This document shows, one piece after another, positions 1-64,000 of a stretch of 64,000 bases of DNA. The DNA is from Acidobacteriota bacterium. Lineage in GTDB: Bacteria > Acidobacteriota > Thermoanaerobaculia > UBA5066 > Gp7-AA6. Every line of letters starts with the position of its first letter. The stretch's first letter is position 1. The stretch is from contig JBLMXY010000016.1 in assembly GCA_050257975.1 (NCBI GenBank), positions 1,236 through 65,235 on the forward strand, written 5' to 3'. A program made the position numbers and the translations under genes. Under the pieces are notes generated by a model. That model worked only from the letters and a program-made list of their open reading frames with translations. It was not told where the DNA came from and did no database searches.

Positions 1-786
1 CGAGAGGGGCAGCATCCGGTCCTCCTTGCCCCAGAGGACGAGCGTCGGGGCTGTGATGCGGCTCGCGACGTCCTCGTAGCCGCGTCGGCTCGAGCGGATC
101 GCGGCGAGCGCCGCCCGCCGGGTGCCCGGGACCGGCACCGGGTCCCACCAGGCGGAGACCGTCTCCGAAGTGACGCGCTCGGCATTCGCGTAGAGGCGGT
201 GGCGCAGCGCGAGCTCCATCACGGGCCGGCAGAGGAGCTCCATCTCGATCTCCCCCGAAACGGGCGCCCGCATCAGCCGGAACTGCCATGGGATCGCGGC
301 TCGTGGCGACGGCGAATCCACGAGCACGAGCGCCGCGACCCGATTCGGCCTGGCGGCGGCGGCGATCAGCGCGACCGCTCCTCCAAGCGAGTTGCCGACC
401 AGGACGACGCGCCCGATCTGCCGGGCGTCGAGATAACGCCAGAGATGGAGCGCCTGGGCGCCCGCGGTGTAGTCGTACGGCCAGGGTCGATCGGAGAATC
501 CCGAGCCGGGCAGATCGACCGCGATGGCAGGGCGCCCCGCGGAGGCCGTCGTCAGGATCTTTCTCCATACGGCGGAGGAAGAAAGAAAGCCGTGGACGTA
601 GACGACCGTCTCGCCGCCCTCGCCCGCGATCTCGCGCGAGCGCCAGCGCACGCCTTCGACGACCGTGTCGCGCTCCCCCGCTCCCGGAGGCGGGATCGCG
701 GCCTCGCGCTCCGTCAGGCGCCGCGCGGCGACCGCCAGAACGATCAGGAGAAGAAGGAAACCGACGAATCGGGTCAAGAAGCCCAC
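1..786 (-). CDS. alpha/beta-fold hydrolase (C-terminus runs off the left edge)
   Basis: Not in the ORF track because it is open to position 1. The minus-strand reading from GTG at 786-784 (GAGGAGG 4 nt upstream) gives ...TVVYVHGFLSSS...RVVLVGNSLGGAVALIAAA...TLVLWGKEDRMLP. These are the HG oxyanion motif and the GxSxG nucleophile elbow of alpha/beta hydrolases. Confidence 0.75.
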   Translation of the reverse strand, partial: MGFLTRFVGFLLLLIVLAVAARRLTEREAAIPPPGAGERDTVVEGVRWRSREIAGEGGETVVYVHGFLSSSAVWRKILTTASAGRPAIAVDLPGSGFSDRPWPYDYTAGAQALHLWRYLDARQIGRVVLVGNSLGGAVALIAAAARPNRVAALVLVDSPSPRAAIPWQFRLMRAPVSGEIEMELLCRPVMELALRHRLYANAERVTSETVSAWWDPVPVPGTRRAALAAIRSSRRGYEDVASRITAPTLVLWGKEDRMLPLS

Positions 787-905
787 GGCGCCTCCTCGGC
801 GGCCGCGATCTTAAGCCGGGCGCCGCTCTGGCACGCATCGTGCTGAAACTCGAAAGGGACCGGAATCCGCGGCTCATTTCGGCACGCGGAAGCAGGGAGG
901 TCATC

Positions 906-1226
906 ATGCGCAGACGCAATCTGGGAACCATCTTTGCCGCTTCTCTTCTCGTCGTCGGTTTTCTCGCATCCGGGTGCAAGTCGACCACCACGGCCGGAAC
1001 GCAGGTTGATGACGCGACGATCAAGGCGTCGGTCAAGGCGAAACTGGTTTCGAACGACCGGCTTTCGACGCTGACCAACATCGAGGTCAACTCGACCAAT
1101 GGTGTCGTCACCCTGGCCGGCCAGGTGCATAACCCGGACGAGAAGAAGCTCGCGGAACAGGTCGCCAAGTCCGTCAAGGGCGTCGTCAAGGTCAATAACG
1201 AACTGCAGGTCGAAGCAAAGCAGTAG
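906..1226 (+). CDS. BON-domain lipoprotein (OsmY-like)
   Basis: ATG at 906 lies inside ORF 288..1226. Lipobox LLVVGFLASGC. The BON-like sequence is DDATIKASVKAKLVSNDRLSTLTNIEVNSTNGVVTLAGQVHNPDEKKLAEQVAKSVKGVVKVNNEL. The upstream part of the ORF is R/P-rich off-frame noise over the hydrolase gene. Confidence 0.8.
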   Translation: MRRRNLGTIFAASLLVVGFLASGCKSTTTAGTQVDDATIKASVKAKLVSNDRLSTLTNIEVNSTNGVVTLAGQVHNPDEKKLAEQVAKSVKGVVKVNNELQVEAKQ

Positions 1227-1303
1227 GCAAGACTCCGCGCCGGCACGGTCGCGCGGTCTCCTCGGACGTCACCGACTCCGCCGACCGAGGCTAGACTGCG
1301 CGC

Positions 1304-2104
1304 GTGCCGACCTGGAAGCTCACGCTCGAGTACGACGGAACGCGCTACCGCGGCTGGCAGTCGCAGAAGAACACGGACCGTACGGTGCAGGGGGTCCTGC
1401 TGCGGGCCGCGCGGGAGCTTCTCGGCGACGACGCCAGCATCGGCGGCGCCGGGCGAACCGACGCGGGAGTTCACGCCCTGGCGCAGGTCGCGCACTTGAA
1501 GTCGCGGCGGCGTCTCACGGAAGTCGAGATCGAGCACGGGCTGAACGACCGGCTCCCCTTCGACGTCAATGTCCTCGAGGTGTCCCCCGCGCGGCCGGCG
1601 TTCCACGCCCGGCACGACGCCCTCTCGCGGACTTACCTCTATCGAATCTCGCGCCGCCGAACGGCATTCGACAAGCGCCTTGTCTGGTGGATCAAGGACC
1701 GGCTCGACTTCGCCTCCATGAAGGGCGCCGCGAAGCTCTTCGAAGGGCGCCACGACTTCGCTTCCTTCTGCGAGAACCCGCAGGGACAGGAGTCGACGGT
1801 CGTCGTCGTCGTGAAGAGCGAGCTGCTCGATTGGGCGCGCGAGATCCACTTCCGTATCGAAGCCTCGCACTTCCTCTGGAAGATGGTGCGGCGCCTGACC
1901 GGGACGCTCGTCGAGGTCGGGCGGGGAAACGTCGACGCGGACGGCGTGACGCGGTTGCTTTCCGAGAAATCGGCAGCCCCCGCAAACTGGACCGCGCCGC
2001 CGTCGGGACTGTTCCTGGAGAAGGTGACCTACCCGGCCAGGGCCTTCACCGAGAAGGGTACGAGGGACCTCGGCCGGGCCAGTTCGCGCGCGCCGGCGAA
2101 CTAG
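1304..2104 (+). CDS. truA: tRNA pseudouridine(38-40) synthase TruA
   Basis: ORF 1304..2104. Contains LEYDGTRYRGWQSQ and the catalytic-Asp motif GAGRTDAGVHA, typical of TruA. GTG start. Confidence 0.9.
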   Translation: MPTWKLTLEYDGTRYRGWQSQKNTDRTVQGVLLRAARELLGDDASIGGAGRTDAGVHALAQVAHLKSRRRLTEVEIEHGLNDRLPFDVNVLEVSPARPAFHARHDALSRTYLYRISRRRTAFDKRLVWWIKDRLDFASMKGAAKLFEGRHDFASFCENPQGQESTVVVVVKSELLDWAREIHFRIEASHFLWKMVRRLTGTLVEVGRGNVDADGVTRLLSEKSAAPANWTAPPSGLFLEKVTYPARAFTEKGTRDLGRASSRAPAN

Positions 2105-2377
2105 CAGCGTGCTGAAAAATGGATGCGGGCGTCGTGTCCGGAGCTTTCGGCCGCAGGTGTTCGCTTCGCGCGAACGGCGGCCGAGAGTTTTCAGCCGGAC
2201 GCGGACCCGACCCTGCTTCGTACCGGCTCTCTGCTCTCGTCCGGGCCCGTCGAGCGCCCGCCAAAGGGTCTCATCGCTCCTCGACGATGCTCTCGCATCG
2301 CCGTCGTCGCGCTTCCTTGCATCGGACCCCGCGGCGCTCGTCACGCCATCCCACACCCTTTTTCAGCACCCTGCTAG
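2101..2377. mobile_element. candidate non-autonomous element (MITE-like), 269-bp body flanked by CTAG direct repeats
   Basis: CTAG at 2101-2104 and at 2374-2377. Inside these lie imperfect terminal inverted repeats: CAGCGTGCTGAAAAATGGATGCGGG (2105-2129) against the reverse complement of 2350-2373, CAGGGTGCTGAAAAAGGGTGTGGG. No credible ORF inside. Both flanking genes take their TAG stop from the CTAG copies. Confidence 0.4.
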
Positions 2378-4584
2378 AGGACGTCCGCGGCTTCCATGGC
2401 GTGCGCGAACGCCGTCTTCCAGAGCTGGGCCAGCGTCTCGACGGGCTCGTCGATGAGCACGCGGTCGCCGGCGGAGATCTTCAGCCGCTTGCCGCCGACT
2501 CGCCCGATCCGGCGAAGCGGCACGCCCGCCTTCTTCGCCGCGGCTTCCACGGCGGCCTGGCCCTCGGGCGCGAAGGTGATCACCGCGCGACCCGCGCTCT
2601 CGCCGAAGAGAAGCGCCGAAAGGCGAAGCCCCGCCTCCAGCGTGATCTCCGCGCCGATGCCTCCCTTCATCGCGCACTCCGCGAGCGCGACCGCGAGACC
2701 GCCATCGGACACGTCGTGGGCGGAGTCGAGCACGCTCATCTGCGCCACCGCGGCGAGGAGATCCACCAGCCGGCGCTCGGCCGCGAGGTCCACCTCCGGG
2801 CACGGTCCTTCGTCGCGGCCGCGGATCGTCCGAAGGAACTCGGATCCGCCGAGCTCGTCCCGCGACTCCCCGAGGAGCGCGACGATGTCGCCGTCCCGGC
2901 GAAACCGAAGCTTCAGGCGTTTCTCGACGTCCTCGAGCAGTCCCACCATCCCGACCGTGGGCGTCGGCAGGATCGCTCGCCCGTCGGTCTCGTTGTAGAA
3001 GGAGACGTTGCCGGAGACGACCGGGATCTCGAGCGCACGGCAGGCGTCGGCGATTCCCCGCACCGCCGCCTCGAACTGCGCCATCACCTCGGGCTTCTCG
3101 GGGCTCCCGAAGTTGAGACAATCGGTGATCGCGAGCGGCCGGGCCCCGACGCACGCGACCGAGCGGGCCGCCTCCGCGACCGCGAGCGCGCCGCCGCGGT
3201 AGGGATCGAGGGCGCAGAAGAAAGGATTCGCGTCGCTCTTCAGGGCGAGAGCCTTCGTCGTGCCCTTCACGCGCACGAGCGCCGCGTCGCCTCCCGGGCG
3301 CTCGACGGTGTTGGTGCCGACCATGTGGTCGTACTGCGTCCAGATCCAGGACTTCTCCGCGACGTTCGGGCTGGCGAGGATCCGCCGCAGGCAGTCGGCG
3401 TAGTCGGACGGCTCGGGCTCCCCCGGCCACCGCGGCGGAGGCGCGGGAGGCACCGCCGCGCGCGGCCGGTCGTAAATCGGCGCCTGGTCGGAGAGCGGCG
3501 CCGCCGGCAGGTCCGCCACGATCTCTCCTTCGAAGAAGAGCACGACGCGCCCGGAGCTCGTGACCTTGCCGATCTCGACCGCGTCCAGCTCCCACTTGTG
3601 GAAGACCGCGAGCACCTCCTCGAGGCGATCCCGCCGCGCGACCAGGAGCATCCGCTCCTGCGACTCGGAGAGCATGATCTCGTACGGCGTCATCCCCTCT
3701 TCCCGCACGGGCACCTTCGAAAGATCGATCTCGACGCCGCTGCCGGCGCGCCCCGCCATCTCGAAGGAGGAGGAAGTCAGTCCCGCGGCGCCCATGTCCT
3801 GGATGCCGACGACGGCGTCCGTCTCGAAGAGCTCCAGGCACGCCTCCATGAGGAGCTTCTCGGTGAAGGGGTCCCCGACCTGCACCGTGGGGCGCTTCTG
3901 CTGCGCCTCTCCCCCCGCGAACTCCTCGGAGGCCATCGTGGCGCCATGGATGCCGTCGCGCCCGGTCTTCGATCCGACGTAGACGACCGGGTTGCCCGAC
4001 CCTTCGGCGCGGCCGCGGAAGATCTTGTCCTTCGGCAGCAGCCCGACGTTCATGACGTTGACCAGGATGTTCTCGTTGTAGGCGGGGTGGAAGGTCGTCT
4101 CGCCGCCGACGGTCGGGATGCCGATGCAGTTGCCGTACCCGGCGATCCCGCGCACGACACCGTCCACCAGATGCTTCATGCGCGGCGCCGAGAGCGCGCC
4201 GAAGCGCAGCGAGTCGAGCGAGGCGATCGGCCGCGCGCCCATCGTGAAGATGTCGCGCAGGATCCCGCCCACACCGGTCGCCGCGCCCTGGTAGGGCTCG
4301 ATGTAGGAGGGATGGTTGTGCGACTCCATCTTGAACGCGACGGCGAGGCCGTCCCCGATGTCGACGACGCCCGCGTTCTCCCCCGGTCCCTGAAGCACCC
4401 GCGGCCCGGCCGTCGGGAAGGTCTTCAGGTGGACGCGAGAGGACTTGTAGGAGCAGTGCTCGCTCCACATCGCCGAGAAGATCCCGAGCTCGAGCAGGTT
4501 CGGCTCGCGTTCCAGGATCTCGAGGATGCGCCGGTACTCGGCCTCGGAGAGGTTGTGCTCGCGGATCTGCTCCTGGGTGACCAT
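2374..4584 (-). CDS. purL: phosphoribosylformylglycinamidine synthase subunit PurL
   Basis: ORF 2374..4677, with the likely start at ATG 4584 ([49 protein letters not shown]...). Full-length PurL-like sequence; sits downstream of purS and purQ. Confidence 0.93.
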
Positions 4585-4621
4585 CAAAGGGAGCGCCCGA
4601 CAGCCGGCCGCCGACCGCGCG

Positions 4622-5320
4622 TCACCGCGCGGGGGCCAGGGCCGCGACGACCGACGCGAACATCTTGCGCCCCGCATCGTTGCCGAGCAGCTGCTCGGCG
4701 CAGCGGTCCGGGTGGGGCATCAGGCCGACGACGTTGCCCTCCCGGCTGGCGATGCCGGCGATGCCTTCGGCCGCGCCGTTGGGGTTGGCCTCGTCGGTGA
4801 CGTTGCCCTTCGCGTCGCAGTAGCGGAAGACGACGCGGCGTTCGCGCGCGAGCTCCGCCAGGACCTCGGGCGGCGCGGTGTAGTTGCCTTCCATGTGGCC
4901 GATGGGCATCGTCACGACCTCGCCCGGCTCGTAGAGGCGCGTGAACGGAGTCTCGACGTTCTCGACCTTGAGGAACACGTCGCGGCAGACGTAGCGCAGG
5001 CCGCGGTTGACCCGCACGGCGCCCGGCAGGAGGCCCGCCTCGAGCAGCACCTGGAAGCCGTTGCAGATCCCGAGCACCGGGCCGCCCTCCTTCGCGAACC
5101 GGGCGACGCTCTCCATGACCGGCGAGAAACGCGCGAGCGCCCCCGCCCGCAGGTAGTCGCCGTAGGCGAAGCCGCCGGGCAGCACGACGGCGTCGGCGCC
5201 CTTCAGATCCGTGTCGCGATGCCAGACGTAGTCCGCCTCGCACCCGAGCAGGTCCTTGGCGACGTGGTGGCAGTCCTGATCACAGTTGGAACCGGGAAAG
5301 ACGACGATCGCGAATCTCAT
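4622..5320 (-). CDS. purQ: phosphoribosylformylglycinamidine synthase glutaminase subunit PurQ
   Basis: ORF 4622..5320. [17 protein letters not shown]..., GICNGFQ (catalytic Cys) and MPHPDR (His), as in class I glutamine amidotransferases. Confidence 0.93.
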
Positions 5321-5562
5321 GCGTCCATGACCCTCACGTCGTACCCCTCGATGACGGTGTTGGCGAGCAGCTCCTCGGCCATCCGCCGCGCCTCGGCCTC
5401 GGCCGACTTCGCGTCCAGGCCGTCGAGATCGAGGAAGAAGACCTTCCCGGCGCGCACGTCCCGGACGGCCGCGTGCCCGAGCCGCCCGAGCGCGGCGGCG
5501 ATGGCCTTGCCCTGCGGATCGAGCACGCCTTGCTTCGGATAGACCCGTACTTCGACTTTCAT
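5317..5562 (-). CDS. purS: phosphoribosylformylglycinamidine synthase subunit PurS
   Basis: ATG 5562 inside ORF 5317..5772 gives an 81-aa protein, MKVEVRVYPKQGVLDPQGKAIAAALGRLGH... ATGA overlaps with the upstream MBL gene and with purQ. Confidence 0.88.
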   Translation of the reverse strand: MKVEVRVYPKQGVLDPQGKAIAAALGRLGHAAVRDVRAGKVFFLDLDGLDAKSAEAEARRMAEELLANTVIEGYDVRVMDA

Positions 5563-6329
5563 GCCTCGAACGCCTCGAATCCCGCGATCTGGTCCGCCGC
5601 CTCGAAGGGCACCGCCCAGCCGGCGCGTTCGAGGGCGTCGGCGAGCGCGGCGAGCGCCAGCGGCGGCGTATTGTTCGTTCGGGACAGGTGTGTCGCGATC
5701 ACGCGCCGCAGCTTCGGGCCCGCGGCGCGCCGCACGACGTCGGCCGACTGGCGGTTCGACAGATGGCCCCATCCCCCCGAGATCCGCTTCTTCAGGGGCC
5801 AGGTGTAGGGCCCGTCGCGCAGCATGTCCTCGTCGTGATTGAACTCGAGCAGCAGCGCCGTCGCGTCCCGCACGAAGTCCACGAAGTCCTCTTCCGCGCG
5901 CCCGAGGTCCGAGGCGACGACCAGCCGCGCGTCGTCCGCCTCGAAGGCGTAGGCCACCGACTCGTTGGCGTCGTGCGGCGTCGCGAAGGTCCGGAAGCCC
6001 ATCGCGCCGACCCGCCCCTCGCGCCCCGGCTCGATCCGAACGAACGGGGAGAAGAGGTCTCCCTCGAGCCCCAGGGCCTCGGCGGTTCCGGCCGTCGCGT
6101 AGATCGGGCAGCCGTACCGGGTGGAGAAGGAGAGCGCGCCGGAGCAGTGGTCCTGGTGCTCGTGCGTCACGAAGACGGCGGCGACCGACTCGGCCGAGAG
6201 CCCGCGCGACTTCAGGCGCCGCTCGATCTCCCTACCCGAGAGCCCCGCGTCGACCAGAACCCGTGTCGCGCCCGACTCGACGACACACACATTCCCGCCG
6301 GACCCGGACGCGAGAACGGTGACGCGCAC
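5559..6329 (-). CDS. MBL-fold metallo-hydrolase
   Basis: ORF 5559..6329. GTG start. Contains THEHQDH (the HxHxDH zinc motif) and a beta-lactamase-fold N-terminus VLASGSGGN. Confidence 0.85.
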   Translation of the reverse strand: MRVTVLASGSGGNVCVVESGATRVLVDAGLSGREIERRLKSRGLSAESVAAVFVTHEHQDHCSGALSFSTRYGCPIYATAGTAEALGLEGDLFSPFVRIEPGREGRVGAMGFRTFATPHDANESVAYAFEADDARLVVASDLGRAEEDFVDFVRDATALLLEFNHDEDMLRDGPYTWPLKKRISGGWGHLSNRQSADVVRRAAGPKLRRVIATHLSRTNNTPPLALAALADALERAGWAVPFEAADQIAGFEAFEA

Positions 6330-6365
6330 GGAGAAGCATTATAGCCAGATGTGCTTGCGCTCCGA

Positions 6366-6446
6366 GTCTTCAGTTCTCAGTTCTCAGTCGTCAGTTCTCG
6401 ACGACTTCCTTCTGAAAACTGACAACTGAAAACTGACAACTGTCAA
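6366..6446. repeat. heptanucleotide-periodic hairpin element A
   Basis: Left arm TCAGTTC TCAGTTC TCAGTCG TCAGTTC (6370-6397). Right arm CTGAAAA CTGACAA CTGAAAA CTGACAA CTGTCAA (6412-6446). It fills most of the gap between the dut stop (6447) and the MBL-hydrolase start (6329), ending directly at the dut stop. Confidence 0.9.
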
Positions 6447-6893
6447 CTACTTCCCCGTCGATCCGAATCCCCCCGTGTGTCGTTTCGTCGCGGGAAGCTC
6501 CTCGACCCGCTCGAGACGCGCCCTCGCCACGGGAGCGATGACCAGCTGCGCGATCCGGTCGCCGCGAGAGATCTCGACCGGCTCGGCGCCGATGTTGGCG
6601 ACCAGCACGCAGAGCTCTCCGCGGTAGTCGCTGTCGATCGTGCCGGGCGCGTTGGGCAGGATCAGCCCCATCTTGAGCGCGAGACCGCTGCGCATCCGGA
6701 CCTGTCCCTCGAAGCCCTCCGGGATCGCCACGGCGAGGCCCGTCGGGACGCGCGTCCTTCCGCCGGGCGCGATCACGAGCGCGGTCGAGACGGCCGCCCG
6801 CAAGTCGCATCCCGCTGATCCCTCCGTGGCATAGGCCGGCAAATCCAGCCCCTCGCCGTGGGGGAGGACCTGGAGGGGGACGCGGATGTCCAT
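6447..6893 (-). CDS. dut: dUTP diphosphatase
   Basis: ORF 6447..6893. Contains AGCDLRAA, GTIDSDYRGEL and the C-terminal GGFGSTG motif. Confidence 0.93.
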   Translation of the reverse strand: MDIRVPLQVLPHGEGLDLPAYATEGSAGCDLRAAVSTALVIAPGGRTRVPTGLAVAIPEGFEGQVRMRSGLALKMGLILPNAPGTIDSDYRGELCVLVANIGAEPVEISRGDRIAQLVIAPVARARLERVEELPATKRHTGGFGSTGK

Positions 6894-6952
6894 GAGGGGC
6901 GTCTTTTACCACGTCGCTGCCGGTGCGCCAGGGCTATATCCTCTTGGGATCC

Positions 6953-9382
6953 GTGACGCTGACCCCCGGCGCTCGACTCGGGCGTTTCGAGATTCTCTCC
7001 TCCCTCGGCCGAGGGGGAATGGGCGAGGTCTTCCGCGCCCGGGACACGCGACTCGGCCGCGACGTCGCACTCAAAACGGTCTCTGCCACACTGATTTCGG
7101 ATCCCGGAAGCCTCCGACGTTTCGAGCGCGAGGCCCGCGCTCTGGCGGCACTCTCCCACTCGAACATCGTGCCCGTATTCGATGTCGGTGAAGAAGGCGG
7201 GATCCGTTACGTCGTCACGGAGCTGGTCGAAGGAGAGACGCTGCGCGCGCATCTGGCTTCGGGGCCGCTGCCGCCGGCGGAAGCCGCGGAGATCGCGGCG
7301 CAGGTCGCCGAGGGTCTGGCTGCCGCTCACGAGAAGGGCGTGATCCACCGCGACATCAAGCCTGAAAACCTCATCCTCTCCGGGGGAAGGGTGAGGATCC
7401 TCGACTTCGGCCTCGCCAGCCTGGCCGGGCCCGAGGAGGCCGGGGAGAGCGCGGTGACGGAAGAAGCCGTGACCGAGCCCGGCGTCGTCGCCGGTACGCC
7501 CGCCTACATGAGTCCGGAACAGGCGCGCGGGGAAAAGTTGGACACGCGGTCGGACATCTTTTCTCTGGGCTCCGTCTTCTACGAGATGCTGACCGGTCGC
7601 AAGGCCTTCTCGGCAGTCTCGAGAATCGAGACCCTCTCGGCCATCCTGCGAGACGATCCCGCCTTCCCGACGGCGGGCCCGTCGACACTTCGGCCCGACA
7701 TCGAGCGCGTCGCCCGTCGCTGTCTCGCCAAGAACCGGGACGCCCGCTACCACTCGGCGGCCGACCTGGCCCACGACCTTCGCGCCCTGGCGCTCGGGGA
7801 GAGGGAGCCGACGGGCGCGCCCGCCGGCCCCTTGCCGATGCCCCCCTCGCCCGGCCGACGGCGACGGCTGGGTCTCCTGGCCCTGGCGGCGGTCGCGACC
7901 GCCGCGCTGGCGCTTCTCCTGTGGCGCCTGCAACCGGCCACCGTCCGCGCTCCGCGCACGCTGGCCGTCCTTCCCTTCCGCAGCCTCGGGGCGGACGCCA
8001 TTCCCCGCTTCGGCCTCGGGCTCGCCGACTCCGTGATCGGGCAGCTCGCCCGGCTGCGCCCGCTGACCGTCCGGCCGACGAGCGCGATCCGCCGCTTCGA
8101 GACGGCGCCCGTCGACGCCATCGAGGCCGGACGGGCGCTCCATGTCGATGCCGTCCTCGAAGGAACCGTGCAGAGGGTCGAGGGCGTGACCCGCGTCTCC
8201 GTCCAGTTGACCGATGTCTCGCGCGGCGCGATCGTCTGGACCAGCCGGCTGGAGCTTCCGGAGGGCAAGCTCTTCGCGGTTCAGGACGAGATCGCCCAGC
8301 GGGTGGCCGAAGGGCTGCGGCTCGAGCTCGACCCGCAGCAGAGAAGGTCCCTCGCTTCGGCGCAGCCGGTTTCCGATCGCGCCATGGAGCAGTACGTTGC
8401 GGTCCGCGCAAGGCTCTCCGAAGTCATCCGCTTCTCTCCCGAAGAGAGCCGTGAAGTCACGTCGTTGCTCGACCGCATTCTCGACGAGGCTCCCGGGTTT
8501 GCTCAGGCGATTGCCGCGCGCAGCTACGTCGGGGCGTGGCAGAACTTCTTCATCTCCTCGCCCACCGGCTATGCGGCCGTCCTGCGGGACGCGGATCGCG
8601 CGCTGGCGCTCGACCCGGACCTCGTCGAGCCGCGCCTGGCGAAGGCCGCGATGATCTGGTCCTTCTCCGGAGGCTGGGATTTCGTCGCCGCCGCGACCGA
8701 GCTCGCGACTGCCACTCGTAAGAACCCCGGCCTCGACCTGGCCCACCTGGATCTTTCGCGCCTCTTCACCCACTACGGCTGGCTCCGCGAAGCCGAGCGG
8801 GAGCTCGGAGCCGCGCAGCGGATCAACCCCTCGAGTCCCGAGACCATTCGCCTGGAAGCCTACATTGCGTGGTTTCGCGGCGATCGGCAGCGGGCGCTTC
8901 GTGAGTACCTTCGCCTTCCCGCGGACCTTCGGCGGCAGGCCAATGCGGGCCGCTGGCAGATCCTGCAGATCCGACTGCAATCCGAGAATCCGTTGCCCTT
9001 GATGGAGGAGGTGCAGGCCTGGCTCGCGGAGCGGCCGCCCGACCGGACGCTCCCCACCGCCCTTCTCGCGGTTGCCCGAGCCCGCGCGGGCAACCGCGAC
9101 ATCGCGGATCTCGAGAGGCAGATCGCGGCGGCGGACGAGCGAATCGGCCACTTCCATCACGTCTGGCACCTGCTGGCCGAGGCGCACGCCCAGAGGGGCG
9201 ACGCCGCCCGCTCCGTCGATTTCCTGCGTCGCGCCGCGAAAGCCGGCCTCCCCTGCATCCCCTGCTTCGAGACCGACCGCCTTCTCGCCCCGATCCGAGT
9301 GAGTCCGGGCTACGTCTCGTTGATTCAGGAGCTCCGCGTCCAGGAAACGAACTACCGCCAGGCTCTGAAAGGCACCTTGTAG
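6953..9382 (+). CDS. Ser/Thr protein kinase with a TM segment, a TolB-N/FlgO-like periplasmic domain and a TPR-like C-terminus
   Basis: ORF 6923..9382. Contains GRGGMGEVF, VALK, HRDIKPENLIL, DFGLA and PAYMSPEQ. A TM stretch LGLLALAAVATAALALLLW is followed by LAVLPFRSLG... I prefer the GTG at 6953 (VTLTPGARLGRFEI, a typical kinase N-terminus; TATATC at 6935-6940). GTG 6923 is the alternative. Confidence 0.88.
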   Translation: MTLTPGARLGRFEILSSLGRGGMGEVFRARDTRLGRDVALKTVSATLISDPGSLRRFEREARALAALSHSNIVPVFDVGEEGGIRYVVTELVEGETLRAHLASGPLPPAEAAEIAAQVAEGLAAAHEKGVIHRDIKPENLILSGGRVRILDFGLASLAGPEEAGESAVTEEAVTEPGVVAGTPAYMSPEQARGEKLDTRSDIFSLGSVFYEMLTGRKAFSAVSRIETLSAILRDDPAFPTAGPSTLRPDIERVARRCLAKNRDARYHSAADLAHDLRALALGEREPTGAPAGPLPMPPSPGRRRRLGLLALAAVATAALALLLWRLQPATVRAPRTLAVLPFRSLGADAIPRFGLGLADSVIGQLARLRPLTVRPTSAIRRFETAPVDAIEAGRALHVDAVLEGTVQRVEGVTRVSVQLTDVSRGAIVWTSRLELPEGKLFAVQDEIAQRVAEGLRLELDPQQRRSLASAQPVSDRAMEQYVAVRARLSEVIRFSPEESREVTSLLDRILDEAPGFAQAIAARSYVGAWQNFFISSPTGYAAVLRDADRALALDPDLVEPRLAKAAMIWSFSGGWDFVAAATELATATRKNPGLDLAHLDLSRLFTHYGWLREAERELGAAQRINPSSPETIRLEAYIAWFRGDRQRALREYLRLPADLRRQANAGRWQILQIRLQSENPLPLMEEVQAWLAERPPDRTLPTALLAVARARAGNRDIADLERQIAAADERIGHFHHVWHLLAEAHAQRGDAARSVDFLRRAAKAGLPCIPCFETDRLLAPIRVSPGYVSLIQELRVQETNYRQALKGTL

Positions 9383-9440
9383 ATCGCCGCGCCGGCCTTT
9401 GCGGCTGGCCGAGAAGATCGACCCGCGCCGGACTTGCCGG

Positions 9441-10712
9441 CTACAGGGCCGAGGCGAGGTCCGGAGCCGAGAGGGGGGGCCTGCCGACGTTGCCGACGAT
9501 CGTCAGCGAGAGCACCCGCGGATCGAGCAGGCGCTCGGCCTCCCGCGCGACGTCGTCGCCGGTCACCGCTTCGACGCGCGCGATCATCTCCTCGGCCGGC
9601 TGGATCCGGCCGTAATAGAACTCGTGACGGGCCTGCATCGACATGCGGGAGACGGTGGACTCCAGGGCGAGGATCAGGTTGCCCTTCAGGTTCTCCTTCG
9701 CCCAGGCGAGCTCCCTCGGGCGCACCCCCTCGCGCTTCAACTTCTTCAGCTCCCGCAGCGTCACGTCCAGCACGCGGGCGAGGTTCTTCGGAGCGCAGGC
9801 GGCGGTGATCGTCTCGTAGCCGCCGAGGCGATAGGAATTGAGGGAAGAGGCCACCGAATAGGCGAGGCCGCGCTTCTCGCGCACCTCCTGGAAGAGCCGG
9901 GAGGACATGCCGCCGCCGAGCACGATGTCGAGAAGGCTCGCGGCGTACCGGCGCTCCGACGACTGGGACGGCCCCGCGACACCGAGACACACGTGGGCCT
10001 GCTCGAGGCCGCGGCGCGAGCGGACCTCGACGTGCTGGTGAGGGTGGGGGCGGCCGCCGCGGCGTCCCGGCGGCCCGCCGCGGGCGGGACGGCGGCGGAA
10101 GAGCCTCTCGACGGCGTCGACGACCGGTGCGGCCAGCACGTGCCCGGCCACGGAGAAGATGAGACTGCCCGGGGTGTAGCGTTCGTGGTGGTACCGGTAG
10201 AGGTCGGTCACGCCGATCGCGCGAACGGTTTCCGCGGTTCCCAGGATCGGCTCTCCCAGGGGATGCGTCCTCCAGAAGGAGCGGACGAACATCTCGTGCA
10301 CGAGGTCGTCGGGATTGTCGTTGGCCTCGCCGATCTCCTCCAGGATGACTCCGCGCTCGACCTCGATGTCCTCGGACTCGAAGGCGGGCGCGAGCACCAT
10401 GTCCCCGAGCAGGTCGAGCGCGCCTTCGAAGTTCGAGTCGAGGCTGTGCGCGTAGAAGCCCGTGTACTCCTTCGTCGTGAAGGCGTCCACGTCTCCGCCG
10501 AGCCGGTCGATCTCGCGGGCGATCTGGACGGTGGACCGGCGCCGGGTCCGCTTGAAGAGGACATGCTCGAGAAAGTGCGAGATGCCGCGGCGTTCGGCGG
10601 GCTCGTCGCCCGACCCGGCGGCCACGAAGATGCCCAGAGCGAAGGAGCGCACGTCCCGCATCTCGTCAACGAGGACGGTGACACCATTCCCGAGCACGGA
10701 TTTTTGGACCAT
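9441..10712 (-). CDS. M16-family (pitrilysin/insulinase-like) zinc peptidase
   Basis: ORF 9441..10778, with the likely start at ATG 10712 (MVQKSVLGNGVTV...). Inverted zinc motif HFLEH. Confidence 0.88.
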   Translation of the reverse strand: MVQKSVLGNGVTVLVDEMRDVRSFALGIFVAAGSGDEPAERRGISHFLEHVLFKRTRRRSTVQIAREIDRLGGDVDAFTTKEYTGFYAHSLDSNFEGALDLLGDMVLAPAFESEDIEVERGVILEEIGEANDNPDDLVHEMFVRSFWRTHPLGEPILGTAETVRAIGVTDLYRYHHERYTPGSLIFSVAGHVLAAPVVDAVERLFRRRPARGGPPGRRGGRPHPHQHVEVRSRRGLEQAHVCLGVAGPSQSSERRYAASLLDIVLGGGMSSRLFQEVREKRGLAYSVASSLNSYRLGGYETITAACAPKNLARVLDVTLRELKKLKREGVRPRELAWAKENLKGNLILALESTVSRMSMQARHEFYYGRIQPAEEMIARVEAVTGDDVAREAERLLDPRVLSLTIVGNVGRPPLSAPDLASAL

Positions 10713-10803
10713 AAAGGGCTCCCCGGCAGGCGAGGCCAATTTTACCCCCTGCGGGCCCGCACGCCGCCAGATTAGCAAGTCTTTGTATTGGAATGGCTTA
10801 AGT

Positions 10804-11586
10804 CTATCGGCTCGCGGGCGGAGGCTGCTGTCCCGGAGGCATCAGGGGCGGGTTTCGGAAGCCGCCGGGCGGCCCCGGACGGCGGTCCTCGGTATCGGCA
10901 TCGCCGGCGACGAACACCCACTCGTCGTAAAACTTGTGCCCGCGCCACTCCCGGAGCGCCTCTTCGTGCACGTTGGACCGAACACCCTGGATGGGGCCCT
11001 TGACCTCCCCGCTCGGGCTGCCGAAGGGCCCGGGGGTCGGCGTCGGGCGCGGCGGCGGCAGGCCGGTCCCGGGTTGCTGTCCTCCCCCCAGCCGGACGGG
11101 AAGGGCTTCGGCAGAGCCGAGGATCACCAGGTGCCACTTGTCGCAGCGGCACATCGGATCCTGCCAGAGCTTGCGGATCGTCCGCGGGCGGTTCTCGTAC
11201 ATCTCCTTGAGCGTGTTCGGGTATCGCCCGAATCGATGATGGAAGGCCGTGATCGCCCGCGCGTACTGGCGGCCCCGGAAGATCAGCTCTTCCTCCCGCT
11301 CCCGCTTCATGACCGTCGCGATCACGGGACCGACCGCGGCGAGCAGGATCGTGAGGATCGCCATCCCGATGACGAGGGCGACGAGGGTGTAGCCGGCGTC
11401 GCGCCGACTGAGGACTTGGGACTGAGGACCGAGGACTCTACTCGCTGGAGCCTGAATAGTCCTTAGTCCCCGGTCCTTGGTCCCTGGTCGGGAGCGGGCG
11501 ACGGCGAAACTGAGGACTCGCTCGGCTGTTGCCCGGTGAGTCCTCAGTCCTCGGTCCTCGGTCCCCAGTCGAAGGACCCGCCCCAT
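10804..11586 (-). CDS. GspG-like pseudopilin 3 (start unresolved; the open frame runs through repeat element B)
   Basis: ORF 10804..11592. Prepilin-like segment RRDAG/YTLVALVIGMAILTILLAAV, then a GspG-like body (LIFRGRQYARAITAFHHRFGRYPNTLKEM). No ATG/GTG/TTG lies between the repeat and the G/Y site. The only canonical starts are TTG-GTG-ATG at 11592-11584. The ATG at 11586 overlaps the upstream TGA as TGATG. Confidence 0.6.
   Translation of the reverse strand: MGRVLRLGTEDRGLRTHRATAERVLSFAVARSRPGTKDRGLRTIQAPASRVLGPQSQVLSRRDAGYTLVALVIGMAILTILLAAVGPVIATVMKREREEELIFRGRQYARAITAFHHRFGRYPNTLKEMYENRPRTIRKLWQDPMCRCDKWHLVILGSAEALPVRLGGGQQPGTGLPPPRPTPTPGPFGSPSGEVKGPIQGVRSNVHEEALREWRGHKFYDEWVFVAGDADTEDRRPGPPGGFRNPPLMPPGQQPPPASR
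11407..11570. repeat. heptanucleotide-periodic hairpin element B (two hairpins, GGTCCTy class)
   Basis: Hairpin 1 arms are 11407-11438 (GAGGACT TGGGACT GAGGACC GAGGACT) and 11458-11489 (AGTCCTT AGTCCCC GGTCCTT GGTCCCT). Hairpin 2 pairs CTGAGGACTC (11510-11519) with GAGTCCTCAG (11538-11547), followed by TCCTCGG TCCTCGG TCCCCAG. Confidence 0.85.
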
Positions 11587-11993
11587 CACCAATCCTTGTA
11601 CAGCGTCCCGTCCAGGGCCTTGTCCGGCGAGCCGCTGTGGACGTCCACGATGCCCGGCGTCGGCGGCTCGGAGCCGGCCTGCTCGTCAGGCGGGATTTCC
11701 TCCATCTGCAGCACCCAGGTCTCGGCCGACTTGGTCATCGGGTCGACCGGGATCTTGCGCAGGTACCCGTCGGCGACGAGCGTCTGCAGGTCGGGCGGAA
11801 AGACCAGCTTGTCGCCGTGGTACTGGTCGATGACGCTGCGCAGGGTGAAGAGGTCCTCGCGCAGCGTCGCTTCCCGGGCGCGCTGCGGCGAGTCGCGCAG
11901 CGCCGGGACGGCGATCGCCGCGAGGATGCCGATGATCGTCATGACGACGAGAAGCTCCAGAAGAGTGAAACCGGCCTGCGCCCCGCGCCTCAT
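11586..11993 (-). CDS. GspG-like type II secretion/type IV pseudopilin 2
   Basis: ATG 11993 gives MRRGAQAG/FTLLELLVVMTIIGILAAIAVP (class III signal, Glu+5), then a GspG-like body and a C-terminus ending LYKDW. One-nt TGATG overlap with the upstream gene. Confidence 0.85.
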   Translation of the reverse strand: MRRGAQAGFTLLELLVVMTIIGILAAIAVPALRDSPQRAREATLREDLFTLRSVIDQYHGDKLVFPPDLQTLVADGYLRKIPVDPMTKSAETWVLQMEEIPPDEQAGSEPPTPGIVDVHSGSPDKALDGTLYKDW

Positions 11994-12451
11994 CACCAAT
12001 CCTTGTAGTAAGTGCCGTCGGTGGCCCGCAGCCCCGACAGCGAATAGACGTCGTAGACGTTCTGCCCGCCCCAGGAGGTCGAGTCGGGCTCGTCCTGGTA
12101 GGAGCGCTGGCCCCACTCCGCCTTCTTCGTCATGGGGTCGATCGGGACGCGCCTCAGAAACTTCTGCTTCTTCTTGATCTGCCCCACCAGCTCGACGCCG
12201 TCGACCAGCGTCTGCAGGTCCGGCGGATAGCCTTCGCTGCCGAGCTGGACCTGGATCAGCCCGGTGTCGGCGTACTGCTTGTACTTGTCGATCGCCTCGC
12301 GCAGCATGCGCAGGTCGTAGCGCAGCTCCATCTCGTTCTGGCGCTTCAGCGAGTACTTGACGATCGGGATCGCCATCGCCGTCAGGATCGCGATCATCGA
12401 GCAGACGACGGCGAGCTCGACGACCGTGAAGCCGCGGCTGGTTCTCCTCAT
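11993..12451 (-). CDS. GspG-like type II secretion/type IV pseudopilin 1
   Basis: ATG 12451 gives MRRTSRG/FTVVELAVVCSMIAILTAMAIP, a GspG-like body and a C-terminus ending YYKDW. ATGA overlap with the secretin stop. Confidence 0.85.
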   Translation of the reverse strand: MRRTSRGFTVVELAVVCSMIAILTAMAIPIVKYSLKRQNEMELRYDLRMLREAIDKYKQYADTGLIQVQLGSEGYPPDLQTLVDGVELVGQIKKKQKFLRRVPIDPMTKKAEWGQRSYQDEPDSTSWGGQNVYDVYSLSGLRATDGTYYKDW

Positions 12452-14781
12452 TTGACATCCACCGTCGCGGAGGCGGAGCTGCCGGGCGCCTCCTCGAAGG
12501 ACAGGACCGAGCGGCCCGCCGCGACACCCTGCAGCGTGATCTGGGCGATCGCCTGCGTGCCCGAGAGCGGGTTGCCGCCGGGAAGGTCCAGAACGACGCG
12601 ACCGGGCTCGATGCGCGTCTCGGCGGCCGCGCTGTCCTGGAGGATCGGGCGCACGCCCACGACCGAGACGACCTTCGGGTCGAACCGGATCGCGATCGTC
12701 GAGGGAGGCAGGACGTCGCCCGTCGCCCGGACGGAAACGGTCAGCTTCTCGCCCGGCTTCAGCGTCGCGGCGGGCGGGTCGAGGTCGTAGACCGGAGCGG
12801 CGGCCGCGACCGACGCGGCTTCGACGGAAGAGGACACGTTGCGGCTCGCGCCCTGGGGCTGCGGCGGCGGGGTCGGCTGCGGCGGCGGGGCGAACGGGTT
12901 GGCGGGCATGCCGCCCGGCGCCAGGTTCTGCGGTTGTGGTGCGGCGGGCTGAGGCTGCGCCTGCTGCGGCTGCCGTACCGGAGGCTGCCGCCGCTGGAAC
13001 TCGAAGGGCCCCCCGCCGGCCGGCGATTCGAGGCGCGGCGCGCCCTGATACGAGATGTTCTGGTCGGTGCCGACGTAGACCGGGGTCACGTCCTCCTCGG
13101 TGATGTCGGGGATCCGGATGATGTGCGGCGTCAGCGTCAGGACGATGTCCGTCGTCTGGTCCTGTTTGTTGGTGTTGGTGACGAGGCGCCCGATGATCGG
13201 CAGGTCGCTCAAGAAGGGGATCTGCTTGTCCGTTCGGCTTCGATCGCGCCGGAACAGCCCCGCCAGCAGGTTCGTCTCGCCGTCCTTCAAGCGGATGTTC
13301 GAGGAGATGGTCCGGGTTCCGATGATCGGCAGCGGGGATCCGCCCGGAACGTCGACCTGCCCGCTGATCTGGGAAACCTCGACGGTCAGCTTCAGCGTGA
13401 TCTCCCGGTTGTGGTGCACCCGCGGCTCGACGTCGATCTTGATGCCGACGTCCTGGTACTGAAACGACGTCACCGGGACGATGTTGCCGCCGACGGTCGC
13501 CCCGGTGTTGAACGTCGTCACGGGAATCGGCTGCCGATCGCCGATCACGAGCTGCGCCTTCTGCCCCTCCGCGATCCGAAGCTGCGGCTTGGCGAGCAGC
13601 TCCGCCGCCCCCTGGCTCTTGATGAAGTTGTAGGTGATGGAGGGAATGGCGAACCCGAACGAGTTGATCGAAAGCTGCTTCAGCTGGTCCCAGGTGAACT
13701 GCCCCTCGCCGAGCGCCGCCCCGAGATTCGTCGTGCCCCCGGGCGCCGGCACGCTCGCCGAAACCGAGTACTTGCTCAGGATCGGGCCCAGGTCGAGCAG
13801 CTTGTTCGTGTTGACCTGAAGCAGCTCGACGTCCACGACGACCTCGGAAACCTGCTTGTCGTTCTGCTCGATGATGCGCTCGGCGATCGCGACCTTGTCG
13901 GCCGTGTCGCGCAGGGTGATCGAGTTCTCCGCCTTGTTGATCGAGATGCGGGTCGTCTGCAGCAGCGCCCGCAGGGCGTTGGAGACCTCGGTGACGTCCC
14001 CGTTGGAGAGGAAGAAAGTCCGGATGACGAGGTCTTCGTAGGTCTTGCGGTTCTGCGGCGTGTCGGCCGCGATCAGCATGGTCTTCTCGTCGATCACCTT
14101 GTAGAAGTGATTCTCCTGCCGCAGCAGCGTCTCGAGCGCCGACTGGAAGGAGAGGTTCGTCAGGATGATCGAGACGTTGTCGTCCTTGAGCTGCGGGTCG
14201 AAGATCACGTTGATGCCGGCCGCGGCGGCCAGCGCCTGGTAGATCTGCTTGATGGGCTTGGGCTGCGGGAAGTTCAGGCTGATCGGCTTGTCGCTCGCGG
14301 GCTCGAGCATGGGCAGTTTCGCCCGCGCGCCGTGGGCCCTCTTCTTCAGGGTCTCGATCTTGGTGTCCTTGTTGCGCTCCGCCGCGAGCGTCGCCGCGTC
14401 CTCGCGCGCCTTGCGCAGCTCCGTCTCGGCGAAATCGTTGGTCGGATCGAGCAGCACCGCCTGCTCGAGCTCCACGATGGCGAGGTCGGGGTTTCCCGAG
14501 GCGCGGTAGAGCTTTCCCTTCTCGAAGTGGGCCTGGGAAGCCTTCAGCTTCATCCGCACCAGGGCGAGCCTGTACTGGGGGTTCTTCGGATCGAGATCGA
14601 TCGCCTTCTGGAGCTTCAGGACGGCCGAGTCCCACTGCTCCACCGCCTCCGCGTCCTTGGCTTGCTGGTAATTGCGGTAGGCCGTGCAGCCGGCCCCCGA
14701 CAGCAGCAGGGCCAGCAAACCGAAGGCTCTGAATCTCTTCATCACGGTTTTGCCCTTTCGATCCGCGACCTCGTTTTTCAT
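12448..14781 (-). CDS. secretin (PilQ/GspD family) with an N-terminal TPR lipoprotein region and a C-terminal cohesin-like domain
   Basis: This is the tail of ORF 12448..15486. Start is ATG 14781 (ATGA overlap with the upstream gene) or ATG 14742 (MKRFRAFGLLALLLSGAGC lipobox). TPR-like region, NolW-like N domains, and a secretin core (...GTRTISSNIRLKDGETNLLAGL...IPFLSDLPIIGRLV...). A P/Q-rich linker then leads to about 115 aa resembling a cohesin fold. Confidence 0.88.
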   Translation of the reverse strand: MKNEVADRKGKTVMKRFRAFGLLALLLSGAGCTAYRNYQQAKDAEAVEQWDSAVLKLQKAIDLDPKNPQYRLALVRMKLKASQAHFEKGKLYRASGNPDLAIVELEQAVLLDPTNDFAETELRKAREDAATLAAERNKDTKIETLKKRAHGARAKLPMLEPASDKPISLNFPQPKPIKQIYQALAAAAGINVIFDPQLKDDNVSIILTNLSFQSALETLLRQENHFYKVIDEKTMLIAADTPQNRKTYEDLVIRTFFLSNGDVTEVSNALRALLQTTRISINKAENSITLRDTADKVAIAERIIEQNDKQVSEVVVDVELLQVNTNKLLDLGPILSKYSVSASVPAPGGTTNLGAALGEGQFTWDQLKQLSINSFGFAIPSITYNFIKSQGAAELLAKPQLRIAEGQKAQLVIGDRQPIPVTTFNTGATVGGNIVPVTSFQYQDVGIKIDVEPRVHHNREITLKLTVEVSQISGQVDVPGGSPLPIIGTRTISSNIRLKDGETNLLAGLFRRDRSRTDKQIPFLSDLPIIGRLVTNTNKQDQTTDIVLTLTPHIIRIPDITEEDVTPVYVGTDQNISYQGAPRLESPAGGGPFEFQRRQPPVRQPQQAQPQPAAPQPQNLAPGGMPANPFAPPPQPTPPPQPQGASRNVSSSVEAASVAAAAPVYDLDPPAATLKPGEKLTVSVRATGDVLPPSTIAIRFDPKVVSVVGVRPILQDSAAAETRIEPGRVVLDLPGGNPLSGTQAIAQITLQGVAAGRSVLSFEEAPGSSASATVDVK

Positions 14782-15395
14782 TGCCCGATCCCGAGCCTCT
14801 TGGATTCGCTCTCCGCGAATCCCACGAACCCGACGTCGATCGACTCGTAGCCGACCTTGCGCAGAATGAACCGCTCGAAGACGACGTCCCCCGCCCGCGC
14901 GTTGACGATGCGGTCGCCCGCCGCCAAAACGGCGATCGGGCGCTCGCGGGGCCCGAAGCTGCCGATGAACTTGAAGGGGATCGGCGGCGGCGCCGGTGTG
15001 GGCGTGGGGGGAGGCGGCGGCAGCGGGCCGACGAAGCGCGGGTCGCCGGGCGCCGGAGGAGGCGGCGGCGCGGGGGTCGGGGTCGGAGGCGGGGGCTTGG
15101 TCGGCTCCCGCAGATCGAACAGATCCCGCTCGGTCATCGCCTGGCCGCGGCGTGGGCGGGGGCGCAGGTCGTCCTCCGACAGCGGCGCCACGTCGTCGGC
15201 CGACACCGCGGAAGCCCCCCGCCGGCCCGCGGCGGCGCGCGGCCCGGCGGGCGAAGCGGCTCCCGCGACGCGCGCCGGCGCCTGGGAGACCTTCCTGCCA
15301 GACCCGGTCCACTTCACCACGGCAAGGACCAGGAACACGGCCAGGATGCCCAGCAGGATCGCCTGGCGGCGCGAGCCGATGGGATTGGCGCTCAG
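14778..15395 (-). CDS. PilP/GspC-like inner-membrane-anchored periplasmic protein (proposed CTG start)
   Basis: This is the frame of ORF 14778..16118. It has a TM segment RRQAILLGILAVFLVLAVV, a Pro-rich linker and a C-terminal beta domain (PIPFKFIGSFG...IAVLAAGDRIVNARAGDVV...). No ATG/GTG/TTG occurs in frame upstream of the TM for more than 250 nt. CTG at 15395-15393 overlaps the PilO-like stop as CTGA. Confidence 0.6.
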   Translation of the reverse strand: MSANPIGSRRQAILLGILAVFLVLAVVKWTGSGRKVSQAPARVAGAASPAGPRAAAGRRGASAVSADDVAPLSEDDLRPRPRRGQAMTERDLFDLREPTKPPPPTPTPAPPPPPAPGDPRFVGPLPPPPPTPTPAPPPIPFKFIGSFGPRERPIAVLAAGDRIVNARAGDVVFERFILRKVGYESIDVGFVGFAESESKRLGIGQ

Positions 15396-16021
15396 GATCG
15401 GCCCTTTCGCGCCGTCCGGGGCGCGGTCGCCGGCGGCGCGGGGCGCGCCGGCCGCCCCGATTCCTCGTCGGCAAAATAGGTGGCAATCGACATGCGCGCC
15501 TGGATGGAGCCCGGCACGTCGGCGTTGCGCGCGAGCGAGATCTCCCGTACGACGATCCAGCGCGGGCCGGTCTCGAAGGCGTCCAGCAGGCGCTTGAACT
15601 TCTGGTAGTCGGCCGCGAAGCCGAAGGCCGCGTCCATCTCGAGCAGCGGCAGCTTCCCCACCGGCTTCAAGTTGTAGCCGATGTCCGAAGGCGAGATGCC
15701 CACGCGCTTCAAGGTCGCGTGGATCTCGTCCACGACCGACGCGAGCGTCGCCCGCCGGGTGCCGATGCGCCGCCCGTAGAACTCTTCGATCGCGGCGCTG
15801 ACCTGGGAAAGCCGGGCCCGCTGTCCCTCCAGCCGCTGCGCCTCGCGCTCGGCCACGGTCACCTCGCTCGCGAGCGCCACGCGGCGGCTCTCGAGCGCCT
15901 CCTGCCGGGTCTGCCCCGTCCCCCGGTACCAGAAGAAGAACCCGGCGTTGGCCGAGAGGAAGAGCCCGGCGGCCGCGAGCCAGCCAGCCCTCCGGCGCCA
16001 TACCTCGCCCGCGCCCCTCAC
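15392..16021 (-). CDS. PilO-like pilus/secretion assembly protein
   Basis: GTG 16021 (GTGA overlap with the pilN-like stop). A TM segment WLAAAGLFLSANAGFFFW, a coiled-coil segment and a C-terminal alpha/beta domain. Sits after the PilM/N-like genes. Confidence 0.7.
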   Translation of the reverse strand: MRGAGEVWRRRAGWLAAAGLFLSANAGFFFWYRGTGQTRQEALESRRVALASEVTVAEREAQRLEGQRARLSQVSAAIEEFYGRRIGTRRATLASVVDEIHATLKRVGISPSDIGYNLKPVGKLPLLEMDAAFGFAADYQKFKRLLDAFETGPRWIVVREISLARNADVPGSIQARMSIATYFADEESGRPARPAPPATAPRTARKGRS

Positions 16022-16593
16022 CGCGTTTCCTCGGGAACGTAGCGCAGCGCGACCTGGAACGAATAGCCCTCGGGAACCCCCTTCTCCGGGCTCGATTCGG
16101 AGCGCAGCTCGACGCCATGGAACGCGGGGTCCTTCGAAAGGGCGGCGATCGCGCGCACGACGCTGTCGGGACTGCGCCCCAGGGCCGCCATGTCCACGAA
16201 GACCGAGTCGGCGGAGTCGAAGCGCGGGGACAGGCGCGCGAGGCGCACGTCGGGCGGCAGCGTGCGCTCGAGGCGCGAGAGAAGCGCCAGCCACGAGAAG
16301 CGCCGCGCCCGCACGATGGACTGCAGGCCCGCGGATTCCTCGGCGAGCGAAGACAGCGTGTACTGGCTCGCAGCCTTCCGGGCCTCCTCGGCGGCCCTGG
16401 TCGCGCGGGCGCCGCGCTCCTCGAGCCGCGCGATCTCCTCTCGCGTTCCCTCGACCTTCTTCGAGAATCGCCAGTAGAGGTTCAGGTTCGCGGCGAAGAA
16501 CACGATGCCGAGAAGCAGCGCGACTCCGACCGCGGCGAAGACCGGCCGCTCGTCGCGGAACGGCCGGCGGGCGAAGTTCCAGCTCGCGCTCAT
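16018..16593 (-). CDS. PilN-like assembly protein
   Basis: ATG 16593 gives MSASWNFARRPF (the conserved PilM-binding N-terminal peptide type), a TM segment VFAAVGVALLLGIVFFAANL and a coiled coil. Confidence 0.75.
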   Translation of the reverse strand: MSASWNFARRPFRDERPVFAAVGVALLLGIVFFAANLNLYWRFSKKVEGTREEIARLEERGARATRAAEEARKAASQYTLSSLAEESAGLQSIVRARRFSWLALLSRLERTLPPDVRLARLSPRFDSADSVFVDMAALGRSPDSVVRAIAALSKDPAFHGVELRSESSPEKGVPEGYSFQVALRYVPEETR

Positions 16594-16597
16594 CGGC

Positions 16598-17518
16598 TCA
16601 GTTTCTCCGCCAGACCGCGGCGAACGCGGCAAGCAGCTCCGGCCGCGCGGCGATTCGCTCGTCGAATCCCGCGTCCGCGCCCACGGTCGCCCCCGAGATC
16701 GCGACCGGCCGCACCGGGAACGACGCCGCTTCCGCGAGGTCCCGGCCTCCGACCTCGTCGTAGAGGTAGACGCCGGCGAGCCCCTGCCCCTGCAGTTTCT
16801 CCTTGTAGTAGGAGAGCGAGAGGCGAATCTCCTGCTGGTGTTCCTCCGATGCCTCCTCGGCGGGGCGCTGCCGGAAGAAGAGGGGGGTGCCGCCGCGCGC
16901 GATCAGGAAACAGATCGATCCCGGCGCGCGATGCACGAGGGCGTAGTCGCCGGCGGTCAGCGCGGCCAGCGCCGGTGCCAGCCCCTCGAAGAGCACGAGG
17001 CTGGCGGGCGAAAGCATCCCGACCCGCACGCCCAGGCTTTCGAAGGCCCGCTCGATCGACCGCAGCGAATCGGCCGGCGCGGCCGCCACGAGCAGTCTCT
17101 TGCCCTCGCCCGCCGCAGGCATCTCGCGGAAGGCGACGGACAGCTCCGCGGTGACGCCCGGCAGCAGCTTCTTCAGCTTCCAGAGCACCATCTCCCGGGC
17201 GCCCTCCTCCGAATCGGGCAGGGAATCGAAGTCGATCGGCAGGATCCGGGCCCAGCTGTCGGGCAGGACGACGGAAGCGCGCGACAACCGCCCTCCGGCG
17301 AGCCGGCGCGCGGCGGTGACGGCCTCCGAGAGCGCCTCGCGCGTGAAGAGCGGCGTTCCGGAGGAGGAGCTGCCGAGCGCGTTTCCCGGATAAGCGAATG
17401 CGCGCGCCTCGGCGAAGCCGGCCGGCTGCTCGCGCCGCACGCTGGCGTACGTGACGCCGTCTGCGAGCAGACAGAAGACGTGCGGAGGCACGACGGGGCG
17501 GAGGAAGGGGATCTTCAT
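16598..17518 (-). CDS. PilM/GspL-like cytoplasmic actin-fold assembly protein
   Basis: ORF 16598..17518, 306 aa. The call rests on its position immediately upstream of the PilN-like gene and on general PilM-like length and pattern. Sequence similarity was judged by eye only. Confidence 0.6.
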   Translation of the reverse strand: MKIPFLRPVVPPHVFCLLADGVTYASVRREQPAGFAEARAFAYPGNALGSSSSGTPLFTREALSEAVTAARRLAGGRLSRASVVLPDSWARILPIDFDSLPDSEEGAREMVLWKLKKLLPGVTAELSVAFREMPAAGEGKRLLVAAAPADSLRSIERAFESLGVRVGMLSPASLVLFEGLAPALAALTAGDYALVHRAPGSICFLIARGGTPLFFRQRPAEEASEEHQQEIRLSLSYYKEKLQGQGLAGVYLYDEVGGRDLAEAASFPVRPVAISGATVGADAGFDERIAARPELLAAFAAVWRRN

Positions 17519-17524
17519 CGGAAG

Positions 17525-17555
17525 TCGTCAGTTCTCAGTTGTCAGTTCTCAGTTC
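17525..17555. repeat. heptanucleotide repeat element C (single arm)
   Basis: TCAGTTC TCAGTTG TCAGTTC TCAGTTC at 17528-17555, in the 39-nt gap between the gspE-like stop (17558) and the pilM-like start (17518). No complementary arm is present. Confidence 0.8.
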
Positions 17556-17557
17556 CG

Positions 17558-19192
17558 CTAGTCCACGAACGTGACCTTGTTGATCTCCTTCAACGTCGTC
17601 CAGCCCTCGAACACCTTCGCCAGGGCCGCGTCCCGAAGGAACGCCATCCCCTCCTCCTTGGCCGCCCTCTTGATCTCGGCGGCCGGCCGGCGCTCCAGGA
17701 TCAGGCCGCGGATCCGATCCGAAAGGTCGAGCAGCTCCGCGATCGCCATCCGGCCGTGGAACCCCGTGCCGTCGCATTCGAGGCAGCCCTTTCCCTCGTA
17801 GAACGTCTTTCCCCGCGCGGCCTCCGGGTCGAGCCCCGCCTCGACGAACATCTCCCGGGTGATGACCGCCTTTTCCCGGCAATGGGGGCAGATCTTGCGA
17901 ACCAGCCGCTGCGCCAGGACACAGTTCAACGCCGAGACGAAGTTGTAGAGCTCCACCTTCATGTTCAAGAACCGTCCGAGCACGTCCACGACGTTGTTGG
18001 CGTGCACGGTCGTGAAGACCAGGTGTCCGGTCAACGCCGACTGGACCGCGATCTGGGCGGTCTCTTCGTCTCGGATCTCGCCCACCATGATCTTGTCCGG
18101 GTCGTGCCGCAGGATCGAGCGCAGCCCGCGGGCGAAGGTGAGCCCCTTCTTCTCGTTGACCGGGATCTGGGTGATCCCGCGCAGCTGATACTCGACCGGA
18201 TCCTCGATCGTGACGATCTTGTCCTCGACCGACTGGATCTCCGAGAGGCAGGCGTAGAGCGTGGTCGTCTTTCCCGAGCCCGTCGGCCCGGTCACGAGCA
18301 CCATGCCGTACGGCTCGCGGATGAACTTGCGCAGCTTCTTCTTGGTCTCGGCGTCGAACCCCAGCACCTCGAGGTTCAGGCTCTTGAACTCGGCGTTGGC
18401 CGACTCCTTGTCCAGGATGCGGATGACGGCGTCCTCGCCGTGGACCGTCGGCATGATCGAGACGCGGAAGTCGATCGTGCGCCCGCGGACGCGCAGCTTG
18501 AAGCGGCCGTCCTGCGGGATGCGCTTCTCCGCGATGTCGAGCTCCGACATCACCTTGATGCGCGAAATGATCGTGCCGTGGTGGCGCTTGTCGATCGGGT
18601 CCATCGCCTGGTAGAGCACGCCGTCGATGCGGTACTTGATCAGGACGACGTTCTCCTGCGTCTCGATGTGGATGTCCGAGGCGCGCCGCTGGATCGCGTT
18701 GAAGACGATCGAGTCGACGAGCTTGATGATCGGCGAGGCGTCCTGCGTGATCCGGTCGATGGTGAGGGTCTCTTCCCCTTCCTCGTCCTCGGACACGAGC
18801 TGCATCCGGAACTCTTCGGTCGCCTCGTCGAGAACCCGCTGCGAGGACTCGCTCTTCTGGAGGATGTCCGTGATCGCGGCGCGGCTTCCGACCTTCAGTT
18901 TCAGCGGCAGGCCGGCCAGCAGCTCCAGCTCGTCGAGCTTCACCACGTCGGCCGGATCGGCGCAGATGATCGTGAGGGACTTCTCCGTGCGCTTCTCCGG
19001 AATGAACCCGTAGCGCAGCATCCACTCGACCGGGATGGAGCGGAAGAGCTCCGGGTCCACACGGAACGAGGCGAGGTCGACGTACGGCAGTCCCAGCCGA
19101 TCCGCGAGGGTCTGCGCGTGCGCCTCCCCTTCCACCGCCGCGGCGAGCGCGTTGCCGTTCAAAACGGTCCTGGTCGTGGACATGGCCGTCAC
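17558..19192 (-). CDS. GspE/PilB-family secretion ATPase
   Basis: ORF 17558..19192. Has a T2SSE N-terminal domain, Walker A GPTGSGKTTT, Asp/His boxes and the tetracysteine CPHC...CLEC. GTGA overlap with the downstream gspF-like gene. Confidence 0.92.
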   Translation of the reverse strand: MTAMSTTRTVLNGNALAAAVEGEAHAQTLADRLGLPYVDLASFRVDPELFRSIPVEWMLRYGFIPEKRTEKSLTIICADPADVVKLDELELLAGLPLKLKVGSRAAITDILQKSESSQRVLDEATEEFRMQLVSEDEEGEETLTIDRITQDASPIIKLVDSIVFNAIQRRASDIHIETQENVVLIKYRIDGVLYQAMDPIDKRHHGTIISRIKVMSELDIAEKRIPQDGRFKLRVRGRTIDFRVSIMPTVHGEDAVIRILDKESANAEFKSLNLEVLGFDAETKKKLRKFIREPYGMVLVTGPTGSGKTTTLYACLSEIQSVEDKIVTIEDPVEYQLRGITQIPVNEKKGLTFARGLRSILRHDPDKIMVGEIRDEETAQIAVQSALTGHLVFTTVHANNVVDVLGRFLNMKVELYNFVSALNCVLAQRLVRKICPHCREKAVITREMFVEAGLDPEAARGKTFYEGKGCLECDGTGFHGRMAIAELLDLSDRIRGLILERRPAAEIKRAAKEEGMAFLRDAALAKVFEGWTTLKEINKVTFVD

Positions 19193-20403
19193 CCCTTGAC
19201 TTGCGACATCAGCCGGAAGATCGGCAGGTAGACCGAGAGGAGGATCGTCACGATGACGCCTCCCATGATGACGAGGATCACCGGCTCGACGAAGGAGATC
19301 ACGCGCGCGAGCAGCGTCTCGATCTCCTCGTCGTAGAACTCGGAGACCGAGGAGAGCATCTCCTCAAGCGCCCCGGAGGTCTCCCCGACCTTGACCATCT
19401 CGATGGTCAGGTTGGTGAAGAGCTTCGTGTCCTCCAGGGCCTTCCAGAGCTCGCCCCCCTCCCGGACCCGGGGAACGACGTCGCGCACGCGGCGGGAGAG
19501 GAACCGGTTGCCGATGGCGTCGGCGGCATTCTCCAGCGCCGGAACGAGCGGCGTGCCCCCGCCCAGCAGCGTCGCCAGGCTGCGGGTGAACTGCGTGATC
19601 CCGAACCGGCGAAAGATGCCGCCGACGATCGGGATCTTGAGCAGCATCGCGTCGCCCCACTCCGCGCCGCGCGCCGTCTTGAGCCATCGGGAGCCGAAGA
19701 AGAGAACCGCCGCGAGGCCGCCGCCGATCCACACGATGTTGTCGCGCAGGAATCCCGCGGTGCGGATCACGATGACCGTCAAGAGCGGCAGCTCTCCTCC
19801 GAACTCCGCGAAGAAGTCCTGGAACTTCGGGATGACGACCGTCATCAGGATCGCGATCAGAACGATCGAGAGCAGGATCAGGATCGCGGGATAGACGAGG
19901 GTCGAGAGGACCTTGCGCGAAAGCCCCATCACCGTCTTCTGGTACTTCAGGTACCGGCGCAGCACGCTCTCGATCTCGCCCGACTTCTCCCCCGCCTTGA
20001 GCGAAGTCCAGTAGAGCCTCGGGAAGAGGTCGCCTTGCTCGGCGAAGGCCTCGGAGATGGAGGCGCCCGCGTTGACGCGCTCCCGGACATCGGCAAGCAC
20101 CCGCCGCAGGACGGGGCTCTCCTGCCGCTCGAGAAGGATCTCGAAGGAGTGCACCACCGGCAGCCCTGCCTTCAGCAGCGCGATCATTTCCTGGTTGAAG
20201 ATGAGGAACTGCGACATCTTGATGCGGCCCCGGCGCCCTCCGCGCCCTCCGGAAAACGAGAAGCCCCTGCGGCGGACCTCGAAGACGTGCCCACCGCGGC
20301 GCTCGACCTCCGAGCGCGCGGCGCCGGAATCGGGAGCGAGGACCGCCTCTTCGGCGATCGAGCCGTCGGGCCAGCCCGTCTTGACGGAGAACTGGGGGCT
20401 CAT
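19189..20403 (-). CDS. GspF/PilC-family inner-membrane platform protein
   Basis: ATG 20403 (ATGA overlap with the upstream gene) inside ORF 19189..20706. Two T2SSF repeats (...LLKAGLPVVHSFEIL..., ...GETSGALEEML...). Confidence 0.9.
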   Translation of the reverse strand: MSPQFSVKTGWPDGSIAEEAVLAPDSGAARSEVERRGGHVFEVRRRGFSFSGGRGGRRGRIKMSQFLIFNQEMIALLKAGLPVVHSFEILLERQESPVLRRVLADVRERVNAGASISEAFAEQGDLFPRLYWTSLKAGEKSGEIESVLRRYLKYQKTVMGLSRKVLSTLVYPAILILLSIVLIAILMTVVIPKFQDFFAEFGGELPLLTVIVIRTAGFLRDNIVWIGGGLAAVLFFGSRWLKTARGAEWGDAMLLKIPIVGGIFRRFGITQFTRSLATLLGGGTPLVPALENAADAIGNRFLSRRVRDVVPRVREGGELWKALEDTKLFTNLTIEMVKVGETSGALEEMLSSVSEFYDEEIETLLARVISFVEPVILVIMGGVIVTILLSVYLPIFRLMSQVKG

Positions 20404-21143
20404 TGCCGCTTCTCCACGGTCTTCGAGCCGGCGGGCCCCTTCCCCGCCTCCGCGCGGGGCAGCTCCTGGGCGAGCAGGATCAGGATCAGGGCGGTCTTGG
20501 ACTGCTCCTCCCGGGAGGCGCCGATGATCAGCGTCTGATTGAGCTTGATCGGCATCGGAGCGCGGTAGAGCGGCGTCTGGATGAGCGGGCCCAGATTGCC
20601 CCCGGCTCGGACCCGGGAGAGCGTGAACGGGGAAAGCAGCAGCTCGTCGCCGCCGCCCGCCGGAGCGATCGAGAAGGAGAGCGCGTAGTCCTGTCCCAGC
20701 CGGCACTCGACCCGACGGCCCTCGACGCCCCGCAGCAGCTCCGAGTCGATCAGCGCGTAGTCGTTGAACTGGAAGAGGGCCTTGAGCTTCGCTCCCATTC
20801 CCCCGATCTCCTTGGAGATGGATCCCGCCGGCACGTCCGCCCGGGCGCGCACGAGCTTGATGGCGAAGGTGAAGCCCCGGGGCGGAACGTCGAAGTCCGC
20901 CAGGACCTTCGCGATCGTCTTCAGGTTCTCCTCCCGGTCGGTCACGGTCATTGCGTTCAAGCGCTGGGTGAGGGTGACCGAGGCGGCGTCGGACAGGTGC
21001 GGCCGGATCAGGAGCGCCGCCTCTTCGACCCTGCGGTAGTTGAGCTTGAAGACCTTGATCGAGAGCTCGTCCGCTCCGGGCGAGGAAGCCGGAAGAAGAA
21101 GAAGGGCCGCGAGCGCGGCCGCGAGCAGGAGCGACTTTCTCAC
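20400..21143 (-). CDS. exported secretin-N (NolW-like) domain protein lacking a secretin pore domain
   Basis: GTG 21143 gives VRKSLLLAAALAALLLLPASSPGA (signal peptide). It is followed by IKVFKLNYRRVEEAALLIRPHLSD..VTLTQRLNAMTVTDREENLKTIAKVLADFD, which resembles the N1-type domains of GspD/PilQ. No C-terminal secretin core. Confidence 0.6.
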   Translation of the reverse strand: MRKSLLLAAALAALLLLPASSPGADELSIKVFKLNYRRVEEAALLIRPHLSDAASVTLTQRLNAMTVTDREENLKTIAKVLADFDVPPRGFTFAIKLVRARADVPAGSISKEIGGMGAKLKALFQFNDYALIDSELLRGVEGRRVECRLGQDYALSFSIAPAGGGDELLLSPFTLSRVRAGGNLGPLIQTPLYRAPMPIKLNQTLIIGASREEQSKTALILILLAQELPRAEAGKGPAGSKTVEKRQ

Positions 21144-21228
21144 GCGATGGAGATCTCCGGCCCTACCTGCCGCGGCCGGCCGCGCGCCGCCGGGCCACGC
21201 CCCGGCCGATCCGCGGTGCGGCAGGATG

Positions 21229-21759
21229 CTAGATGTCGAGCGAGCCATCCACGATCCAGACCACGCGCGGCTCTCCCGCGCCCGGATTCCAGTCGTAGAC
21301 GGTCGCCCCGCCCGACGCCCGAGCGGCGCCGTCGGGCCCGGCGACGGTGGAAAAGTCCGCCGAGGGAGCGCGCCGGACCTCGGCCTTCTCGTTTCCCTCC
21401 GGCGGAGGCTTCAGCCCCGAAGGCACGGCGAGCGTCAGAAGCACGACCGCAGCGGCGGCGGCCGCCCGGATCCCGCGGCGCCCCGCGACGGCGCGGCGAG
21501 GGCGGGCGATGCGCCCCTCGGCCTGCCGCAGCGCGATCCCGGCTCGGACCGAAGCCACGACGCAAGCCACGTCGGCCGAAGAGACGGCCTCGGGAGACAG
21601 CGTCCCGAAGAGCACGACCGGATCGATCGCGGCCGCCTCGGCGCGGCACGCCGGGCAGCCGGCCAGGTGCTCGCGCACCTCCCGCCGGGTTCCCGCCTCG
21701 AGAGCCTCGCGGCCGTAGGCCGGCAGGCTTGCCCGCACCCGCTCGCAGATCGCGCTCAC
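21229..21759 (-). CDS. anti-sigma factor (zf-HC2 type, single TM)
   Basis: GTG 21759 (GTGA overlap with the sigma stop). Contains HLAGCPAC (HxxxCxxC), a TM segment AAAAAVVLLTLAV and a periplasmic tail. Confidence 0.75.
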   Translation of the reverse strand: MSAICERVRASLPAYGREALEAGTRREVREHLAGCPACRAEAAAIDPVVLFGTLSPEAVSSADVACVVASVRAGIALRQAEGRIARPRRAVAGRRGIRAAAAAAVVLLTLAVPSGLKPPPEGNEKAEVRRAPSADFSTVAGPDGAARASGGATVYDWNPGAGEPRVVWIVDGSLDI

Positions 21760-22436
21760 GACTTTCGACCCCGCCGAAAGAGGCCCGGATGGACCTTCTC
21801 GATCTCCCGGCGGAGGATGCGCCGGGCGTTGAACAGATGGTTGCGGACGGTGGACTCGCCGCATCGCAGGATCTCGGCGATCTCCCGGGTGTCGCAGTCC
21901 TGCATCTCCCGAAGCACGAAGGCGGCCTTCTGCTTGCCGGAAAGCCGGTGGGAGACCCGCTCGAAGAGGCGCGCGAGCTCCCCGTCCTCGGCCGCGCGGG
22001 TGGTCTCGGACACCGACGACTCCTCGCGCTGCCGCACCAGGTGGAGCGTCGCGCCGTGCGCGCGCTCCCGGGAGCGGGCGCTGCGCAGGAAATCGATCGC
22101 GAGGTTGGTCGCGATGCGATAGAGCCAGGTGTTGAAGGAGTAGGCGTCGTCGTAGCGGTCGAGCTGCTCCCAGACGCGAAGGAAGACCATCTGGGCGACG
22201 TCCCGGGCGTCCTCGCCGTCCCCCACCACCCGGCGGGCGATCGCGATGACGGCCGGGGTCTTCCGGGCGACCAGCGCCTCGAACGCCAGCATGTCGCCGC
22301 GGCGAGTCTCGGCGACCAGCTCCCGGTCCGTGGCCTGGGCCGCCTCGAGCCTGCGCCGGTCTTCGCTGTAGACAAGCTCCATCGGCTCTCTATACGGAGC
22401 GCGCCCTCCCGGCGTTGAGGGCTTTTCGTCGGTCAT
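21756..22436 (-). CDS. ECF (sigma-70 family group 4) RNA polymerase sigma factor
   Basis: ORF 21756..22508, with the likely start at ATG 22436. Region 2 is FEALVARKTPAVIAIARRVVGDGEDARDVAQMVFLRVWEQLDRYD...FNTWLYRIATNLAIDFLR. Region 4 is FVLREMQDCDTREIAEILRCGESTVRNHLFNARR. Confidence 0.9.
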   Translation of the reverse strand: MTDEKPSTPGGRAPYREPMELVYSEDRRRLEAAQATDRELVAETRRGDMLAFEALVARKTPAVIAIARRVVGDGEDARDVAQMVFLRVWEQLDRYDDAYSFNTWLYRIATNLAIDFLRSARSRERAHGATLHLVRQREESSVSETTRAAEDGELARLFERVSHRLSGKQKAAFVLREMQDCDTREIAEILRCGESTVRNHLFNARRILRREIEKVHPGLFRRGRKS

Positions 22437-22446
22437 AAACTCTTGA

Positions 22447-22475
22447 ATTCTAAAGTCTGAAGGCGGAAGTTGGAA
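22447..22475 (-). promoter_or_regulatory. possible sigma-70-type promoter of the ECF/secretion operon (TTCCAA-N17-TAGAAT)
   Basis: On the minus strand, TAGAAT is the reverse complement of 22447-22452, 10 nt before ATG 22436. TTCCAA is the reverse complement of 22470-22475, 17 nt further up. The -35 match is weak. Confidence 0.3.
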
Positions 22476-22642
22476 GGCCGAAACGACCGGGTGCGCGGCG
22501 GGCCGCACGCCGCAACCAATAGAACGCGGGGCCTGCGCCGGCGGATTCCTCGCTTCGCGCGCCGCGGCGGAAGGCTCGGGCGAGGGTGGCGGCTCGCGGC
22601 CCGCGCTCCGTCACGCGACCGCGCCTCCGTCATAATCCGAGA

Positions 22643-23926
22643 GTGCTCCTCTACCGCGCGCTCTCGACGCTTGCCCTGCTCGCGTACTCGCCGTACGCGC
22701 TTCTGCGCTCGCTCGCGGGACGCCGGCGCCTGGGCGACGTGCGCGGCCGGCTCGGGCGAACCGTCTACCCCGATCTGGACGGGGGAATCTGGATCCATGC
22801 CGTGTCGGTCGGCGAGGTGGGTGTCGCGCGAACCCTCCTCTCGGCGCTCGCGCGCCGGGCGCCCGGGCATCGGGCGGGACTCTCGGTGACGACGGCCGCG
22901 GGCCGGGAGCTCGCCGAGTCGCGGCCGATCGCCGACACGCCGGTCTTTCCGTTCCCCTTCGACCTGCTCCGGCCGATCGAGAAGGCGCTCGATTCGATCC
23001 GGCCGGGACTCGTCCTGCTGACGGAGACCGAGATCTGGCCGCTCTTCATCGATCGGGCGACGGCGCGCGGGATCCCCGTGGCGCTGGTCAACGGCCGCGT
23101 CTCGCACCGATCCTTTTCCCGGTACGCCCTGGTGCGCCGCTGGCTTGCCTCGACCCTTCGGCGCGTCGCGGTCTTCGCCATGCAGAGCCCGGCCGACGCC
23201 GAGCGGATCATCGCGCTCGGCGCGCCGCCCGGCCGCGTCCGCGTGACCGGGAACCTGAAGTACGACATGCCCGAGGCGCCGCCCTTCGCCGACGCCGAGC
23301 GCTTGAAGCGCGCCGGAGGCGGGCGGCCGATCATCGTCGCCGCGTCCACGGCGGAGGGAGAAGAGGAGCTCGTGCTCGCGGCCTGGCGCGGTCTCGAGGC
23401 GCGCGCCCTCCTCGCCCTCGCCCCGCGCCGGCCCGAGCGCTTCGACGCCGTCGCGGAGCTGGTCGAGAAGGCCGGCTTCTCGGTTCTGCGCCGCTCATCC
23501 CCCGATTCCCGATCCCCGACCGCCGATTACCGATCCGCCGTCTACCTTCTCGACTCGATCGGCGAGCTCGCCTCGCTCTACCGCGAGGCGAGCCTGGCGT
23601 TCGTCGGCGGCAGCCTCGTGCGGCGAGGCGGCCACAACCCGATCGAGGCCTGGGTGGCCGGCGTCCCGGCGCTGGTCGGGCCGCACACGGAGAACTTTCG
23701 GCAGATCACGTCCGACGGAGAGGCGCACGGATTCCTTCGGCGCGTCTCGGGCGAGGCCGCGCTCTCGCGGGAGCTCGAGCGCGCCCTTTGCGCTCCGGGA
23801 GACTCCCGGGAAGCCGGCGAGCGGGCGCGCCGCTTCGTGGCCGAGAACCGCGGCGCGGCCGACCGGACGGTCGAGCTGCTGCTTGCGCTGCGGACGCGCG
23901 AGGCGCGCCGGATGGCGGCTCCATGA
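22643..23926 (+). CDS. waaA: 3-deoxy-D-manno-octulosonic acid (Kdo) transferase
   Basis: ORF 22586..23926, with the likely start at GTG 22643 (VLLYRALSTLALLAYSPYALL...IWIHAVSVGEV...). Typical WaaA/KdtA N-terminus and length. Confidence 0.88.
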   Translation: MLLYRALSTLALLAYSPYALLRSLAGRRRLGDVRGRLGRTVYPDLDGGIWIHAVSVGEVGVARTLLSALARRAPGHRAGLSVTTAAGRELAESRPIADTPVFPFPFDLLRPIEKALDSIRPGLVLLTETEIWPLFIDRATARGIPVALVNGRVSHRSFSRYALVRRWLASTLRRVAVFAMQSPADAERIIALGAPPGRVRVTGNLKYDMPEAPPFADAERLKRAGGGRPIIVAASTAEGEEELVLAAWRGLEARALLALAPRRPERFDAVAELVEKAGFSVLRRSSPDSRSPTADYRSAVYLLDSIGELASLYREASLAFVGGSLVRRGGHNPIEAWVAGVPALVGPHTENFRQITSDGEAHGFLRRVSGEAALSRELERALCAPGDSREAGERARRFVAENRGAADRTVELLLALRTREARRMAAP

Positions 23927-24954
23927 GCCCGGATCCGCTCTCGCGCCTCTACGGCTCCGCGCTCGAGGTCCGCGCGCGCCTCTACGCCCGAGGGCGGATC
24001 CGGTCGCGCCGGCTCGATCACCCGACGATCTCGGTCGGCAACATCACCTTCGGCGGCACCGGCAAGACTCCGCTCGTCGAGTGGCTTGCGCGGCGTTTCC
24101 GCTTCGAGGGACGGCGTCCCGCGATCCTCTCGCGCGGATACGGCCGCCGCTCGCGGGGCCTGGTCGTGGTCTCCGAGGGCGACGGCCCGCGGGTCGGCGC
24201 CGACCGGGGCGGCGACGAGCCGGTCGAGCTCGCGCGCAGGCTGCCCGGGGTGGTCATCGTGGTCGCCCGGCGGCGCGCCGAAGCGGCGGATGCGGCCGGC
24301 CGCCTCGGCGCCAATCTCTTCCTGCTCGACGACGGCTATCAGCACCTCGCCGTGCGGCGCGACGTGAACCTGCTGCTGCTCGACGCCCGAGACCCGTTCG
24401 GTGGCGGAAAGCTCCCGCCGCGGGGCCGCCTGCGCGAGCCGCTCTCGGCCCTCTCGCGCGCGGACGCCTTCGTCTTCACCCGCGTCGACCGCACCGAGCC
24501 GCCCGCCTCCGCGCTCCAGACGCTCCAGGCGATTCGCCCCGGGGCACCCGTCTTCACCGCCCGCATCCGCGCGGCGGGCGTGCGCGACGAGAACGGCTCG
24601 CCGGTGCCCGCCTCCGCCCTCGCCTCGCGGCGGATCCTGGCCGTCTGCGGCATCGCGAACCCGGCAGGCTTCGCGTCGAGCCTCGCGGAGCTCGATCTCG
24701 CGCCCGAGGAGACGCTCGCCTTCCGCGACCACCAGCGGTACGACGATCGGGCGCTCGCGAGGATCGGGCGGGCCGCGGAGGCCTCCGGATGCTCCTGGAT
24801 CGTCACGACCGAGAAGGACGCGGTCAAGCTCTGGGGCCGGCTGGCGCTTCCGGTCGTCGCGGTGCGCCTCTCCGTCGAGATCGTCGAGCCCGGCTTCTTC
24901 CCGTTCCTCGTGTCGCGCATCGCTCCGGCCGACGCCGGCCGCGTGGCGGGATGA
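23923..24954 (+). CDS. lpxK: tetraacyldisaccharide 4'-kinase
   Basis: ATG 23923 (ATGA overlap). Contains SVGNITFGGTGKTP (P-loop), as in LpxK. Confidence 0.9.
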   Translation: MSPDPLSRLYGSALEVRARLYARGRIRSRRLDHPTISVGNITFGGTGKTPLVEWLARRFRFEGRRPAILSRGYGRRSRGLVVVSEGDGPRVGADRGGDEPVELARRLPGVVIVVARRRAEAADAAGRLGANLFLLDDGYQHLAVRRDVNLLLLDARDPFGGGKLPPRGRLREPLSALSRADAFVFTRVDRTEPPASALQTLQAIRPGAPVFTARIRAAGVRDENGSPVPASALASRRILAVCGIANPAGFASSLAELDLAPEETLAFRDHQRYDDRALARIGRAAEASGCSWIVTTEKDAVKLWGRLALPVVAVRLSVEIVEPGFFPFLVSRIAPADAGRVAG

Positions 24955-25916
24955 GGACCTCTCCCTCCGCCGTCTACGACGACGGCGCGGTGCGCCTGGC
25001 CCGCCGCGGGCGCCCGTCGCGCGCGCGCCACCTCCTCGAGCACGGCGTCTTCCGGCTGGCGACCGGAGCGCTCGCCCTGCTGCCGGAGCGATCGACGACG
25101 TGGATCGGGCGGCGGGCGGCGCGCCTGCTCTTGAGTCTTACGGCAAGGCGCCGGCGGATCCTGCTCGACAACCTCGCCCGGGCCTTTCCGGAGAAGGGCG
25201 ACGCGGAGATCCGCCGGATCGCGCGCGAGTCGGTCGAGAACCTCGGGGCCGCCTTCTTCGAGTTCCTTCGGGTCTCCCGCTGGAGCGAGGAGGACCTGAA
25301 AACGCGCGTCGCGTGCGAAGGCGTCGAGAACCTCGCGGCCGCCCGCGCGCGGGGCAAGGGCGTGATCCTTCTCTCGGCCCACTTCGGCAGCTGGGAGCTC
25401 GGCGCGCTCGCCGCGGGGCTGCTCGGCGAGCCGATCTCTCCGGTCGGCCGCCCGCTCGACAATCCCCTGCTCGAGGCCGAGCTCGTCGCCCGGCGCACGC
25501 GCTTCGGCAACCGGGTCATCGCCAAGAGAGACGCCCTGCGCGAGATGCTTCGCGCAATGCGACACGGGCACACCGTGGCGATCCTGCTCGACCAGAACGT
25601 GATGCCGGACGAGGCGACGTTCGTTCCCTTCTTCGGGCGGCTGGCCGCGACCACCTCCTCGGTGGCCCTCGTGCAGCGCAAGACGGGCGCCGCGGTCGTG
25701 CCCGTCTTCACCTGGCCGGACGGCGACGGGCGCTACCGCCTCGTGTTCGAGACGCCGATCCTGCCCGAGGAGTTCTTTTCGACCGACGGCGGGCGCGCCG
25801 ATCAGGTCCGGCGCGCCACCGCCCGCTACACCGAGGTGACGGAACGGGCCATCCGCAAGCAGCCGGCGGCCTGGCTGTGGCTCCACGACCGGTGGAAGAC
25901 GAGGCCGGTTGAGTAG
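24951..25916 (+). CDS. lipid A late (lauroyl/myristoyl-type) acyltransferase, LpxL/HtrB family
   Basis: ATG 24951 (ATGA overlap). Contains LSAHFGSWE (the HX4D/E-type acyltransferase motif region) and a C-terminus AAWLWLHDRWK, typical of this family. Confidence 0.8.
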   Translation: MRTSPSAVYDDGAVRLARRGRPSRARHLLEHGVFRLATGALALLPERSTTWIGRRAARLLLSLTARRRRILLDNLARAFPEKGDAEIRRIARESVENLGAAFFEFLRVSRWSEEDLKTRVACEGVENLAAARARGKGVILLSAHFGSWELGALAAGLLGEPISPVGRPLDNPLLEAELVARRTRFGNRVIAKRDALREMLRAMRHGHTVAILLDQNVMPDEATFVPFFGRLAATTSSVALVQRKTGAAVVPVFTWPDGDGRYRLVFETPILPEEFFSTDGGRADQVRRATARYTEVTERAIRKQPAAWLWLHDRWKTRPVE

Positions 25917-25984
25917 TTATCAGTGGTCAGTTATCAGTTGTCAGTTCCGGAACTGAGAACTGAAAACTGACAACTGAAAACTCA
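25917..25984. repeat. heptanucleotide-periodic hairpin element D
   Basis: TTATCAG TGGTCAG TTATCAG TTGTCAG TTCCGG AACTGAG AACTGAA AACTGAC AACTGAA AACTCA. The centre CAGTTCCGGAACTG is a perfect 14-nt palindrome. It spans exactly from the acyltransferase stop (25916) into the HNH stop (25982-25984). Confidence 0.9.
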
Positions 25985-26587
25985 CTTCAGTTCGGTGTTC
26001 CAGTAAGCGACGTCCAGGAAATTGCGCCACGCCGGGTGGAACTTGTTCGCGCCGAAGTGCCCGACCGGATGCCAGCGCGGCTTCTTCGGGTGCTGGACCA
26101 GCTTCATCGAGGCTTCCTGAGGCGTCCGGTTCCCCTTGCGCACGTTGCACGCCAGACACGCGCACACGACGTTTTCCCAGGACGAGTTTCCGCCGCGCGA
26201 CAGCGGGATCACGTGATCGAGCGACAGTTCGGCGGAGGGGAACCTCTGCCCGCAGTACTGGCAGCGGTTGCCGTCGCGCACGTAGATGTTGTGGCGCGAG
26301 AACTTCACCTCCTGCCGCGGCAGCCGGTCGTACTCCTTGAGGGCGATCACGCGGGGGACGCGGATCGCCATCGAGGGCGTCAGGACGACCTCGTCCTGCG
26401 GCTGCGGGGGGATGTCGCACCAGTTCTCGAACTCGTAGGTCGAATAGTCCGGCAGGACCGCACGGACGTGCCCCTTGTAGAAGAGGGAAAACGCCTTCCG
26501 GACGGACGTGACCTGAACCGCCTGAAAGACGCGATTGACGACGAGCACGTGAGAGTCGAGCATGTCCGTTATCCCGGAGGCGCTCAT
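25982..26587 (-). CDS. HNH endonuclease-family protein
   Basis: ATG 26587 inside ORF 25982..26629. Contains CQYCG...LSLDHVIPLSRGGNSSWENVVCACLACNVRKGNR, i.e. the HNH motif with CxxC zinc ligands. Confidence 0.85.
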   Translation of the reverse strand: MSASGITDMLDSHVLVVNRVFQAVQVTSVRKAFSLFYKGHVRAVLPDYSTYEFENWCDIPPQPQDEVVLTPSMAIRVPRVIALKEYDRLPRQEVKFSRHNIYVRDGNRCQYCGQRFPSAELSLDHVIPLSRGGNSSWENVVCACLACNVRKGNRTPQEASMKLVQHPKKPRWHPVGHFGANKFHPAWRNFLDVAYWNTELK

Positions 26588-26631
26588 TATAATCCGCCCG
26601 AATTGAAGAGCTTCCGAGTCGGGCGGCACCC

Positions 26632-27660
26632 GTGACCGGCGGCGCGACGCGAGAGCGCCTGCTGGCGCTGATCGGCTCCCTGGCCGGCCGTCGCGTCGTC
26701 GTCGCCGGAGATTACGTTCTCGACCGGTTCGTGTACGGCCACCCCAAACGGGTCAGCCGGGAGGCTCCGGTCCTGATCCTCCGCTTCTGGAGGGAGGAGA
26801 GCCTGCCCGGCGGCGCCGGCAACACCGCCGCCAACGTGCGGTCGCTCGGGGGCGTCCCGCTGCCGGTTGGAGCCGTCGGAGACGACGAGGCGGGGCGCGC
26901 GCTCCGGCAGATCTTCGAGGAGCGCGGCATCGCGACCGCGGGTCTCGTCGAGACCGCCGGCTACGCGACGCCGACCAAGACGCGCATTCTCGGCGGCGCT
27001 CCCCACGCGATCAAGCAGCAGATCGTGCGCTACGACCGCGAGGGCCGGCTGCCGAATGACGCCGCGCTCGAGGCCGCCCTGGCGCAGCGGCTCGACGAGC
27101 AGGCGCGAGGCGCCGCGGGCGCCATCCTTTCCGACTACGGCTACGGCGCCGTCTCCCCCGCGGCGGTCGCACCCCTGCGGGCGGCGCTCGCCCCGGGAGC
27201 TCCCATCCTGGTCGACTCGCGACACGACCTGATGTCGTACGCGGGGGTGGACGCCGTCACGCCCAACGAGGAGGAGCTCGAGGAGTGCGCGGGCTTCCCG
27301 GTCGGAGACTCGCCGGCAGAGCTCGCCCGCGCGGGACGACGGGTCGCGGAGGCCGTGGGCTGCCGCACCGTTCTGGTCACTCGCGGCTCGCGCGGCATGG
27401 CGCTCTTCGAGGGCGCCGGGGAGCCGGAGCTGATCCCGGTCCACGGCACCGACCAGGTCGCCGACGTGACGGGCGCCGGGGACACGGTGCTCGCAACCTT
27501 CTCGCTCGCGCTCGCCTCGGGCGCGTCGGCCCGCGAAGCCGCGCTGCTCGCCAACTTCGCCGGCGGGGTCGTGGTCATGAAGATGGGGACGGCGATCGTG
27601 ACGCCCGAGGAGCTGCGCCAGGCCGTCCTCTCGGACCGCGCCATCCTGCCCTCCGCATGA
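26632..27660 (+). CDS. hldA: D-glycero-beta-D-manno-heptose-7-phosphate kinase (RfaE domain I type, PfkB family)
   Basis: ORF 26632..27660. PfkB carbohydrate-kinase pattern ([10 protein letters not shown]..., DVTGAGDTV). Followed by the adenylyltransferase as a separate gene. Confidence 0.8.
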
Positions 27661-28133
27661 GCGTCGCGAAGATCCTGACGCCGGCGCGGCTCCTCGAGCG
27701 GGCATCGGAGCAGCGCGCGCGGGGGCTGCGGATCGTCTTCGCCAACGGCGCCTTCGACCTCCTCCACGTCGGGCACGTGCGGTACCTCGAGGCGGCGCGG
27801 CGCGAGGGAGACTGGCTCGTCGTCGGCGTCAATTCGGACCGCTCGGTCGAGGCGGCCAAGGGGCCGGGCCGGCCCGTCGTGCCCGAGCGCGAGCGCGCGG
27901 AGCTGGTCGCGGCGCTCGGGTGCGTGGACGCCGTGACGATCTTCGACGAGCCCTCGCCCGAGGCCTTGATCCGGATGCTCCGGCCCGAGGTCCACGCGAA
28001 GGGAACCGACTACACCGCCGAGAGCGTTCCGGAAAGGGAGGCCGTCGCGGCCTACGGAGGGCGCACGGTGATCGTCGGAGACCCCAAGGGCCACGCCACG
28101 ACGGATCTGATCGAGAGAATCAAGTCGGCGTGA
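27657..28133 (+). CDS. hldC: D-glycero-beta-D-manno-heptose-1-phosphate adenylyltransferase (RfaE domain II type)
   Basis: ATG 27657 (ATGA overlap). Contains the cytidylyltransferase motif [16 protein letters not shown]. Confidence 0.82.
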
Positions 28134-29110
28134 AGCTGCTGATCGTCCGGCTCTCCGCGTTGGGCGACATCATCCACACGCTTCCGCTCGCGGCGAACGC
28201 GCGTCGGGCGGGCGCCTCCGTGGGATGGCTCTGCGAAAGCCGGTACCGGGACGTGCTCGAAGGCAATCCGAACGTCGAGCGGATCTTCCTCGCGGACACC
28301 CGCGGGTGGCGCAGCGACCCGGTCGGCGCGGCGACGCGGCGCGGCTACCGACGCCTGCGGTCCGAGCTCGCGATGTTCGGGGCGGACCGAACGATCGACG
28401 CGCAGGGACTCTGGAAGTCCGCGGTTCTGGCGCGGCTGGCCGGGGCGCCCGTCGCCGGCTTCGCGGCCTCCGAGCGGCGCGAAGGCTCCTCGGCACTTCT
28501 CTGCGGGCTGCGCGTGCGGCCGTCCCCCGAGGCCCGGCACGTCGTGGACCGCAACCTCTCGCTGCTGTCCGCCGTCGGGGTCCCGATCCTGGCGCGCGCT
28601 CCCGACGCGAGGTACCTGCTCGCGCGGGAAAGCCCCGAGGCGGAGGCGTTTCTCGCGGCGCAGCCGCGGCCCTTCGCGCTCTATCACCCGGGCGCGGGCC
28701 GACCCGAGAAGGTCTGGGGCGAGGAGAATCTCGCGCGCGTCGCGACGCGGCTCGCGCAGGGCGCCGGGCTCGCGCCGGTGCTCTCCTGGGGGCCCGGCGA
28801 CGAGGAGCGGGTCGCGCGGATGGCCGCCCGCCTGCCCGAGGCGCGTCGCCTCCCGAGCCTCGCGCCCCACGGCCTCGCGCGCGTGATGGCGGCGGCCGAG
28901 ATCTTCGTCGGCGGCGACACCGGGCCGCTCCATCTGGCCGACGCCGTCGGCGTCCGCACGCTGGCGCTCTTCGGCCCGACGGATCCCGAGCGAAACGGCC
29001 CCTACCGCGGCGCTTTCCTGCGCTACGACGCGGCCACGTCTCCGGAAGACGTCGCGGCAAGCGCGGCCGGAATCCTCGCGCGCCCCGCGCCCGGCGCCGT
29101 TCCCCTTTGA
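28130..29110 (+). CDS. LPS heptosyltransferase (glycosyltransferase family 9)
   Basis: GTG 28130 (GTGA overlap). [19 protein letters not shown]... and [10 protein letters not shown] are typical of WaaC/WaaF-type enzymes. Which heptosyltransferase it is cannot be told. Confidence 0.8.
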
Positions 29111-29146
29111 CACCCGGCTTCCGACGCCTTACGATGTCCCGACTCC

Positions 29147-30979
29147 ATGGTCGTCAAGCTAGGGGACCTCCTTCTCAAGGCGAAGCTGATTACGCAGGAT
29201 CAGCTGGAAGCCGCCTTGAAGCTGCAGCGCGAGGAAGGCGGAAAGCTCGGAGAGGCCCTCGTGCGCGTGGGAGCCGTCTCCGAGGCCGACATCACCGAAA
29301 CCCTTTCGCAGCAATTCGGTGTCCCCTCGATCGACCTCTCGGCGTTCGCCATCGATTCCGCCGTCATCAAGATCGTCCCGGCGGAGGTCGCGCGCAAGTA
29401 CGGTGTCCTTCCGGTGAACAAAACGGGGGCGACCCTCACCATCGCGATGGGAGATCCGACCAACGTCTTCGCGATGGACGACATCAAGTTCATGACGGGC
29501 TACAACGTCGAGCCGGTCGTCGCCTCCGAGGTCGCGCTGCGCAAGGCGATCGACAAGCACTACGGAACGCCGCGGTCGGTCGTTCTCAAGGAGAAGGCCA
29601 AGAGCGGCGGCGGGTTCGTTCCCGAGGCGAACCTCGAGGATGTGATGGCCTCCTCCTCGCTGACGATCGACGACATGGCCGGCGTCGGTCTGGGCGAGCT
29701 CAACATGGACGAGATCACCGGCATCGAGACCGGCGCCGACGTCGACGTGCTGAAGCAGGACGAGGGAGAGGAGATCGACCTCTCCGACCTGACCAAGTCG
29801 ACCGAGTCGGCCCCGATCATCAAGGTGTCCAACCTGATCCTGATCGAGGCCCTGAAGGCGGGCGCCTCGGACATCCACGTCGAGCCGTACGAAAAGGAGT
29901 TCCGCGTCCGGTTCCGGATCGACGGAGTGCTGCACAACATCATGGCGCTGCCGATGCGCACCCGCGACCCGCTGATCTCCCGCCTGAAAATCATGGCGAA
30001 GCTCGACATCTCCGAGAAGCGCCTCCCGCAGGACGGGCGGATCAAGATCCGCCTGCGGGTCGAGGAGCGCTCCCGCGACCTCGACCTGCGCGTCTCGACG
30101 GTCCCCACACAGTTCGGCGAAAAGGTCGTCATGCGGCTGCTCGACAAGAGCAAGCTCCAGCTCGACATGACGCAGCTCGGCTTCGAGCAGGAGGCGCTGC
30201 GCCGCTTCAAGGACGCGATCGACCGGCCCTACGGGATCGTCCTGGTCACCGGTCCCACGGGGTCGGGCAAGACCAACACGCTCTACTCCGCGATCGCCGC
30301 CTTGAACGACCCGACCGTCAACATCATGACCGCGGAGGACCCGATCGAGTTCAACCTGGCGGGGATCAATCAGGTCCAGATGAAGGAGCAGATCGGCCTG
30401 ACGTTCGCGTCGGCCCTGCGCTCTTTCCTGCGCCAGGATCCGGACATCATCCTGGTGGGAGAGATCCGCGACTTCGAAACGGCGGAGATCGCCGTCAAGG
30501 CGGCGCTGACGGGCCACCTGGTGCTTTCGACCCTCCACACCAACGATGCCCCTTCGACGATCAACCGCCTCATGAACATGGGCATCGAGCCCTTCCTCGT
30601 CGCGACGTCGATCAACGCGATCTGCGCCCAGAGGCTCGTCCGCCGCATCTGCACGCACTGCATGGAGGAGGTCGAGACCCCGCCGCAGATGCTGATCCAG
30701 GTTGGCTTTGCGCCCGACGAGGTCAAGACGATCAAGATCAAGCGAGGCCGCGGCTGCGAGAAGTGCAACAACGGCGGCTACAAGGGGCGCATCGGCCTCT
30801 ACGAGGCGCTCCAGTTCTCCGACGAGATCCGGGACATGATCCTCTCGGGCGCCTCTTCGATCGAACTGAAGCGCAAGGCGATCGAGGAAGGCATGGTCAG
30901 CCTGCGCATGGCCGGGCTTCAGAAGATCCGCGAAGGAATCACGACGCTCGAAGAGGTGCTGAGGGAGACTGTCCTTTAG
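29147..30979 (+). CDS. pilB: type IV pilus assembly ATPase PilB
   Basis: ORF 29147..30979. Has an MshEN/GSPII_E_N-type N-terminus (LGDLLLKAKLITQDQLEAALKLQ...), Walker A GPTGSGKTNT and the tetracysteine CTHC...CEKC. Confidence 0.9.
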   Translation: MVVKLGDLLLKAKLITQDQLEAALKLQREEGGKLGEALVRVGAVSEADITETLSQQFGVPSIDLSAFAIDSAVIKIVPAEVARKYGVLPVNKTGATLTIAMGDPTNVFAMDDIKFMTGYNVEPVVASEVALRKAIDKHYGTPRSVVLKEKAKSGGGFVPEANLEDVMASSSLTIDDMAGVGLGELNMDEITGIETGADVDVLKQDEGEEIDLSDLTKSTESAPIIKVSNLILIEALKAGASDIHVEPYEKEFRVRFRIDGVLHNIMALPMRTRDPLISRLKIMAKLDISEKRLPQDGRIKIRLRVEERSRDLDLRVSTVPTQFGEKVVMRLLDKSKLQLDMTQLGFEQEALRRFKDAIDRPYGIVLVTGPTGSGKTNTLYSAIAALNDPTVNIMTAEDPIEFNLAGINQVQMKEQIGLTFASALRSFLRQDPDIILVGEIRDFETAEIAVKAALTGHLVLSTLHTNDAPSTINRLMNMGIEPFLVATSINAICAQRLVRRICTHCMEEVETPPQMLIQVGFAPDEVKTIKIKRGRGCEKCNNGGYKGRIGLYEALQFSDEIRDMILSGASSIELKRKAIEEGMVSLRMAGLQKIREGITTLEEVLRETVL

Positions 30980-30986
30980 GACAGTG

Positions 30987-31066
30987 GTGCGGTGTCCGGG
31001 GTTCGGTTTTCGGTGTCCGGGTCAGGATCCGCGTCCGAGCACCGGGCACCGATCACCGAGCACCGG
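30987..31066. repeat. heptanucleotide-periodic hairpin element E (CGGTGyC class)
   Basis: Left arm CGGTGTC CGGGGTT CGGTTTT CGGTGTC CGGG. Right arm GTCCGAG CACCGGG CACCGAT CACCGAG CACCGG. It is preceded by a 6-bp stem CTGTCC-TTTA-GGACAG that contains the pilB stop codon. Confidence 0.85.
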
Positions 31067-31163
31067 CTCCTTTTCTTGCGCTGTTTCTGAACAGAACCGC
31101 TTCCCTTTTGGCCGGTCAGGTCCTAAACTAGCGGGACACAAATTGTCATAACCCGGGGGGCAG

Positions 31164-32321
31164 ATGGCCAGCGATACCACGCTCCATCAACTTTTGAAGC
31201 AGATGGTCGAGATGGGCGCATCCGACCTTCACCTGACGACCCAGTCGCCCCCCATGGTGCGCCTGGACGGGCGCTTGCTGCCGCTGCCGTACCCGCCGCT
31301 GACGGTCGCCGAGACCAAGCAGCTCGCGTATTCGGTCTTGACCGACACCCAGAAGCACCGGTTCGAGGAGAACCTGGAGCTCGATCTGTCCTTCGGCGTC
31401 AAGGGGCTCGCGCGGTTCCGCGGCAACAACTTCATGCAGCGCGGCGCCGTCGCCGGAGTCTACCGGCAGATTCCCTACGAGATCCTGGGGTTCCGAGAGC
31501 TCGGCCTGCCGTCGGTGGTCGAGAGCCTCTGCGAGAAGCCGCGCGGGCTGATCCTGGTCACCGGGCCGACGGGCTCCGGCAAGACGACCACGCTCGCGGC
31601 GATGCTGGACAAGATCAACCGCGAGAAGCAGCTCCACATCATCACGATCGAGGATCCGATCGAGTTCCTGCACGCCCACAAGAAGTGTCTCGTCAACCAG
31701 CGGGAGCTCCACGCGGACACGCACTCGTTCCCGAACGCCCTGAAGTCCGTCCTTCGCGAGGATCCGGACGTCGTGCTCGTCGGCGAAATGCGCGACCTCG
31801 AGACGATCGAATCGGCGCTGCGCATCGCCGAGACGGGCCACCTGACGCTGGCGACCCTGCACACCAACTCCGCCGTCTCCTCCATCAACCGCATCATCGA
31901 CGTCTTCCCGGCGCACCAGCAGACGCAGATCCGCACGCAGCTCTCCTTCGTGCTGGAGGGCATCATGTGCCAGTCGCTGCTCGAGCGCGCGAGCGGCAAG
32001 GGTCGCGCCATGGCGATGGAGATCCTGGTTCCCAACGCCGCGATCCGCAACCTGATCCGCGAGGACAAGGTGCACCAGATCTACTCGATGATGCAGACCG
32101 GGCAGGCCAAGTTCGGCATGCAGACGTTCAACCAGTCGCTGGCGACCCTCTACCACAAGAAGCTCATCACGCTGGAGAACGCGCTGTCCCGCTCCTCGAA
32201 CCCCGACGAGCTGCAGGACATCATCAGCCGCGGCGCCGGCGTGAACGTGACCACCGCGCCGACCACGCCCGCCGCGGCCGCCGCCGCCGCCGCCGCGGCG
32301 CGCAAGGCCTCGTCGGGTTAA
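31164..32321 (+). CDS. pilT: type IV pilus retraction (twitching motility) ATPase PilT
   Basis: ORF 31164..32321. Contains ASDLHLT, GPTGSGKTTTLAAM, IITIEDPIEF and the AIRNLIRE motif. Confidence 0.92.
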   Translation: MASDTTLHQLLKQMVEMGASDLHLTTQSPPMVRLDGRLLPLPYPPLTVAETKQLAYSVLTDTQKHRFEENLELDLSFGVKGLARFRGNNFMQRGAVAGVYRQIPYEILGFRELGLPSVVESLCEKPRGLILVTGPTGSGKTTTLAAMLDKINREKQLHIITIEDPIEFLHAHKKCLVNQRELHADTHSFPNALKSVLREDPDVVLVGEMRDLETIESALRIAETGHLTLATLHTNSAVSSINRIIDVFPAHQQTQIRTQLSFVLEGIMCQSLLERASGKGRAMAMEILVPNAAIRNLIREDKVHQIYSMMQTGQAKFGMQTFNQSLATLYHKKLITLENALSRSSNPDELQDIISRGAGVNVTTAPTTPAAAAAAAAAARKASSG

Positions 32322-32336
32322 CGGGAGAATCGCGCC

Positions 32337-33539
32337 ATGCCCAATTACGCCTGGAAGGGGCGCAACCGCGCCGGACTCGTTCAGGAAGGCGTTCTCGCGG
32401 CCGACTCGAAGGACCTCGCCCTGTCGAATCTGCGCCGCCAGAACATCGTCGTCACCGGAATCCGGGAGCGGGGCAAGGAGATCTCGCTGGCGAAGATGGG
32501 GCGGAGGGTCCCGCCCAAGACCCTCGCGGTCTTCACGCGCCAGTTCTCGGTCATGATCGACGCGGGGCTTCCCCTGGTGCAGTGCCTCGAGATCCTGGCG
32601 AACCAGCAGGAGCACAAGAATTTCCAGAAGATCCTGCTCCAGGTCCGGCAGGACGTCGAGGCGGGTTCGACGCTGGCCGACGCGATGCGCCGGCATCCCA
32701 AGGCCTTCGACAACCTCTACGTCAACATGATCGCGGCCGGCGAGGCGGGCGGCATTCTCGACACGATCCTTCAGCGCCTCTCGGTCTACATCGAAAAGGC
32801 CGTCAAGCTCCGCTCCCAGGTCCGCGCGGCCTTGATCTATCCCATCGCCGTCATCTGCATCGCCGCCATCGTCGTCGCGGTCATCCTCTTGAAGGTCATC
32901 CCGACGTTTGCGGCCCTCTTCACGAGCCTCGGGGCGGAGCTGCCGCTGCCCACCCGCGTCGTCATCTACTGCTCGAACTTCCTCGCCCGGTACTGGTGGG
33001 CCTTCGTCCTCCTGATCGGCGCCGGCGTCTTCGCATTCCGGCGCTACTACGCGACCTACAAGGGGCGCCGGGTCGTGGACGGCGCGCTCCTGAAGGCACC
33101 GATCCTCGGCATGATCCTGCGCAAGATCGCGGTCGCGCGTTTCTGCCGCACGCTGGCGACCCTGACTTCCTCCGGCGTGCCGATCCTCGAGAGCCTCGAC
33201 ATCACCGCCCGCACCTCCGGCAACGCGATCGTCGAGGACGCGATCCTCGAGGTGCGAAAGAGCGTCGAGGGCGGCAAGACCATCGTCGAGCCGCTGCGCG
33301 AATCGGGAGTCTTCCCGAACATGGTCGTGCAGATGATCGGCGTCGGCGAGCAGACCGGCGCTCTCGACGCCATGCTGAACAAGATCGCCGACTTCTACGA
33401 GGACGAAGTGGACGTGGCGGTGGCCGGCCTGGTCAAGCTGCTCGAGCCCGTCATGATCTTCATCCTGGGCGTGGTCATCGGCGGCATCGTCATCGCCATG
33501 TATCTGCCGATGTTCACGCTGATCAACAAGATCGGGTAA
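32337..33539 (+). CDS. pilC: type IV pilus platform protein PilC
   Basis: ORF 32337..33539. Two T2SSF repeats; GspF/PilC family; positioned after pilB and pilT. Confidence 0.9.
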   Translation: MPNYAWKGRNRAGLVQEGVLAADSKDLALSNLRRQNIVVTGIRERGKEISLAKMGRRVPPKTLAVFTRQFSVMIDAGLPLVQCLEILANQQEHKNFQKILLQVRQDVEAGSTLADAMRRHPKAFDNLYVNMIAAGEAGGILDTILQRLSVYIEKAVKLRSQVRAALIYPIAVICIAAIVVAVILLKVIPTFAALFTSLGAELPLPTRVVIYCSNFLARYWWAFVLLIGAGVFAFRRYYATYKGRRVVDGALLKAPILGMILRKIAVARFCRTLATLTSSGVPILESLDITARTSGNAIVEDAILEVRKSVEGGKTIVEPLRESGVFPNMVVQMIGVGEQTGALDAMLNKIADFYEDEVDVAVAGLVKLLEPVMIFILGVVIGGIVIAMYLPMFTLINKIG

Positions 33540-33546
33540 GCGAGAG

Positions 33547-33612
33547 TTGCCAGTTCCCGGTCGTCAGTTTTCAGTTCCGGACTGATCACTGATGACTGAC
33601 AACTGACAACTC
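33547..33612. repeat. heptanucleotide-periodic hairpin element F
   Basis: TTGCCAG TTCCCGG TCGTCAG TTTTCAG TTCCGG / ACTGATC ACTGATG ACTGACA ACTGACA AC. The centre is CAGTTCCGGACTG. Starts 8 nt after the pilC stop. Confidence 0.85.
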
Positions 33613-33626
33613 CAGGGCACTCCGGC

Positions 33627-35327
33627 ATGGACAACTCTCTCAAGCGATCCATCGGCTGGCTGACGGCGGCGCGGATCGCCGTCCTGCTGTTGATCCTGCT
33701 GTCGGCGATCCTGGTCCAGGCCGGCACGGGCGTGAAGTTCGAGCCCGCCGGCCCCTCCCTTCCCGCGGGCGGCGAGCTCTCCTTCCTGTATCTCTTGAAC
33801 GCCGCCGCCCTGCTGCTGGCGCTCTACCACTGGACGGTCGGGCGGCACCTGCCGGCCCGCCTCGAGGCCTACGTCCAGATCTTCGGCGACCTCGCGATCG
33901 TCACGGTCCTCGTCTACGGCTCGGGGGGCCCCGACTCGGTCTTCAACTTCCTCTACCTCGTCGTCATCGGCGCCTCCGCTTTCCTGCTGTACCGGACCGG
34001 GGCGGTGCTCGTCGCGTCGGTCGCCGCGGTCCTGTACGGCTCGGTGGTGCAGCTTCTGGCCTACGGAATCCTGCCGCCGCCGCCGCTCGCCCCCGTGTCT
34101 GACTGGGGAGGGGCGCGCGTGCGCTACAACCTGGCGATCACTGTCGCCGGCTTCTACGGCGTCGCGTTCATGGTGTCGTACCTCTCGGAGAAACTGCGCT
34201 CCGCGCGCGACGAGCTGGCCCTGCGGCAACGGGCGCTCCAGCGCCTCCAGAACCTCTACGGCAACGTCATCGCCACGATGTCCTCGGGCCTGATGACCAC
34301 GGACGCGCAGCAGCGCGTGACGTTCCTGAACCGCGCGGGCGGCGAGCTGCTCGGCGTCGACCCGGCCCGGGCGCCGGGGCGGCTGCTGTCGGAGCTCGGT
34401 TTCCGGTTCTCGGAGGGCTGGGATCAGATCCGGGCCCGGGCTCGCGGGCCGGAGACCTACCGCGACGAGATCGAGATCTCCCGCGGCACGGAGCGGCGCC
34501 TGCTCGGGTTCTCGCTCCGGATGCTCAAGGACGCCGAAGGAGACGAGGGAACGCTCCTGCTCTTTCAGGACCTGACGGATCTTCAGAAGCTCGAGCGGCA
34601 GGCGCGCTTCCACCAGCAGCTGGCCGCCGTGGGCGAGCTCGCCGCGGGCATCGCCCACGAGATCCGCAACCCGCTCGCCTCGATCTCCGGATCCGTGCAG
34701 GTTCTCTCCAAGGAACTCTCCGTGGGCTCGGCCGAACGGCGGCTGATGGAGATCATCGTGTCGGAGTCCAACCGCCTCTCGAAGATCCTCGAGGACTTTC
34801 TCCGCTTCGTCCGGCCTCAGGAGCGGCGGGTCGCGGCGTTCGACGTCGCGACCACGGTGACCGAGGTCATGGACCTCTTCCGGCTGAGCGACGAGGTCTC
34901 CGACGCCCACGTCATCGAGGTCCACGTCGAGCCGCGCACTTCGACGCTGTCGGGGGACCGGGATCAGATCCGGCAGATCGTCTACAACGTCGCCAAGAAC
35001 GCCGTGCACGCGATGTCGGCCGGCGGGAGGCTGTCCGTCCTGGGCCGCGAGGAGGACGCCTGGTACACGATTCGATTCACCGACACCGGGCGTGGAATGA
35101 GCGAGGAGGAGCTCTCGCGCCTCTTCACGCCTTTCTCGACCGCATTTGACGGAGGAACCGGGCTCGGCATGGCCATCGTCCGGCGCATCGTGGAGGACCA
35201 TGGCGGCGCGATCGACGCGGAGTCGCGCCCCGGCGAGGGGACGACGATTACGGTATTGCTCCCCCGCTCCTCCGCGCGCAAGACCGGCAGCGCCGAGCCG
35301 TCCGCGGTCCTGACGGGGGCGGCATGA
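33627..35327 (+). CDS. pilS: PilS-like sensor histidine kinase (multi-TM, PAS, HisKA, HATPase_c)
   Basis: ORF 33627..35327. About 6 TM helices, a PAS-like segment, the H-box HEIRNPLASI and G-boxes DTGRGM / GTGLGM. Followed by pilR. Confidence 0.8.
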   Translation: MDNSLKRSIGWLTAARIAVLLLILLSAILVQAGTGVKFEPAGPSLPAGGELSFLYLLNAAALLLALYHWTVGRHLPARLEAYVQIFGDLAIVTVLVYGSGGPDSVFNFLYLVVIGASAFLLYRTGAVLVASVAAVLYGSVVQLLAYGILPPPPLAPVSDWGGARVRYNLAITVAGFYGVAFMVSYLSEKLRSARDELALRQRALQRLQNLYGNVIATMSSGLMTTDAQQRVTFLNRAGGELLGVDPARAPGRLLSELGFRFSEGWDQIRARARGPETYRDEIEISRGTERRLLGFSLRMLKDAEGDEGTLLLFQDLTDLQKLERQARFHQQLAAVGELAAGIAHEIRNPLASISGSVQVLSKELSVGSAERRLMEIIVSESNRLSKILEDFLRFVRPQERRVAAFDVATTVTEVMDLFRLSDEVSDAHVIEVHVEPRTSTLSGDRDQIRQIVYNVAKNAVHAMSAGGRLSVLGREEDAWYTIRFTDTGRGMSEEELSRLFTPFSTAFDGGTGLGMAIVRRIVEDHGGAIDAESRPGEGTTITVLLPRSSARKTGSAEPSAVLTGAA

Positions 35328-36748
35328 GCCAGCCGCGACTGCTGATCGTCGACGACGAGGCGAGCCTGCGGGAAATGCTCGGGTTCGTCTTCAAGAAGGA
35401 GGGGTTCGACGTCCGCCTGGCGTCCAACTTCACCGAGGGGCTGGCCGACGCGCTGCGCTCCGCCCCCGACGTGATCCTCTGCGACATCAAGATGCCCGAC
35501 GGCAACGGCCTCGAGCTGCTGCGCCGGGTTCGGGAGGAGAACGCGCGGGTGCCCGTCATCATGATCACCGCCCACACCTCCACCGAGGACGCGGTCGAGG
35601 CGATGAAGGCGGGCGCCATCGACTACATCAAGAAGCCCTTCGACAACGACGAGCTGGTCCTGATCGTCCGGCGGGCGCTCGGCGAGAAGACTCTGCAGGA
35701 GGAGAACGTCTACCTCAAGCAGGAGCTCGCGGCCCGCTACACTTTCGCCAACATCATCGGCAAGGGCTCCCGGATGCAGGAGATCTTCCGCACGATCGAG
35801 AGGATCGGGAAGGTCTCCTCGACGGTCCTGATCACCGGCGAGAGCGGAACGGGCAAGGAGCTGATCGCGCGGGCGATCCACTTCACCTCGGTTCGCAAGG
35901 ACAAGAAGTTCGTCTCCATCAACTGCGGGGCTCTGCCGGAGACGCTTCTCGAGTCCGAGCTCTTCGGGCACGAGCGCGGCGCTTTCACCGGCGCGGTCAA
36001 GGAAAAGCGCGGCCTCTTCTCGGAGGCCGACGGCGGCACGCTCTTCCTCGACGAGATCTCCGAGACCTCGCCGACGATGCAGGTCAAGCTCCTGCGCGCG
36101 ATCCAGGAGAAGCTGATCCGCAAGGTGGGCGGCAACGAGGAGACGAGCGTCGACGTCCGGATCATCGCGGCCACCAACAAGGACCTCTCGGAGCTGGTCG
36201 CCCAGGGGAAGTTCCGCGAGGATCTCTTCTACCGCATCAACGTCATCCCGATCGCGCTGCCGCCCCTGCGGGCGCGCGCCGAGGACATCGCGCCCCTGAC
36301 CCAGCACTTCATCGGCAAGGTGTGCAAGGAACAGAAGATTCCGGAAAAGAAGATCTCGGCCGACGCGATGCGGCTGATCGAGGCCTACCCGTGGCCGGGC
36401 AACGTGCGGGAGCTCGAGAACACGCTCGAGCGCACCGTGGCGCTGGAGCCCGGACCCGTGATCAACGTGTCGAGCCTCCCCGAGGCGATCGCGCTCGGCG
36501 TCCGGACGCGCGTGCCGGACTTCGAGAGCCTGCCGGCCGAGGGAATCAACCTCGAGGCGTACCTCGAGGCGGTCGGAAAGCGCCTCATGCGCGAGGCGCT
36601 CGACCGCTGCGACGGCGTGCAGACCAAGGCGGCGGAGCTGCTGCGCATGTCGTTTCGCTCGTTCCGGTACTACGCGAAGAAGTACAACCTGGTTCGCAAG
36701 GAAGACCTCTACGAGGAGGGGCAGACGCAGGAGGCGGGGGGGAGGTAG
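35324..36748 (+). CDS. pilR: sigma-54-dependent response regulator (PilR/NtrC family)
   Basis: ORF 35324..36748 (ATGA overlap). Receiver domain (LIVDDE...D at [10 protein letters not shown]), AAA+ domain with GESGTGKE and GAFTGA, and a C-terminal HTH. Confidence 0.88.
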
Positions 36749-36750
36749 GA

Positions 36751-36792
36751 GGTCCCTGGTCCTTAGTCCCTCGTCCTTTTTCCTTAGTCCGC
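36751..36792. repeat. heptanucleotide repeat element G (single arm, GTCCyTn class)
   Basis: GGTCCCT GGTCCTT AGTCCCT CGTCCTT TTTCCTT AGTCCGC, starting 3 nt after the pilR stop. No complementary arm downstream. Confidence 0.8.
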
Positions 36793-36817
36793 AGCGGTCG
36801 GGTTACGATCTTCGGCG

Positions 36818-37303
36818 GTGAAGAACTCCTCCTCGGCGCTCGGCGCGGCCTGGGCCCTGCTCTTCCTGGCTTGCGGCGCGGCCTCCAAGCCCTCGCCGAC
36901 GCCTGCGGCCACGCCCGAGGCCGTTTCGGGGCCGCGCGTCGTGATGCCGTCCGGGGCGGTCTACACGCTGGAAGTCGCGCGCACCCCTGAGGAGCAGGCG
37001 CAGGGCCTGATGTACCGGGAGGCCCTGGCGCCGCGAACCGGCATGATCTTTCTCTTCACCGACGGCGGCGCGCACCGCTTCTGGATGAAGAACACGATGA
37101 TCCCGCTCGACATCCTCTGGCTCGACGCCGGAGGCAAGGTGCTCTTCGTCTCGGCGAACACCCCGCCCTGCAAGTCCGACCCCTGCCCGACCTACGGCCC
37201 GGACGCTCCGGCGCCGATCGTCCTCGAGATCTCGGGCGGGATGGCGTCCCGTGAGGGCGCCCGGCCGGGCGCGTCGCTCAAGCTCTTCGACGTCTCCCCG
37301 TAG
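36818..37303 (+). CDS. DUF192-family exported protein
   Basis: ORF 36818..37303. Lipobox-like ALLFLACGAAS. Contains MIFLF...FWMKNTMIPLDILWLDAGGKVLF, typical of DUF192/COG1430. Confidence 0.7.
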   Translation: MKNSSSALGAAWALLFLACGAASKPSPTPAATPEAVSGPRVVMPSGAVYTLEVARTPEEQAQGLMYREALAPRTGMIFLFTDGGAHRFWMKNTMIPLDILWLDAGGKVLFVSANTPPCKSDPCPTYGPDAPAPIVLEISGGMASREGARPGASLKLFDVSP

Positions 37304-37316
37304 CCGCGGGCCCGGA

Positions 37317-37748
37317 ATGAAGGCCGGCCGCCCGCGGTTGGATCCTCCGGAGGGCCCGCCGGATCGGCGGCTTCTCGAAATGCACCGACGAGATTTCACG
37401 GGAGAGCACTGGAACACGGCGAGGCTGCGCCGCGTGCGCGAGTTTGGCTGGTTCCGCAATCATGAGCGGGAGTTGATCGAGCGGGCCAGGGAGAGCCGAA
37501 GAAAACGCGACGAGGCGGCCCGAGCGAGCCTGGCGGAGCGAGCCTCCGCGGCGCTCGAGGGGCCGGCGCTCAGCTGCCCGCGTTGCCGCAAGGCCATGAT
37601 CCGCAACGAGATCTCGGGCGCCGCGGCGCAGGTCTGCACTTCCTGCTCCGGCGTCTTTCTCGACCTCCGGGAGCTCGAGCTTCTCCTCTTGCGTCACGAC
37701 GCCGAGAAGAGGTGGTTCTTCCGGTCCCTCGACTCCGACCTGCACTGA
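37317..37748 (+). CDS. zinc-ribbon (TFIIB-type zf) domain protein
   Basis: ATG 37317 inside ORF 37251..37748. Contains CPRC...CTSCSGVFLDLRELE, a zf-TFIIB-like CxxC...CxxC. Start uncertain. Confidence 0.5.
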   Translation: MKAGRPRLDPPEGPPDRRLLEMHRRDFTGEHWNTARLRRVREFGWFRNHERELIERARESRRKRDEAARASLAERASAALEGPALSCPRCRKAMIRNEISGAAAQVCTSCSGVFLDLRELELLLLRHDAEKRWFFRSLDSDLH

Positions 37749-37757
37749 GGGCGTGCC

Positions 37758-39539
37758 TCAGGGCTCGAAGAGGTAGAGCCCGTCCCCCGTCGTGCCGACG
37801 TAGATCCTTCCTCCGGAAGCGGCGGCGGCCGTCGCGAGAGCCAGGCCCGGACGCGGGCTCGTGAGCGCGAGGCGGCGGTTGCCCTCCTCCCAGACGAGCT
37901 TGCCGTCCACGTCCTGAAGCGAGCTGTAGGCGGCCGACGCCGAGGAGGTCCCCGCGAGGAACATCCCTCCTGCGAGAACCGCCCGCCGGCGTCCGGACCA
38001 GCTCCGCCCGTCCCAACGAAAATCGGTGTCGGCGGTCCTGACTTCGAGCACCGGCCCTCCGTCCGCGCCTGCCAGGAGCTCTGCCGTCAGGACGCCCGAG
38101 GGCGCGCCGGCAACCGGGGCGAAGGAGAGACCGCCGTCGCTCACCCGAAAGACTCCGGCCGAGGTCACGAGGATCGGGGAACGATACGGGGCGCCGAAGA
38201 CGGCCACGGGCTGGCCGGGTGGCGGCGCGGGCGGAGCCATCCAGGAAGCGCCGCCGTCGCGCGACAACCGCAGGCCGGCGGCTGAAGCGAGCATCAGCAC
38301 GGTCTTGCCGGCACCATCACGAAAGGCGGTCAGCGACGCCGCGGGCGGAAGCGCGTCCTTCGAAACCCGTCGCACCCTCGCGCCCTCCGCCACCCAGACC
38401 CCGCTCTCCTCGCCGCCGTAGGCGCGGAAGAAGTAGACCCGGGAAGGGTCGTCGGGATCCGGAACCAGATCGGCGACCCGACCTTCGGAGAGGCCCGTCG
38501 AGCCGCGCTGCAGGGTCGCTCCGGCGTCGTCGGAGACGAAGACCCCCTCCCCTTCCGTGCCGACGTAGAGCCGCCCGCTGCGCGCGTCGACGGCGAGCGC
38601 CGTGACGACCAGAGAATCGCGCGACACGCGCTCCCATGACTGGCCCCCGTCGGTCGAGCGGTGGAGGCCGCCGACCGTGGCCGCGAAGATCGTTCCGGGC
38701 CGCGTCGGATCGCGGCGCACCGCCTGCGAGCGCCGGTTTGTGAAGCCCCGCGTGAACCGGGTCCAGAGGTCCCCGCCCGACTGGCTGTGGTAGACCCACC
38801 CGCAGGTCGACACCCAGATGTCGCTCGGGTCCTTCGGGTCGAAGTCCCAGGCGTACACGGTCGCATCGAGCACCATGCCGTCGGCGATCCGCGTCCAGGT
38901 CCTCCCGCCGTCCTTCGTGCGGAAGGCCTGCCGCCAGGTGCCGGCGTAGAGCGTGTTCGGGTCGGCGGGATCGAACGCCAGAGACTCGACGCGTTCGAGG
39001 CCTGGAGTCTCGGTGCCCGAGGGCGCCCAGGTCCGGCCGCCGTCGCGCGAGAGGCGAACGCCATCGTCCCCTCCGGCGGCGATGAGCGGCTTCTGCCCCG
39101 GCACGACGGCGAGCGCGCGCGTCGCGACCGATTTCTGCCAGCGCGCGAGCGTCGTCCAGGTCGAGCCCCCGTCCTCCGTCACCGCGACCAGGCCGCCGGC
39201 GAACTGGCCGGCCAGGGCGGCCCAGAGGCGTCCCGGGGCCGTCGGATCGGCGATGAGCGCGGTGACGACATACCCGGGAAACGCGGGACCCGAATGGAGC
39301 GCGTGCCAGCTCGCCCCTCCGTCCGTCGAGCCGTAGAAATTGCCGCGCGAAGTTCCCAGGTACACCGTCCCGGGTAAAAACGGGTCCACGGCGAAGGCGC
39401 GAACCTCCGCGCCCCAGAGAGGAAGCCTCAGCCATCGGGCGGCGGGCGCCACGCCGCCTGCGGCGAGCGTCAGAAGGGCGGCGCACAGAACGGCGCGCCG
39501 GCGCGCGCCGCGCGCCCCGAGCGGAAACGGCCTGTGCAT
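37758..39539 (-). CDS. exported BNR/Asp-box repeat beta-propeller protein (Ycf48/sialidase-like fold)
   Basis: ORF 37758..39539. Signal peptide, then about 8 SxDxGxTW-type boxes (STDGGASW, TEDGGSTW, SRDGGRTW, TKDGGRTW, STDGGQSW, SRDGGASW...). Confidence 0.8.
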   Translation of the reverse strand: MHRPFPLGARGARRRAVLCAALLTLAAGGVAPAARWLRLPLWGAEVRAFAVDPFLPGTVYLGTSRGNFYGSTDGGASWHALHSGPAFPGYVVTALIADPTAPGRLWAALAGQFAGGLVAVTEDGGSTWTTLARWQKSVATRALAVVPGQKPLIAAGGDDGVRLSRDGGRTWAPSGTETPGLERVESLAFDPADPNTLYAGTWRQAFRTKDGGRTWTRIADGMVLDATVYAWDFDPKDPSDIWVSTCGWVYHSQSGGDLWTRFTRGFTNRRSQAVRRDPTRPGTIFAATVGGLHRSTDGGQSWERVSRDSLVVTALAVDARSGRLYVGTEGEGVFVSDDAGATLQRGSTGLSEGRVADLVPDPDDPSRVYFFRAYGGEESGVWVAEGARVRRVSKDALPPAASLTAFRDGAGKTVLMLASAAGLRLSRDGGASWMAPPAPPPGQPVAVFGAPYRSPILVTSAGVFRVSDGGLSFAPVAGAPSGVLTAELLAGADGGPVLEVRTADTDFRWDGRSWSGRRRAVLAGGMFLAGTSSASAAYSSLQDVDGKLVWEEGNRRLALTSPRPGLALATAAAASGGRIYVGTTGDGLYLFEP

Positions 39540-39595
39540 GGAGTGTCTATTTTAGCGTCCGGCGGGGTTCCGGGGCCTTCGGCTACTATCTTTCG

Positions 39596-40465
39596 ATGCA
39601 GAAAGTCCGTGTGGCCGTCTTCCCCGCGGCGGGCCTGGGGACCCGATTCCTGCCCGCCACCAAGGCCCAGCCCAAGGAGATGCTGCCGCTGGTAGACCGC
39701 CCCCTCGTGCAATACGTCGTCGAGGAGGCGCGGGCGGCGGGAATCGAGCGCATCGTGATCGTGACCGGACGCGGCAAGAACGCCATCGAGGACCACTTCG
39801 ACACGTCCTTCGAGCTCGAGAAGATGCTCGAGGAGCGCGGCAAGGCGGACCTGCTCGAGCAGGTGCGCGCCGTCTCGGATCTGATCCCGGTCTCCTACGT
39901 GCGCCAGAAGATCGCCCTGGGGCTGGGGCACGCGGTCCTTCAGGCCCGCGAGCTGGTGGGAAACGAGCCCTTCGCCGTGATGCTCGGCGACGACATCGTG
40001 GACGCGGCCCAGCCGTGCATCGGCCAGATGCTGCGCCTCTACGAGCGGCGCGGAAATCCCGTGATCGCGCTCCAGGAGGTGCCGAGGGCCGAGACGCGGC
40101 AGTACGGGATCGTCGCGGGCGAGAAGGTCGAAGACCGCGTCGTCGCGATCCAGGACATGGTCGAGAAGCCGGCGCCCGAGAAGGCTCCGTCGAACCTCGC
40201 GATCATCGGCCGGTACCTGCTGCCCCCCGAGATCTTCGACATCCTGGAAGAGACGCGCTCGGACGTGGGCGGCGAGATTCAGCTCACCACCGCCCTGAAG
40301 ACGCTTCTTTCCCGAAGGCCGATCGACGGCTACCTCTTCGAAGGAAAGCGCTACGACGCGGGAGACAAGCTGGGATTCTTGAAGGCGACGGTCGAGTTCG
40401 CGCTGAAGCGCGAGGACCTGGGAAAGCCGTTTCGGGAGTACTTGAAGGGATTGAAGCTGGATTGA
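39596..40465 (+). CDS. galU: UTP--glucose-1-phosphate uridylyltransferase
   Basis: ORF 39596..40465. Contains VFPAAGLGTRFLPATKAQPKEMLPLVDRP and VEKP, the GalU hallmarks. Confidence 0.92.
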   Translation: MQKVRVAVFPAAGLGTRFLPATKAQPKEMLPLVDRPLVQYVVEEARAAGIERIVIVTGRGKNAIEDHFDTSFELEKMLEERGKADLLEQVRAVSDLIPVSYVRQKIALGLGHAVLQARELVGNEPFAVMLGDDIVDAAQPCIGQMLRLYERRGNPVIALQEVPRAETRQYGIVAGEKVEDRVVAIQDMVEKPAPEKAPSNLAIIGRYLLPPEIFDILEETRSDVGGEIQLTTALKTLLSRRPIDGYLFEGKRYDAGDKLGFLKATVEFALKREDLGKPFREYLKGLKLD

Positions 40466-40467
40466 AT

Positions 40468-40529
40468 CGGTGTCCGGTGTTCGGTGCCCGGTGTCCGGGC
40501 CCCTGACACCTGACCCCGGATACCGAACC
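40468..40529. repeat. heptanucleotide-periodic hairpin element H (CGGTGyC class)
   Basis: CGGTGTC CGGTGTT CGGTGCC CGGTGTC CGGG / partial complement CTGACAC CTGACCC CGGATAC CGAACC. Fills the convergent gap between the galU stop and the fmdB-like stop. Confidence 0.8.
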
Positions 40530-40829
40530 TCACTCCCTGGTTGTCTTCTTCTCCTTCTTCTCGGTCTTCTCGGTCTTCTCGGCCTTCTCGGCTTTCTCGG
40601 CCGTTTCGCCTTTCGATTCGCTGCGGTGCGTCCCCTTCTCTTCCTTCTTCGCGCGCGCGTAATCGGTGACGTACCAGCCGCTGCCCTTGAACTGGATCGC
40701 CGGCGCGGAGAAGGCCTTCTTCAGCTTGCCGCCGCAGTGGGGGCAAACCTTCAGAGGCCGCTCTCCCACGCGCTGGATGACCTCGGTCTTCTTTCCGCAC
40801 CTGGCGCAGTCGTATTCGTAGATGGGCAT
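40530..40829 (-). CDS. FmdB-family zinc-ribbon protein with a K/E-rich tail
   Basis: ORF 40530..40829. MPIYEYDCARCGKK...CPHCGGK (CxxC_CxxC_SSSS family). The tail AEKAEKAEKTEKTEKKEKK is encoded by 9-nt tandem repeats. Confidence 0.85.
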   Translation of the reverse strand: MPIYEYDCARCGKKTEVIQRVGERPLKVCPHCGGKLKKAFSAPAIQFKGSGWYVTDYARAKKEEKGTHRSESKGETAEKAEKAEKTEKTEKKEKKTTRE

Positions 40830-40837
40830 GGTAAAGA

Positions 40838-40901
40838 AGTTATCAGTTATCCGTCATCGGTCTTCAGTTCCGGAACTGTGAACCGATGACTGACAACTGA
40901 C
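40838..40901. repeat. heptanucleotide-periodic hairpin element I
   Basis: AGTTATC AGTTATC CGTCATC GGTCTTC AGTTCCGG / AACTGTG AACCGAT GACTGAC AACTGAC. It has the same 14-nt centre, CAGTTCCGGAACTG, as element D. It is intercistronic, between the DUF4388 stop (40904) and the fmdB-like start (40829). Confidence 0.85.
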
Positions 40902-40903
40902 GG

Positions 40904-41662
40904 CTACTCAACCGTTCCCCCGCCCGTGTTGTAGCGGATCTTCTTCGCGCCGGGAAGCGCCGCGCTCTTCTGCACGAGCCCCAGGCAGAAGAAGGCGTAG
41001 AGAAGGCGCGCGTTCTCGGCCGCGGCGCCGGGGCCCTTTCCGCACAGCGGCTGGAGCGCGGTGCGGCCGTCGACGCGCCCGTAGTAGGCGCGCTCCTCGG
41101 GAGCGAAGAGAGAGAGGAGCTCGCCCGGAGTCTGTTCGAGCACCGTCGCCGCGTGCCCCAGACGCTGGACCAGACGGCGTACGTCCCGGGCCCGTCGGAT
41201 TCCCTCGAGGATCACTTCGGGGATCGAGAGGTCTATCCGGATCTCCTCCTGCGATCGGCGCTCGCCGATGTCGAAGACGACCTGCCCCGACTCCCAGTCG
41301 AACGCGCCCCAGAGGATTTCCCGGATCTGGCCCGAGACCGCCTCCTTCAGGCCGTTTTCGTCGAGAACGCGCATCTCCAGAAGAATCCGGCCCAGGCGCA
41401 GCCCTTCCCGCACCTGGCGCGCGGCGTCGCGGCCGAGCTCCGGCGACAGAATCCTGCGGCGCAGCAGGTAGGCGCCGAGGCTGACCTCGCGCTCGTTGGT
41501 CGCTGCGAACACGACAAGCCCGTTTTCCAGATAGATCCGCCGCTCCCGTCCCTCGCGCGAAACGCGCACGACCCCGGGAACGCGATAGCGATGGATCGTC
41601 GAGAGGATCTCGGCCAGAGGAGTGACCGCGAGATCGCCGCGGTACTCGAATCGTTTCTCCAT
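40904..41662 (-). CDS. DUF4388 (PatA-N-like) domain protein
   Basis: ORF 40904..41662. GDLAVTPLAEILSTIHRYRVPGVVRVSREGRERRIYLENGLVVFA matches the DUF4388 pattern as I recall it. Confidence 0.65.
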   Translation of the reverse strand: MEKRFEYRGDLAVTPLAEILSTIHRYRVPGVVRVSREGRERRIYLENGLVVFAATNEREVSLGAYLLRRRILSPELGRDAARQVREGLRLGRILLEMRVLDENGLKEAVSGQIREILWGAFDWESGQVVFDIGERRSQEEIRIDLSIPEVILEGIRRARDVRRLVQRLGHAATVLEQTPGELLSLFAPEERAYYGRVDGRTALQPLCGKGPGAAAENARLLYAFFCLGLVQKSAALPGAKKIRYNTGGGTVE

Positions 41663-41762
41663 TGTGCGCTTTGAGCACTATGGTAGCGCGAAGCGCGCGC
41701 GGCGCAAGCCGGTCCCGCACCGGACCGCCCGCGGCCGCCCGGCGAACCCGTAGAATCCGCTC

Positions 41763-42974
41763 ATGATCACCGTGGCCGAGGCCCTGTCCCGAATCGCCCG
41801 CTTCGAGCCGCTCGGAACCGAGGAGGTTCCGGTCGCCCAGGCGGGGGGACGAGTGCTCGCCCGGGAGATCCGCGCGGACTGCGACTGGCCTCCCTTCGAG
41901 ACCTCCGCCATGGACGGCTACGCGGTTCGCCTCGAGGACGTGTCGTCGCCCGGCGCGTTGCTCGCGGAGAGGGCTCTTTCCGTCGCCGCCGGCGATCCCC
42001 CGCCGCCTCCGATCGCGACCGGCGAAGCGGTGCGCGTGATGACGGGAGCCGCCATCCCCGAGAACACCGAGGCCGTGATCCCGGTCGAGCAGAGCCGGCG
42101 AGAGCAGGGGCGCGTGCGCTTCGAGACCGTTCCGGCCCCCGGCGCCCACCTGCGGCGGCGGGGGGAGAGCATCGCGGCGGGAAAGTCGCTGGTTCTGCCG
42201 GGCCGGAGACTCACACCGACCGACGTCGCGCTGGCGGCGATGGCGGGAGCCGATCCGGTCACCGTCTTCCGGATGCCCCGCATCGCGATCGCCGCCACGG
42301 GCAACGAGCTCGTCGCCGCCGGCCGGAGGCCGGGACCGGGTCAGCTTCGAGATTCGAACGGGCCGATGCTCGCGAGCCTCTGCCGGGAGCGCGGGTGGAG
42401 GGCGCGGCTGGAAAGCCGCGTCGCCGACGACGCGGCGGGCGTCGATCGCCTGTTCGCGCGCGCGGGCTCGGCCGAGGACCTGCTTCTGACGACGGGCGGC
42501 GTCTCCGCGGGAGACTTCGACCTTCTTCCGGCCGCGGCCGAGCGGGCCGGTTTCGAGATTCTCTTCCACGGCGTCTCGCTGCGGCCGGGAAAGCCGGTGG
42601 CGCTCGGCCGCCGCGGCGCCGCGCTCTGGCTTGGCCTGCCCGGAAACCCGGTCTCGACCGCGGTCTGCTTCCACCTCTTCGGCCGCGAGGTCGCCGGGAG
42701 GCTCGAGGGTGATTCCTGCCCCGCCCCGCCGCGGGTCACGGCGCGGCTCTCGCGGCCCTTGCCTGCGGCCGGACCGCGCGAGACCTACCGCGACGCACGC
42801 TGGGAGATCGTGGACGGGGAAAGCCGGGTCGAGCCGCTGCGCTCGGCGGGAAGCCACGACATCGGCGCGCACTCCGGGGCCAACGCCTTCATCCGAATCC
42901 CGGCGGGCTCCCCGCCTCTCGAGGCCGGCGCCGGGGTCGAATGCCTCCTCATCGGCGAGGTCGGCCGCCGGTAG
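41763..42974 (+). CDS. moeA: molybdopterin molybdenumtransferase MoeA
   Basis: ORF 41763..42974. Contains PPFETSAMDGYAV and GGVSAGDFD. TAGAAT at 41751-41756, only 6 nt before the ATG, suggests a near-leaderless transcript. Confidence 0.88.
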   Translation: MITVAEALSRIARFEPLGTEEVPVAQAGGRVLAREIRADCDWPPFETSAMDGYAVRLEDVSSPGALLAERALSVAAGDPPPPPIATGEAVRVMTGAAIPENTEAVIPVEQSRREQGRVRFETVPAPGAHLRRRGESIAAGKSLVLPGRRLTPTDVALAAMAGADPVTVFRMPRIAIAATGNELVAAGRRPGPGQLRDSNGPMLASLCRERGWRARLESRVADDAAGVDRLFARAGSAEDLLLTTGGVSAGDFDLLPAAAERAGFEILFHGVSLRPGKPVALGRRGAALWLGLPGNPVSTAVCFHLFGREVAGRLEGDSCPAPPRVTARLSRPLPAAGPRETYRDARWEIVDGESRVEPLRSAGSHDIGAHSGANAFIRIPAGSPPLEAGAGVECLLIGEVGRR

Positions 42975-42982
42975 CCGAGAAC

Positions 42983-43765
42983 ATGGCGATCCCGAGCGAA
43001 CGAAAGACCCACGCGATCGCCCACCGCGAGGTCCGCGCGGCCGACGGGACCGCAATCACGTATACGCTCTGGCGCCGCCCGGCCCGGGAGCTTCTGGTCC
43101 TCGCGCCCGGCTTCTGGCGGGTGCGGTTGGATCGCGAGAACCTCTTCCTCGCGAATTTCTTCGTGCGCCGCGGATACGACGTGGCCGCGCTCGACTTTCG
43201 CGGCCACGGCGACAGCAAGGGCGCCTACACGTTCGGCACCTTCGAGGCGCAGGACCTGAAGGCGGTCCTGGATGATCTCGTGGGCGAGGGGAAGCCCTAC
43301 GGGCGCTTCGCCCTGCTCGGCCTTTCGATGGGGGGCACCATCGCGGCCGACACGCTGTCGCGCTGGCCGGAGCTTCCCTGCCGCGCTCTCGTGATGGTCT
43401 CCTCCCCCGCCGATCTGCGCGATCTGCGCCCCAAGCCGTGGAAACCTGGCGCGATCCGCCAGGTCCGCCTGCGCCGCGCGCTGCGCATGCCGCGCGTTTC
43501 CCGCCGCACCCGCATCGCGGCGACGCCACGCGGCCACGAGGCGGTCTCCGGCCTCTCCATGCCCAAGCTGATCGTGACCGCGGAAGGGGACTGGCTGGTG
43601 GACCCGTCGCATGGAAGGCGGCTCGCCCAGGCCGCCGCGGCGCCGGTGGACGATGTGCACCTCCATCTTCCCGGATCGCTGCACGCCGACGCTCTGGTCC
43701 GGGCGGTTCCGCTGCGACTGCTGCGCCTGCTCGACCGGTGGTTCGCGCGAAACGCGCCGCCGTAG
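42983..43765 (+). CDS. alpha/beta-fold hydrolase
   Basis: ATG 42983 inside ORF 42941..43765. Contains FRGHGDSKG and GLSMGG (GxSxG). Confidence 0.75.
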   Translation: MAIPSERKTHAIAHREVRAADGTAITYTLWRRPARELLVLAPGFWRVRLDRENLFLANFFVRRGYDVAALDFRGHGDSKGAYTFGTFEAQDLKAVLDDLVGEGKPYGRFALLGLSMGGTIAADTLSRWPELPCRALVMVSSPADLRDLRPKPWKPGAIRQVRLRRALRMPRVSRRTRIAATPRGHEAVSGLSMPKLIVTAEGDWLVDPSHGRRLAQAAAAPVDDVHLHLPGSLHADALVRAVPLRLLRLLDRWFARNAPP

Positions 43766-43869
43766 CAGGGGTCAGGGATCAGGGGTCGGGGGCCAGGGTT
43801 CAGCTTTCAGCCAATCCAGCCCAATCGCTGACAGCTGATCACCGATAGCTGATAACTGATAACTGATAA
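43766..43869. repeat. heptanucleotide-periodic hairpin element J
   Basis: GGGTCAG GGATCAG GGGTCGG GGGCCAG GGTTCAG CTTTCAG ... CTGACAG CTGATCA CCGATAG CTGATAA CTGATAA CTGATAA. It occupies the whole 104-bp convergent gap, from stop 43765 to stop 43870. Confidence 0.85.
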
Positions 43870-44646
43870 CTAAAAAGTCAGCGCCCCCTCCGGCGTGAAG
43901 AACTTGTCGTCGATCTTCGCGGAACGGTAGTCGAGGTACTCGAGGCGCGTCAGGACGCCTGGCTGGTTGGAAATCAGATCCCGAACCTCCATCTCCGCGA
44001 CGACCGGCCTGCCGGAGGCCGCCTGGTGGAACTTGATGAAGGTCACCTCCTTGGCCCGCTTTCCGGACGGCAGGGAAAAGAGCAGCCGGCACGGAAGGCG
44101 CTGCCTCTCGTCGAACCAGAGAACGACGCGGCTGTAGGGGGCACGGTCCGACTTCGCCGAGAGATCCACGACGCGGCAGGGCTTCCCGTTGACGGTCTCC
44201 GTCCCCTTGCGGGCGACCCCGGTGAAGTCCTTGGCGAACTCGATGCGCGCGACGTCCCCGACCGAGGCGCCGCCGAGCAGGCGCTGGTTCGGCGTGATCG
44301 GCAGGGCGCGCGAGGCGCCCGGCACCATCAGCCACATCTTCTCGCCGACGTTCAGGATCTTCCTGCCGTCGTTCTTTCCTCCCCGAAAGACGATCAGGCC
44401 CCGGTCCTCTCCTTTGGTGTAGATCTGGAAGTCGGCGCTGCCGGTGGCCTTGCCATCGGTGATCTGGGTGGCCCGCGCCGTGATCTGGGCCTCCGAGAAG
44501 GCGTTGCGCGCCCGATCGACGTCGACGAGCCACGACTGGACCTGCTCCGGCGTCTGGCCGAGGCAGACGGCCGCCGGCAGCAGCAGCGCGAGCGGCAGGA
44601 GCCGCAAACGCCTCGAAACGACGGCCCAGCGACACCGCTCAGACAT
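43870..44646 (-). CDS. outer-membrane lipoprotein-sorting (LolA-like) protein
   Basis: ORF 43870..44646. Signal peptide and LolA-like fold pattern, with the typical position downstream of an FtsX/ABC pair. Assignment is by eye. Confidence 0.6.
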   Translation of the reverse strand: MSERCRWAVVSRRLRLLPLALLLPAAVCLGQTPEQVQSWLVDVDRARNAFSEAQITARATQITDGKATGSADFQIYTKGEDRGLIVFRGGKNDGRKILNVGEKMWLMVPGASRALPITPNQRLLGGASVGDVARIEFAKDFTGVARKGTETVNGKPCRVVDLSAKSDRAPYSRVVLWFDERQRLPCRLLFSLPSGKRAKEVTFIKFHQAASGRPVVAEMEVRDLISNQPGVLTRLEYLDYRSAKIDDKFFTPEGALTF

Positions 44647-45862
44647 GGGCCAGCGCGTCGACGATCGAGATCCGCGAGGCCCTCCTCGCGGGGAAGAAGG
44701 AGGCGATCATCATGGTCGCGACCATCGCGAGGACGCCGGCGGCGTAGGCCAGCGGATAGAACCTCACGTTGATCGGCATTCCATGCGTCGCGCCCGGAGG
44801 AGCCGGCAGGATGATCCCCGACGCGTTCAAGACGGACCGGATCGCCAGGGCGAGAACGGTCCCGGCCAGGCACCCCAACAGCGCGATCGCCACCCCCTCG
44901 ACGAGGAACATCCGCAGGATCCCGGAGGGCCGCGTGCCGAGCGCGCGCAGCGTCCCGATCTCGCGCGTGCGCTCGGTGACCGCCATGGTCATGACGATCG
45001 CGGCGGAGAGGATCACGATCACGACGAGGACGGCACCCACGAATCCGAAGATGCCGATGTAGAGCATGCGCACCTGGCCGTAGAAGACGGCAAGCTCCTT
45101 CCAGTGGCGCACGGCGACCGGATAGCCCGCCGCCGACAGCGACGCCTCGAGACGAGCCGCCACGCGCTGCTCGTCGGCGCGGGGCTTGAGGAACACGACG
45201 AGCTTCGAGACGGTCCCGGGGGACTGGAGCAGCCGGGCGGCGAGCCCGACGCCGATCGCGACGTAGCGATCGTTCAGCTCCTTGATGCGAACGTCGGCCA
45301 GGCCCGTGACCGTCGCGTCGACGGCGTTCAGGGTCGCGTCCGGCGTCGTGGCCATGAGGGTCAGGCTGTCGCCCGGCTTGACGGCGAGGGCGGAAGCCAT
45401 CCCCGTTCCGAGGACGACGCCGTCGCCGCCGTCGCCGGAAAGATAGCGCCCCGAAACGACGAGCTCCGCCGCGTAGGTCGCCCGGGCCTCCGGCTCCGGG
45501 TCGACGCCGACCCCCAGAAACGGCACGGAGCGGGAGCCGTTGGTCGCGAGCCCCACGAAATCGATCCGGGGAATGACGGCTTCGACGGCCGGATCGCGCC
45601 CGGCGATCGCCCGCGCGCGCGCCGCGTCGTGCAAGCCGAACTCGAGAGTCTTCTCCTCGGTGCCCTTGACCGCGCGCCGGTCCACGATCTGAAGCTGGCC
45701 CACGCTGCGGATCGTTCCCTCCTTCAGCCCCTCGAAGGACTGCGCGATGAACCCGCCCGCCAGCGCGAAGGCCGCGAACCCGAGCGCCACCACGGCGCCC
45801 ATCAGCAGGGCGCGCCGCCGCTGCCGCAGCAGGTTCCTCCAGGCGAGCGAGAAGGCGTTCAC
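44639..45862 (-). CDS. ABC transporter permease, FtsX/MacB/LolC family
   Basis: ORF 44639..45862. N-terminal TM, a large periplasmic domain and the C-terminal FtsX 3-TM module (REIGTLRALG). Confidence 0.85.
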   Translation of the reverse strand: MNAFSLAWRNLLRQRRRALLMGAVVALGFAAFALAGGFIAQSFEGLKEGTIRSVGQLQIVDRRAVKGTEEKTLEFGLHDAARARAIAGRDPAVEAVIPRIDFVGLATNGSRSVPFLGVGVDPEPEARATYAAELVVSGRYLSGDGGDGVVLGTGMASALAVKPGDSLTLMATTPDATLNAVDATVTGLADVRIKELNDRYVAIGVGLAARLLQSPGTVSKLVVFLKPRADEQRVAARLEASLSAAGYPVAVRHWKELAVFYGQVRMLYIGIFGFVGAVLVVIVILSAAIVMTMAVTERTREIGTLRALGTRPSGILRMFLVEGVAIALLGCLAGTVLALAIRSVLNASGIILPAPPGATHGMPINVRFYPLAYAAGVLAMVATMMIASFFPARRASRISIVDALAHV

Positions 45863-46602
45863 CGCGTCACGTCCGATTCGACCCGGCCGTCGTGGAGCGA
45901 CACGACGCGCCGCGCCCGCGCGACGACCCGCGGATCGTGCGTCGCGAACAGGAACGCGACGCCGCCCGAGGCGCAGACCTCGCGCATCAGGTCCAGGATT
46001 CCCTCGGCGGTGTGGGAGTCGAGGTTCGCGGTCGGCTCGTCCGCGAAGACGACGTCGGGCCGGTTCGCCAGCGCCCGCGCGATCGCCACCCGCTGGCGCT
46101 GGCCGCCCGAGAGCAGGTCCGGACGGACACCGTACTTGCCCGCGAGCCCGACCGCGTCGAGCAGCTCTCGCGCCCGCTTGGCGCGCTCCGCCGCCGGCAC
46201 GCCGGCGAGCACCATGGGATAGGCCACGTTTTCCTCGGCCGAGAGGACGGCGATCAGGTTGAAGGTCTGGAAGACGAACCCGAAGCGGTCGCGCCGCAGG
46301 TCCGAGCGCGTGTCCTCGGGGAGGCCTCCCGCCTCGACGCCGGCAATGTCGATCTCCCCCTGATCGGGCCGGTCGAGCAGGCCGAGGAGGTTGAGCAGCG
46401 TCGTCTTGCCCGAGCCGCTCGGCCCCTGCAGGGCGACGAACTCGCCCCGCGAGATCGCGAGCGAGACGTCCTGCACCGCGGGCACCACTGAAGCACCGAG
46501 GCGGTAGAACCGGGAAACCCCGCGCGCGGCGACCAGAGGAGAGGCGGCGGCCGCTCCCCTCCCGCCCGAGACCTGCGTTTCCCTCGACGGTGTGCGCGAC
46601 AC
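45859..46602 (-). CDS. ABC transporter ATP-binding protein (MacB/LolD-like)
   Basis: ORF 45859..46602. Walker A GPSGSGKTTLLN, signature LSGGQRQRVAIARAL and Walker B VVFADEPT. Confidence 0.9.
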   Translation of the reverse strand: MSRTPSRETQVSGGRGAAAASPLVAARGVSRFYRLGASVVPAVQDVSLAISRGEFVALQGPSGSGKTTLLNLLGLLDRPDQGEIDIAGVEAGGLPEDTRSDLRRDRFGFVFQTFNLIAVLSAEENVAYPMVLAGVPAAERAKRARELLDAVGLAGKYGVRPDLLSGGQRQRVAIARALANRPDVVFADEPTANLDSHTAEGILDLMREVCASGGVAFLFATHDPRVVARARRVVSLHDGRVESDVTR

Positions 46603-46817
46603 TCCTGCCCTCCCAAGGCGGCCGCAGTTTAGCCCGCCGCTCGCCCTTCGGGCACCTATCGAGGCGCCGCCGGCTGACAGGCGCGCCGAGTCCGTGTTAC
46701 CTTTCCGATGCCCCGGCCATTTCTTCGGAGGAGATTTGTCGCCTCCATCGACACATCGGTCCGGTCCCGCGGCCGGCCGCCGGCTCCGCGCGGGCGCGCG
46801 CCCCTCGAGGTGAGCCG

Positions 46818-48857
46818 TTGATCGGCATCCTGCTCCTCGCCCTGGCGCTCTCCGACGGCCCGCAGGCCGCCGACAAGCCCGCCGCCGCCCAGACCCCCCG
46901 CGTCCATGAGAACATGGTCGTCACGGCCGAGCGAGGCCCCGAGCCCCGCGAGGAGACCCCGGCCTCGGTCTCCGTCCTGACCCGCGCCGAGATCGAGCGT
47001 CTGCCCGCGCAGGACCTCTCGGAGCTGCTCGAGTTCCTGCCCGGCTTCCACGCTCTGTTTCGCGAGAGCTTCGGAGGCCCGCCGCCGATCGTCACCTCGC
47101 GCGGCTTCTTCGGGGGCGGCGAGGCCGAGTACGTGCAGCTTCGCATCGACGGCGTCCCGGTCGAGGACGTCGAGTCGGGGCTCGCCGACTGGAGACGAAT
47201 CCGCGCCGCCGACATCGAGCGCGTGGAGGCGCTGCGGGGGCCGGCCTCCTCCCTCTACGGCGACACGGCCCTGGGCGGCATCGTCCAGGTCTTCACCCGC
47301 AGCGCCCCGGGCCACGGCGGCGCCGCCTCGGTCTCGGCCTCCGGGGGAAGCTTCGGCACGGCCGCGGCGGATCTCTCCTACGGCTTCGGACGTGAGAGCT
47401 TTCAGGGCGGCGCGTCCGGGACGTACTTCCGAACGGACGGCTACCGCGATCACAACGCCGAGGAGACAGGCATCCTGGGTTTGACGACTTCCGGAGCGCT
47501 TTCGGGCGGCAGGTGGTCGGTCGACCTGGATCTCGACCGCACGAACCGGGAGGACCCGGGAGCCCTGCTCTCGGACCAGTACGCGAGCGACGACCGGATG
47601 TCCGATCCGCTGTACCGCTTCGACCGCTCGGACACCGACCGGGGCCGCCTGGCGCTCTCCTTCCGGCAGCCCTCCGGTCCCGTCCCCTTCCAGGCCACGC
47701 TCTACGGCGCCCTGCGCAGCGCCGGGATCCTGCGCACCCTTCCCGTGGCGCCCGGCCTCGGAAACCGGACGTTCCGCGACCTTCACTCGGGCGCCTTCGG
47801 AGGGATCCTCGAGGGCGAGAGGTCGTTCCGGCTCTTCGAGCGCGAGGGCCTCCTGCGCCTCGGGGCCGAGCTCGCCCGGGAGACGCTCCACACGAACTAT
47901 CGATTCGTGGACGACGACGGCCAGAAGGGCCCGGTCGTCTCGAGCGAGGACGGCGCGCGCGGCCGCTCCGCCCTCTTCTTCACGGGCGACTACCGCGTGA
48001 CGGATCGCCTCCGGCTCTCCGGCGGCGTGCGCTGGGATCGGATCGCCGACGATTTCCAGGTCGAGGGAACCACTCAGACCAACGAGGCCTGGTCCCCGCG
48101 CGGCGGCGTCAACTTTCGCCTCGGCAACCTCGACCGGGCCCCGGTGGCTCTCTACTTCCAGTATTCGAAGGCCTTCAAGGCGCCGACGGTCGATCAGCTC
48201 TTCGACCCGCATCCCTTCGACGATTTCCAGGGGGGCACGATCTCGATCTCCAATCCCAATCTGGTTCCCCAGAAGGCCGAGAACTTCGAGGTCGGCGCCT
48301 CGCAGGAGAGCCGCGACCTGCGCTGGGAGGTCCTCGCCTACCGGATGACCGTGGACAACGAGATCGACTTCGATCCCGCGACCTTCTCCTACCAGAACAT
48401 CGGGGCCAGCCTTCACCGCGGGGTCGAGGCGACCTTGCGGATCGCCGGCTGGCAGGCCGTGTCCCCCTTCGTGTCCTATGCCTGGACGCGGGTCGAGTCC
48501 CGCACGGGAGAGCACGAGGGCAAACAGTTGAAGAACGTTCCCGAGCACCTGGTCCGAGGGGGTCTCTCGATCGCGCTTCCGGCCGCGATCACCGCCGACG
48601 CGATCTGGACCTGGATGGGAAAGCGCTACCTCGACGACGACAACGTCTTCCCACTGGGCGACGTCTCCGTCGTGGACCTGAGGCTCTCCAAGAGCTTCGG
48701 CAAGCTCGCGGCGAGGCTCGATCTCTCCAACCTGACCAACGCGCGATACGCCCAGTACGGCTTCGCCCTGACGGACTTCTCGACGGGCCAGCCCGCGCCC
48801 TTCTACTACCCCGGCTCCCGCTTCGCGGCGCGGTTCGGGATCGACTGGAAGGATTGA
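46818..48857 (+). CDS. TonB-dependent receptor
   Basis: ORF 46590..48857. Plug domain (MVVTAERGPE...SVSVLTRAEIERLPAQDLSELLEFLPGF) and a beta-barrel ending ...RFGIDWKD. The start is uncertain; TTG 46818, before the signal-like LIGILLLALAL, is my best guess. Confidence 0.8.
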   Translation: MIGILLLALALSDGPQAADKPAAAQTPRVHENMVVTAERGPEPREETPASVSVLTRAEIERLPAQDLSELLEFLPGFHALFRESFGGPPPIVTSRGFFGGGEAEYVQLRIDGVPVEDVESGLADWRRIRAADIERVEALRGPASSLYGDTALGGIVQVFTRSAPGHGGAASVSASGGSFGTAAADLSYGFGRESFQGGASGTYFRTDGYRDHNAEETGILGLTTSGALSGGRWSVDLDLDRTNREDPGALLSDQYASDDRMSDPLYRFDRSDTDRGRLALSFRQPSGPVPFQATLYGALRSAGILRTLPVAPGLGNRTFRDLHSGAFGGILEGERSFRLFEREGLLRLGAELARETLHTNYRFVDDDGQKGPVVSSEDGARGRSALFFTGDYRVTDRLRLSGGVRWDRIADDFQVEGTTQTNEAWSPRGGVNFRLGNLDRAPVALYFQYSKAFKAPTVDQLFDPHPFDDFQGGTISISNPNLVPQKAENFEVGASQESRDLRWEVLAYRMTVDNEIDFDPATFSYQNIGASLHRGVEATLRIAGWQAVSPFVSYAWTRVESRTGEHEGKQLKNVPEHLVRGGLSIALPAAITADAIWTWMGKRYLDDDNVFPLGDVSVVDLRLSKSFGKLAARLDLSNLTNARYAQYGFALTDFSTGQPAPFYYPGSRFAARFGIDWKD

Positions 48858-48897
48858 ACCGCGGAACGGCCGCACCCGCGGGACGCCGCCGCTTCAT

Positions 48898-48925
48898 GAA
48901 ACCCTGAGTCGGGACATGCATCCAA
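48898..48925 (+). promoter_or_regulatory. ECF-type promoter candidate GAAAC-N15-GCATCCAA (upstream of the anti-sigma/sigma pair)
   Basis: GAAAC at 48898-48902 and GCATCCAA at 48918-48925. GTG of the anti-sigma gene is at 48975. Confidence 0.6.
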
Positions 48926-48974
48926 CGATCGTGCGCCGAACGCTCGCTTCGAGACGATTCCCGGGGGCCGGCCG

Positions 48975-49238
48975 GTGACTCTCCGCCCCTACCTGCCCTG
49001 CCGGGAGATCATCGATTTTCTGTATCTCTATCTCTCCGGCGAGCTTCCGGAGGAGGAGAAGGCCGAGTTCGACCGGCACCTGGGCGTCTGCGACTCCTGC
49101 GTCCACTACATCGAGACCTACCGGCAGACGATCGCGCTCGGGCAGGCCGCCTTCGCGGATCCCGAGGAGCTGGAGAAGACCGGGATTCCAGACGAGCTCG
49201 TCGCGGCGATCCAGACCTCGCGCCGGCGGACTCCCTAG
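48975..49238 (+). CDS. soluble zinc-binding anti-sigma factor (ZAS, RsrA-like)
   Basis: ORF 48975..49238, 87 aa, no TM. Cys9 ... His35-x3-Cys39-x2-Cys42 (HLGVCDSC). Sits immediately upstream of an ECF sigma gene. Confidence 0.75.
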   Translation: MTLRPYLPCREIIDFLYLYLSGELPEEEKAEFDRHLGVCDSCVHYIETYRQTIALGQAAFADPEELEKTGIPDELVAAIQTSRRRTP

Positions 49239-49266
49239 GCGGGCCGCGTCGAGCCGACCCCGCGCC

Positions 49267-49926
49267 ATGGAAACACCCGCAAGCCCGGAATCCCGCTCCG
49301 TTCCGGGGCACGGTGTCGAGGGACACTCCTCCACGGGCGTCGCGGAGGCGTCGCTCGTCGCCCGCCTGCGCCAGGGCGAAGAGGACGCCTTCGAGACGGT
49401 CGTCCGCGAGTACGGAGGGCGCCTTCTCACGGTGGCGCGGCGTTTCCTGCGCAACGAGGAGGACGCCCGCGACGCGGTCCAGGAGGCCTTCCTCTCGGCC
49501 TTCCGGGCCCTGCCGACCTTCGAGGAGAGCAGCCGCCTCTCGACCTGGCTCCACCGGATCGTCATCAACGCGTCGCTGATGAGGCTGCGCAGCCGCAAGC
49601 GCAAGGCCGAGGAGTCGATCGAGGACCTGCTCCCCCGGTTCGTCGAGGACGGCCACCAGGCCGAGCCCTCCGTCCGGTGGGAGGCCTCCGCGGAAACCCT
49701 GCTCGTACGGGCCGAGACGCGCGCGCTCGTCCGGCGCTCGATCGACCGCCTCCCGGAGACGCACCGCACCGTTCTCCTGATGCGGGACATCGAGGAGCTC
49801 TCGACCGAGGAGTGCGCCCGGCTGCTCGGCGTGACCGAGAACGCCGTCAAGATCCGTCTCCACCGGGCCCGCCAGGCCCTGCGCGGACTGCTCGACCCTC
49901 ACCTGCGCCGGGCGGTGACGTCCTGA
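49267..49926 (+). CDS. ECF RNA polymerase sigma factor
   Basis: ORF 49267..49926. Region 2 is FETVVREYGGRLLTVARRFLRNEEDARDAVQEAFLSAFRALPTFEE..STWLHRIVINASLMRLR. Region 4 is LLMRDIEELSTEECARLLGVTENAVKIRLHRARQAL. Confidence 0.9.
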   Translation: METPASPESRSVPGHGVEGHSSTGVAEASLVARLRQGEEDAFETVVREYGGRLLTVARRFLRNEEDARDAVQEAFLSAFRALPTFEESSRLSTWLHRIVINASLMRLRSRKRKAEESIEDLLPRFVEDGHQAEPSVRWEASAETLLVRAETRALVRRSIDRLPETHRTVLLMRDIEELSTEECARLLGVTENAVKIRLHRARQALRGLLDPHLRRAVTS

Positions 49927-49934
49927 GGCATGCG

Positions 49935-50219
49935 GTGAGCGCGAAGGCCGCCGCGGAATTCCCGGACTCCTTCTACGGCCGGGCGTCTCACTTCACCTGT
50001 GGAGGCGCGTCCTGCCCGGCCCGCGCGGGGAAGGACGACGGCGACCGGATGGTCGCGCGGCTCGTGCGGGCCGCCTACCGCGACACCGGCTCCGCCGAGA
50101 TCCCCGGCGAGCTCCTGCGGCGCATCCTTTCGCTGCGCGAGGACATGATGAGCGGCCTCGTGAGCGTTCTCGCGGGCCTCGCCGTCTCTCCGCTGCTCGT
50201 CCTGACGGTCGGGCGCTGA
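49935..50219 (+). CDS. hypothetical small protein with a C-terminal TM segment
   Basis: GTG 49935 inside ORF 49677..50219. The hydrophobic tail is GLVSVLAGLAVSPLLVLTV. I recognise no family, and coding status is uncertain. Confidence 0.3.
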   Translation: MSAKAAAEFPDSFYGRASHFTCGGASCPARAGKDDGDRMVARLVRAAYRDTGSAEIPGELLRRILSLREDMMSGLVSVLAGLAVSPLLVLTVGR

Positions 50220-50252
50220 GTCGCGCGCCCCGCGGGGCCGATCGGCAGGCGA

Positions 50253-50280
50253 GAAACGCTCCGCGCCCGAGGGCATCCAA
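50253..50280 (+). promoter_or_regulatory. ECF-type promoter candidate GAAAC-N15-GCATCCAA (at the debranching-enzyme gene)
   Basis: GAAAC at 50253-50257 and GCATCCAA at 50273-50280. The last A of the motif is the A of the annotated ATG. Confidence 0.5.
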
Positions 50281-52340
50281 TGGTCCGGAGGCGATGCCTG
50301 AGCGATACGACGCGAACGATCACCGACTCGCAGGGGCGCGAGTCTCTGGCCGAGACCGAGTGGCTCGAGGCGGACGGCCTCGGAGGCTTCGCCGCGGGCA
50401 CGGCGGGCCTCGCGCGCACCCGCCGGTACCATGCCTTGCTCCTCACGGCCACGGCGCCCCCCGCCGGCCGCATGGTTTTGGTCAACGGGCTCGAAGCCTG
50501 GGTCGAGACGCCGGCCGGCCGCTTACCCTTCTCTTCCCAGGTCTACCTGCCCGACGTCGTGTCCCCCGACGGCCTGGCGCGGCTCGAAGCCTTCCAGTCC
50601 GACCCGTGGCCGCGCTGGACTTTCTGCCTCGAAGACGGGACGCGCGTCGAGCAGGAAATCTTCGTGTCCCGCAGGACGGCCGAGTGCGTCCTGACCTGGC
50701 GCCTCTGTCCCGGAGCCTCGTCGCAAGCCCGCCTCTCGATCCGGCCTCTCGTGTCCGGCCGCGACTACCATGCCCTCCACCACGAGAATCCCGGCTTCCG
50801 CTTCGATCCCGAGATCCGGGGTGAGACGGTCGCCTGGCGCCCCTACGAGGGGGTGCCCGGCATCGCGGCGTCCCACAACGGGCGGTACGAGCACGAGCCC
50901 CTCTGGTACCGAAACTTCCTCTACCGCGAGGAGCAGGCGCGCGGCCTCGACTGCGCCGAAGACCTGGCCGCGCCCGGGGTCTTCCACTACGACCTTTCGC
51001 GCGGCGAGGCGATCCTGATCCTGGGAGCGCTGCCGTATGGCGCCGCCGCGCCGGCCCCGGCCGGAGACGCCGCGGGCCGCGCGCGGACGCTGCGCGCCGA
51101 GGAGAAGCGCCGCCGCCTCGCGTATCCCTCGATCCTCCACCGCGCCGTCGACGACTACGTCGTGCCGCGCGGGTCCGGAAGGACGATCCTCGCGGGCTAT
51201 CCCTGGTTCACCGACTGGGGACGCGACACGTTCATCGCGCTGCGGGGCCTCTGCCTCGCAACCGGGCGGCTGGACGACGCCCGCGAGATCCTGCTCGGCT
51301 GGTCAGACGCCGTCTCCGAAGGGATGCTCCCCAACCGGTTCCCGGACCGAGGAGACGAGCCGGAGTTCAACGCCGTGGACGCCTCGCTCTGGTACGTCGT
51401 GGCGGCGCGCGACTACCTCGCGGCACGGAAGAGCTCCGGACGGCCGGCCTCCGAGCACGAGCGGGAGAAGCTCGCGCGCGCGATCGGGGAGATCCTGACG
51501 GGGTACGAGCGCGGAACCCGCTACGACATCCGCGCGGACTCCGACGGCCTGCTCGCCGCGGGCGTGCCGGGCGTGCAGCTGACGTGGATGGACGCGCGCG
51601 TCGGAGACCGGGTCGTGACACCGCGCATCGGCAAGCCCGTCGAGGTCCAGGCGCTCTGGATCAACGCGCTCAAGGTCGGGGGCGCCTTCGACCGGCGTTT
51701 CCTCGCCCTGGCCGAGATCGCGTCCGCCTCCTTCGGCCGGCGATTCTGGAACGAGGAGGCCGGAGCGCTTTACGACGTGGTGGACGTGGATCACGTCCCG
51801 GGAACCGCGGACCCGACATTCCGGCCCAACCAGATCTTCGCGGTCGGAGGCCTGCCCTACCCGGTCCTGGAAGGAGAGCGGGCGCGGCGCGTCGTGGACG
51901 CCGTCGAGCGGAAGCTCTGGACGCCGCTCGGGCTGCGATCGCTGGCACCCGGGGAGCCTTCCTACACCGGCCGCTACGAGGGAGGGCCCGCCTCGCGCGA
52001 CGGCGCCTACCACCAGGGAACGGTCTGGCCCTGGCTGACCGGGGCATTCGTCGAGGCCTGGCTGCGGGTGCGTGGCGGCGGAGCCGCCGCCAGGCGCGAA
52101 GCGCGCGAGCGCTTCCTGGCGCCGCTTCAGGCGCACCTTTCCGAGGCCGGGCTCGGGCACGTTTCGGAGATCGCCGACGCCGATCCCCCGCACCGCCCGC
52201 GGGGCTGCCCGTTCCAGGCCTGGTCGGTGGGCGAGGCCCTGCGCCTCGAGCTGCAGATTCTGGCCGAGCCGAAGACGACCGTCCTCTCCGAGCCGGCGAG
52301 GCCTCCGGCCGGCCCGGCCGGTCTTCGCCTCGCGCGCTAG
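50280..52340 (+). CDS. glycogen debranching enzyme family protein (GDE N-terminal domain plus amylo-alpha-1,6-glucosidase domain)
   Basis: ORF 50280..52340. Contains EWLEADGLGGFAAGTAGLARTRRYHALL, a bacterial GDE N-terminus, and the C-terminal GDE_C pattern (...YHQGTVWPWL...). The start conflicts with the promoter-like motif; see findings. Confidence 0.82.
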   Translation: MVRRRCLSDTTRTITDSQGRESLAETEWLEADGLGGFAAGTAGLARTRRYHALLLTATAPPAGRMVLVNGLEAWVETPAGRLPFSSQVYLPDVVSPDGLARLEAFQSDPWPRWTFCLEDGTRVEQEIFVSRRTAECVLTWRLCPGASSQARLSIRPLVSGRDYHALHHENPGFRFDPEIRGETVAWRPYEGVPGIAASHNGRYEHEPLWYRNFLYREEQARGLDCAEDLAAPGVFHYDLSRGEAILILGALPYGAAAPAPAGDAAGRARTLRAEEKRRRLAYPSILHRAVDDYVVPRGSGRTILAGYPWFTDWGRDTFIALRGLCLATGRLDDAREILLGWSDAVSEGMLPNRFPDRGDEPEFNAVDASLWYVVAARDYLAARKSSGRPASEHEREKLARAIGEILTGYERGTRYDIRADSDGLLAAGVPGVQLTWMDARVGDRVVTPRIGKPVEVQALWINALKVGGAFDRRFLALAEIASASFGRRFWNEEAGALYDVVDVDHVPGTADPTFRPNQIFAVGGLPYPVLEGERARRVVDAVERKLWTPLGLRSLAPGEPSYTGRYEGGPASRDGAYHQGTVWPWLTGAFVEAWLRVRGGGAAARREARERFLAPLQAHLSEAGLGHVSEIADADPPHRPRGCPFQAWSVGEALRLELQILAEPKTTVLSEPARPPAGPAGLRLAR

Positions 52341-52363
52341 GCTCGCGCGGCCCGCACGAGACC

Positions 52364-53818
52364 ATGGAGCCGCGGATCTCCCACGCGCACTCCCCCCTGC
52401 CGTCGGGCGTGCCCTCGACGCCGGCGCGCCTCTCGGCCGACGACCGGCACGCCGGGCGCGGCGTCGTCATGGCCTTCCTCGATTCCGGCTTCTTTCCTCA
52501 CCCCGACCTGACTTCTCCCGAGAACCGCATCGTCGCCTTCCACGCCCTCGAGGCGCCGGGACGTGCCCTCGACCCGGAGCGCGATCCGGACGACTCCGAC
52601 TGGCACGGCACGCAGACCTCGGTCGTGGCCGCCGGAAGCGGCTTTCTCTCCGGCGGCGTCTACCGCGGCCTCGCTCCGGAGGCCCGCCTCGTCCTCGTGA
52701 AGGTCGGCCGCGGCGGGCGCATCGGCGACGCGGATCTGGCCCGCGCGCTCGAGTGGATCCTCGCCCACCACGAGCGCTACGGCATCCGCGTCGTGAACGT
52801 CTCGCTCGGGGCGGACCGCGACGCGCCCCTCTCCGAAAACCGGGTCAACCGCCTCGCCGAAGAGGTCGTTTCGCGCGGCATCGTGCTCGTGGCCGCCGCT
52901 GGAAACTCCGGCTGCACGGACAGGCCGCACTCGCTGCCCCCCGCGACCGCCCCTTCCGCCATCACGGCCGGCGGGTACGACGACTCGGGCGACCCGTCGC
53001 TCTCCCGGCTCTCCCTCTACTGCTCGAGCTTCGGGCCGACGGCCGACGGCCTGTCGAAGCCCGAGTTGATTGCGCTCGCCTCCGGCGTGGCGGCGCCGAT
53101 TCTCCCGCGCACCGCCGCGTATCGCCGCGCCGTGGCCCTCTCGCGCCTGATGGCCGCGCCGGACGCCATCCTGCCGGCCCTGCTCGAGGACCTGCGGGAG
53201 GAGGGCGTCGACCTGCCCGCGCTCGCCGGATCGCCGGCCGACGGCGTGCGCCGGTGGGCGCGGGAGACGGCAAGCCGCGAGAAGCTCGTCGCCGCGCACT
53301 ACCAGCGCGTCGACGGCACGTCCTTCGCCGCGCCAATCGTCTCGGCCGTCGTCGCGCAGATGCTCGAAGCCAACCCGGCGCTCACCCCGGCGGCGGTCAA
53401 GCACCTGCTCGCCAGGACGGCCGGACGCATCCCGGGACTGCCGGTCGAACGCCAGGGCTCGGGCGTCCTCGACGCCCGGCGCGCCGTCGAGGCCGCGCTG
53501 TGGGAGCGCCACGGCGGCTCGGCCACGGCCTTCGGCGGGCCCCGCATCGCGGGAAGAAGCCTCCTCTTCTCCTATCACGACGACGCGGCGGCCCGCGTCT
53601 CGGTCGTCGGAGACTTCAACGGCTGGAATCCCGGCCGGGCGCCGCTCGCCAGGGACTCCGACGGCGTCTGGCGCGCCGAAGTGCCGCTACCTCCGCCGGG
53701 ACGCTACCGCTACAAGCTGTTCGTGGACGAAAGCCGCTGGGTCGAGGACCCGGACAACGGCGCAAGGGTGCCCGACCCCTACGGCGCCTTCGACTCGGTC
53801 ATCGAGATCCCGGCGTAG
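52364..53818 (+). CDS. S8 (subtilisin-family) serine peptidase with a C-terminal CBM48/AMPK-beta-like glycogen-binding domain
   Basis: ATG 52364 inside ORF 51584..53818. Catalytic triad contexts are AFLDSGF (Asp), HGTQTS (His) and GTSFAAP (Ser). The C-terminus is VSVVGDFNGWNPGRAPLARDSDGVWRAEVPLPPGRYRYKLFVDESRWVEDPDN. Confidence 0.8.
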   Translation: MEPRISHAHSPLPSGVPSTPARLSADDRHAGRGVVMAFLDSGFFPHPDLTSPENRIVAFHALEAPGRALDPERDPDDSDWHGTQTSVVAAGSGFLSGGVYRGLAPEARLVLVKVGRGGRIGDADLARALEWILAHHERYGIRVVNVSLGADRDAPLSENRVNRLAEEVVSRGIVLVAAAGNSGCTDRPHSLPPATAPSAITAGGYDDSGDPSLSRLSLYCSSFGPTADGLSKPELIALASGVAAPILPRTAAYRRAVALSRLMAAPDAILPALLEDLREEGVDLPALAGSPADGVRRWARETASREKLVAAHYQRVDGTSFAAPIVSAVVAQMLEANPALTPAAVKHLLARTAGRIPGLPVERQGSGVLDARRAVEAALWERHGGSATAFGGPRIAGRSLLFSYHDDAAARVSVVGDFNGWNPGRAPLARDSDGVWRAEVPLPPPGRYRYKLFVDESRWVEDPDNGARVPDPYGAFDSVIEIPA

Positions 53819-53826
53819 ATCGGCGC

Positions 53827-53854
53827 GAAACCCCTCCGCGCGCCGGGCATCCAA
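53827..53854 (+). promoter_or_regulatory. ECF-type promoter candidate GAAAC-N15-GCATCCAA (upstream of the MIP channel operon)
   Basis: GAAAC at 53827-53831 and GCATCCAA at 53847-53854. The in-frame GTG at 53860 lies only 5 nt further on. Confidence 0.55.
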
Positions 53855-53859
53855 CCCGC

Positions 53860-54735
53860 GTGCCTCTCGCCGAGACCCGCCTCGAAGGTAATCCGGCCGC
53901 GCCGGCCCGGGAATCAGGCGCGCTGGCGAGGGCGCTCGCCGGCCACTGGCCGGAGTACCTCATGGAGGCGGCCGAGCTCGGTCTCTTCATGGTCTCCGCC
54001 TGCCTCGTCACCGTCCTGCTCGAGCACCCCGACTCCCCGGCGAGGCAGGCGCTTCCCGATGCCTTCCTCCGTCGGCTGCTCACGGGGCTCGCGATGGGCG
54101 CGACCGCGGTCGCGATCGTCTTCTCTCCTCTCGGAAAGAGAAGCGGCGCGCACTTCAACCCGTCGGTGACCCTGGCCTTCTGGAGGCTCGGCAAGGTGGC
54201 CGGCCCGGACGCCTTCTTCTACGGCCTCTCGCAGTTTGGGGGCGCGGTCGCCGGTGTGGCGGTCGCGGGGGCCCTGGCCGGCCCGCGAATCGCGCATCCT
54301 TCGGTCCGCTACGCCGCGACGGAGCCAGGCCCGGGCGGATCGGCCGCCGCCTTCGCCGCGGAGGCCGCGATCTCCTTCCTGCTGATGTCCGTCGTCCTGC
54401 GGGTCTCCAACCACGCCCGCCTCGCGCGCTGGACGGGAGTGTTCGCCGGGTCGCTCGTCGCGCTCTTCATCGCGTTCGAGGCCCCGGTCTCCGGAATGAG
54501 CATGAACCCGGCGCGGACGTTCGGCTCCGCCGCGTGGGCCGGAGCCTTCCACCCGCTCTGGATCTACTTGACCGCGCCGCCGCTCGGAATGCTCGCCGCC
54601 GCGGAGGTCTACCGACGCTCCGCGGGAGCGCGCGCGGTGCACTGCGCCAAGCTCCATCACGAGAACCGCGAGCGCTGCATCTTTCGGTGCGACTACGCCT
54701 CGCTCGAGGCGGCCCGCGCGGGAAGAAAGGAGTGA
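53860..54735 (+). CDS. MIP/aquaporin-family channel
   Basis: This is the tail of ORF 52072..54735. The two half-helix motifs are HFNPSVT and MNPARTF. The segment HWPEYLMEAAELGLFMVSAC resembles conserved N-termini of this subfamily, which favours the GTG at 53860 over ATG 53962. Confidence 0.8.
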   Translation: MPLAETRLEGNPAAPARESGALARALAGHWPEYLMEAAELGLFMVSACLVTVLLEHPDSPARQALPDAFLRRLLTGLAMGATAVAIVFSPLGKRSGAHFNPSVTLAFWRLGKVAGPDAFFYGLSQFGGAVAGVAVAGALAGPRIAHPSVRYAATEPGPGGSAAAFAAEAAISFLLMSVVLRVSNHARLARWTGVFAGSLVALFIAFEAPVSGMSMNPARTFGSAAWAGAFHPLWIYLTAPPLGMLAAAEVYRRSAGARAVHCAKLHHENRERCIFRCDYASLEAARAGRKE

Positions 54736-54737
54736 CC

Positions 54738-56312
54738 GTGCCCGCCTCGAACAATCATTACGACGTTCTCATCATCGGCTCGGGCGCCGGAGGCGGCACC
54801 CTCGCCTGGGCGCTCGCGCCGACGGGCAAGAAGATTCTGCTGCTCGAGCGCGGCGACTACGTTCCGCGCGAAAAGGCCAACTGGTCCACCCGCGCGGTCA
54901 ATCTCGAAGGCCGCTACAACACCAAGGAGGTCTGGCGGGACCGCAAGGGAGAGCCGCTCCATCCGCACACCAACTACTGGGTCGGCGGCAACACCAAGTT
55001 CTACGGCGCGGCGCTCTTCCGCCTTCGCCGGGAGGACTTCGGGCCGCTCCGGCACCACGGCGGCGTTTCCCCCGCCTGGCCCGTCTCCTACGAGGAGTTC
55101 GAGCCGTTCTACGCCGAGGCCGAGCGGCTCTACCAGGTCCACGGAGAGGCCGGGGCCGATCCGACCGAGCCTCCGCGCTCCGGGCCCTACCCGCATCCGC
55201 CGGTCTCGCACGAGCCCCGCATCGAGCGGCTCGCGGAGGACTTCGCGCGGGCGGGGTGCCGCCCCTTCCACGTTCCGCTCGGCATCATGCTCGACGAGAA
55301 GAACCGTCGCCAGAGCGCCTGCATCCGCTGCGACACCTGCGACGGCCATCCCTGCCTCCTCCAGGCCAAGGCGGACGCGCAGACGATCTGCGTCGACCCG
55401 GCGTTGAAGCACCCGAACGTGACGCTGTTGACCAACGCGAAGGTCACGCTCCTCGCGACCAGCGCCTCGGGGCGCGAGGTCACGAAGGTCTTCGTCGAGC
55501 GCGACGGCGCCCCCGAAGAGTACACCGCCGGCATCGTCGTGGCCGCCTGCGGCGCGATCAACTCGGCCGCGCTTCTCCTCCGCTCGGCCAACGAGCGGCA
55601 CCCCAACGGCCTCGCCAATTCCTCGGACGTCGTCGGGCGCCACTACATGGGGCACGTCAACTCGGTGTTGATGGCCATCTCGAAGTGCCCGAACCCGACC
55701 GTCTTTCAGAAGACGCTCGCCGTCAACGACTTCTATTTCGGCTCGAAGGAATGGAACCACCCGATGGGCCACATCTCTTTCGTCGGGAAGCTCGACGGGG
55801 AGACTCTGAAGGCCGGCGCCCCGGCCATCGCGCCCGGATTCACGCTCGAGCTGATGGCGAAGCACTCGCTCGACTTCTGGCTCACCTCCGAGGACCTGCC
55901 CGACCCGGACAACCGCGTCACGCTGAACGGCGCGGGCGAGATCGTCCTTTCCTACAAGCCCAACAACGAAGAGGGGCACAAGCGGCTGATCGCCAGGCTC
56001 CAGGACCTGATGAAGCAGCAGACCCGGTGCGACATCCACGGCGGGGACTGCCATGTCGGGCTCTTTGCCCGCAGCCTCTACCTCGGCCAGCGCATCCCGC
56101 TGGCAGGCGTGGCCCACCAGAACGGCACGATCCGCTTCGGCGACGACCCGAAGTCTTCGGCCCTCGACCGCAACTGCAAGGCCCACGATGTCGACAACCT
56201 CTACGTCGTGGACGCGAGCTTCTTCCCGTCGAGCGGGGCGGTCAACCCGGCGCTGACGATCATCGCCAACGCGCTGCGGGTCGCGGACCATCTGAAGGAG
56301 CGCCTGCAGTGA
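54738..56312 (+). CDS. GMC-family FAD-dependent oxidoreductase
   Basis: This is the tail of ORF 54534..56312. Contains YDVLIIGSGAGGGTLA (Rossmann FAD motif) and the C-terminal GMC pattern (...NLYVVDASFFPSSGAVNPALTI...). Start is GTG 54738 (AGGAG 5 nt upstream) or GTG 54732. Confidence 0.85.
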   Translation: MPASNNHYDVLIIGSGAGGGTLAWALAPTGKKILLLERGDYVPREKANWSTRAVNLEGRYNTKEVWRDRKGEPLHPHTNYWVGGNTKFYGAALFRLRREDFGPLRHHGGVSPAWPVSYEEFEPFYAEAERLYQVHGEAGADPTEPPRSGPYPHPPVSHEPRIERLAEDFARAGCRPFHVPLGIMLDEKNRRQSACIRCDTCDGHPCLLQAKADAQTICVDPALKHPNVTLLTNAKVTLLATSASGREVTKVFVERDGAPEEYTAGIVVAACGAINSAALLLRSANERHPNGLANSSDVVGRHYMGHVNSVLMAISKCPNPTVFQKTLAVNDFYFGSKEWNHPMGHISFVGKLDGETLKAGAPAIAPGFTLELMAKHSLDFWLTSEDLPDPDNRVTLNGAGEIVLSYKPNNEEGHKRLIARLQDLMKQQTRCDIHGGDCHVGLFARSLYLGQRIPLAGVAHQNGTIRFGDDPKSSALDRNCKAHDVDNLYVVDASFFPSSGAVNPALTIIANALRVADHLKERLQ

Positions 56313-57328
56313 TCCCGCGCCGCGTCCGCCGCGCGTTCGTTCTCCTCTTCGCGGCGGCCGCGCTCGGCCTCCGGGCAGAGCAGCCGCAAGCGGGCCTGGT
56401 GACACGCCTCGACTCGGTCGGGATGACGGTCTCGGACCTCGATCGCGCCGTCGACTTCTACACGAAGGTGCTGACGTTCGAGAAGGTCTCCGAAGTCGAG
56501 GTGGCCGGCGAGAGCTACGAGAGACTCGAGGGCGTCTTCGGCCTTCGCATGCGGGTCGCGCGGCTGCGTCTGGGAGACGAGGCGATCGAGCTCACCGAGT
56601 ATCTGGCGCCGCGGGGTCGGCCGATCCCGTCCGATCTCAAGAGCAACGACCGCTCCTTCCAGCACATCGCGATCATCGTGAGGGACATGGACGAGGCGTA
56701 TCGACGCCTGCGGCAATTCCACGTCGAACACGCTTCCTCCGGCCCGCAGAAGCTGCCCGAGTGGAACAAGAACGCGGCCGGAATCTCCGCCTTCTACTTC
56801 CGCGACCCCGACGGCCATCCGCTCGAGATCCTGCAGTTTCCGCCCGACAAGGGAAACGCCCGGTGGCACCGGCCGACCGACCGCCTCTTCCTCGGCATCG
56901 ACCACACGGCGATCGTCGTCTCCGACACGGAAGCGAGCCTGAAGCTCTACCGGAATCTGCTGGGGTTCCAGGTGGCCGGCGAGAGCGAGAACTACGGATC
57001 GGAGCAGGAGCACTTGAACAGCGTCTTCGGCGCGCGCCTTCGCATCACGAGCCTTCGCCCGCCGTCAGGCCCCTCGGTCGAATTCCTGGAGTACCTGGCG
57101 CCGCGCGACGGGCGTACGGCGCCCGAAACGCGCGCCAACGACGTGCTGCACCGGCAGACGCGCCTGGAGACGGCCGACGCCGAGGCCGCCGCCCGACGGC
57201 TCTTCGCCGCGAGGGCTCCCTTCGTTTCGCCCGGCGCCGTGGCGCTGCCGGAGGGCCGGCTCGGCTTCCGAAAGGGCTTTCTCGTCGCGGACCCCGACGG
57301 GCACGTTCTCGAGATCGTGGAGAGGTGA
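56309..57328 (+). CDS. exported two-domain VOC (glyoxalase/bleomycin-resistance/dioxygenase) family protein
   Basis: GTG 56309 (GTGA overlap). Signal peptide RRAFVLLFAAAALGLRA. Two VOC modules (LDSVGMTVSDLDRAVDFY... and IDHTAIVVSDTEASLKLY...), each ending in a DPDGHxLEI motif. Confidence 0.78.
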   Translation: MIPRRVRRAFVLLFAAAALGLRAEQPQAGLVTRLDSVGMTVSDLDRAVDFYTKVLTFEKVSEVEVAGESYERLEGVFGLRMRVARLRLGDEAIELTEYLAPRGRPIPSDLKSNDRSFQHIAIIVRDMDEAYRRLRQFHVEHASSGPQKLPEWNKNAAGISAFYFRDPDGHPLEILQFPPDKGNARWHRPTDRLFLGIDHTAIVVSDTEASLKLYRNLLGFQVAGESENYGSEQEHLNSVFGARLRITSLRPPSGPSVEFLEYLAPRDGRTAPETRANDVLHRQTRLETADAEAAARRLFAARAPFVSPGAVALPEGRLGFRKGFLVADPDGHVLEIVER

Positions 57329-57332
57329 CGCG

Positions 57333-57914
57333 ATGAGCTCCGCCGCCGCCGACAGCCGCCCGCTCTACCTTCCGGTCATTCTCGGCACGCCGCGCCAGGG
57401 GCGCTTCTCCGAGCACGTCGCGCGCTTCGTGCTCGGCCAGGTTCGCAAGCTGCCAGGCGTCGAGACCGAGCTCGTGGACGTGCGCACGCTCGCCTTTCCG
57501 ACCTCGGACGCGGGAGAAGACATCAAGAACGCCGACTTCTCGAAGCTCTGCATGCGGGCCGACGGGTTCGTGATCGTGGCGCCCGAGTACAACCACGCCT
57601 ACCCGGGCATCCTGAAGCACGCCCTGGACACGAACCTGAAGGAGTACGTCCACAAGGCGGCCGGGGTCGTGGGCGTCTCGGCCGGCCCCTGGGGCGGAAC
57701 GCGGGTCGTCCAGAGCCTGCTGCCGGTGCTGCGGGAGCTGGGCCTCGTGGCGATCTTCTGGGACGGCAACTTCACGAACGTGCAAAAGCTGTTCGGCGCC
57801 ACGGGTGACATCCTCGACGCCGCTTACGAGCGGCGGCTCGAGAAGTTCTTGAAGGAGCTCGTCTGGATGGCGAAGGTCCTGCGCCACGGCCGGGAGAACG
57901 TGCCGCTCGACTGA
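57333..57914 (+). CDS. NAD(P)H-dependent FMN reductase family protein
   Basis: ORF 57333..57914. Contains ILGTPRQGRFS and FVIVAPEYNHAYPGILKHALD, typical of NADPH-dependent FMN reductases. Confidence 0.82.
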   Translation: MSSAAADSRPLYLPVILGTPRQGRFSEHVARFVLGQVRKLPGVETELVDVRTLAFPTSDAGEDIKNADFSKLCMRADGFVIVAPEYNHAYPGILKHALDTNLKEYVHKAAGVVGVSAGPWGGTRVVQSLLPVLRELGLVAIFWDGNFTNVQKLFGATGDILDAAYERRLEKFLKELVWMAKVLRHGRENVPLD

Positions 57915-57939
57915 GGCGCGGCCCGAAGAGGAGATCGCG

Positions 57940-58128
57940 ATGCCCGAAAGGAAGAAGATCCCGTGCCCGCAGTGCGGCACCCCGATGAATTTCCACGCGG
58001 AGAAGGTCGACTACGGCGCCCTGCTCGCCTCGACGCCGCCGGACCCGCGCTGGGGCGGCGTGCTCGCGCAGTTCCACACCTGCCCCAATCCGAAGTGCCG
58101 CTTCATCCTCGAGCGTCCCGCAGTCTGA
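57940..58128 (+). CDS. small zinc-ribbon protein (hypothetical)
   Basis: ORF 57940..58128, 62 aa. CPQCG...CPNPKC. No family recognised. Confidence 0.45.
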   Translation: MPERKKIPCPQCGTPMNFHAEKVDYGALLASTPPDPRWGGVLAQFHTCPNPKCRFILERPAV

Positions 58129-58136
58129 CCCCTCTC

Positions 58137-58164
58137 GAAACCGCGGCGCCGCCCGCGCATCCAA
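58137..58164 (+). promoter_or_regulatory. ECF-type promoter candidate GAAAC-N15-GCATCCAA
   Basis: GAAAC at 58137-58141 and GCATCCAA at 58157-58164. An AAAGGAGGA Shine-Dalgarno sequence and ATG 58212 follow. Confidence 0.6.
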
Positions 58165-58211
58165 TCCTCCGAAGTCGCGACGATTCGCTCGCGAGCAAAA
58201 GGAGGAACTCG

Positions 58212-58619
58212 ATGCATCGCAACCGCAAGAGCCCCTGGATTCGAATCGCGCCCGCGGCCCTGGCGGCGCTCGCCTGGCTCGGCGCGTCGGCCGCCCTCGC
58301 CGCGGACGGCCACACCACCAAGCCGTTCACGGGCGTCAAGGTCAACGGCGGAACCGTCACACACACCAAGGTCGAAGGCAAGAACGTTCTGACTCTCTCC
58401 GACGACTTCGTCGACCCGAAGACCCCGGACGTGCACTGGCAGGTCGTCGACTCGAAAGGCAACGTCTACCTGCTCCAGAAGGTCGCGATCAAGGGAGACA
58501 AGGTCAACAAGTCGATCACGCTGCCTTCCTACGTGCCCGACGTCGCCACGGTGCAGATCTACTGCGCGTGGGCGGAGGCGGTCCTGGGCGAGGCGCCGTT
58601 CGATCAGCCGGTCAAGTAG
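58212..58619 (+). CDS. exported small beta-rich protein, possibly DM13-like
   Basis: ATG 58212 with a strong SD. Signal peptide APAALAALAWLGASAALA. The pattern ...LTLSDDFVDPKTPDVHWQVV...VQIYCAWAEAVLGEAPF loosely parallels the DM13 pattern of the 61300 gene (LRLTEFETSNGPDVQVYLV...VTVWCRRFGVNFATAPL). Confidence 0.55.
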   Translation: MHRNRKSPWIRIAPAALAALAWLGASAALAADGHTTKPFTGVKVNGGTVTHTKVEGKNVLTLSDDFVDPKTPDVHWQVVDSKGNVYLLQKVAIKGDKVNKSITLPSYVPDVATVQIYCAWAEAVLGEAPFDQPVK

Positions 58620-58643
58620 CGGCCGGCGCGATCAGGAGAAGCC

Positions 58644-59123
58644 ATGAACACGATCTCGAAGGGAATTCTCGCGGCCGCGCTCGCCCTGGCGGCCGCGCCC
58701 GCGCTCCGCGCGCAGGTCGCCGACAAGAAGACGCTGTCGCTCGAGGGCGCACGCAAGGTCATCGCCGCGGCCGAAGCGAAGGCAAAGGAGCTCTCGGCGC
58801 CGGGCGGCGTCATCGCGGTCGTGGACGACGGGGGCAACCTGATCGCGGTCGAGCGGCTGGACGGCACGTTCGCCGCGGGCGCGCTGATCTCGATCGGCAA
58901 GGCCCGCACGGCCGTCATCTTCAAGAAGCCCACGCGGTTCTTCGAGGAGCTGATCAAGAACGGCCGCACGCCGATGATCGCCTTGAACGACTTCACGCCG
59001 CTTCAAGGGGGCGTGCCGGTCCTCTCCGGCGGACAGGTCGTGGGAGGTGTCGGCGTCTCGGGCGCCGCGAGCGCCCAGCAGGACGAGGAGCTCGCGATCG
59101 CCGGCGCGGGAGCGATCCGATGA
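58644..59123 (+). CDS. GlcG/HbpS-like (DUF336) haem-binding family protein, exported
   Basis: ORF 58644..59123. Signal peptide, then LSLEGARKVIAAAEAKAKE...AVVDDGGNLIAVERLDG...ISIGKARTA...GGVPV...GGVGVSG, characteristic of the GlcG family. Confidence 0.8.
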   Translation: MNTISKGILAAALALAAAPALRAQVADKKTLSLEGARKVIAAAEAKAKELSAPGGVIAVVDDGGNLIAVERLDGTFAAGALISIGKARTAVIFKKPTRFFEELIKNGRTPMIALNDFTPLQGGVPVLSGGQVVGGVGVSGAASAQQDEELAIAGAGAIR

Positions 59124-59569
59124 GCGCGCGAATCCACCTCGCCGGAGCGGCCGCGCTCGTCCTGATCGCCGCCGCGGCCGCGGCAGAGGTAGAGACTCCT
59201 CCCGTGTCCTACTATCCCGCGGCGGACGTCGCCGCCGCCTTCGCGAAGGGAGCGGTCCTCTTCGACGGGAAGGACGGCCGCAACTACATGATTCACGCCT
59301 CGCGCCGCGAGGCGGCCGGCATGGCCGAGGTCCACGCGAAGGACGCCGACCTGATCTACGTGATCGAGGGGACGGCCACCCTCGTCACCGGCGGCGCCGC
59401 GGTCGACCCCAGGACGGTCGCTCCCGACGAGATCCGGGGAACGTCCATCCAGGGCGGAGAGACCCGCAAGATTTCCAAGGGGGACGTCCTCATCGTTCCG
59501 CGCGGCACCCCGCACTGGTTCCGCGAAGTCACCAACCCGTTCCTCTACTACGTCGTCAAGGTCCGTTAG
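59120..59569 (+). CDS. exported cupin-domain protein
   Basis: ATG 59120 (ATGA overlap). Signal peptide. Contains AEVHAKDADLIYVIEGTATL...GDVLIVPRGTPHWF (cupin motifs). Confidence 0.7.
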   Translation: MSARIHLAGAAALVLIAAAAAAEVETPPVSYYPAADVAAAFAKGAVLFDGKDGRNYMIHASRREAAGMAEVHAKDADLIYVIEGTATLVTGGAAVDPRTVAPDEIRGTSIQGGETRKISKGDVLIVPRGTPHWFREVTNPFLYYVVKVR

Positions 59570-59579
59570 GCGGGTCGCG

Positions 59580-61211
59580 ATGAGAAACCGCAGACGATCG
59601 GCGCTCTTCCTCGGGACCGCCCTCCTGTGCCTGCCGGTCCTCGCCGGAGCGCAGGCGCCCCAGGATCCCCCTGCCGGAAAGCCCGAGGCCTCCATCGACC
59701 TCGCGACGGAGGACGGCGTCCGGCTGGTGAAGGGCCAGTGGCGCTACAGCGACGCACGGGTCGTCGAGACGGAGTTTCCGGGCCCGGGTCCGGACAGTCA
59801 GCCGACCGGTCCGGCCGGCAGGACCCATGACGTCATTCCCCACGCCGGCGCCGCCGACTTCGACGACTCGACGTGGGAAGCCGTCGCTCCCGCGGCCCTC
59901 TCCGGCCGGCGCGGCCACGGGCGCCTGGGTTTTGCCTGGTACCGCATGACGTTCACGGTGCCGGAGAAAATCGGCGCGTACGATCCTTCCGGAAAGACCG
60001 TCGTCTTCCAGACGACGCTCGACGACGCCGCGGAGGTCTGGGTCGACGGGGAGCTCGCGCGCCATCTCGGGCAGAAGGGCGGTTCCATGGTCGCGGGCTG
60101 GAACGCGCCCAACCGCCTCGTCGTCGGCCGGCGCGTGAAGCCGGGGCAGAAGATCTCGCTCGCCGTCTTTGCTGTCAACGGCCCGCTCTCGAATCCCCCC
60201 ACCAACTTCATCTGGATGCGCGAGGCGAGGCTCGAGTTCTACCCGGGCGCGCCCGGTCCGGTCGCGATCACCCCGGCCGAGGTCAACGTGACGGTGATCC
60301 GCAAGGACCCGGCCATCGACGCGATCGTCGGGCCGAACCCGAAGATCTGGAAAGTCGCCGAGGGCTTTCGGTTCACGGAGGGCCCGATCTGGATCCCGGG
60401 CGAGAAGCACCTGCTCTTCTCCGACCCCAACAGCAACGTCATCTACCGATACGTCCCGGATGGCAAGCTCGAGGTCTTCCGCGAGCCTTCCGGCTACGCG
60501 GGCGCGGACATCGGCGAGTACGGCCAACCGGGCTCCAACGGCCTGACGCTCGACCGGGAGGGCCGCCTCACCATCGACCAGCACGGCAACCGCCGGGTGA
60601 TCCGCCTCGAGAAGGACGGCCGGGAGACCGTGATCGCCGACCGCTACAAGGGAAAGCGCCTGAACAGCCCCAACGACCTCGTCTATCGCTCCGACGGCAC
60701 GCTCTTCTTCACCGACCCTCCGTTCGGCCTGCCGAAGTTCTTCGACGACCCGCGCAAGGAGTTGAAGTTCTCGGGCGTCTACGCCGTCACGCCGAAGGGA
60801 AAGCTGCGCCTGCTGACCGACGCGCTGACCGGTCCCAACGGCATCGCCTTCTCTCCCGACGAGAAGTGGCTCTACGTGGGCGACTGGGACGAGAAGAAGA
60901 AGGTCGTCATGCGCTACCCCGTGCGCCCCGACGGATCGGTCGGCAAGGGCGACGTCTTCTTCGACATGACCTCGGCGCCGGGCGAAGACGCGATCGACGG
61001 CATCAAGGTGGATCAGAAGGGCGATCTCTACGTCTCCGGGCCGGGCGGCCTCTGGGTGCTCTCGCCGGAAGGCAAGCACCTCGGCACGATCGTCCCGCCC
61101 AGGCATCCGCACAACTTCGCCTGGGGAGACGAGGACGGCAAGACTCTCTATCTCTGCGCGCGCTCGGGGCTCTACCGGATGCGGCTGGCGGTCCCGGGAA
61201 TCCGGCCGTAG
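59580..61211 (+). CDS. exported fusion of a galactose-binding-like beta-sandwich and an SMP-30/gluconolactonase/LRE-like beta-propeller
   Basis: ORF 59580..61211. The N-terminal half carries FDDSTWEAVAP...GFAWYRMTFTVP...AAEVWVDGE. The C-terminal half carries FTEGPIW...SNGLTLDREGRL...NSPNDLVYRSDGTLFFTDP...GPNGIAFSPDEKWLYV. Confidence 0.8.
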   Translation: MRNRRRSALFLGTALLCLPVLAGAQAPQDPPAGKPEASIDLATEDGVRLVKGQWRYSDARVVETEFPGPGPDSQPTGPAGRTHDVIPHAGAADFDDSTWEAVAPAALSGRRGHGRLGFAWYRMTFTVPEKIGAYDPSGKTVVFQTTLDDAAEVWVDGELARHLGQKGGSMVAGWNAPNRLVVGRRVKPGQKISLAVFAVNGPLSNPPTNFIWMREARLEFYPGAPGPVAITPAEVNVTVIRKDPAIDAIVGPNPKIWKVAEGFRFTEGPIWIPGEKHLLFSDPNSNVIYRYVPDGKLEVFREPSGYAGADIGEYGQPGSNGLTLDREGRLTIDQHGNRRVIRLEKDGRETVIADRYKGKRLNSPNDLVYRSDGTLFFTDPPFGLPKFFDDPRKELKFSGVYAVTPKGKLRLLTDALTGPNGIAFSPDEKWLYVGDWDEKKKVVMRYPVRPDGSVGKGDVFFDMTSAPGEDAIDGIKVDQKGDLYVSGPGGLWVLSPEGKHLGTIVPPRHPHNFAWGDEDGKTLYLCARSGLYRMRLAVPGIRP

Positions 61212-61226
61212 GGGCGCCGGGCCCGC

Positions 61227-61255
61227 GAAACGCGGGCTCCTCGGCCGGCATCCAA
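61227..61255 (+). promoter_or_regulatory. ECF-type promoter candidate GAAAC-N16-GCATCCAA
   Basis: GAAAC at 61227-61231 and GCATCCAA at 61248-61255. An AAGGAGG Shine-Dalgarno sequence and ATG 61300 follow. Confidence 0.6.
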
Positions 61256-61299
61256 CGGACCGAGCGGAACGAAGAACAACCGCAAGGAGGATCAACGCC

Positions 61300-62193
61300 A
61301 TGAACAAACGCTCGCTCCTCGTCCTTGGCGCCGCCGTCGTCGGCGCCGTCGCCTGGTATCTCTTCCGGCCCGAACGGCTCGTGGTCAACAAGACCGTGAG
61401 CGAAGGCTTTCCTGCCGCGGCCGTTGCGGCCTCCCACGCCGGCGCCGCGCCGGCATCGGGCCCGGTGGCGCTCGCTTCGGGACGCTTCCACGGCGTGGCC
61501 CACAAGACCCGGGGACTCGCCACGATCTACCAGTCGCCCGAAGGAAAGCGGACGCTCCGCCTGACGGAGTTCGAGACCTCCAACGGCCCCGACGTGCAGG
61601 TGTATCTGGTCGCCGCGTCCGACGCCAGCGACAACGAGACCGTCACCGGGGCCGGCTTCGTCCCCGTGGGCGCGTTGAAAGGCAACATCGGAGACCAGAA
61701 CTACGATCTGCCTTCCGAAGTCGATCTCGCCAAGTACCGCGCCGTCACGGTCTGGTGCCGCCGCTTCGGCGTCAACTTCGCGACCGCGCCGCTCTCGGCC
61801 TCCGCGCCGGCCGTTCCGGCCGCCCCCGCGGCGCTCGCCTCGGGCGCCTTCCATGGCGTCGCCCACAAGACTCACGGCGTCGCGACGCTCTATCAGCTGC
61901 CCGACGGCAAGCGGACACTGCGCCTGACCGACTTCGAAACCTCCAACGGCCCCGACGTGCAGGTGTACCTGGTCGCCGCGTCCGACGCCAGCGACAATGA
62001 GACCGTTACCAGGGCCGGCTTCGTTCCCCTCGGGGCTCTCAAGGGCAACATCGGCGACCAGAACTACGAGGTGCCCTCGGATCTCGACCTGGGCAAGTAC
62101 AAGGCCGTCACCGTCTGGTGCCGCCGTTTCGGCGTCAACTTCGCCACCGCTCCGCTCGCGCCGGCCGCCATGCCGATGGCCTCGAAGTCCTGA
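61300..62193 (+). CDS. membrane-anchored/exported protein with two tandem DM13 domains
   Basis: ORF 61300..62193. N-terminal TM LLVLGAAVVGAVAWYLF. Two nearly identical modules of about 107 aa each: FHGVAHKT.G.AT.YQ.P.GKRTLRLT.FETSNGPDVQVYLVAASDASDNETVT...VTVWCRRFGVNFATAPL. Confidence 0.8.
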   Translation: MNKRSLLVLGAAVVGAVAWYLFRPERLVVNKTVSEGFPAAAVAASHAGAAPASGPVALASGRFHGVAHKTRGLATIYQSPEGKRTLRLTEFETSNGPDVQVYLVAASDASDNETVTGAGFVPVGALKGNIGDQNYDLPSEVDLAKYRAVTVWCRRFGVNFATAPLSASAPAVPAAPAALASGAFHGVAHKTHGVATLYQLPDGKRTLRLTDFETSNGPDVQVYLVAASDASDNETVTRAGFVPLGALKGNIGDQNYEVPSDLDLGKYKAVTVWCRRFGVNFATAPLAPAAMPMASKS

Positions 62194-62206
62194 GGCGGGA
62201 CAAGGC

Positions 62207-63559
62207 GTGACCCGTCAAGAACCCACGCGGATCGTCATCCTCGGCGGCGGCTTCGCCGGCCTCTACGCGGCGCTCGAGCTCGAGCGCACGCTGGCCGGCG
62301 ATCCCGCCGTCGAGGTGACGCTCGTCAACCAGGACAACTTCTTCCTCTTCACGCCCATGCTTCACGAGATCGCCGCGAGCGATCTCGACGTGACGCACAT
62401 CGTCAACCCGATCCGCAAGCTCCTCGACCGGGTTCGGTTCTTCCACGGCCGCATCGAGTCCATCGACCTGGAACGGCGCCGCGTCGGGGTCTTCCACGGC
62501 GACAGCCGGCACCACCACGAGCTTTCCTACGACCATCTGGTTCTCGGCTGCGGCGCCGTGACGAACTTCTTCGGCATCCCGGGCCTCGAGGAGCGAGCCC
62601 TGACCATGAAATCGCTCGCCGACGCCGTGGCGCTGCGCAACCGTCTCATCGCCCAGCTCGAAGAGGCCGACTTCGAGTGCTCGATCGGCCGGCGGGACCA
62701 CCTGCTGTCCGTCGTCGTGGCGGGCGGCGGGTTCTCGGGAGTCGAGACGGTCGGCGCCGTCAACGACTTCGTCCGCGAAGCCCTCGCCTTCTATCCCCAC
62801 CTCGCCCAGGAGCGCGTCCGCGTCGTCCTGGTGCACCCGGGCCCGGTCGTCCTGCCGGAGCTGGGCGAGAAGCTGGGCCTCTACGCGCAGGAGAAGCTGC
62901 GCCGGCGCCAGGTCGAGGTGCGGGTGAACACGAAGGTGGTCGGCGTCTCCGACGGCGGCGTGCTCCTCGACGACGGGACCGAGATTCCCGCGGGCACCCT
63001 CGTCTGGACGGCCGGCACCTCGCCCCATCCGCTGCTTGCCGCGCTGCCGTGCCGGACCGAACGGGGACGCGTCGTCGTCGACGAGTTTCTCGCCGTGCCG
63101 GGCTGGCCGGGCGTGTGGGCGGCCGGCGATGCGGCCGTCGTGCCGGACCCGAGCACGGGCCGCCCCCACCCTCCCACCGCGCAGCACGCGCTGCGCGAAG
63201 GCCGCGTCCTCGCGCAGAACCTGGCGGCGGCGACCCGCGGGAAAGCGCTTCGCCCCTTCGCCTTCTCGACGCTCGGCCAGCTCGCGACGATCGGCCGACG
63301 CACCGGCGTCGCGCGCATCCTGGGCCTCAACTTCTCGGGCTTTCTCGCCTGGTGGCTGTGGCGGACGATCTACCTCTCGAAGCTTCCGCGCTTCGAAAAG
63401 AAAGTGCGGGTCGTCCTCGACTGGACGCTCGACCTGCTCTTCTCCAAGGACCTCGTCGAGATTCACACCTCGCGGGCGGCGCACGCCCGGCCACCCGAAG
63501 AGGCCAGGGGGCCTCTCCCGCTGTCCGAAGGGGCGGCCCTGGAGGCCCGGTCCGCATAG
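62207..63559 (+). CDS. ndh: type II NADH dehydrogenase (NDH-2) / FAD-dependent pyridine nucleotide-disulfide oxidoreductase
   Basis: GTG 62207 inside ORF 61997..63559. Contains RIVILGGGFAGL, a second dinucleotide fold VVVAGGGFSGVE, and GDAA. Confidence 0.82.
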   Translation: MTRQEPTRIVILGGGFAGLYAALELERTLAGDPAVEVTLVNQDNFFLFTPMLHEIAASDLDVTHIVNPIRKLLDRVRFFHGRIESIDLERRRVGVFHGDSRHHHELSYDHLVLGCGAVTNFFGIPGLEERALTMKSLADAVALRNRLIAQLEEADFECSIGRRDHLLSVVVAGGGFSGVETVGAVNDFVREALAFYPHLAQERVRVVLVHPGPVVLPELGEKLGLYAQEKLRRRQVEVRVNTKVVGVSDGGVLLDDGTEIPAGTLVWTAGTSPHPLLAALPCRTERGRVVVDEFLAVPGWPGVWAAGDAAVVPDPSTGRPHPPTAQHALREGRVLAQNLAAATRGKALRPFAFSTLGQLATIGRRTGVARILGLNFSGFLAWWLWRTIYLSKLPRFEKKVRVVLDWTLDLLFSKDLVEIHTSRAAHARPPEEARGPLPLSEGAALEARSA

Positions 63560-63602
63560 AACTCTGATAGGCTCCCCCGGCGCGGAGCGCGCCCGGGGTG
63601 CT

Positions 63603-64000
63603 ATGACCCTTCCGTCTCGAAACGATCCGACAGGATTCGACGAGCCGCTCCAGGAACTCCGCCGGTCCCTGGGCCTGCTCCCGAGCCTCCTGCCGGCGCG
63701 CAGCCTCGTGCCTCGCATCTTCGAGGCCGAGCGCGCGATTTCCCGGACGGTCCTGGGCGTCGAGGGGACGCTGCCGCCCATCCTGAAGGAATCGATCCTG
63801 ATCGGACTCGCCGCTCGTTTCCGAAACCTCCCGGGAATGGCGGCGCACGGCTTCGCGCTGCGCACCCTTGGGCTCGAGGGAGACCGCGTCCAGAACCTGA
63901 TCGAGGATCAACACGACTCGGGTCTTTCCGGGAGCGAGACGGCGCTCCTGGACTTCAGCCTGCGGCTGGGAGAGCGTCCGGGCACGGTCGCCTTCGGCGA
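63603..64000 (+). CDS. carboxymuconolactone decarboxylase/AhpD-like family protein (3' end off the window)
   Basis: Not in the ORF track because it is truncated. ATG 63603 gives MTLPSRNDPTGFDEPLQELRRSLGLLPSLLPARSLVPRIFEAERAISRTVLGVEGTLPPILKESILIGLAARFRNLPGMAAHGFALRTLGL... This resembles peroxidase-related CMD-family proteins. The assignment is tentative. Confidence 0.45.
   Translation, partial: MTLPSRNDPTGFDEPLQELRRSLGLLPSLLPARSLVPRIFEAERAISRTVLGVEGTLPPILKESILIGLAARFRNLPGMAAHGFALRTLGLEGDRVQNLIEDQHDSGLSGSETALLDFSLRLGERPGTVAFG

Follow-up and report, generated by a model that had tools for sequence, protein, structure and literature searches.

Tandem arrays of degenerate heptanucleotides are known from several bacteria. 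The GGGAATC arrays of Xanthomonas mostly comprise about four degenerate units, are intergenic in 89-93% of cases, have a mean distance of 28 nt to the upstream open reading frame and have also been published as inverted ("convergent") arrays (PMC4692102). In Beggiatoaceae, cyanobacteria and Bacteroidetes, nAACTGA arrays are located 5' of start codons, and crystallographic and array data cited in the same study indicate that CspB binds heptamer repeats with one protein per heptamer (PMC4679880). Geobacter metallireducens possesses heptamer families of four and five units (PMC2700814). A preliminary description of the elements studied here likened them to the cyanobacterial STRR repeats and to REP/BIME sequences, a comparison that we judge apt, but found no described family into which they fit. 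In view of the arrays published for Xanthomonas, Beggiatoaceae and Geobacter, and of STRR, this kind of repeat has already been described; new are this member and some descriptive rules. Like the GGGAATC repeats, most of the elements are inverted heptamer arrays, and one of the others (C) resembles the TAACTGA repeats of Beggiatoaceae in that an nAACTGA array lies just before an ATG (PMC4679880).

Heptanucleotide arrays in the window

The window, a 64-kb stretch of DNA from the genome of a soil-type member of the Thermoanaerobaculia (Acidobacteriota), contains ten heptanucleotide tandem-repeat arrays (A to J), all of which were recovered with the positions and sequences initially described. 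Seven or eight of them are inverted array pairs that should form long hairpins with imperfect pairing, and C and G have one array each. Tandem Repeats Finder reported a period of 7 (or 14) at each element. By lag-k autocorrelation, 19 segments of the window were detected at lag 7 versus none or one at lags 4, 5, 8, 10 and 11 and two to six at lags 6, 9 and 12, which correspond to coding periodicity. TCAGTTnTCAGTT matched 22 times with at most one mismatch (0.04 expected), always within A, C, D, F, I or J and never in a gene, while GTCCTnnGTCCT had 18 matches (4.7 expected; 13 in B and G) and CGGTGnCCGGTG 12 (2.7 expected; seven in E and H). The elements are far above chance expectation, and these counts agree with an absence of the units from genes. 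About 762 of the 3,335 non-coding nucleotides of the window, by our gene calls, belong to them.

Two generalizations had to be narrowed. The higher AT content that had been stated for all is confined to J and the elements of the TCAGTT type, whereas the GC content of B, E and H is 64-71% compared to 69.5% overall. A change of one or two bases in each unit separates the three proposed unit classes (AGTTCTC/AGTCCTC; TTCAGTT/TTCGGTG), and J mixes AGCTGAn with AACTGAn.

Folding of the elements

In an RNA fold test, A, B1 (the first hairpin of B), D, E, F, H and I folded strongly; with z values of -4.5 to -8.0 their predicted hairpins are real. Folding of B2 and J was weak (z about -2.3 to -2.4), and the single-arm arrays C and G gave no hairpin. 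Precise inverted pairs whose folding is strongly non-random make up about half of the elements. The centre CAGTTCCGGAACTG is, as noted before, common to D and I, and F carries it without one A. The variable unit positions had been described as generally unpaired and indeed paired no better than chance. Unit-by-unit covariation between the arms was no better than with permuted units. On the sense strand, 21 G.U-type versus 14 A.C-type mismatches were counted, an excess that is not significant; neither result speaks for selection at the RNA level. The order of the arms is biased: at related loci the G-rich, C-poor arm is the 5' arm in 64 of 73 pairs and the 3' arm in nine, on both strands. Canonical terminators (hairpin plus T-tract) were not above chance in the window, which suggests that stem-loops without a U-tract are the usual 3' structure here.

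The elements and their orthologous gaps

Element A (6366-6446, unstranded) consists of (TCAGTTn)x4-5, a 12-nt spacer and (nAACTGA)x5 and lies between the dut stop codon (6447-6449) and a promoter-like box of the gene for an MBL-fold protein. Its sense (-) strand RNA is predicted to fold with -47.7 kcal/mol (z = -8.0), the antisense RNA with -31.6 kcal/mol. Due to the box, a TAATCT/TATAAT motif located 7-9 nt 5' of the MBL-fold gene start and conserved in about 50 genomes, the gap, contrary to the earlier assumption, is probably not internal to an operon. The single-arm array C (17525-17555, minus strand; (nAACTGA)x4 on the mRNA strand) begins 2 nt past the stop codon of a GspE-type ATPase gene, with 6 nt between its end and the ATG of the gene that follows (z = -0.2). 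The ancestral form of this junction, preserved in many relatives, is the overlap GAC-TGATG, into which arrays of other units were inserted in L205, L212, L219, L232, L233, L239, L242, L255, L276, L277 and L278.

Three elements fill convergent gaps. D (25917-25984, unstranded) is a palindrome without spacer, (TCAGTTn)x4 / (nAACTGA)x4-5, that directly follows the TAG of a lipid A acyltransferase gene and whose last unit includes the TGA of an HNH endonuclease gene (-37.0 kcal/mol, z = -8.0). H (40468-40529, unstranded) is a CGGTGyC / GrCACCn hairpin between a nucleotidyl-transferase gene (stop ending at 40465) and a gene for a Zn-ribbon protein of the FmdB type (stop at 40530; -37.1 kcal/mol, z = -4.5). 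J (43766-43869, unstranded) occupies its gap exactly from stop to stop; of all arms, only its left one, (CAGGGrT)x5, has G4 potential, its right arm is composed of (AGCTGAn) and (AACTGAT), and the predicted helices are short (4-6 bp) and periodically broken, mostly by 2x2 loops (-40.6 kcal/mol, z = -2.4). The closest relative, L001, has an unrelated 36 nt in the gap of D and only 15 nt in that of H. The TCAGTTn-type hairpin I (40838-40901, minus strand) starts 2 nt past the stop codon of a DUF4388 gene, and 8 nt separate its end from the Zn-ribbon gene ATG (-34.9 kcal/mol, z = -6.6). It contains a compensatory variant, CATCGGT opposite ACCGATG; the gap in L001 is 16 nt long.

Further elements follow pil genes on the plus strand. 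E (30987-31066), a CGGTGyC / GrCACCG hairpin 7 nt past the PilB stop codon (-51.5 kcal/mol, z = -4.7), is the only one of the ten with a T-rich run after it (CTCCTTTTCTT). At this site, heptamer hairpins of other units exist in L005, L018, L022, L023 and L076. F (33547-33612), a TCAGTTn / nACTGAn hairpin, lies 7 nt past the PilC stop codon and 14 nt before the PilS start (z = -6.5). An orthologous element of the same unit class occurs in L002, other units in L004, L005, L010, L011, L022 and L076, and plain hairpins, several with T-tracts, in L001, L003, L008, L012, L013, L018, L019 and L023. The single-arm (rGTCCyT)x6 of G (36751-36792) starts 2 nt past the PilR stop codon (z = +0.5).

An array within a pseudopilin leader

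Contrary to the view that all elements are intergenic and within 10 nt of a stop codon, B (11407-11572, minus strand) is separated from the upstream stop by 15 nt and is located in the leader-peptide part of the open reading frame of the third pseudopilin. It consists of two hairpins of GAGGACy/rGTCCTy units, B1 (11407-11489) and B2 (11505-11572). The ATG of the gene (11586-11584) shares bases with the TGA of the preceding pseudopilin gene, and the frame is open from there through B to RRDAG/YTLVALV. B is flanked by the only canonical start codons on one side and by the conserved prepilin cleavage motif on the other, and the Pfam N_methyl motif directly follows it. Judged by this frame, B should be translated within the leader peptide that is cleaved off; its codon score is negative. 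Heptamer arrays are present at this junction in 20 of 75 genomes. Sixteen of the 20 keep the frame (p = 2.5e-5); 14 of these are also open and have an overlapping start, versus about 13% expected to be in frame and open. Four are out of frame and two more in frame but closed. The preservation of the leader frame by B and its counterparts supports the assumption that the arrays persist where indels of 7 nt do no harm.

Placement and turnover among relatives

In 160 related loci (2.7 Mb), period-7 arrays were the commonest non-coding repeat. Two independent sets of related loci, of which only 9.7% and 8.3% are non-coding, contained 157 and 147 intergenic arrays at lag 7, compared to 1, 14 and 5 (first set) and 0, 27 and 0 (second set) at lags 5, 8 and 10. 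The elements are a lineage-wide case of heptanucleotide SSR arrays of the bacterial "long SSR" or STRR type. In co-directional gaps, the median distance of inverted pairs was -1 and 0.5 nt to the upstream stop codon and 27 and 18 nt to the following start; 26 of 31 and 30 of 34, together 56 of 65, were within 10 nt of the upstream stop. Among the first 45 of the 121 stop-abutting arrays listed, the stop codon is a degenerate first unit in about one quarter (e.g., TAGCGAT then CAGCGAT; TGAATGC then GGAATGC). Divergent gaps also hold arrays and hairpins, at about the rate expected from the numbers of gaps. Stop-codon adjacency is therefore general for hairpin-type pairs but, considering these gaps and the putative translation of B, not a rule of the family.

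Most of the suggested checks turned out as had been hoped; besides the absence of the units from genes, the comparison of orthologous gaps revealed such elements in the same gaps of related genomes. At five junctions, the relatives differ: some possess heptamer hairpins whose units are unrelated, others a plain GC hairpin (T-tract present or not) or another kind of palindromic repeat, and others nothing at all; thus, period and position persist while the sequence turns over. Array density is patchy, with few or no arrays in L001, L003 and L008 and 12-14 per 21 kb in L004 and L005. Expansion in place is seen at the site of E, where L001 has a short hairpin (GGTTCGGGATCGTCTCCCGATCGG) between conserved flanks, and in the dut gap, where a single-unit hairpin, AGGTGTC..GACACCT (L226), corresponds to arrays of that unit in L219 and L277. 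In this gap, CAGCTnT/AnAGCTG hairpins of six relatives (L204, L212, L230, L239, L240, L276) stand against CAGTTnT/AnAACTG of the window, a concerted compensatory change; in at least seven species a hairpin is retained, with joint change of its two arms. One unit may also occur at several loci of a genome, as TCAGTTn at A, C, D, F, I and J, GGATTTT three times in L013 and GTAGGTG twice in L005, which needs dispersal or convergence.

Possible origin and function

It is plausible, with considerable room for other readings, that the elements are slippage-driven satellites which spread where 7-nt indels are harmless, and that their role, if any, is that of REP-like RNA stem-loops which the cell can do without. 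The arrays would arise and change in length in situ through replication slippage by 7 nt, with their units homogenized one by one (concerted evolution), and would persist in the non-coding gap from the stop codon on or, at the pseudopilin junction, within the cleaved leader with the frame preserved. In the transcript, each pair may fold into a stem-loop beginning at the stop codon. A role in 3' ends or mRNA stabilization is possible; the stem-loop would block 3' exonucleases in the manner of REP/BIME elements and would terminate transcription or insulate neighbouring cistrons at most weakly or in part. Hairpins at operon junctions with an ancestral TGATG overlap argue against strong termination, and those in divergent gaps fit a pure 3'-end role poorly. 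As many relatives have no structure at the same junctions, any function should be dispensable, and the stem-loop is presumably an add-on and no essential signal. Slippage alone does not explain complementary arrays side by side, nor the 5' position of the G-rich arm.

It is rather unlikely, though worth serious consideration, that the arrays and their inverted copies are merely neutral or selfish by-products of a lineage-specific replication or repair bias, filling constraint-free DNA without benefit to the cell. The patchiness among close relatives, the occupation of all gap types including divergent ones, gaps filled exactly from stop to stop, tolerance in the leader only with the frame kept, and the lack of wobble asymmetry and unit-level covariation would agree with it. 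However, the precise inverted pairs with non-random folding, the arm order and the dut-gap hairpin are not expected of neutral drift. That the arm order and the conservation of nothing but the period across genomes reflect the 7-nt footprint of a single-strand nucleic-acid-binding protein (cold-shock-domain or S1-like OB-fold) seems improbable. Such a protein would bind the G/T-rich arm, transcribed first, before the second emerges and make hairpin, termination or translational coupling conditional, and single nAACTGA arrays would be Shine-Dalgarno-independent ribosome landing pads, as proposed for Beggiatoaceae. Element C, a sense-strand array before an ATG without Shine-Dalgarno sequence, matches the TAACTGA placement (PMC4679880), at least 120 contigs of many phyla have nAACTGA x4 arrays, often just 5' of an ATG, and the one-per-heptamer binding of CspB offers a precedent. 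On the other hand, the units are so diverse within one genome that binding would need to be nearly sequence-independent, the 64-kb window contains no cold-shock-domain gene, and the Shine-Dalgarno sequence of relatives, where present, lies after the hairpin and is not replaced by it.

A phase-variation switch, in which gain or loss of one 7-nt unit in B and its counterparts shifts the leader frame and turns the pseudopilin gene, perhaps also downstream genes, off or on, is very improbable. The position of B between start codons and cleavage motif and the out-of-frame or closed arrays at this junction would suit it, but the out-of-frame cases may use other starts, similar arrays lie in many non-coding gaps where switching is impossible, and these free-living organisms have no obvious need for antigenic variation. 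There is little chance, too, that the elements are mobile REP/REPIN- or MITE-like sequences copied by a transposase (e.g., RAYT) with a target preference just past stop codons. Recurrence of one unit at several loci, the centre TCAGTTC-CG-nAACTGA common to D, I, F and the L002 counterpart of F, and arrays at junctions with an ancestral spacer of zero could be taken as signs of mobility. Yet the 64 kb contain no transposase of any kind, conserved ends and target-site duplications are absent, and copies agree only in the unit consensus and not in the order of the variable positions. Moreover, growth from a short hairpin at the site itself is seen for E and for the L226/L219 pair, and at the C junction of L255, L278 and L242 some array units (GTCGAC) match the last codons of the upstream gene.

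Periodicity and folding of the elements

The coordinates and unit sequences that the preliminary description had given for the ten heptamer-repeat elements (A to J, with B divided into B1 and B2) all match the sequence of the window. Tandem Repeats Finder returned a period of 7 or 14 at all ten elements. An autocorrelation scan of the window detected 19 segments at lag 7, none or a single one at lags 4, 5, 8, 10 and 11, and two to six segments at the coding-related lags 6, 9 and 12. With at most one mismatch, TCAGTTnTCAGTT is present in 22 copies, compared to 0.04 expected, and every copy lies within A, C, D, F, I or J. The other two unit patterns (rGTCCTy/rAGGACy and CGGTGyC/GrCACCG) are also in excess, their surplus copies being located in B and G and in E and H, respectively; in the window, the three patterns exceed shuffled sequences 4- to 500-fold. 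The three classes into which the units had been divided differ from each other by just one or two substitutions per unit, and units of two classes occur together in J. Likewise, the elements had been called AT-richer, which holds for the TCAGTT-type elements and J but not for the remaining ones. The left arm of J (CAGGGGT CAGGGAT CAGGGGT CGGGGGC CAGGGTT) is the sole arm with at least four G-tracts of at least three G; such tracts are absent from the TCAGTTn, GTCCTy and CGGTGyC arrays.

According to a codon-model gene map checked with Pfam, 94.8% of the window is coding. The ten elements make up about 762 of its 3,335 non-coding bases and avoid called genes, except for B, which lies in a leader region. 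C is a sense-oriented direct array 6 nt upstream of an ATG, whose units begin with G, C or A, not with T, whereas the other nine elements are inverted pairs or are placed after stop codons. RNA folding yielded z-scores of -4.5 to -8 for A, B1, D, E, F, H and I. Folding was weak for B2 and J, and the single arrays C and G did not fold as RNA. A consensus terminator scan (GC-rich stem, short loop and U-tract) found none of the ten elements and no excess of canonical terminators between 5.5 and 44.5 kb of the window; among the ten elements, only E has a T-rich tail. Rfam 15 covariance models gave no match at gathering score in the whole window.

Distribution among related genomes

Two sets of loci were used for comparison. 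The PilC set comprises 80 relatives with 60-95% identity, nearly all labelled Acidobacteriota, the nearest ones being metagenome-assembled genomes of Thermoanaerobaculia or of unclassified Acidobacteriota. The second, independent set of 80 loci was obtained via the M16 peptidase. In the PilC loci (1.32 Mb, 9.7% non-coding), 157 of the 180 lag-7 arrays are intergenic, compared to one intergenic array at lag 5, 14 at lag 8 and five at lag 10. In the M16 loci (1.41 Mb, 8.3% non-coding), 147 of the 194 lag-7 arrays are intergenic, compared to none at lag 5, 27 at lag 8 and none at lag 10. Period-8 tandem arrays, 14 and 27 in number, are a small group among the intergenic repeats (e.g., in loci L026, L030 and L055 and in the M16 set); periods 5 and 10 are nearly absent among the relatives' intergenic arrays. 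The array load is uneven, ranging from 12-14 per 21 kb in some close relatives to zero in others. The unit sequences of different genomes are wholly different (GGATTTT, GTAGGTG, GGATGAA, GGCCAAA, GCTGGAA, GAGAGTT and others), and a single unit is often reused at several loci within one genome.

An exact scan for four consecutive TCAGTTn units identified at least 120 contigs, belonging to cyanobacteria, Bacteroidota, Planctomycetota, several Acidobacteriota classes, Poribacteria, Verrucomicrobiota and Beggiatoaceae. Most of these matches are single direct arrays, many of which finish right before an ATG. No report on such repeats in Acidobacteria was found in the literature searched.

Architecture of the inverted pairs

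Altogether, 74 inverted array pairs, i.e., two complementary runs of units able to form a hairpin, were collected (40 in the PilC set and 34 in the M16 set). In co-directional gaps, the median distance of a pair to the upstream stop codon was -1 and 0.5 nt in the two sets, and 26 of 31 and 30 of 34 pairs, respectively, were located no more than 10 nt from this stop. The distance to the next start codon was 27 and 18 nt. A looser definition of pairs resulted in the same placement. In about one quarter of the stop-abutting arrays inspected, the array begins with the stop codon itself as a first unit of slightly changed sequence. The idea that arrays are generally seeded by the stop codon was rejected, the match to the in-phase unit consensus being 0.83 of 3 compared to 0.74 of 3 for permuted stops (p about 0.04).

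The order of the arms is strongly biased. The 5' arm contains more G than C in 64 pairs and more C than G in nine, with one pair tied; by set, the ratios are 35 to 5 (p about 1e-6) and 29 to 4 (p about 1e-5), with a G:C proportion of about 2:1. Because the structure is palindromic, the G-rich arm comes first on both strands. Ordinary hairpins of the same loci revealed only a faint G-first bias (93 versus 62). The variable unit positions pair at chance level, and the arms match at consensus level only. Complementarity of the arms unit by unit was considered and dismissed, as permutation of one arm in 7-nt blocks gave a nearly equal number of matches. Sense-strand wobble, taken as a sign of selection at the RNA level, was not significant in 38 co-directional hairpins (21 G.U-type versus 14 A.C-type mismatches); hence, A, E and I, which fold better on the sense strand, do not reflect a general trend. 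In the stems of 51 heptamer hairpins from the PilC loci and the window, like-with-like single mismatches are enriched (GG 22, AA 21, TT 14 and CC 10 of 136).

Divergent gaps also hold arrays and hairpins at approximately the rate expected from the gap numbers, some of them just downstream of a -10-like box. Their depletion, which would be predicted for pure 3'-end elements, was not seen. The window itself contains a conserved divergent promoter region of low GC content (22383-22642) between an ECF sigma factor gene (21756-22382) and a Kdo transferase gene; it includes a weak period-7 run, AAGTCTGAAGGCGGAAGTTGGAAG, and has its counterpart at 1080-1244 of L001, the locus of the closest relative.

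Orthologous gaps

Five orthologous junctions were compared in 20-75 genomes. This comparison, which had been proposed in the preliminary description, revealed that period and position stay while sequence and presence change, and that the arrays grow in place. Both copy number and unit sequence vary between related genomes at the same locus. In the pilC-pilS gap (element F), the TCAGTTn hairpin of the window is shared with L002; six genomes possess heptamer hairpins of other units, and in eight the gap holds a plain GC hairpin, in several cases with the T-tract characteristic of an intrinsic terminator. The pilB-pilT gap (E) harbors heptamer hairpins of other units in five other genomes and plain hairpins in two, and in many genomes it is short and contains only a Shine-Dalgarno sequence. 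Genomes with a hairpin as well as a Shine-Dalgarno sequence have them in the order stop codon, hairpin, Shine-Dalgarno sequence. At the position of E, L001 has the short hairpin GGTTCGGGATCGTCTCCCGATCGG between conserved flanks; E therefore looks like an enlarged version of this hairpin, its two arms having grown by duplication of units. The gaps of D, H and I comprise just 15-36 nt of unrelated sequence in L001. At the junction of gspE and the following gene (C), the usual state is a TGATG overlap, into which arrays or hairpins are inserted in at least 11 genomes, and some of the inserted units repeat the last gspE codons.

The gap between dut and the MBL-fold gene (A) contains CAGCTnT/AnAGCTG hairpins in six relatives compared to CAGTTnT/AnAACTG in the window, a difference of one substitution that runs through every unit of both arms, the change in one arm being compensated in the other. 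A single-unit hairpin in L226 corresponds to arrays of that unit in L219 and L277; in other genomes the gap contains another palindromic repeat or an AT-rich terminator, or nothing. A TAATCT/TATAAT box (TGCTAATCT / GCTATAAT) is located 7-9 nt upstream of the GTG start of the MBL-fold gene in the window (6330-6365) and in about 50 relatives. Its conservation suggests a promoter from which an mRNA with little or no leader is transcribed, and separate transcription units for dut and the MBL-purSQL genes.

Two further observations were made at these loci. A longer palindromic repeat, GTCATCCCGAGCGAAGCGAGGGATC ... GATTCCTCGTCGCTTCGCTCCTCGGAATGACAG, occupies gaps of this type in numerous relatives (L002, 3902-4260; dut-MBL gaps of L209, L215, L223, L242, L243, L259, L267, L269, L271, L277 and L278). 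It does not occur in the window and looks like a MITE or REP-type family. Moreover, the window carries a Ser/Thr protein kinase gene (6923-9382) between the M16 peptidase gene and dut. Since dut directly follows the peptidase gene in L201 and L204, the kinase gene is regarded as an insertion or rearrangement specific to the lineage of the window.

Element B and the leader of the third pseudopilin

Element B had been described as intergenic, which was not borne out since it falls inside a translated leader. The third pseudopilin displays the prepilin motif RRDAG|YTLVALV (Pfam N_methyl) immediately after B. Upstream of this motif, canonical start codons are limited to TTG, GTG and ATG codons that overlap the TGA of the preceding pseudopilin gene, and the frame is open from the overlapping ATG across the whole of B. 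In relatives without an array, the leader has 6-12 residues and starts at the same overlapping codon. At array-bearing junctions, the motif is in frame with the overlapping start in 16 of 20 cases (p = 2.5e-5 against 1/3); 14 of the 20 are also free of stops and have a start codon, compared to about 13% expected, and in at least seven no other start codon follows the array. The codon-usage score of B is that of non-coding DNA. The automatic gene caller placed the start of this gene at 11364 (window 11340-11592, minus strand), which would lose the conserved prepilin motif. A non-coding B followed by a start at ATG 11364 was rejected because the N-terminal methylation motif kept in all relatives would be lost. 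The true start appears to be ATG 11586, overlapping the upstream TGA, which would give a leader of about 60 residues of translated repeat. Taken together, start, frame and motif identify B as an array tolerated inside a cut-off peptide. B is thereby the clearest support for the rule that arrays live where changes of 7 nt are harmless.

Relationship to described repeats

It had been stated that the elements cannot be assigned to a described family. In fact, they represent a known kind of repeat, as found in Xanthomonas, Beggiatoaceae and Geobacter metallireducens. The closest described system is the GGGAATC/(GGGANTN)n family of Xanthomonas (Rehm et al. 2015, PMC4692102), whose units, mostly about four, are degenerate at one to two positions. 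These repeats are 89-93% intergenic, and about three quarters consist of two convergent arrays with the G-rich arm first, capable of forming a stem-loop. They lie far nearer to the end of the upstream ORF (mean 28 nt) than to the next ORF, and in related species the same gaps are occupied by arrays of other lengths and sequences; no function could be assigned to them (PMC4692102). The elements described here share the degenerate heptamers, convergent pairs, G-first order, proximity to the upstream ORF and reuse of gaps. By contrast, Xanthomonas has one dominant G-tract unit, read as a G-quadruplex former, while dozens of units exist in the window and its relatives; the stop codon itself is where the arrays studied here begin (median distance about 0 nt), and their host, an acidobacterium of the class Thermoanaerobaculia, belongs to another phylum.

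Direct TAACTGA repeats were reported for marine Beggiatoaceae, cyanobacteria and Bacteroidetes (MacGregor 2015, PMC4679880), with one inverted repeat among 170 sets in the Beggiatoa genome. The AACTGA core is common to these repeats and the elements of the window. C is placed in the same way, as a sense direct array a few nucleotides before a start codon without a Shine-Dalgarno sequence, and the 3' arms of A, F and I are AACTGA-core arrays upstream of the next start. The first base, however, is G, C or A instead of T, and most copies here are inverted pairs. The pattern scan extends the nAACTGA array to far more phyla than reported in PMC4679880, including Planctomycetota, Acidobacteriota, Poribacteria and Verrucomicrobiota. 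For G. metallireducens, Aklujkar et al. 2009 (PMC2700814) describe multicopy families of four to five tandem heptamers (GGACCGG; MTYCTGA), to which the annotation gives a putative role in regulation or as binding sites; in contrast to the elements here, some of these copies lie within genes. As far as checked, the comparative rules obtained here are new descriptions. The cyanobacterial STRR (short tandemly repeated repetitive) heptanucleotides, reportedly described by Mazel and co-workers in 1990 and also mentioned in PMC4692102, resemble the elements in having several tandem, intergenic heptamer units per genome that vary between close relatives, but differ in host phylum and GC content.

Origin and possible role of the arrays

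The best-supported reading combines slippage, tolerance and REP-like stem-loops. A slippage process specific to 7 nt would create and resize the arrays, the units of each element would be homogenised, and selection against frameshifts would keep the arrays to the stretch that begins at the stop codon and leads away from the gene, with both arms inflating from short stop-proximal hairpins. The resulting RNA stem-loops would be dispensable and probably act like REP/BIME elements as exonuclease barriers and weak insulators. For the preference for 7 nt, a published suggestion, cited in PMC4679880 and PMC4692102, is the length of DNA held by the polymerase. What this reading does not account for is the joint origin of the complementary arms, the G-first order and the recurrence of units across loci.

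Pure neutrality, one of the rivals, would agree with arrays that come and go between close relatives; against it stands the bias in arm order. As to REP-like mobility, REPs are fixed units of 20-40 nt that are copied by RAYT transposases, and REP/BIME elements stabilise upstream mRNA and affect translation when located near a stop codon. The elements are similar to the REP, BIME and REPIN sequences of enterobacteria and pseudomonads in that they are imperfect palindromes outside genes, positioned at 3' ends as well as within operons, dispensable and of species-specific sequence. Unlike REPs, they have no fixed unit beyond 7 nt, no transposase nearby, and grow in place. In the window, copies share just a unit core of 5-6 nt, spacers and the order of variable positions differ, and no 20-40-nt palindrome is conserved; neither a transposase, a RAYT (Y1) nor a cold-shock gene is among the 64 called genes. 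Phase variation, i.e., a phase switch at B, is a further rival that the position of the array inside a translated leader would allow.

A protein with a 7-nt footprint is another rival, and a cold-shock-domain protein was brought up in PMC4679880. In its most explicit form, period and arm order would be invariant because the arrays are read by a protein that covers 7 nt of single strand (cold-shock-domain or S1-type OB fold), loads on the first-transcribed G/T-rich arm and decides on closure of the hairpin. We consider this very improbable. If true, the hairpins would be protein-gated terminators or devices for translational coupling and, together with the single nAACTGA arrays before start codons, would constitute a layer of post-transcriptional control common to Acidobacteriota, Planctomycetota, cyanobacteria, Bacteroidota, Xanthomonas and Beggiatoaceae.

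Among the long simple repeats of many bacteria, those with a heptanucleotide unit are the most frequent (Mrazek et al. 2007, cited after PMC4679880 and PMC4692102). Whatever the mechanism, it must explain a period and position that are stable despite sequence turnover, hairpins starting at the stop codon, the G-rich arm leading in 64 of 73 pairs, growth from short local hairpins and a frame kept in a cleaved leader. With hundreds of related genomes that have or lack arrays at the same junctions, this lineage is an unusually rich natural experiment, and the comparative rules deserve the attention of specialists. There are also practical consequences, as arrays can mask the true start of a gene, e.g., of the pseudopilin behind B, and can break metagenome assemblies.

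Additional features of the window

A two-part GAAAC(C/G)-N14-15-GCATCCAAY motif lies upstream of five plus-strand genes between 48858 and 61299, with copies at 48918, 50273, 53847, 58157 and 61248; GCATCCAAY occurs in five exact copies compared to 0.45 expected. The genes concerned are those of a zf-HC2 anti-sigma factor followed by an ECF sigma factor (49267-49926), a glycogen debranching enzyme, an aquaporin, an unknown protein and a DM13 protein. This looks like an autoregulated ECF sigma regulon. The DM13-domain gene (61300-62193) contains a 363-nt tandem duplication (61467-62157; 1.9 copies, 84% identical), which corresponds to its two DM13 domain matches.

Follow-up and report, generated by a model that had tools for sequence, protein, structure and literature searches.

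The regulatory pair analyzed here finds its closest described relatives among ECF sigma factors and their anti-sigma factors from three well-studied settings. Bacillus subtilis SigW, a two-domain ECF sigma factor of the RpoE-like clade, recognizes a -10 element of sequence CGTA, and its anti-sigma factor RsiW carries a zf-HC2 N-terminal domain, spans the membrane and is removed by regulated proteolysis. The SigR/RsrA pair of Streptomyces coelicolor (ECF12) mediates the response to thiol-oxidative stress: SigR autoregulates its operon and controls a redox-enzyme-rich regulon from promoters of the form GGAAT-N18-GTT, and RsrA, encoded downstream of the sigma gene, is a small soluble ZAS protein with the ligand spacing Cys, 26 residues, His-x3-Cys-x2-Cys. 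Escherichia coli RpoE and Pseudomonas AlgU, also autoregulated, direct regulons devoted to envelope biogenesis from promoters with -10 elements of the TCAAA/TCTGA type, and their anti-sigma factors, RseA and MucA, are non-zinc, membrane-spanning proteins controlled by envelope-stress proteolysis.

In this work we examine a 64-kb stretch of DNA, hereafter the window, from an uncultured soil acidobacterium; a contig of 8 kb is the only record with the same sigma factor. The window encodes, on its + strand, a 219-aa protein (49267..49926) with the domain makeup that defines ECF (group IV) sigma factors (PMC8103513), Sigma70_r2 (residues 46-112) and Sigma70_r4_2 (154-205) being its only Pfam domains. 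In the PDB it comes nearest to an unnamed sigma factor (8z6g), AlgU (6in7), RpoE and SigW, with E-values of 6e-28 to 4e-25 for RpoE/AlgU, and the actinobacterial SigH/SigR type is more distant from it than AlgU, RpoE and SigW are. SigW also figures among its best NCBIfam matches, yet the protein scores 110-121 bits against SigW equivalogs with cut-offs of 209-243 and is therefore not a SigW orthologue; its best NCBIfam match, PRK11922 (183.4 bits, cut-off 204), and the RpoE equivalog (112.7 bits, cut-off 236) likewise fall short of membership. The main text of PMC7826278 describes no matching numbered ECF group.

The gene for an 87-aa soluble anti-sigma factor (48975..49238, + strand) stops 28 nt short of the sigma gene and is probably co-transcribed with it. 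The protein contains a zf-HC2 (ZAS) domain (Pfam PF13490, E = 3.3e-11), and a homologue is present in the loci of 59 of 80 relatives of the sigma factor. Its ligand positions, C9, H35, C39 and C42 (C9 ... H35-LGV-C39-DS-C42), combine an H-x3-C-x2-C core with an upstream Cys at the spacing seen in RsrA, which is its closest solved structure (E = 0.004; aligned residues 8-45), with RsiW as second-best PDB match. The protein nonetheless lies far below the RsrA equivalog of NCBIfam (30.3 bits, cut-off 62.5), and its gene sits upstream of the sigma gene rather than downstream; unlike RsiW, RseA and MucA, it does not span the membrane. Just beyond the sigma gene, at 49935..50219 (+ strand), lies the remnant of a diverged second, tail-anchored anti-sigma paralogue (ZAS2) without HxxxCxxC. 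The C-terminal half can be aligned with ZAS2 proteins of 105-109 aa from relatives, the N-terminal half has lost its Cys/His ligands, and a gene caller places a 94-aa gene at this position on a Logan contig.

The original prediction was that five copies of an 8-mer, GCATCCAA, each preceded by GAAAC, constitute ECF-type promoters of a regulon controlled by this pair. Exact matching recovers all five copies of GCATCCAA, on the + strand at 48918, 50273, 53847, 58157 and 61248, and their GAAAC partners, with the bipartite motif GAAAC-N15-GCATCCAA starting at 48898, 50253, 53827 and 58137 and GAAAC-N16-GCATCCAA starting at 61227. From the comparative evidence presented below we consider it highly probable that RNA polymerase with the ECF sigma factor of 49267-49926 uses the five sites as promoters.

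The statement that this arrangement is far beyond chance holds up well. GCATCCAA occurs on average 0.94 times in shuffled windows and reaches five copies in none of 100 shuffles, and GAAAC-N15/16-GCATCCAA is absent from 100 dinucleotide-preserving shuffles. The coding sequence had not been fully scanned for the original prediction; a scan of both strands of the window yields the five copies only. With up to three mismatches tolerated, the window contains no copies with one or two mismatches, and matches with three occur at chance level, giving a bimodal distribution without intermediate copies. Three of four looser regular expressions return the same five sites alone on either strand of the window, and the fourth adds four matches, against three on control strands, which is again the chance level. 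The paucity of shared bases, 13 specified positions and nothing else, could be taken to indicate chance matches or remnants of a repeat or mobile element with no regulatory role. Spacers and flanks, however, are unrelated among the five sites, which therefore are not copies of a repeat. All five occupy gaps separating + strand genes, and Pfam confirmed the families of these genes. The original description of the copies as intergenic stands, save that the mechanically called reading frame of the debranching-enzyme gene (ATG 50280) overlaps the last base of the second site.

Conservation in other genomes bears directly on the function of the motif. Across the 80 loci that carry a relative of the sigma factor (Thermoanaerobaculia, Planctomycetota and others; 1.18 Mb), the relaxed motif G[AT]AAC-N15/16-GCATCnnA has 68 matches, compared to 0 on reversed or complement-only control strands. 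Half of these matches (34/68) are followed within 300 nt by a homologue of a window gene in the same orientation, and 1/68 falls inside such a homologue. The motif is kept before the sigma operon in relatives from several phyla, with sigma identities down to about 50%, and a sigma-upstream site with at most two mismatches, within 900 nt, is present in 23 loci, the signature of autoregulation. On the basis of this conservation, the first site (48898..48925, + strand; 22.8 bits with the matrix described below), whose position before the anti-sigma/sigma operon is kept in four relatives and others, is the predicted autoregulatory site of the sigma operon, as originally proposed and as in SigR/RsrA. 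Elsewhere, the motif precedes orthologues of the glycogen debranching enzyme (GDE), S8, MIP, GMC, GlcG, NDH-2 and DM13 genes of the window. A weight matrix trained only on the sigma-upstream sites of other genomes assigns the five window sites 22.0-27.1 bits, with the next best position in the 64 kb at 11.4 and the best on control strands at 13.2. The shuffles, the relaxed-motif counts in relatives and the matrix from other genomes refute the reading of the copies as chance matches or repeat remnants, to which the recurrence of the motif at orthologous positions where the sigma factors are 50-74% identical leaves a negligible probability.

The layout of the motif is that of an ECF promoter. 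The AAC typical of ECF -35 elements is present as GAAAC in 5/5 window copies and as G[AT]AAC across relatives, and AAC is separated from CATC by 16 nt in four window copies and 17 nt in one, within the spacing of about 16-17 nt expected of such promoters; among 82 instances, the spacer between GAAAC and GCATC is 15 nt in 47 and 16 nt in 35. The RpoE -35 element, GGAACTT, contains the same AAC (PMC8103513). The base after GAAAC is C in 70% of instances, and the SigW -35 box is ATTGAAACCTTT (PMC8103513), so the original comparison with SigW holds for the -35 element (GAAACC) and for the spacing of about 16 nt. It does not extend to the -10 element, which here is CATC(C)AA, most ECF promoters having CGTC. 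The conserved block GCATC carries CAT in place of CGT, and keeps the TC and the distal A; CGT is the usual hallmark of ECF -10 elements but not a strict one, and the hallmarks have later been relaxed (PMC8103513). The ATCCAA of the window sites may also be compared with RpoE/AlgU promoters, in which TC and then an A-rich tail stand at the same distance from AAC, and the motif differs in sequence from SigR promoters.

Signals downstream of the motif point in the same direction. A pyrimidine (65%) followed by a purine (77%) appears 5-6 nt after the motif, where transcription would be expected to start under a published start-site rule (PMC7776599), and hence fits a promoter. In six genomes the MIP gene has an in-frame start codon, GTG or ATG, 6-14 nt downstream of the motif, and a GGAGG-CTG arrangement comes immediately after the point at which the GDE transcript is predicted to start; all three signals are consistent with the promoter reading. 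Since operators, too, can be short conserved intergenic motifs, the sites might instead be bound by a conventional transcription factor, an activator or repressor accompanying the cluster, and the true promoters would then lie elsewhere. The motif, however, is asymmetric, with neither dyad nor direct-repeat symmetry, and is always oriented with the downstream gene, its AAC-N16/17-xxTC geometry is that of ECF promoters, and start codons as near as 6 nt are too close for a further promoter to fit in between. Moreover, 46-64 kb yielded no sigma-70-like promoters, and the sigma factor is the only DNA-binding regulator conserved in the loci, none other being found among those chosen through the sigma factor or through the DM13 protein. 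We thus regard an operator as very unlikely. A search for terminators between the operons in 46-64 kb found none, so read-through could also bridge several operon boundaries.

If the sites are ECF promoters, they could still be read, also or only, by a paralogous ECF sigma factor encoded elsewhere in the genome. Bacteria commonly encode many ECF sigma factors, a second one, 38-42% identical, is found within 5 kb in four of the loci, and in Terriglobales clusters a related but different motif stands beside a 35-39% identical sigma factor. The identity of the cognate factor can be approached through a second sample of 80 loci, selected by way of the DM13 protein and split by the presence of a sigma factor at least 41.5% identical to that of the window. 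Eight motifs occur in the 6 loci (65 kb) with such a sigma factor, compared to 2 in the 74 loci (771 kb) without it, in which the same target genes are present. The motif hence tracks the sigma family, not the target genes, it precedes the sigma factor's own operon in at least 23 relatives, and more distant sigma factors, as in Terriglobales, go with a different -35 element, which together make a paralogous reader improbable. Recognition by the adjacent sigma factor, as originally proposed, is supported by conservation, target genes, cross-validation, association and start-site signals.

Under this reading of the sites as promoters of the adjacent sigma factor, region 4 would bind the -35 element GAAAC(C) and region 2 the -10 element (G)CATC(C)AA, with transcription starting 6-7 nt after the 8-mer. 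Without stress, the sigma factor would be held by the 87-aa soluble zinc-finger anti-sigma factor encoded just upstream. Redox sensitivity is not universal among ZAS proteins; by analogy with RsrA, inactivation would most likely proceed through oxidation or alkylation of the Cys/His zinc site. The freed sigma factor would then transcribe its own operon, providing positive feedback together with resynthesis of the inhibitor, and the four neighboring operons.

The first of these operons, all on the + strand, follows the second site (50253..50280; exact match, 23.1 bits), variants of which precede the GDE gene in seven relatives. It comprises a glycogen debranching enzyme (50298..52340; Pfam GDE_N and GDE_C) and a subtilase S8 that carries CBM48, a glycogen-binding module, at its C-terminus (52364..53818; Pfam). 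For the former, comparison with orthologues suggests that the real start is CTG 50298, behind GGAGG, and the GGAGG-N6-CTG arrangement is kept in two relatives. The third site (53827..53854; exact match, 26.8 bits), an arrangement that recurs in six relatives, precedes genes for a MIP channel (aquaporin; 53860..54735), a GMC-family flavoprotein oxidoreductase (54732..56312), a tandem VOC/glyoxalase-fold protein with a signal-peptide-like N-terminus (56309..57328) and an NADPH-dependent FMN reductase (57333..57914), all assigned with Pfam. The MIP mRNA is probably leaderless, because its GTG start lies 6 nt after the motif.

The operon behind the fourth site (58137..58164; exact match, 22.0 bits) encodes exported proteins. 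The label 'DM13-like' given to its first product, a secreted 135-aa protein (58212..58619), draws no support from Pfam and some from a weak BLASTP similarity to DM13 repeats (E = 0.002), and the 'cupin' label given to the third, a secreted 149-aa protein (59120..59569), is unsupported, no Pfam or NCBIfam match being found for it. The other two, both with signal peptides, are a GlcG/HbpS-like protein (58644..59123; Pfam PF03928) and an SMP-30/gluconolactonase-like protein (59580..61211; Pfam SGL). The motif precedes orthologues of the DM13-like, GlcG and SGL genes in one relative and GlcG in two more. The fifth site, with the 16-nt spacer (61227..61255; exact match, 27.1 bits), precedes genes for a membrane-anchored protein with two DM13 domains (61300..62193; two stretches of Pfam DM13) and a type II NADH dehydrogenase (NDH-2; 62207..63559; Pfam Pyr_redox_2 and NDH2_C); DM13 orthologues are preceded by the motif in four loci.

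The predicted regulon thus joins redox enzymes, both cytoplasmic and exported, a MIP channel and NDH-2 to a glycogen debranching enzyme and a glycogen-binding protease. In relatives the motif also precedes genes for MsrA, a class I disulfide oxidoreductase, pirin, DUF1223, SDR and glucose dehydrogenase, of which MsrA and the disulfide reductase add to the resemblance to the SigR regulon. With redox enzymes as targets in the window and in relatives alike, and given the ligand spacing of the anti-sigma factor, the system likely serves a redox-stress response, perhaps one fueled by glycogen. As a regulon prediction this outcome is ordinary but well supported, the type of system being already known. 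A more interesting by-product of the analysis is that the target genes make up a module that is highly conserved and occurs in many phyla.

The octamer GCATCCAA is found five times in the 64-kb window, on the + strand only and at the originally predicted positions (48918, 50273, 53847, 58157 and 61248), while dinucleotide-preserving shuffles of the window contained 0.94 copies on average and never attained five. The bipartite pattern GAAAC-N15/16-GCATCCAA identifies the same five places (promoters 1 to 5, starting at 48898, 50253, 53827, 58137 and 61227) and matched in 0 of 100 shuffles. When up to three mismatches were allowed, all added matches carried three mismatches and occurred at chance frequency; no copy with one or two mismatches was detected in the window, and the distribution of matches is hence bimodal. 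The 13 specified bases are all that the five copies have in common, their spacers and flanks being unrelated, and no longer repeat spanning them was found in the window. A repeat or mobile-element origin of the sites was rejected because their flanks are unrelated, and the notion that the cluster is a recent genomic island was discarded because its G+C content (70.3%, versus 69.1% in the first 46 kb and 69.5% for the whole window) is not distinct. Scans of the 46-64 kb region detected no sigma-70-like promoters and only chance-level terminators, none of them convincing, and Rfam yielded no match anywhere in the window. Searching a genome collection with GAAACC-N14/15-GGCATCCAA returned at least 120 matches, those listed being single ones in unrelated taxa; such a result agrees with the chance expectation for 15 bases in 596 Gb and is uninformative on enrichment.

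Pfam searches bore out the original gene calls. On the + strand, the cluster encodes an 87-aa zf-HC2 (ZAS) anti-sigma factor without a membrane segment (48975-49238), an ECF sigma factor consisting of sigma-2 and sigma-4 only (49267-49926), a glycogen debranching enzyme (GDE, 50298-52340), an S8 protease with CBM48 (52364-53818), a MIP channel (53860-54735), a GMC oxidoreductase (54732-56312), a tandem VOC protein (56309-57328), an FMN reductase (57333-57914), a GlcG/HbpS-like protein (58644-59123), a SMP-30/gluconolactonase-like protein (59580-61211), a double DM13 protein (61300-62193) and an NDH-2 (62207-63559). The secreted proteins of 135 aa (58212-58619, +) and 149 aa (59120-59569, +) had been labeled as DM13-like and cupin, respectively; neither label has Pfam support, and the former protein shows weak pairwise similarity to DM13.

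Scanning one genome per species, we found 264 relatives of the sigma factor and analyzed the best 80 of these 264 loci (L001-L080). The closest relatives among these 80 (73-74% identical) are from metagenome-assembled Thermoanaerobaculia and other Acidobacteriota, and remoter ones from Planctomycetota, Myxococcota and others, including one isolate, Psychromonas sp. SP041 (L080). On this basis the window is assigned to an uncultured acidobacterium resembling Thermoanaerobaculia. The relaxed motif G[AT]AAC-N15/16-GCATCnnA yielded 68 matches in the 1.18 Mb of these best 80 loci and 0 on their reversed and complement-only control strands. For half of the matches (34/68), a co-oriented window-gene homologue lies no more than 300 nt downstream; only 1/68 falls inside such a homologue. 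In 23 of these 80 loci, the 900 nt upstream of the sigma gene include a site that deviates at two positions or fewer. The closest clade (L001-L008, L014) presents the order motif, anti-sigma, sigma, second anti-sigma and debranching enzyme, and L014 shares more of the window layout, its MIP-GMC-VOC-FMN reductase genes being both preceded and followed by a motif. Operons of other clades comprise motif, short-chain dehydrogenase, sigma and anti-sigma, and that of Psychromonas motif, DM13 protein and sigma; the motif also precedes short-chain dehydrogenase genes in relatives.

Cross-validation was performed with a weight matrix trained on the 23 sigma-upstream sites, all from other genomes. This matrix assigned 22.0-27.1 bits to the five window sites, versus 11.4 bits for the next best position on both strands of the 64 kb and 13.2 bits for the best position on control strands. 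A matrix derived from autoregulatory sites and blind to the window hence also recovers the four window sites that are not autoregulatory. Taken together with the shuffles, the unrelated flanks and the conservation in relatives, this result excludes chance or a repeat as the origin of the sites.

A second set of 80 loci (L201-L280) was retrieved through the DM13 protein. These loci, from many phyla, contain in varying order a module of MIP, DM13, GMC, tandem VOC, FMN reductase, NDH-2, GlcG, SMP-30, GDE and S8-CBM48 genes. The six loci with a sigma factor at least 41.5% identical to that of the window hold eight motif copies in 65 kb, located before DM13, GMC or small secreted protein genes, versus two copies in the 771 kb of the other 74 loci. 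In Terriglobales, the orthologous MIP-DM13-GMC-VOC cluster adjoins an ECF sigma factor with 35-39% identity, and about 125 nt upstream of MIP we observed a variant motif, TTGTCAC(C)AAA, about 13 nt and GAATC(C/G)GAT (L206, L207, L216, L218, L223, L227, L232, L235 and L252). The variant was read by eye from the alignment; an over-strict regular expression matched four sites. It shares ATC..A of the -10 element with the window motif and differs in the -35 element (TGTCAC...GAATC versus GAAAC...GCATC). The presence of a different motif beside the more distant Terriglobales sigma is the behavior expected of a promoter co-evolving with its sigma factor. The sites could be read by a different, paralogous sigma factor, but both the autoregulatory position of the motif and its co-occurrence with this sigma argue against it, favoring the sigma factor encoded at 49267-49926 as their reader.

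A base profile compiled from 82 motif instances reads (C/T)G(A/T)AAC on the -35 side, the next base being C in 70% of instances, and GCATC, a variable pair and A on the -10 side, with C (67%) and G (74%) before the -10 block. AAC is the usual -35 core of ECF promoters, and the -35 box of SigW, GAAACC, is the same as the one seen here (PMC8103513). The distance from AAC to CATC (16-17 nt) corresponds to the usual ECF spacing, whereas the -10 element contains CAT in place of the CGT of most ECFs. At 5 and 6 nt after the motif, a pyrimidine (65%) is followed by a purine (77%), a pair reported as a mark of ECF start sites (PMC7776599). In MIP orthologues from six genomes, an in-frame start codon (GTG or ATG) lies 6-14 nt past the motif, which implies leaderless or nearly leaderless mRNAs. 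In the window this codon is GTG 53860, 6 nt past the motif; it is probably the MIP start, giving a leaderless mRNA, and the arrangement is conserved in five other genomes. In the GDE genes of the window, L005 and L007, GGAGG, 4-6 nt and CTG lie directly past the predicted transcription start. The window enzyme probably starts at CTG 50298 behind GGAGG (50287-50300); ATG 50280, the start of the mechanical ORF call, would fall outside the transcript from promoter 2. The start codons of MIP and GDE agree with the same predicted start position.

The site might also be construed as the operator of a conventional transcription factor, yet this is unlikely for a site that lacks symmetry, always points in the direction of the downstream gene, has ECF geometry and can be as near as 6 nt to a start codon. 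Conservation, cross-validation, sigma co-occurrence and geometry thus support the ECF-promoter interpretation put forward in the original prediction. It is established practice to predict ECF promoters from motifs that are over-represented in front of autoregulated sigma genes (PMC3817407; PMC7776599; PMC8103513), and the present case is a further example, with CATC as -10 variant and an anti-sigma factor encoded upstream. The motif may already be catalogued for some ECF group; literature searches for the literal motif matched only primer sequences, and those on the gene module, DM13 domains and PRK11922 returned nothing relevant.

The closest solved sequences to the sigma factor are an unnamed sigma factor (8z6g), AlgU, RpoE and SigW, and it scores under every NCBIfam equivalog cut-off, the best being PRK11922 (183 versus 204 bits). 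An identical sigma factor was found on a single 8.1-kb Logan contig (run SRR24208146), and no further record was found for the double DM13 protein of the window. Residues C9, H35, C39 and C42 of the 87-aa anti-sigma factor follow the spacing of RsrA, which is also the solved structure that this protein matches best (E = 0.004). The score of the protein lies far below the RsrA equivalog cut-off, so it is predicted to work as a ZAS protein without being an RsrA orthologue. In L001-L014, sigma is also flanked by a second ZAS paralogue (ZAS2, 105-109 aa) whose C-terminal tail is hydrophobic, so that the sigma factor of this close clade sits between a soluble ZAS paralogue and a tail-anchored one. 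The ORF following sigma in the window (49935-50219) is a diverged ZAS2 copy that has kept the tail, lost the Cys/His ligands (H-x2-C-x4-C, not H-x3-C-x2-C) and lacks the GTG start overlapping the sigma stop codon; this second anti-sigma looks decayed. The sigma operons of L005 (9569 and 9910) and L007 (24 and 362) have two motif copies, one before the anti-sigma gene and one between the anti-sigma and sigma genes, and the second copy would permit the sigma factor to be made without its inhibitor.

Several genes absent from the window cluster are associated with the motif in relatives. It precedes a 367-aa glucose dehydrogenase at four loci (L001 14705, L002 6698, L006 16429 and L265 6458), and the copies at L028 9424, L009 2540, L064 8867 and L016 9827 precede genes for an MsrA that is secreted, a pyridine-nucleotide disulfide oxidoreductase of class I, a pirin and a DUF1223 protein (all by Pfam). 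MsrA, the disulfide oxidoreductase and other such genes in relatives, together with FMN reductase, NDH-2, GMC and VOC in the window, point to a redox-stress response as the probable role of the regulon, both signal and physiology being inferred. More speculatively, the debranching enzyme, glucose dehydrogenase and lactonase-like protein might supply reducing power from glycogen. The regulon ties the functionally uncharacterized DM13 and GlcG-like proteins and two unannotated secreted proteins to a redox-stress context.

Module proteins are 55-80% identical to those of the window (50298-63559) and occur in metagenome-assembled Acidobacteriota (several classes), Planctomycetota, Bacteroidota, Gemmatimonadota, Binatia, Dadabacteria, Ignavibacteria and others, with an ECF sigma factor within 6 kb at about half of the loci. 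We found no paper describing the module. Our tentative reading, which we regard as quite possible, is that the five operons are one lineage's form of a widespread, undescribed module, and that the promoter motif of the accompanying sigma factor has co-evolved in some lineages. If so, the module would be a response to redox or desiccation stress that is common among soil bacteria, may take its reducing power from glycogen and has yet to be studied in a cultured model. An autoregulated ECF promoter with a local regulon is by itself a routine find; the strongly conserved multi-phylum module merits separate study and is the part that might repay more work. For Thermoanaerobaculia, a class known almost exclusively through metagenomes, the analysis provides a testable circuit in which sigma, anti-sigma and a promoter consensus are joined by no fewer than 15 target genes. 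The sigma/anti-sigma pair and its stringent promoter of 13 bases could also become an orthogonal switch similar to those mined by Rhodius et al. (PMC3817407).

Further features of the window were observed. The GMC oxidoreductase contains a Cys cluster, CIRCDTCDGHPC (C-x2-C-x2-C-x4-C, 55320-55355), that resembles an iron-sulfur binding motif; clusters of this type are unusual among soluble GMC enzymes. The 222 nt that separate the stop codon of FMN reductase from promoter 4 (57915-58136) contain neither an ORF with a family match nor a terminator-like structure, and Rfam gave no match there. The DM13 domains of the 297-aa protein (61461-61760 and 61824-62123) are a tandem duplication whose two copies have retained 83% DNA identity, and many relatives have a single-domain version. 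A tRNA-Ser gene (anticodon TGA, 10516-10615) is the sole tRNA gene in the window.
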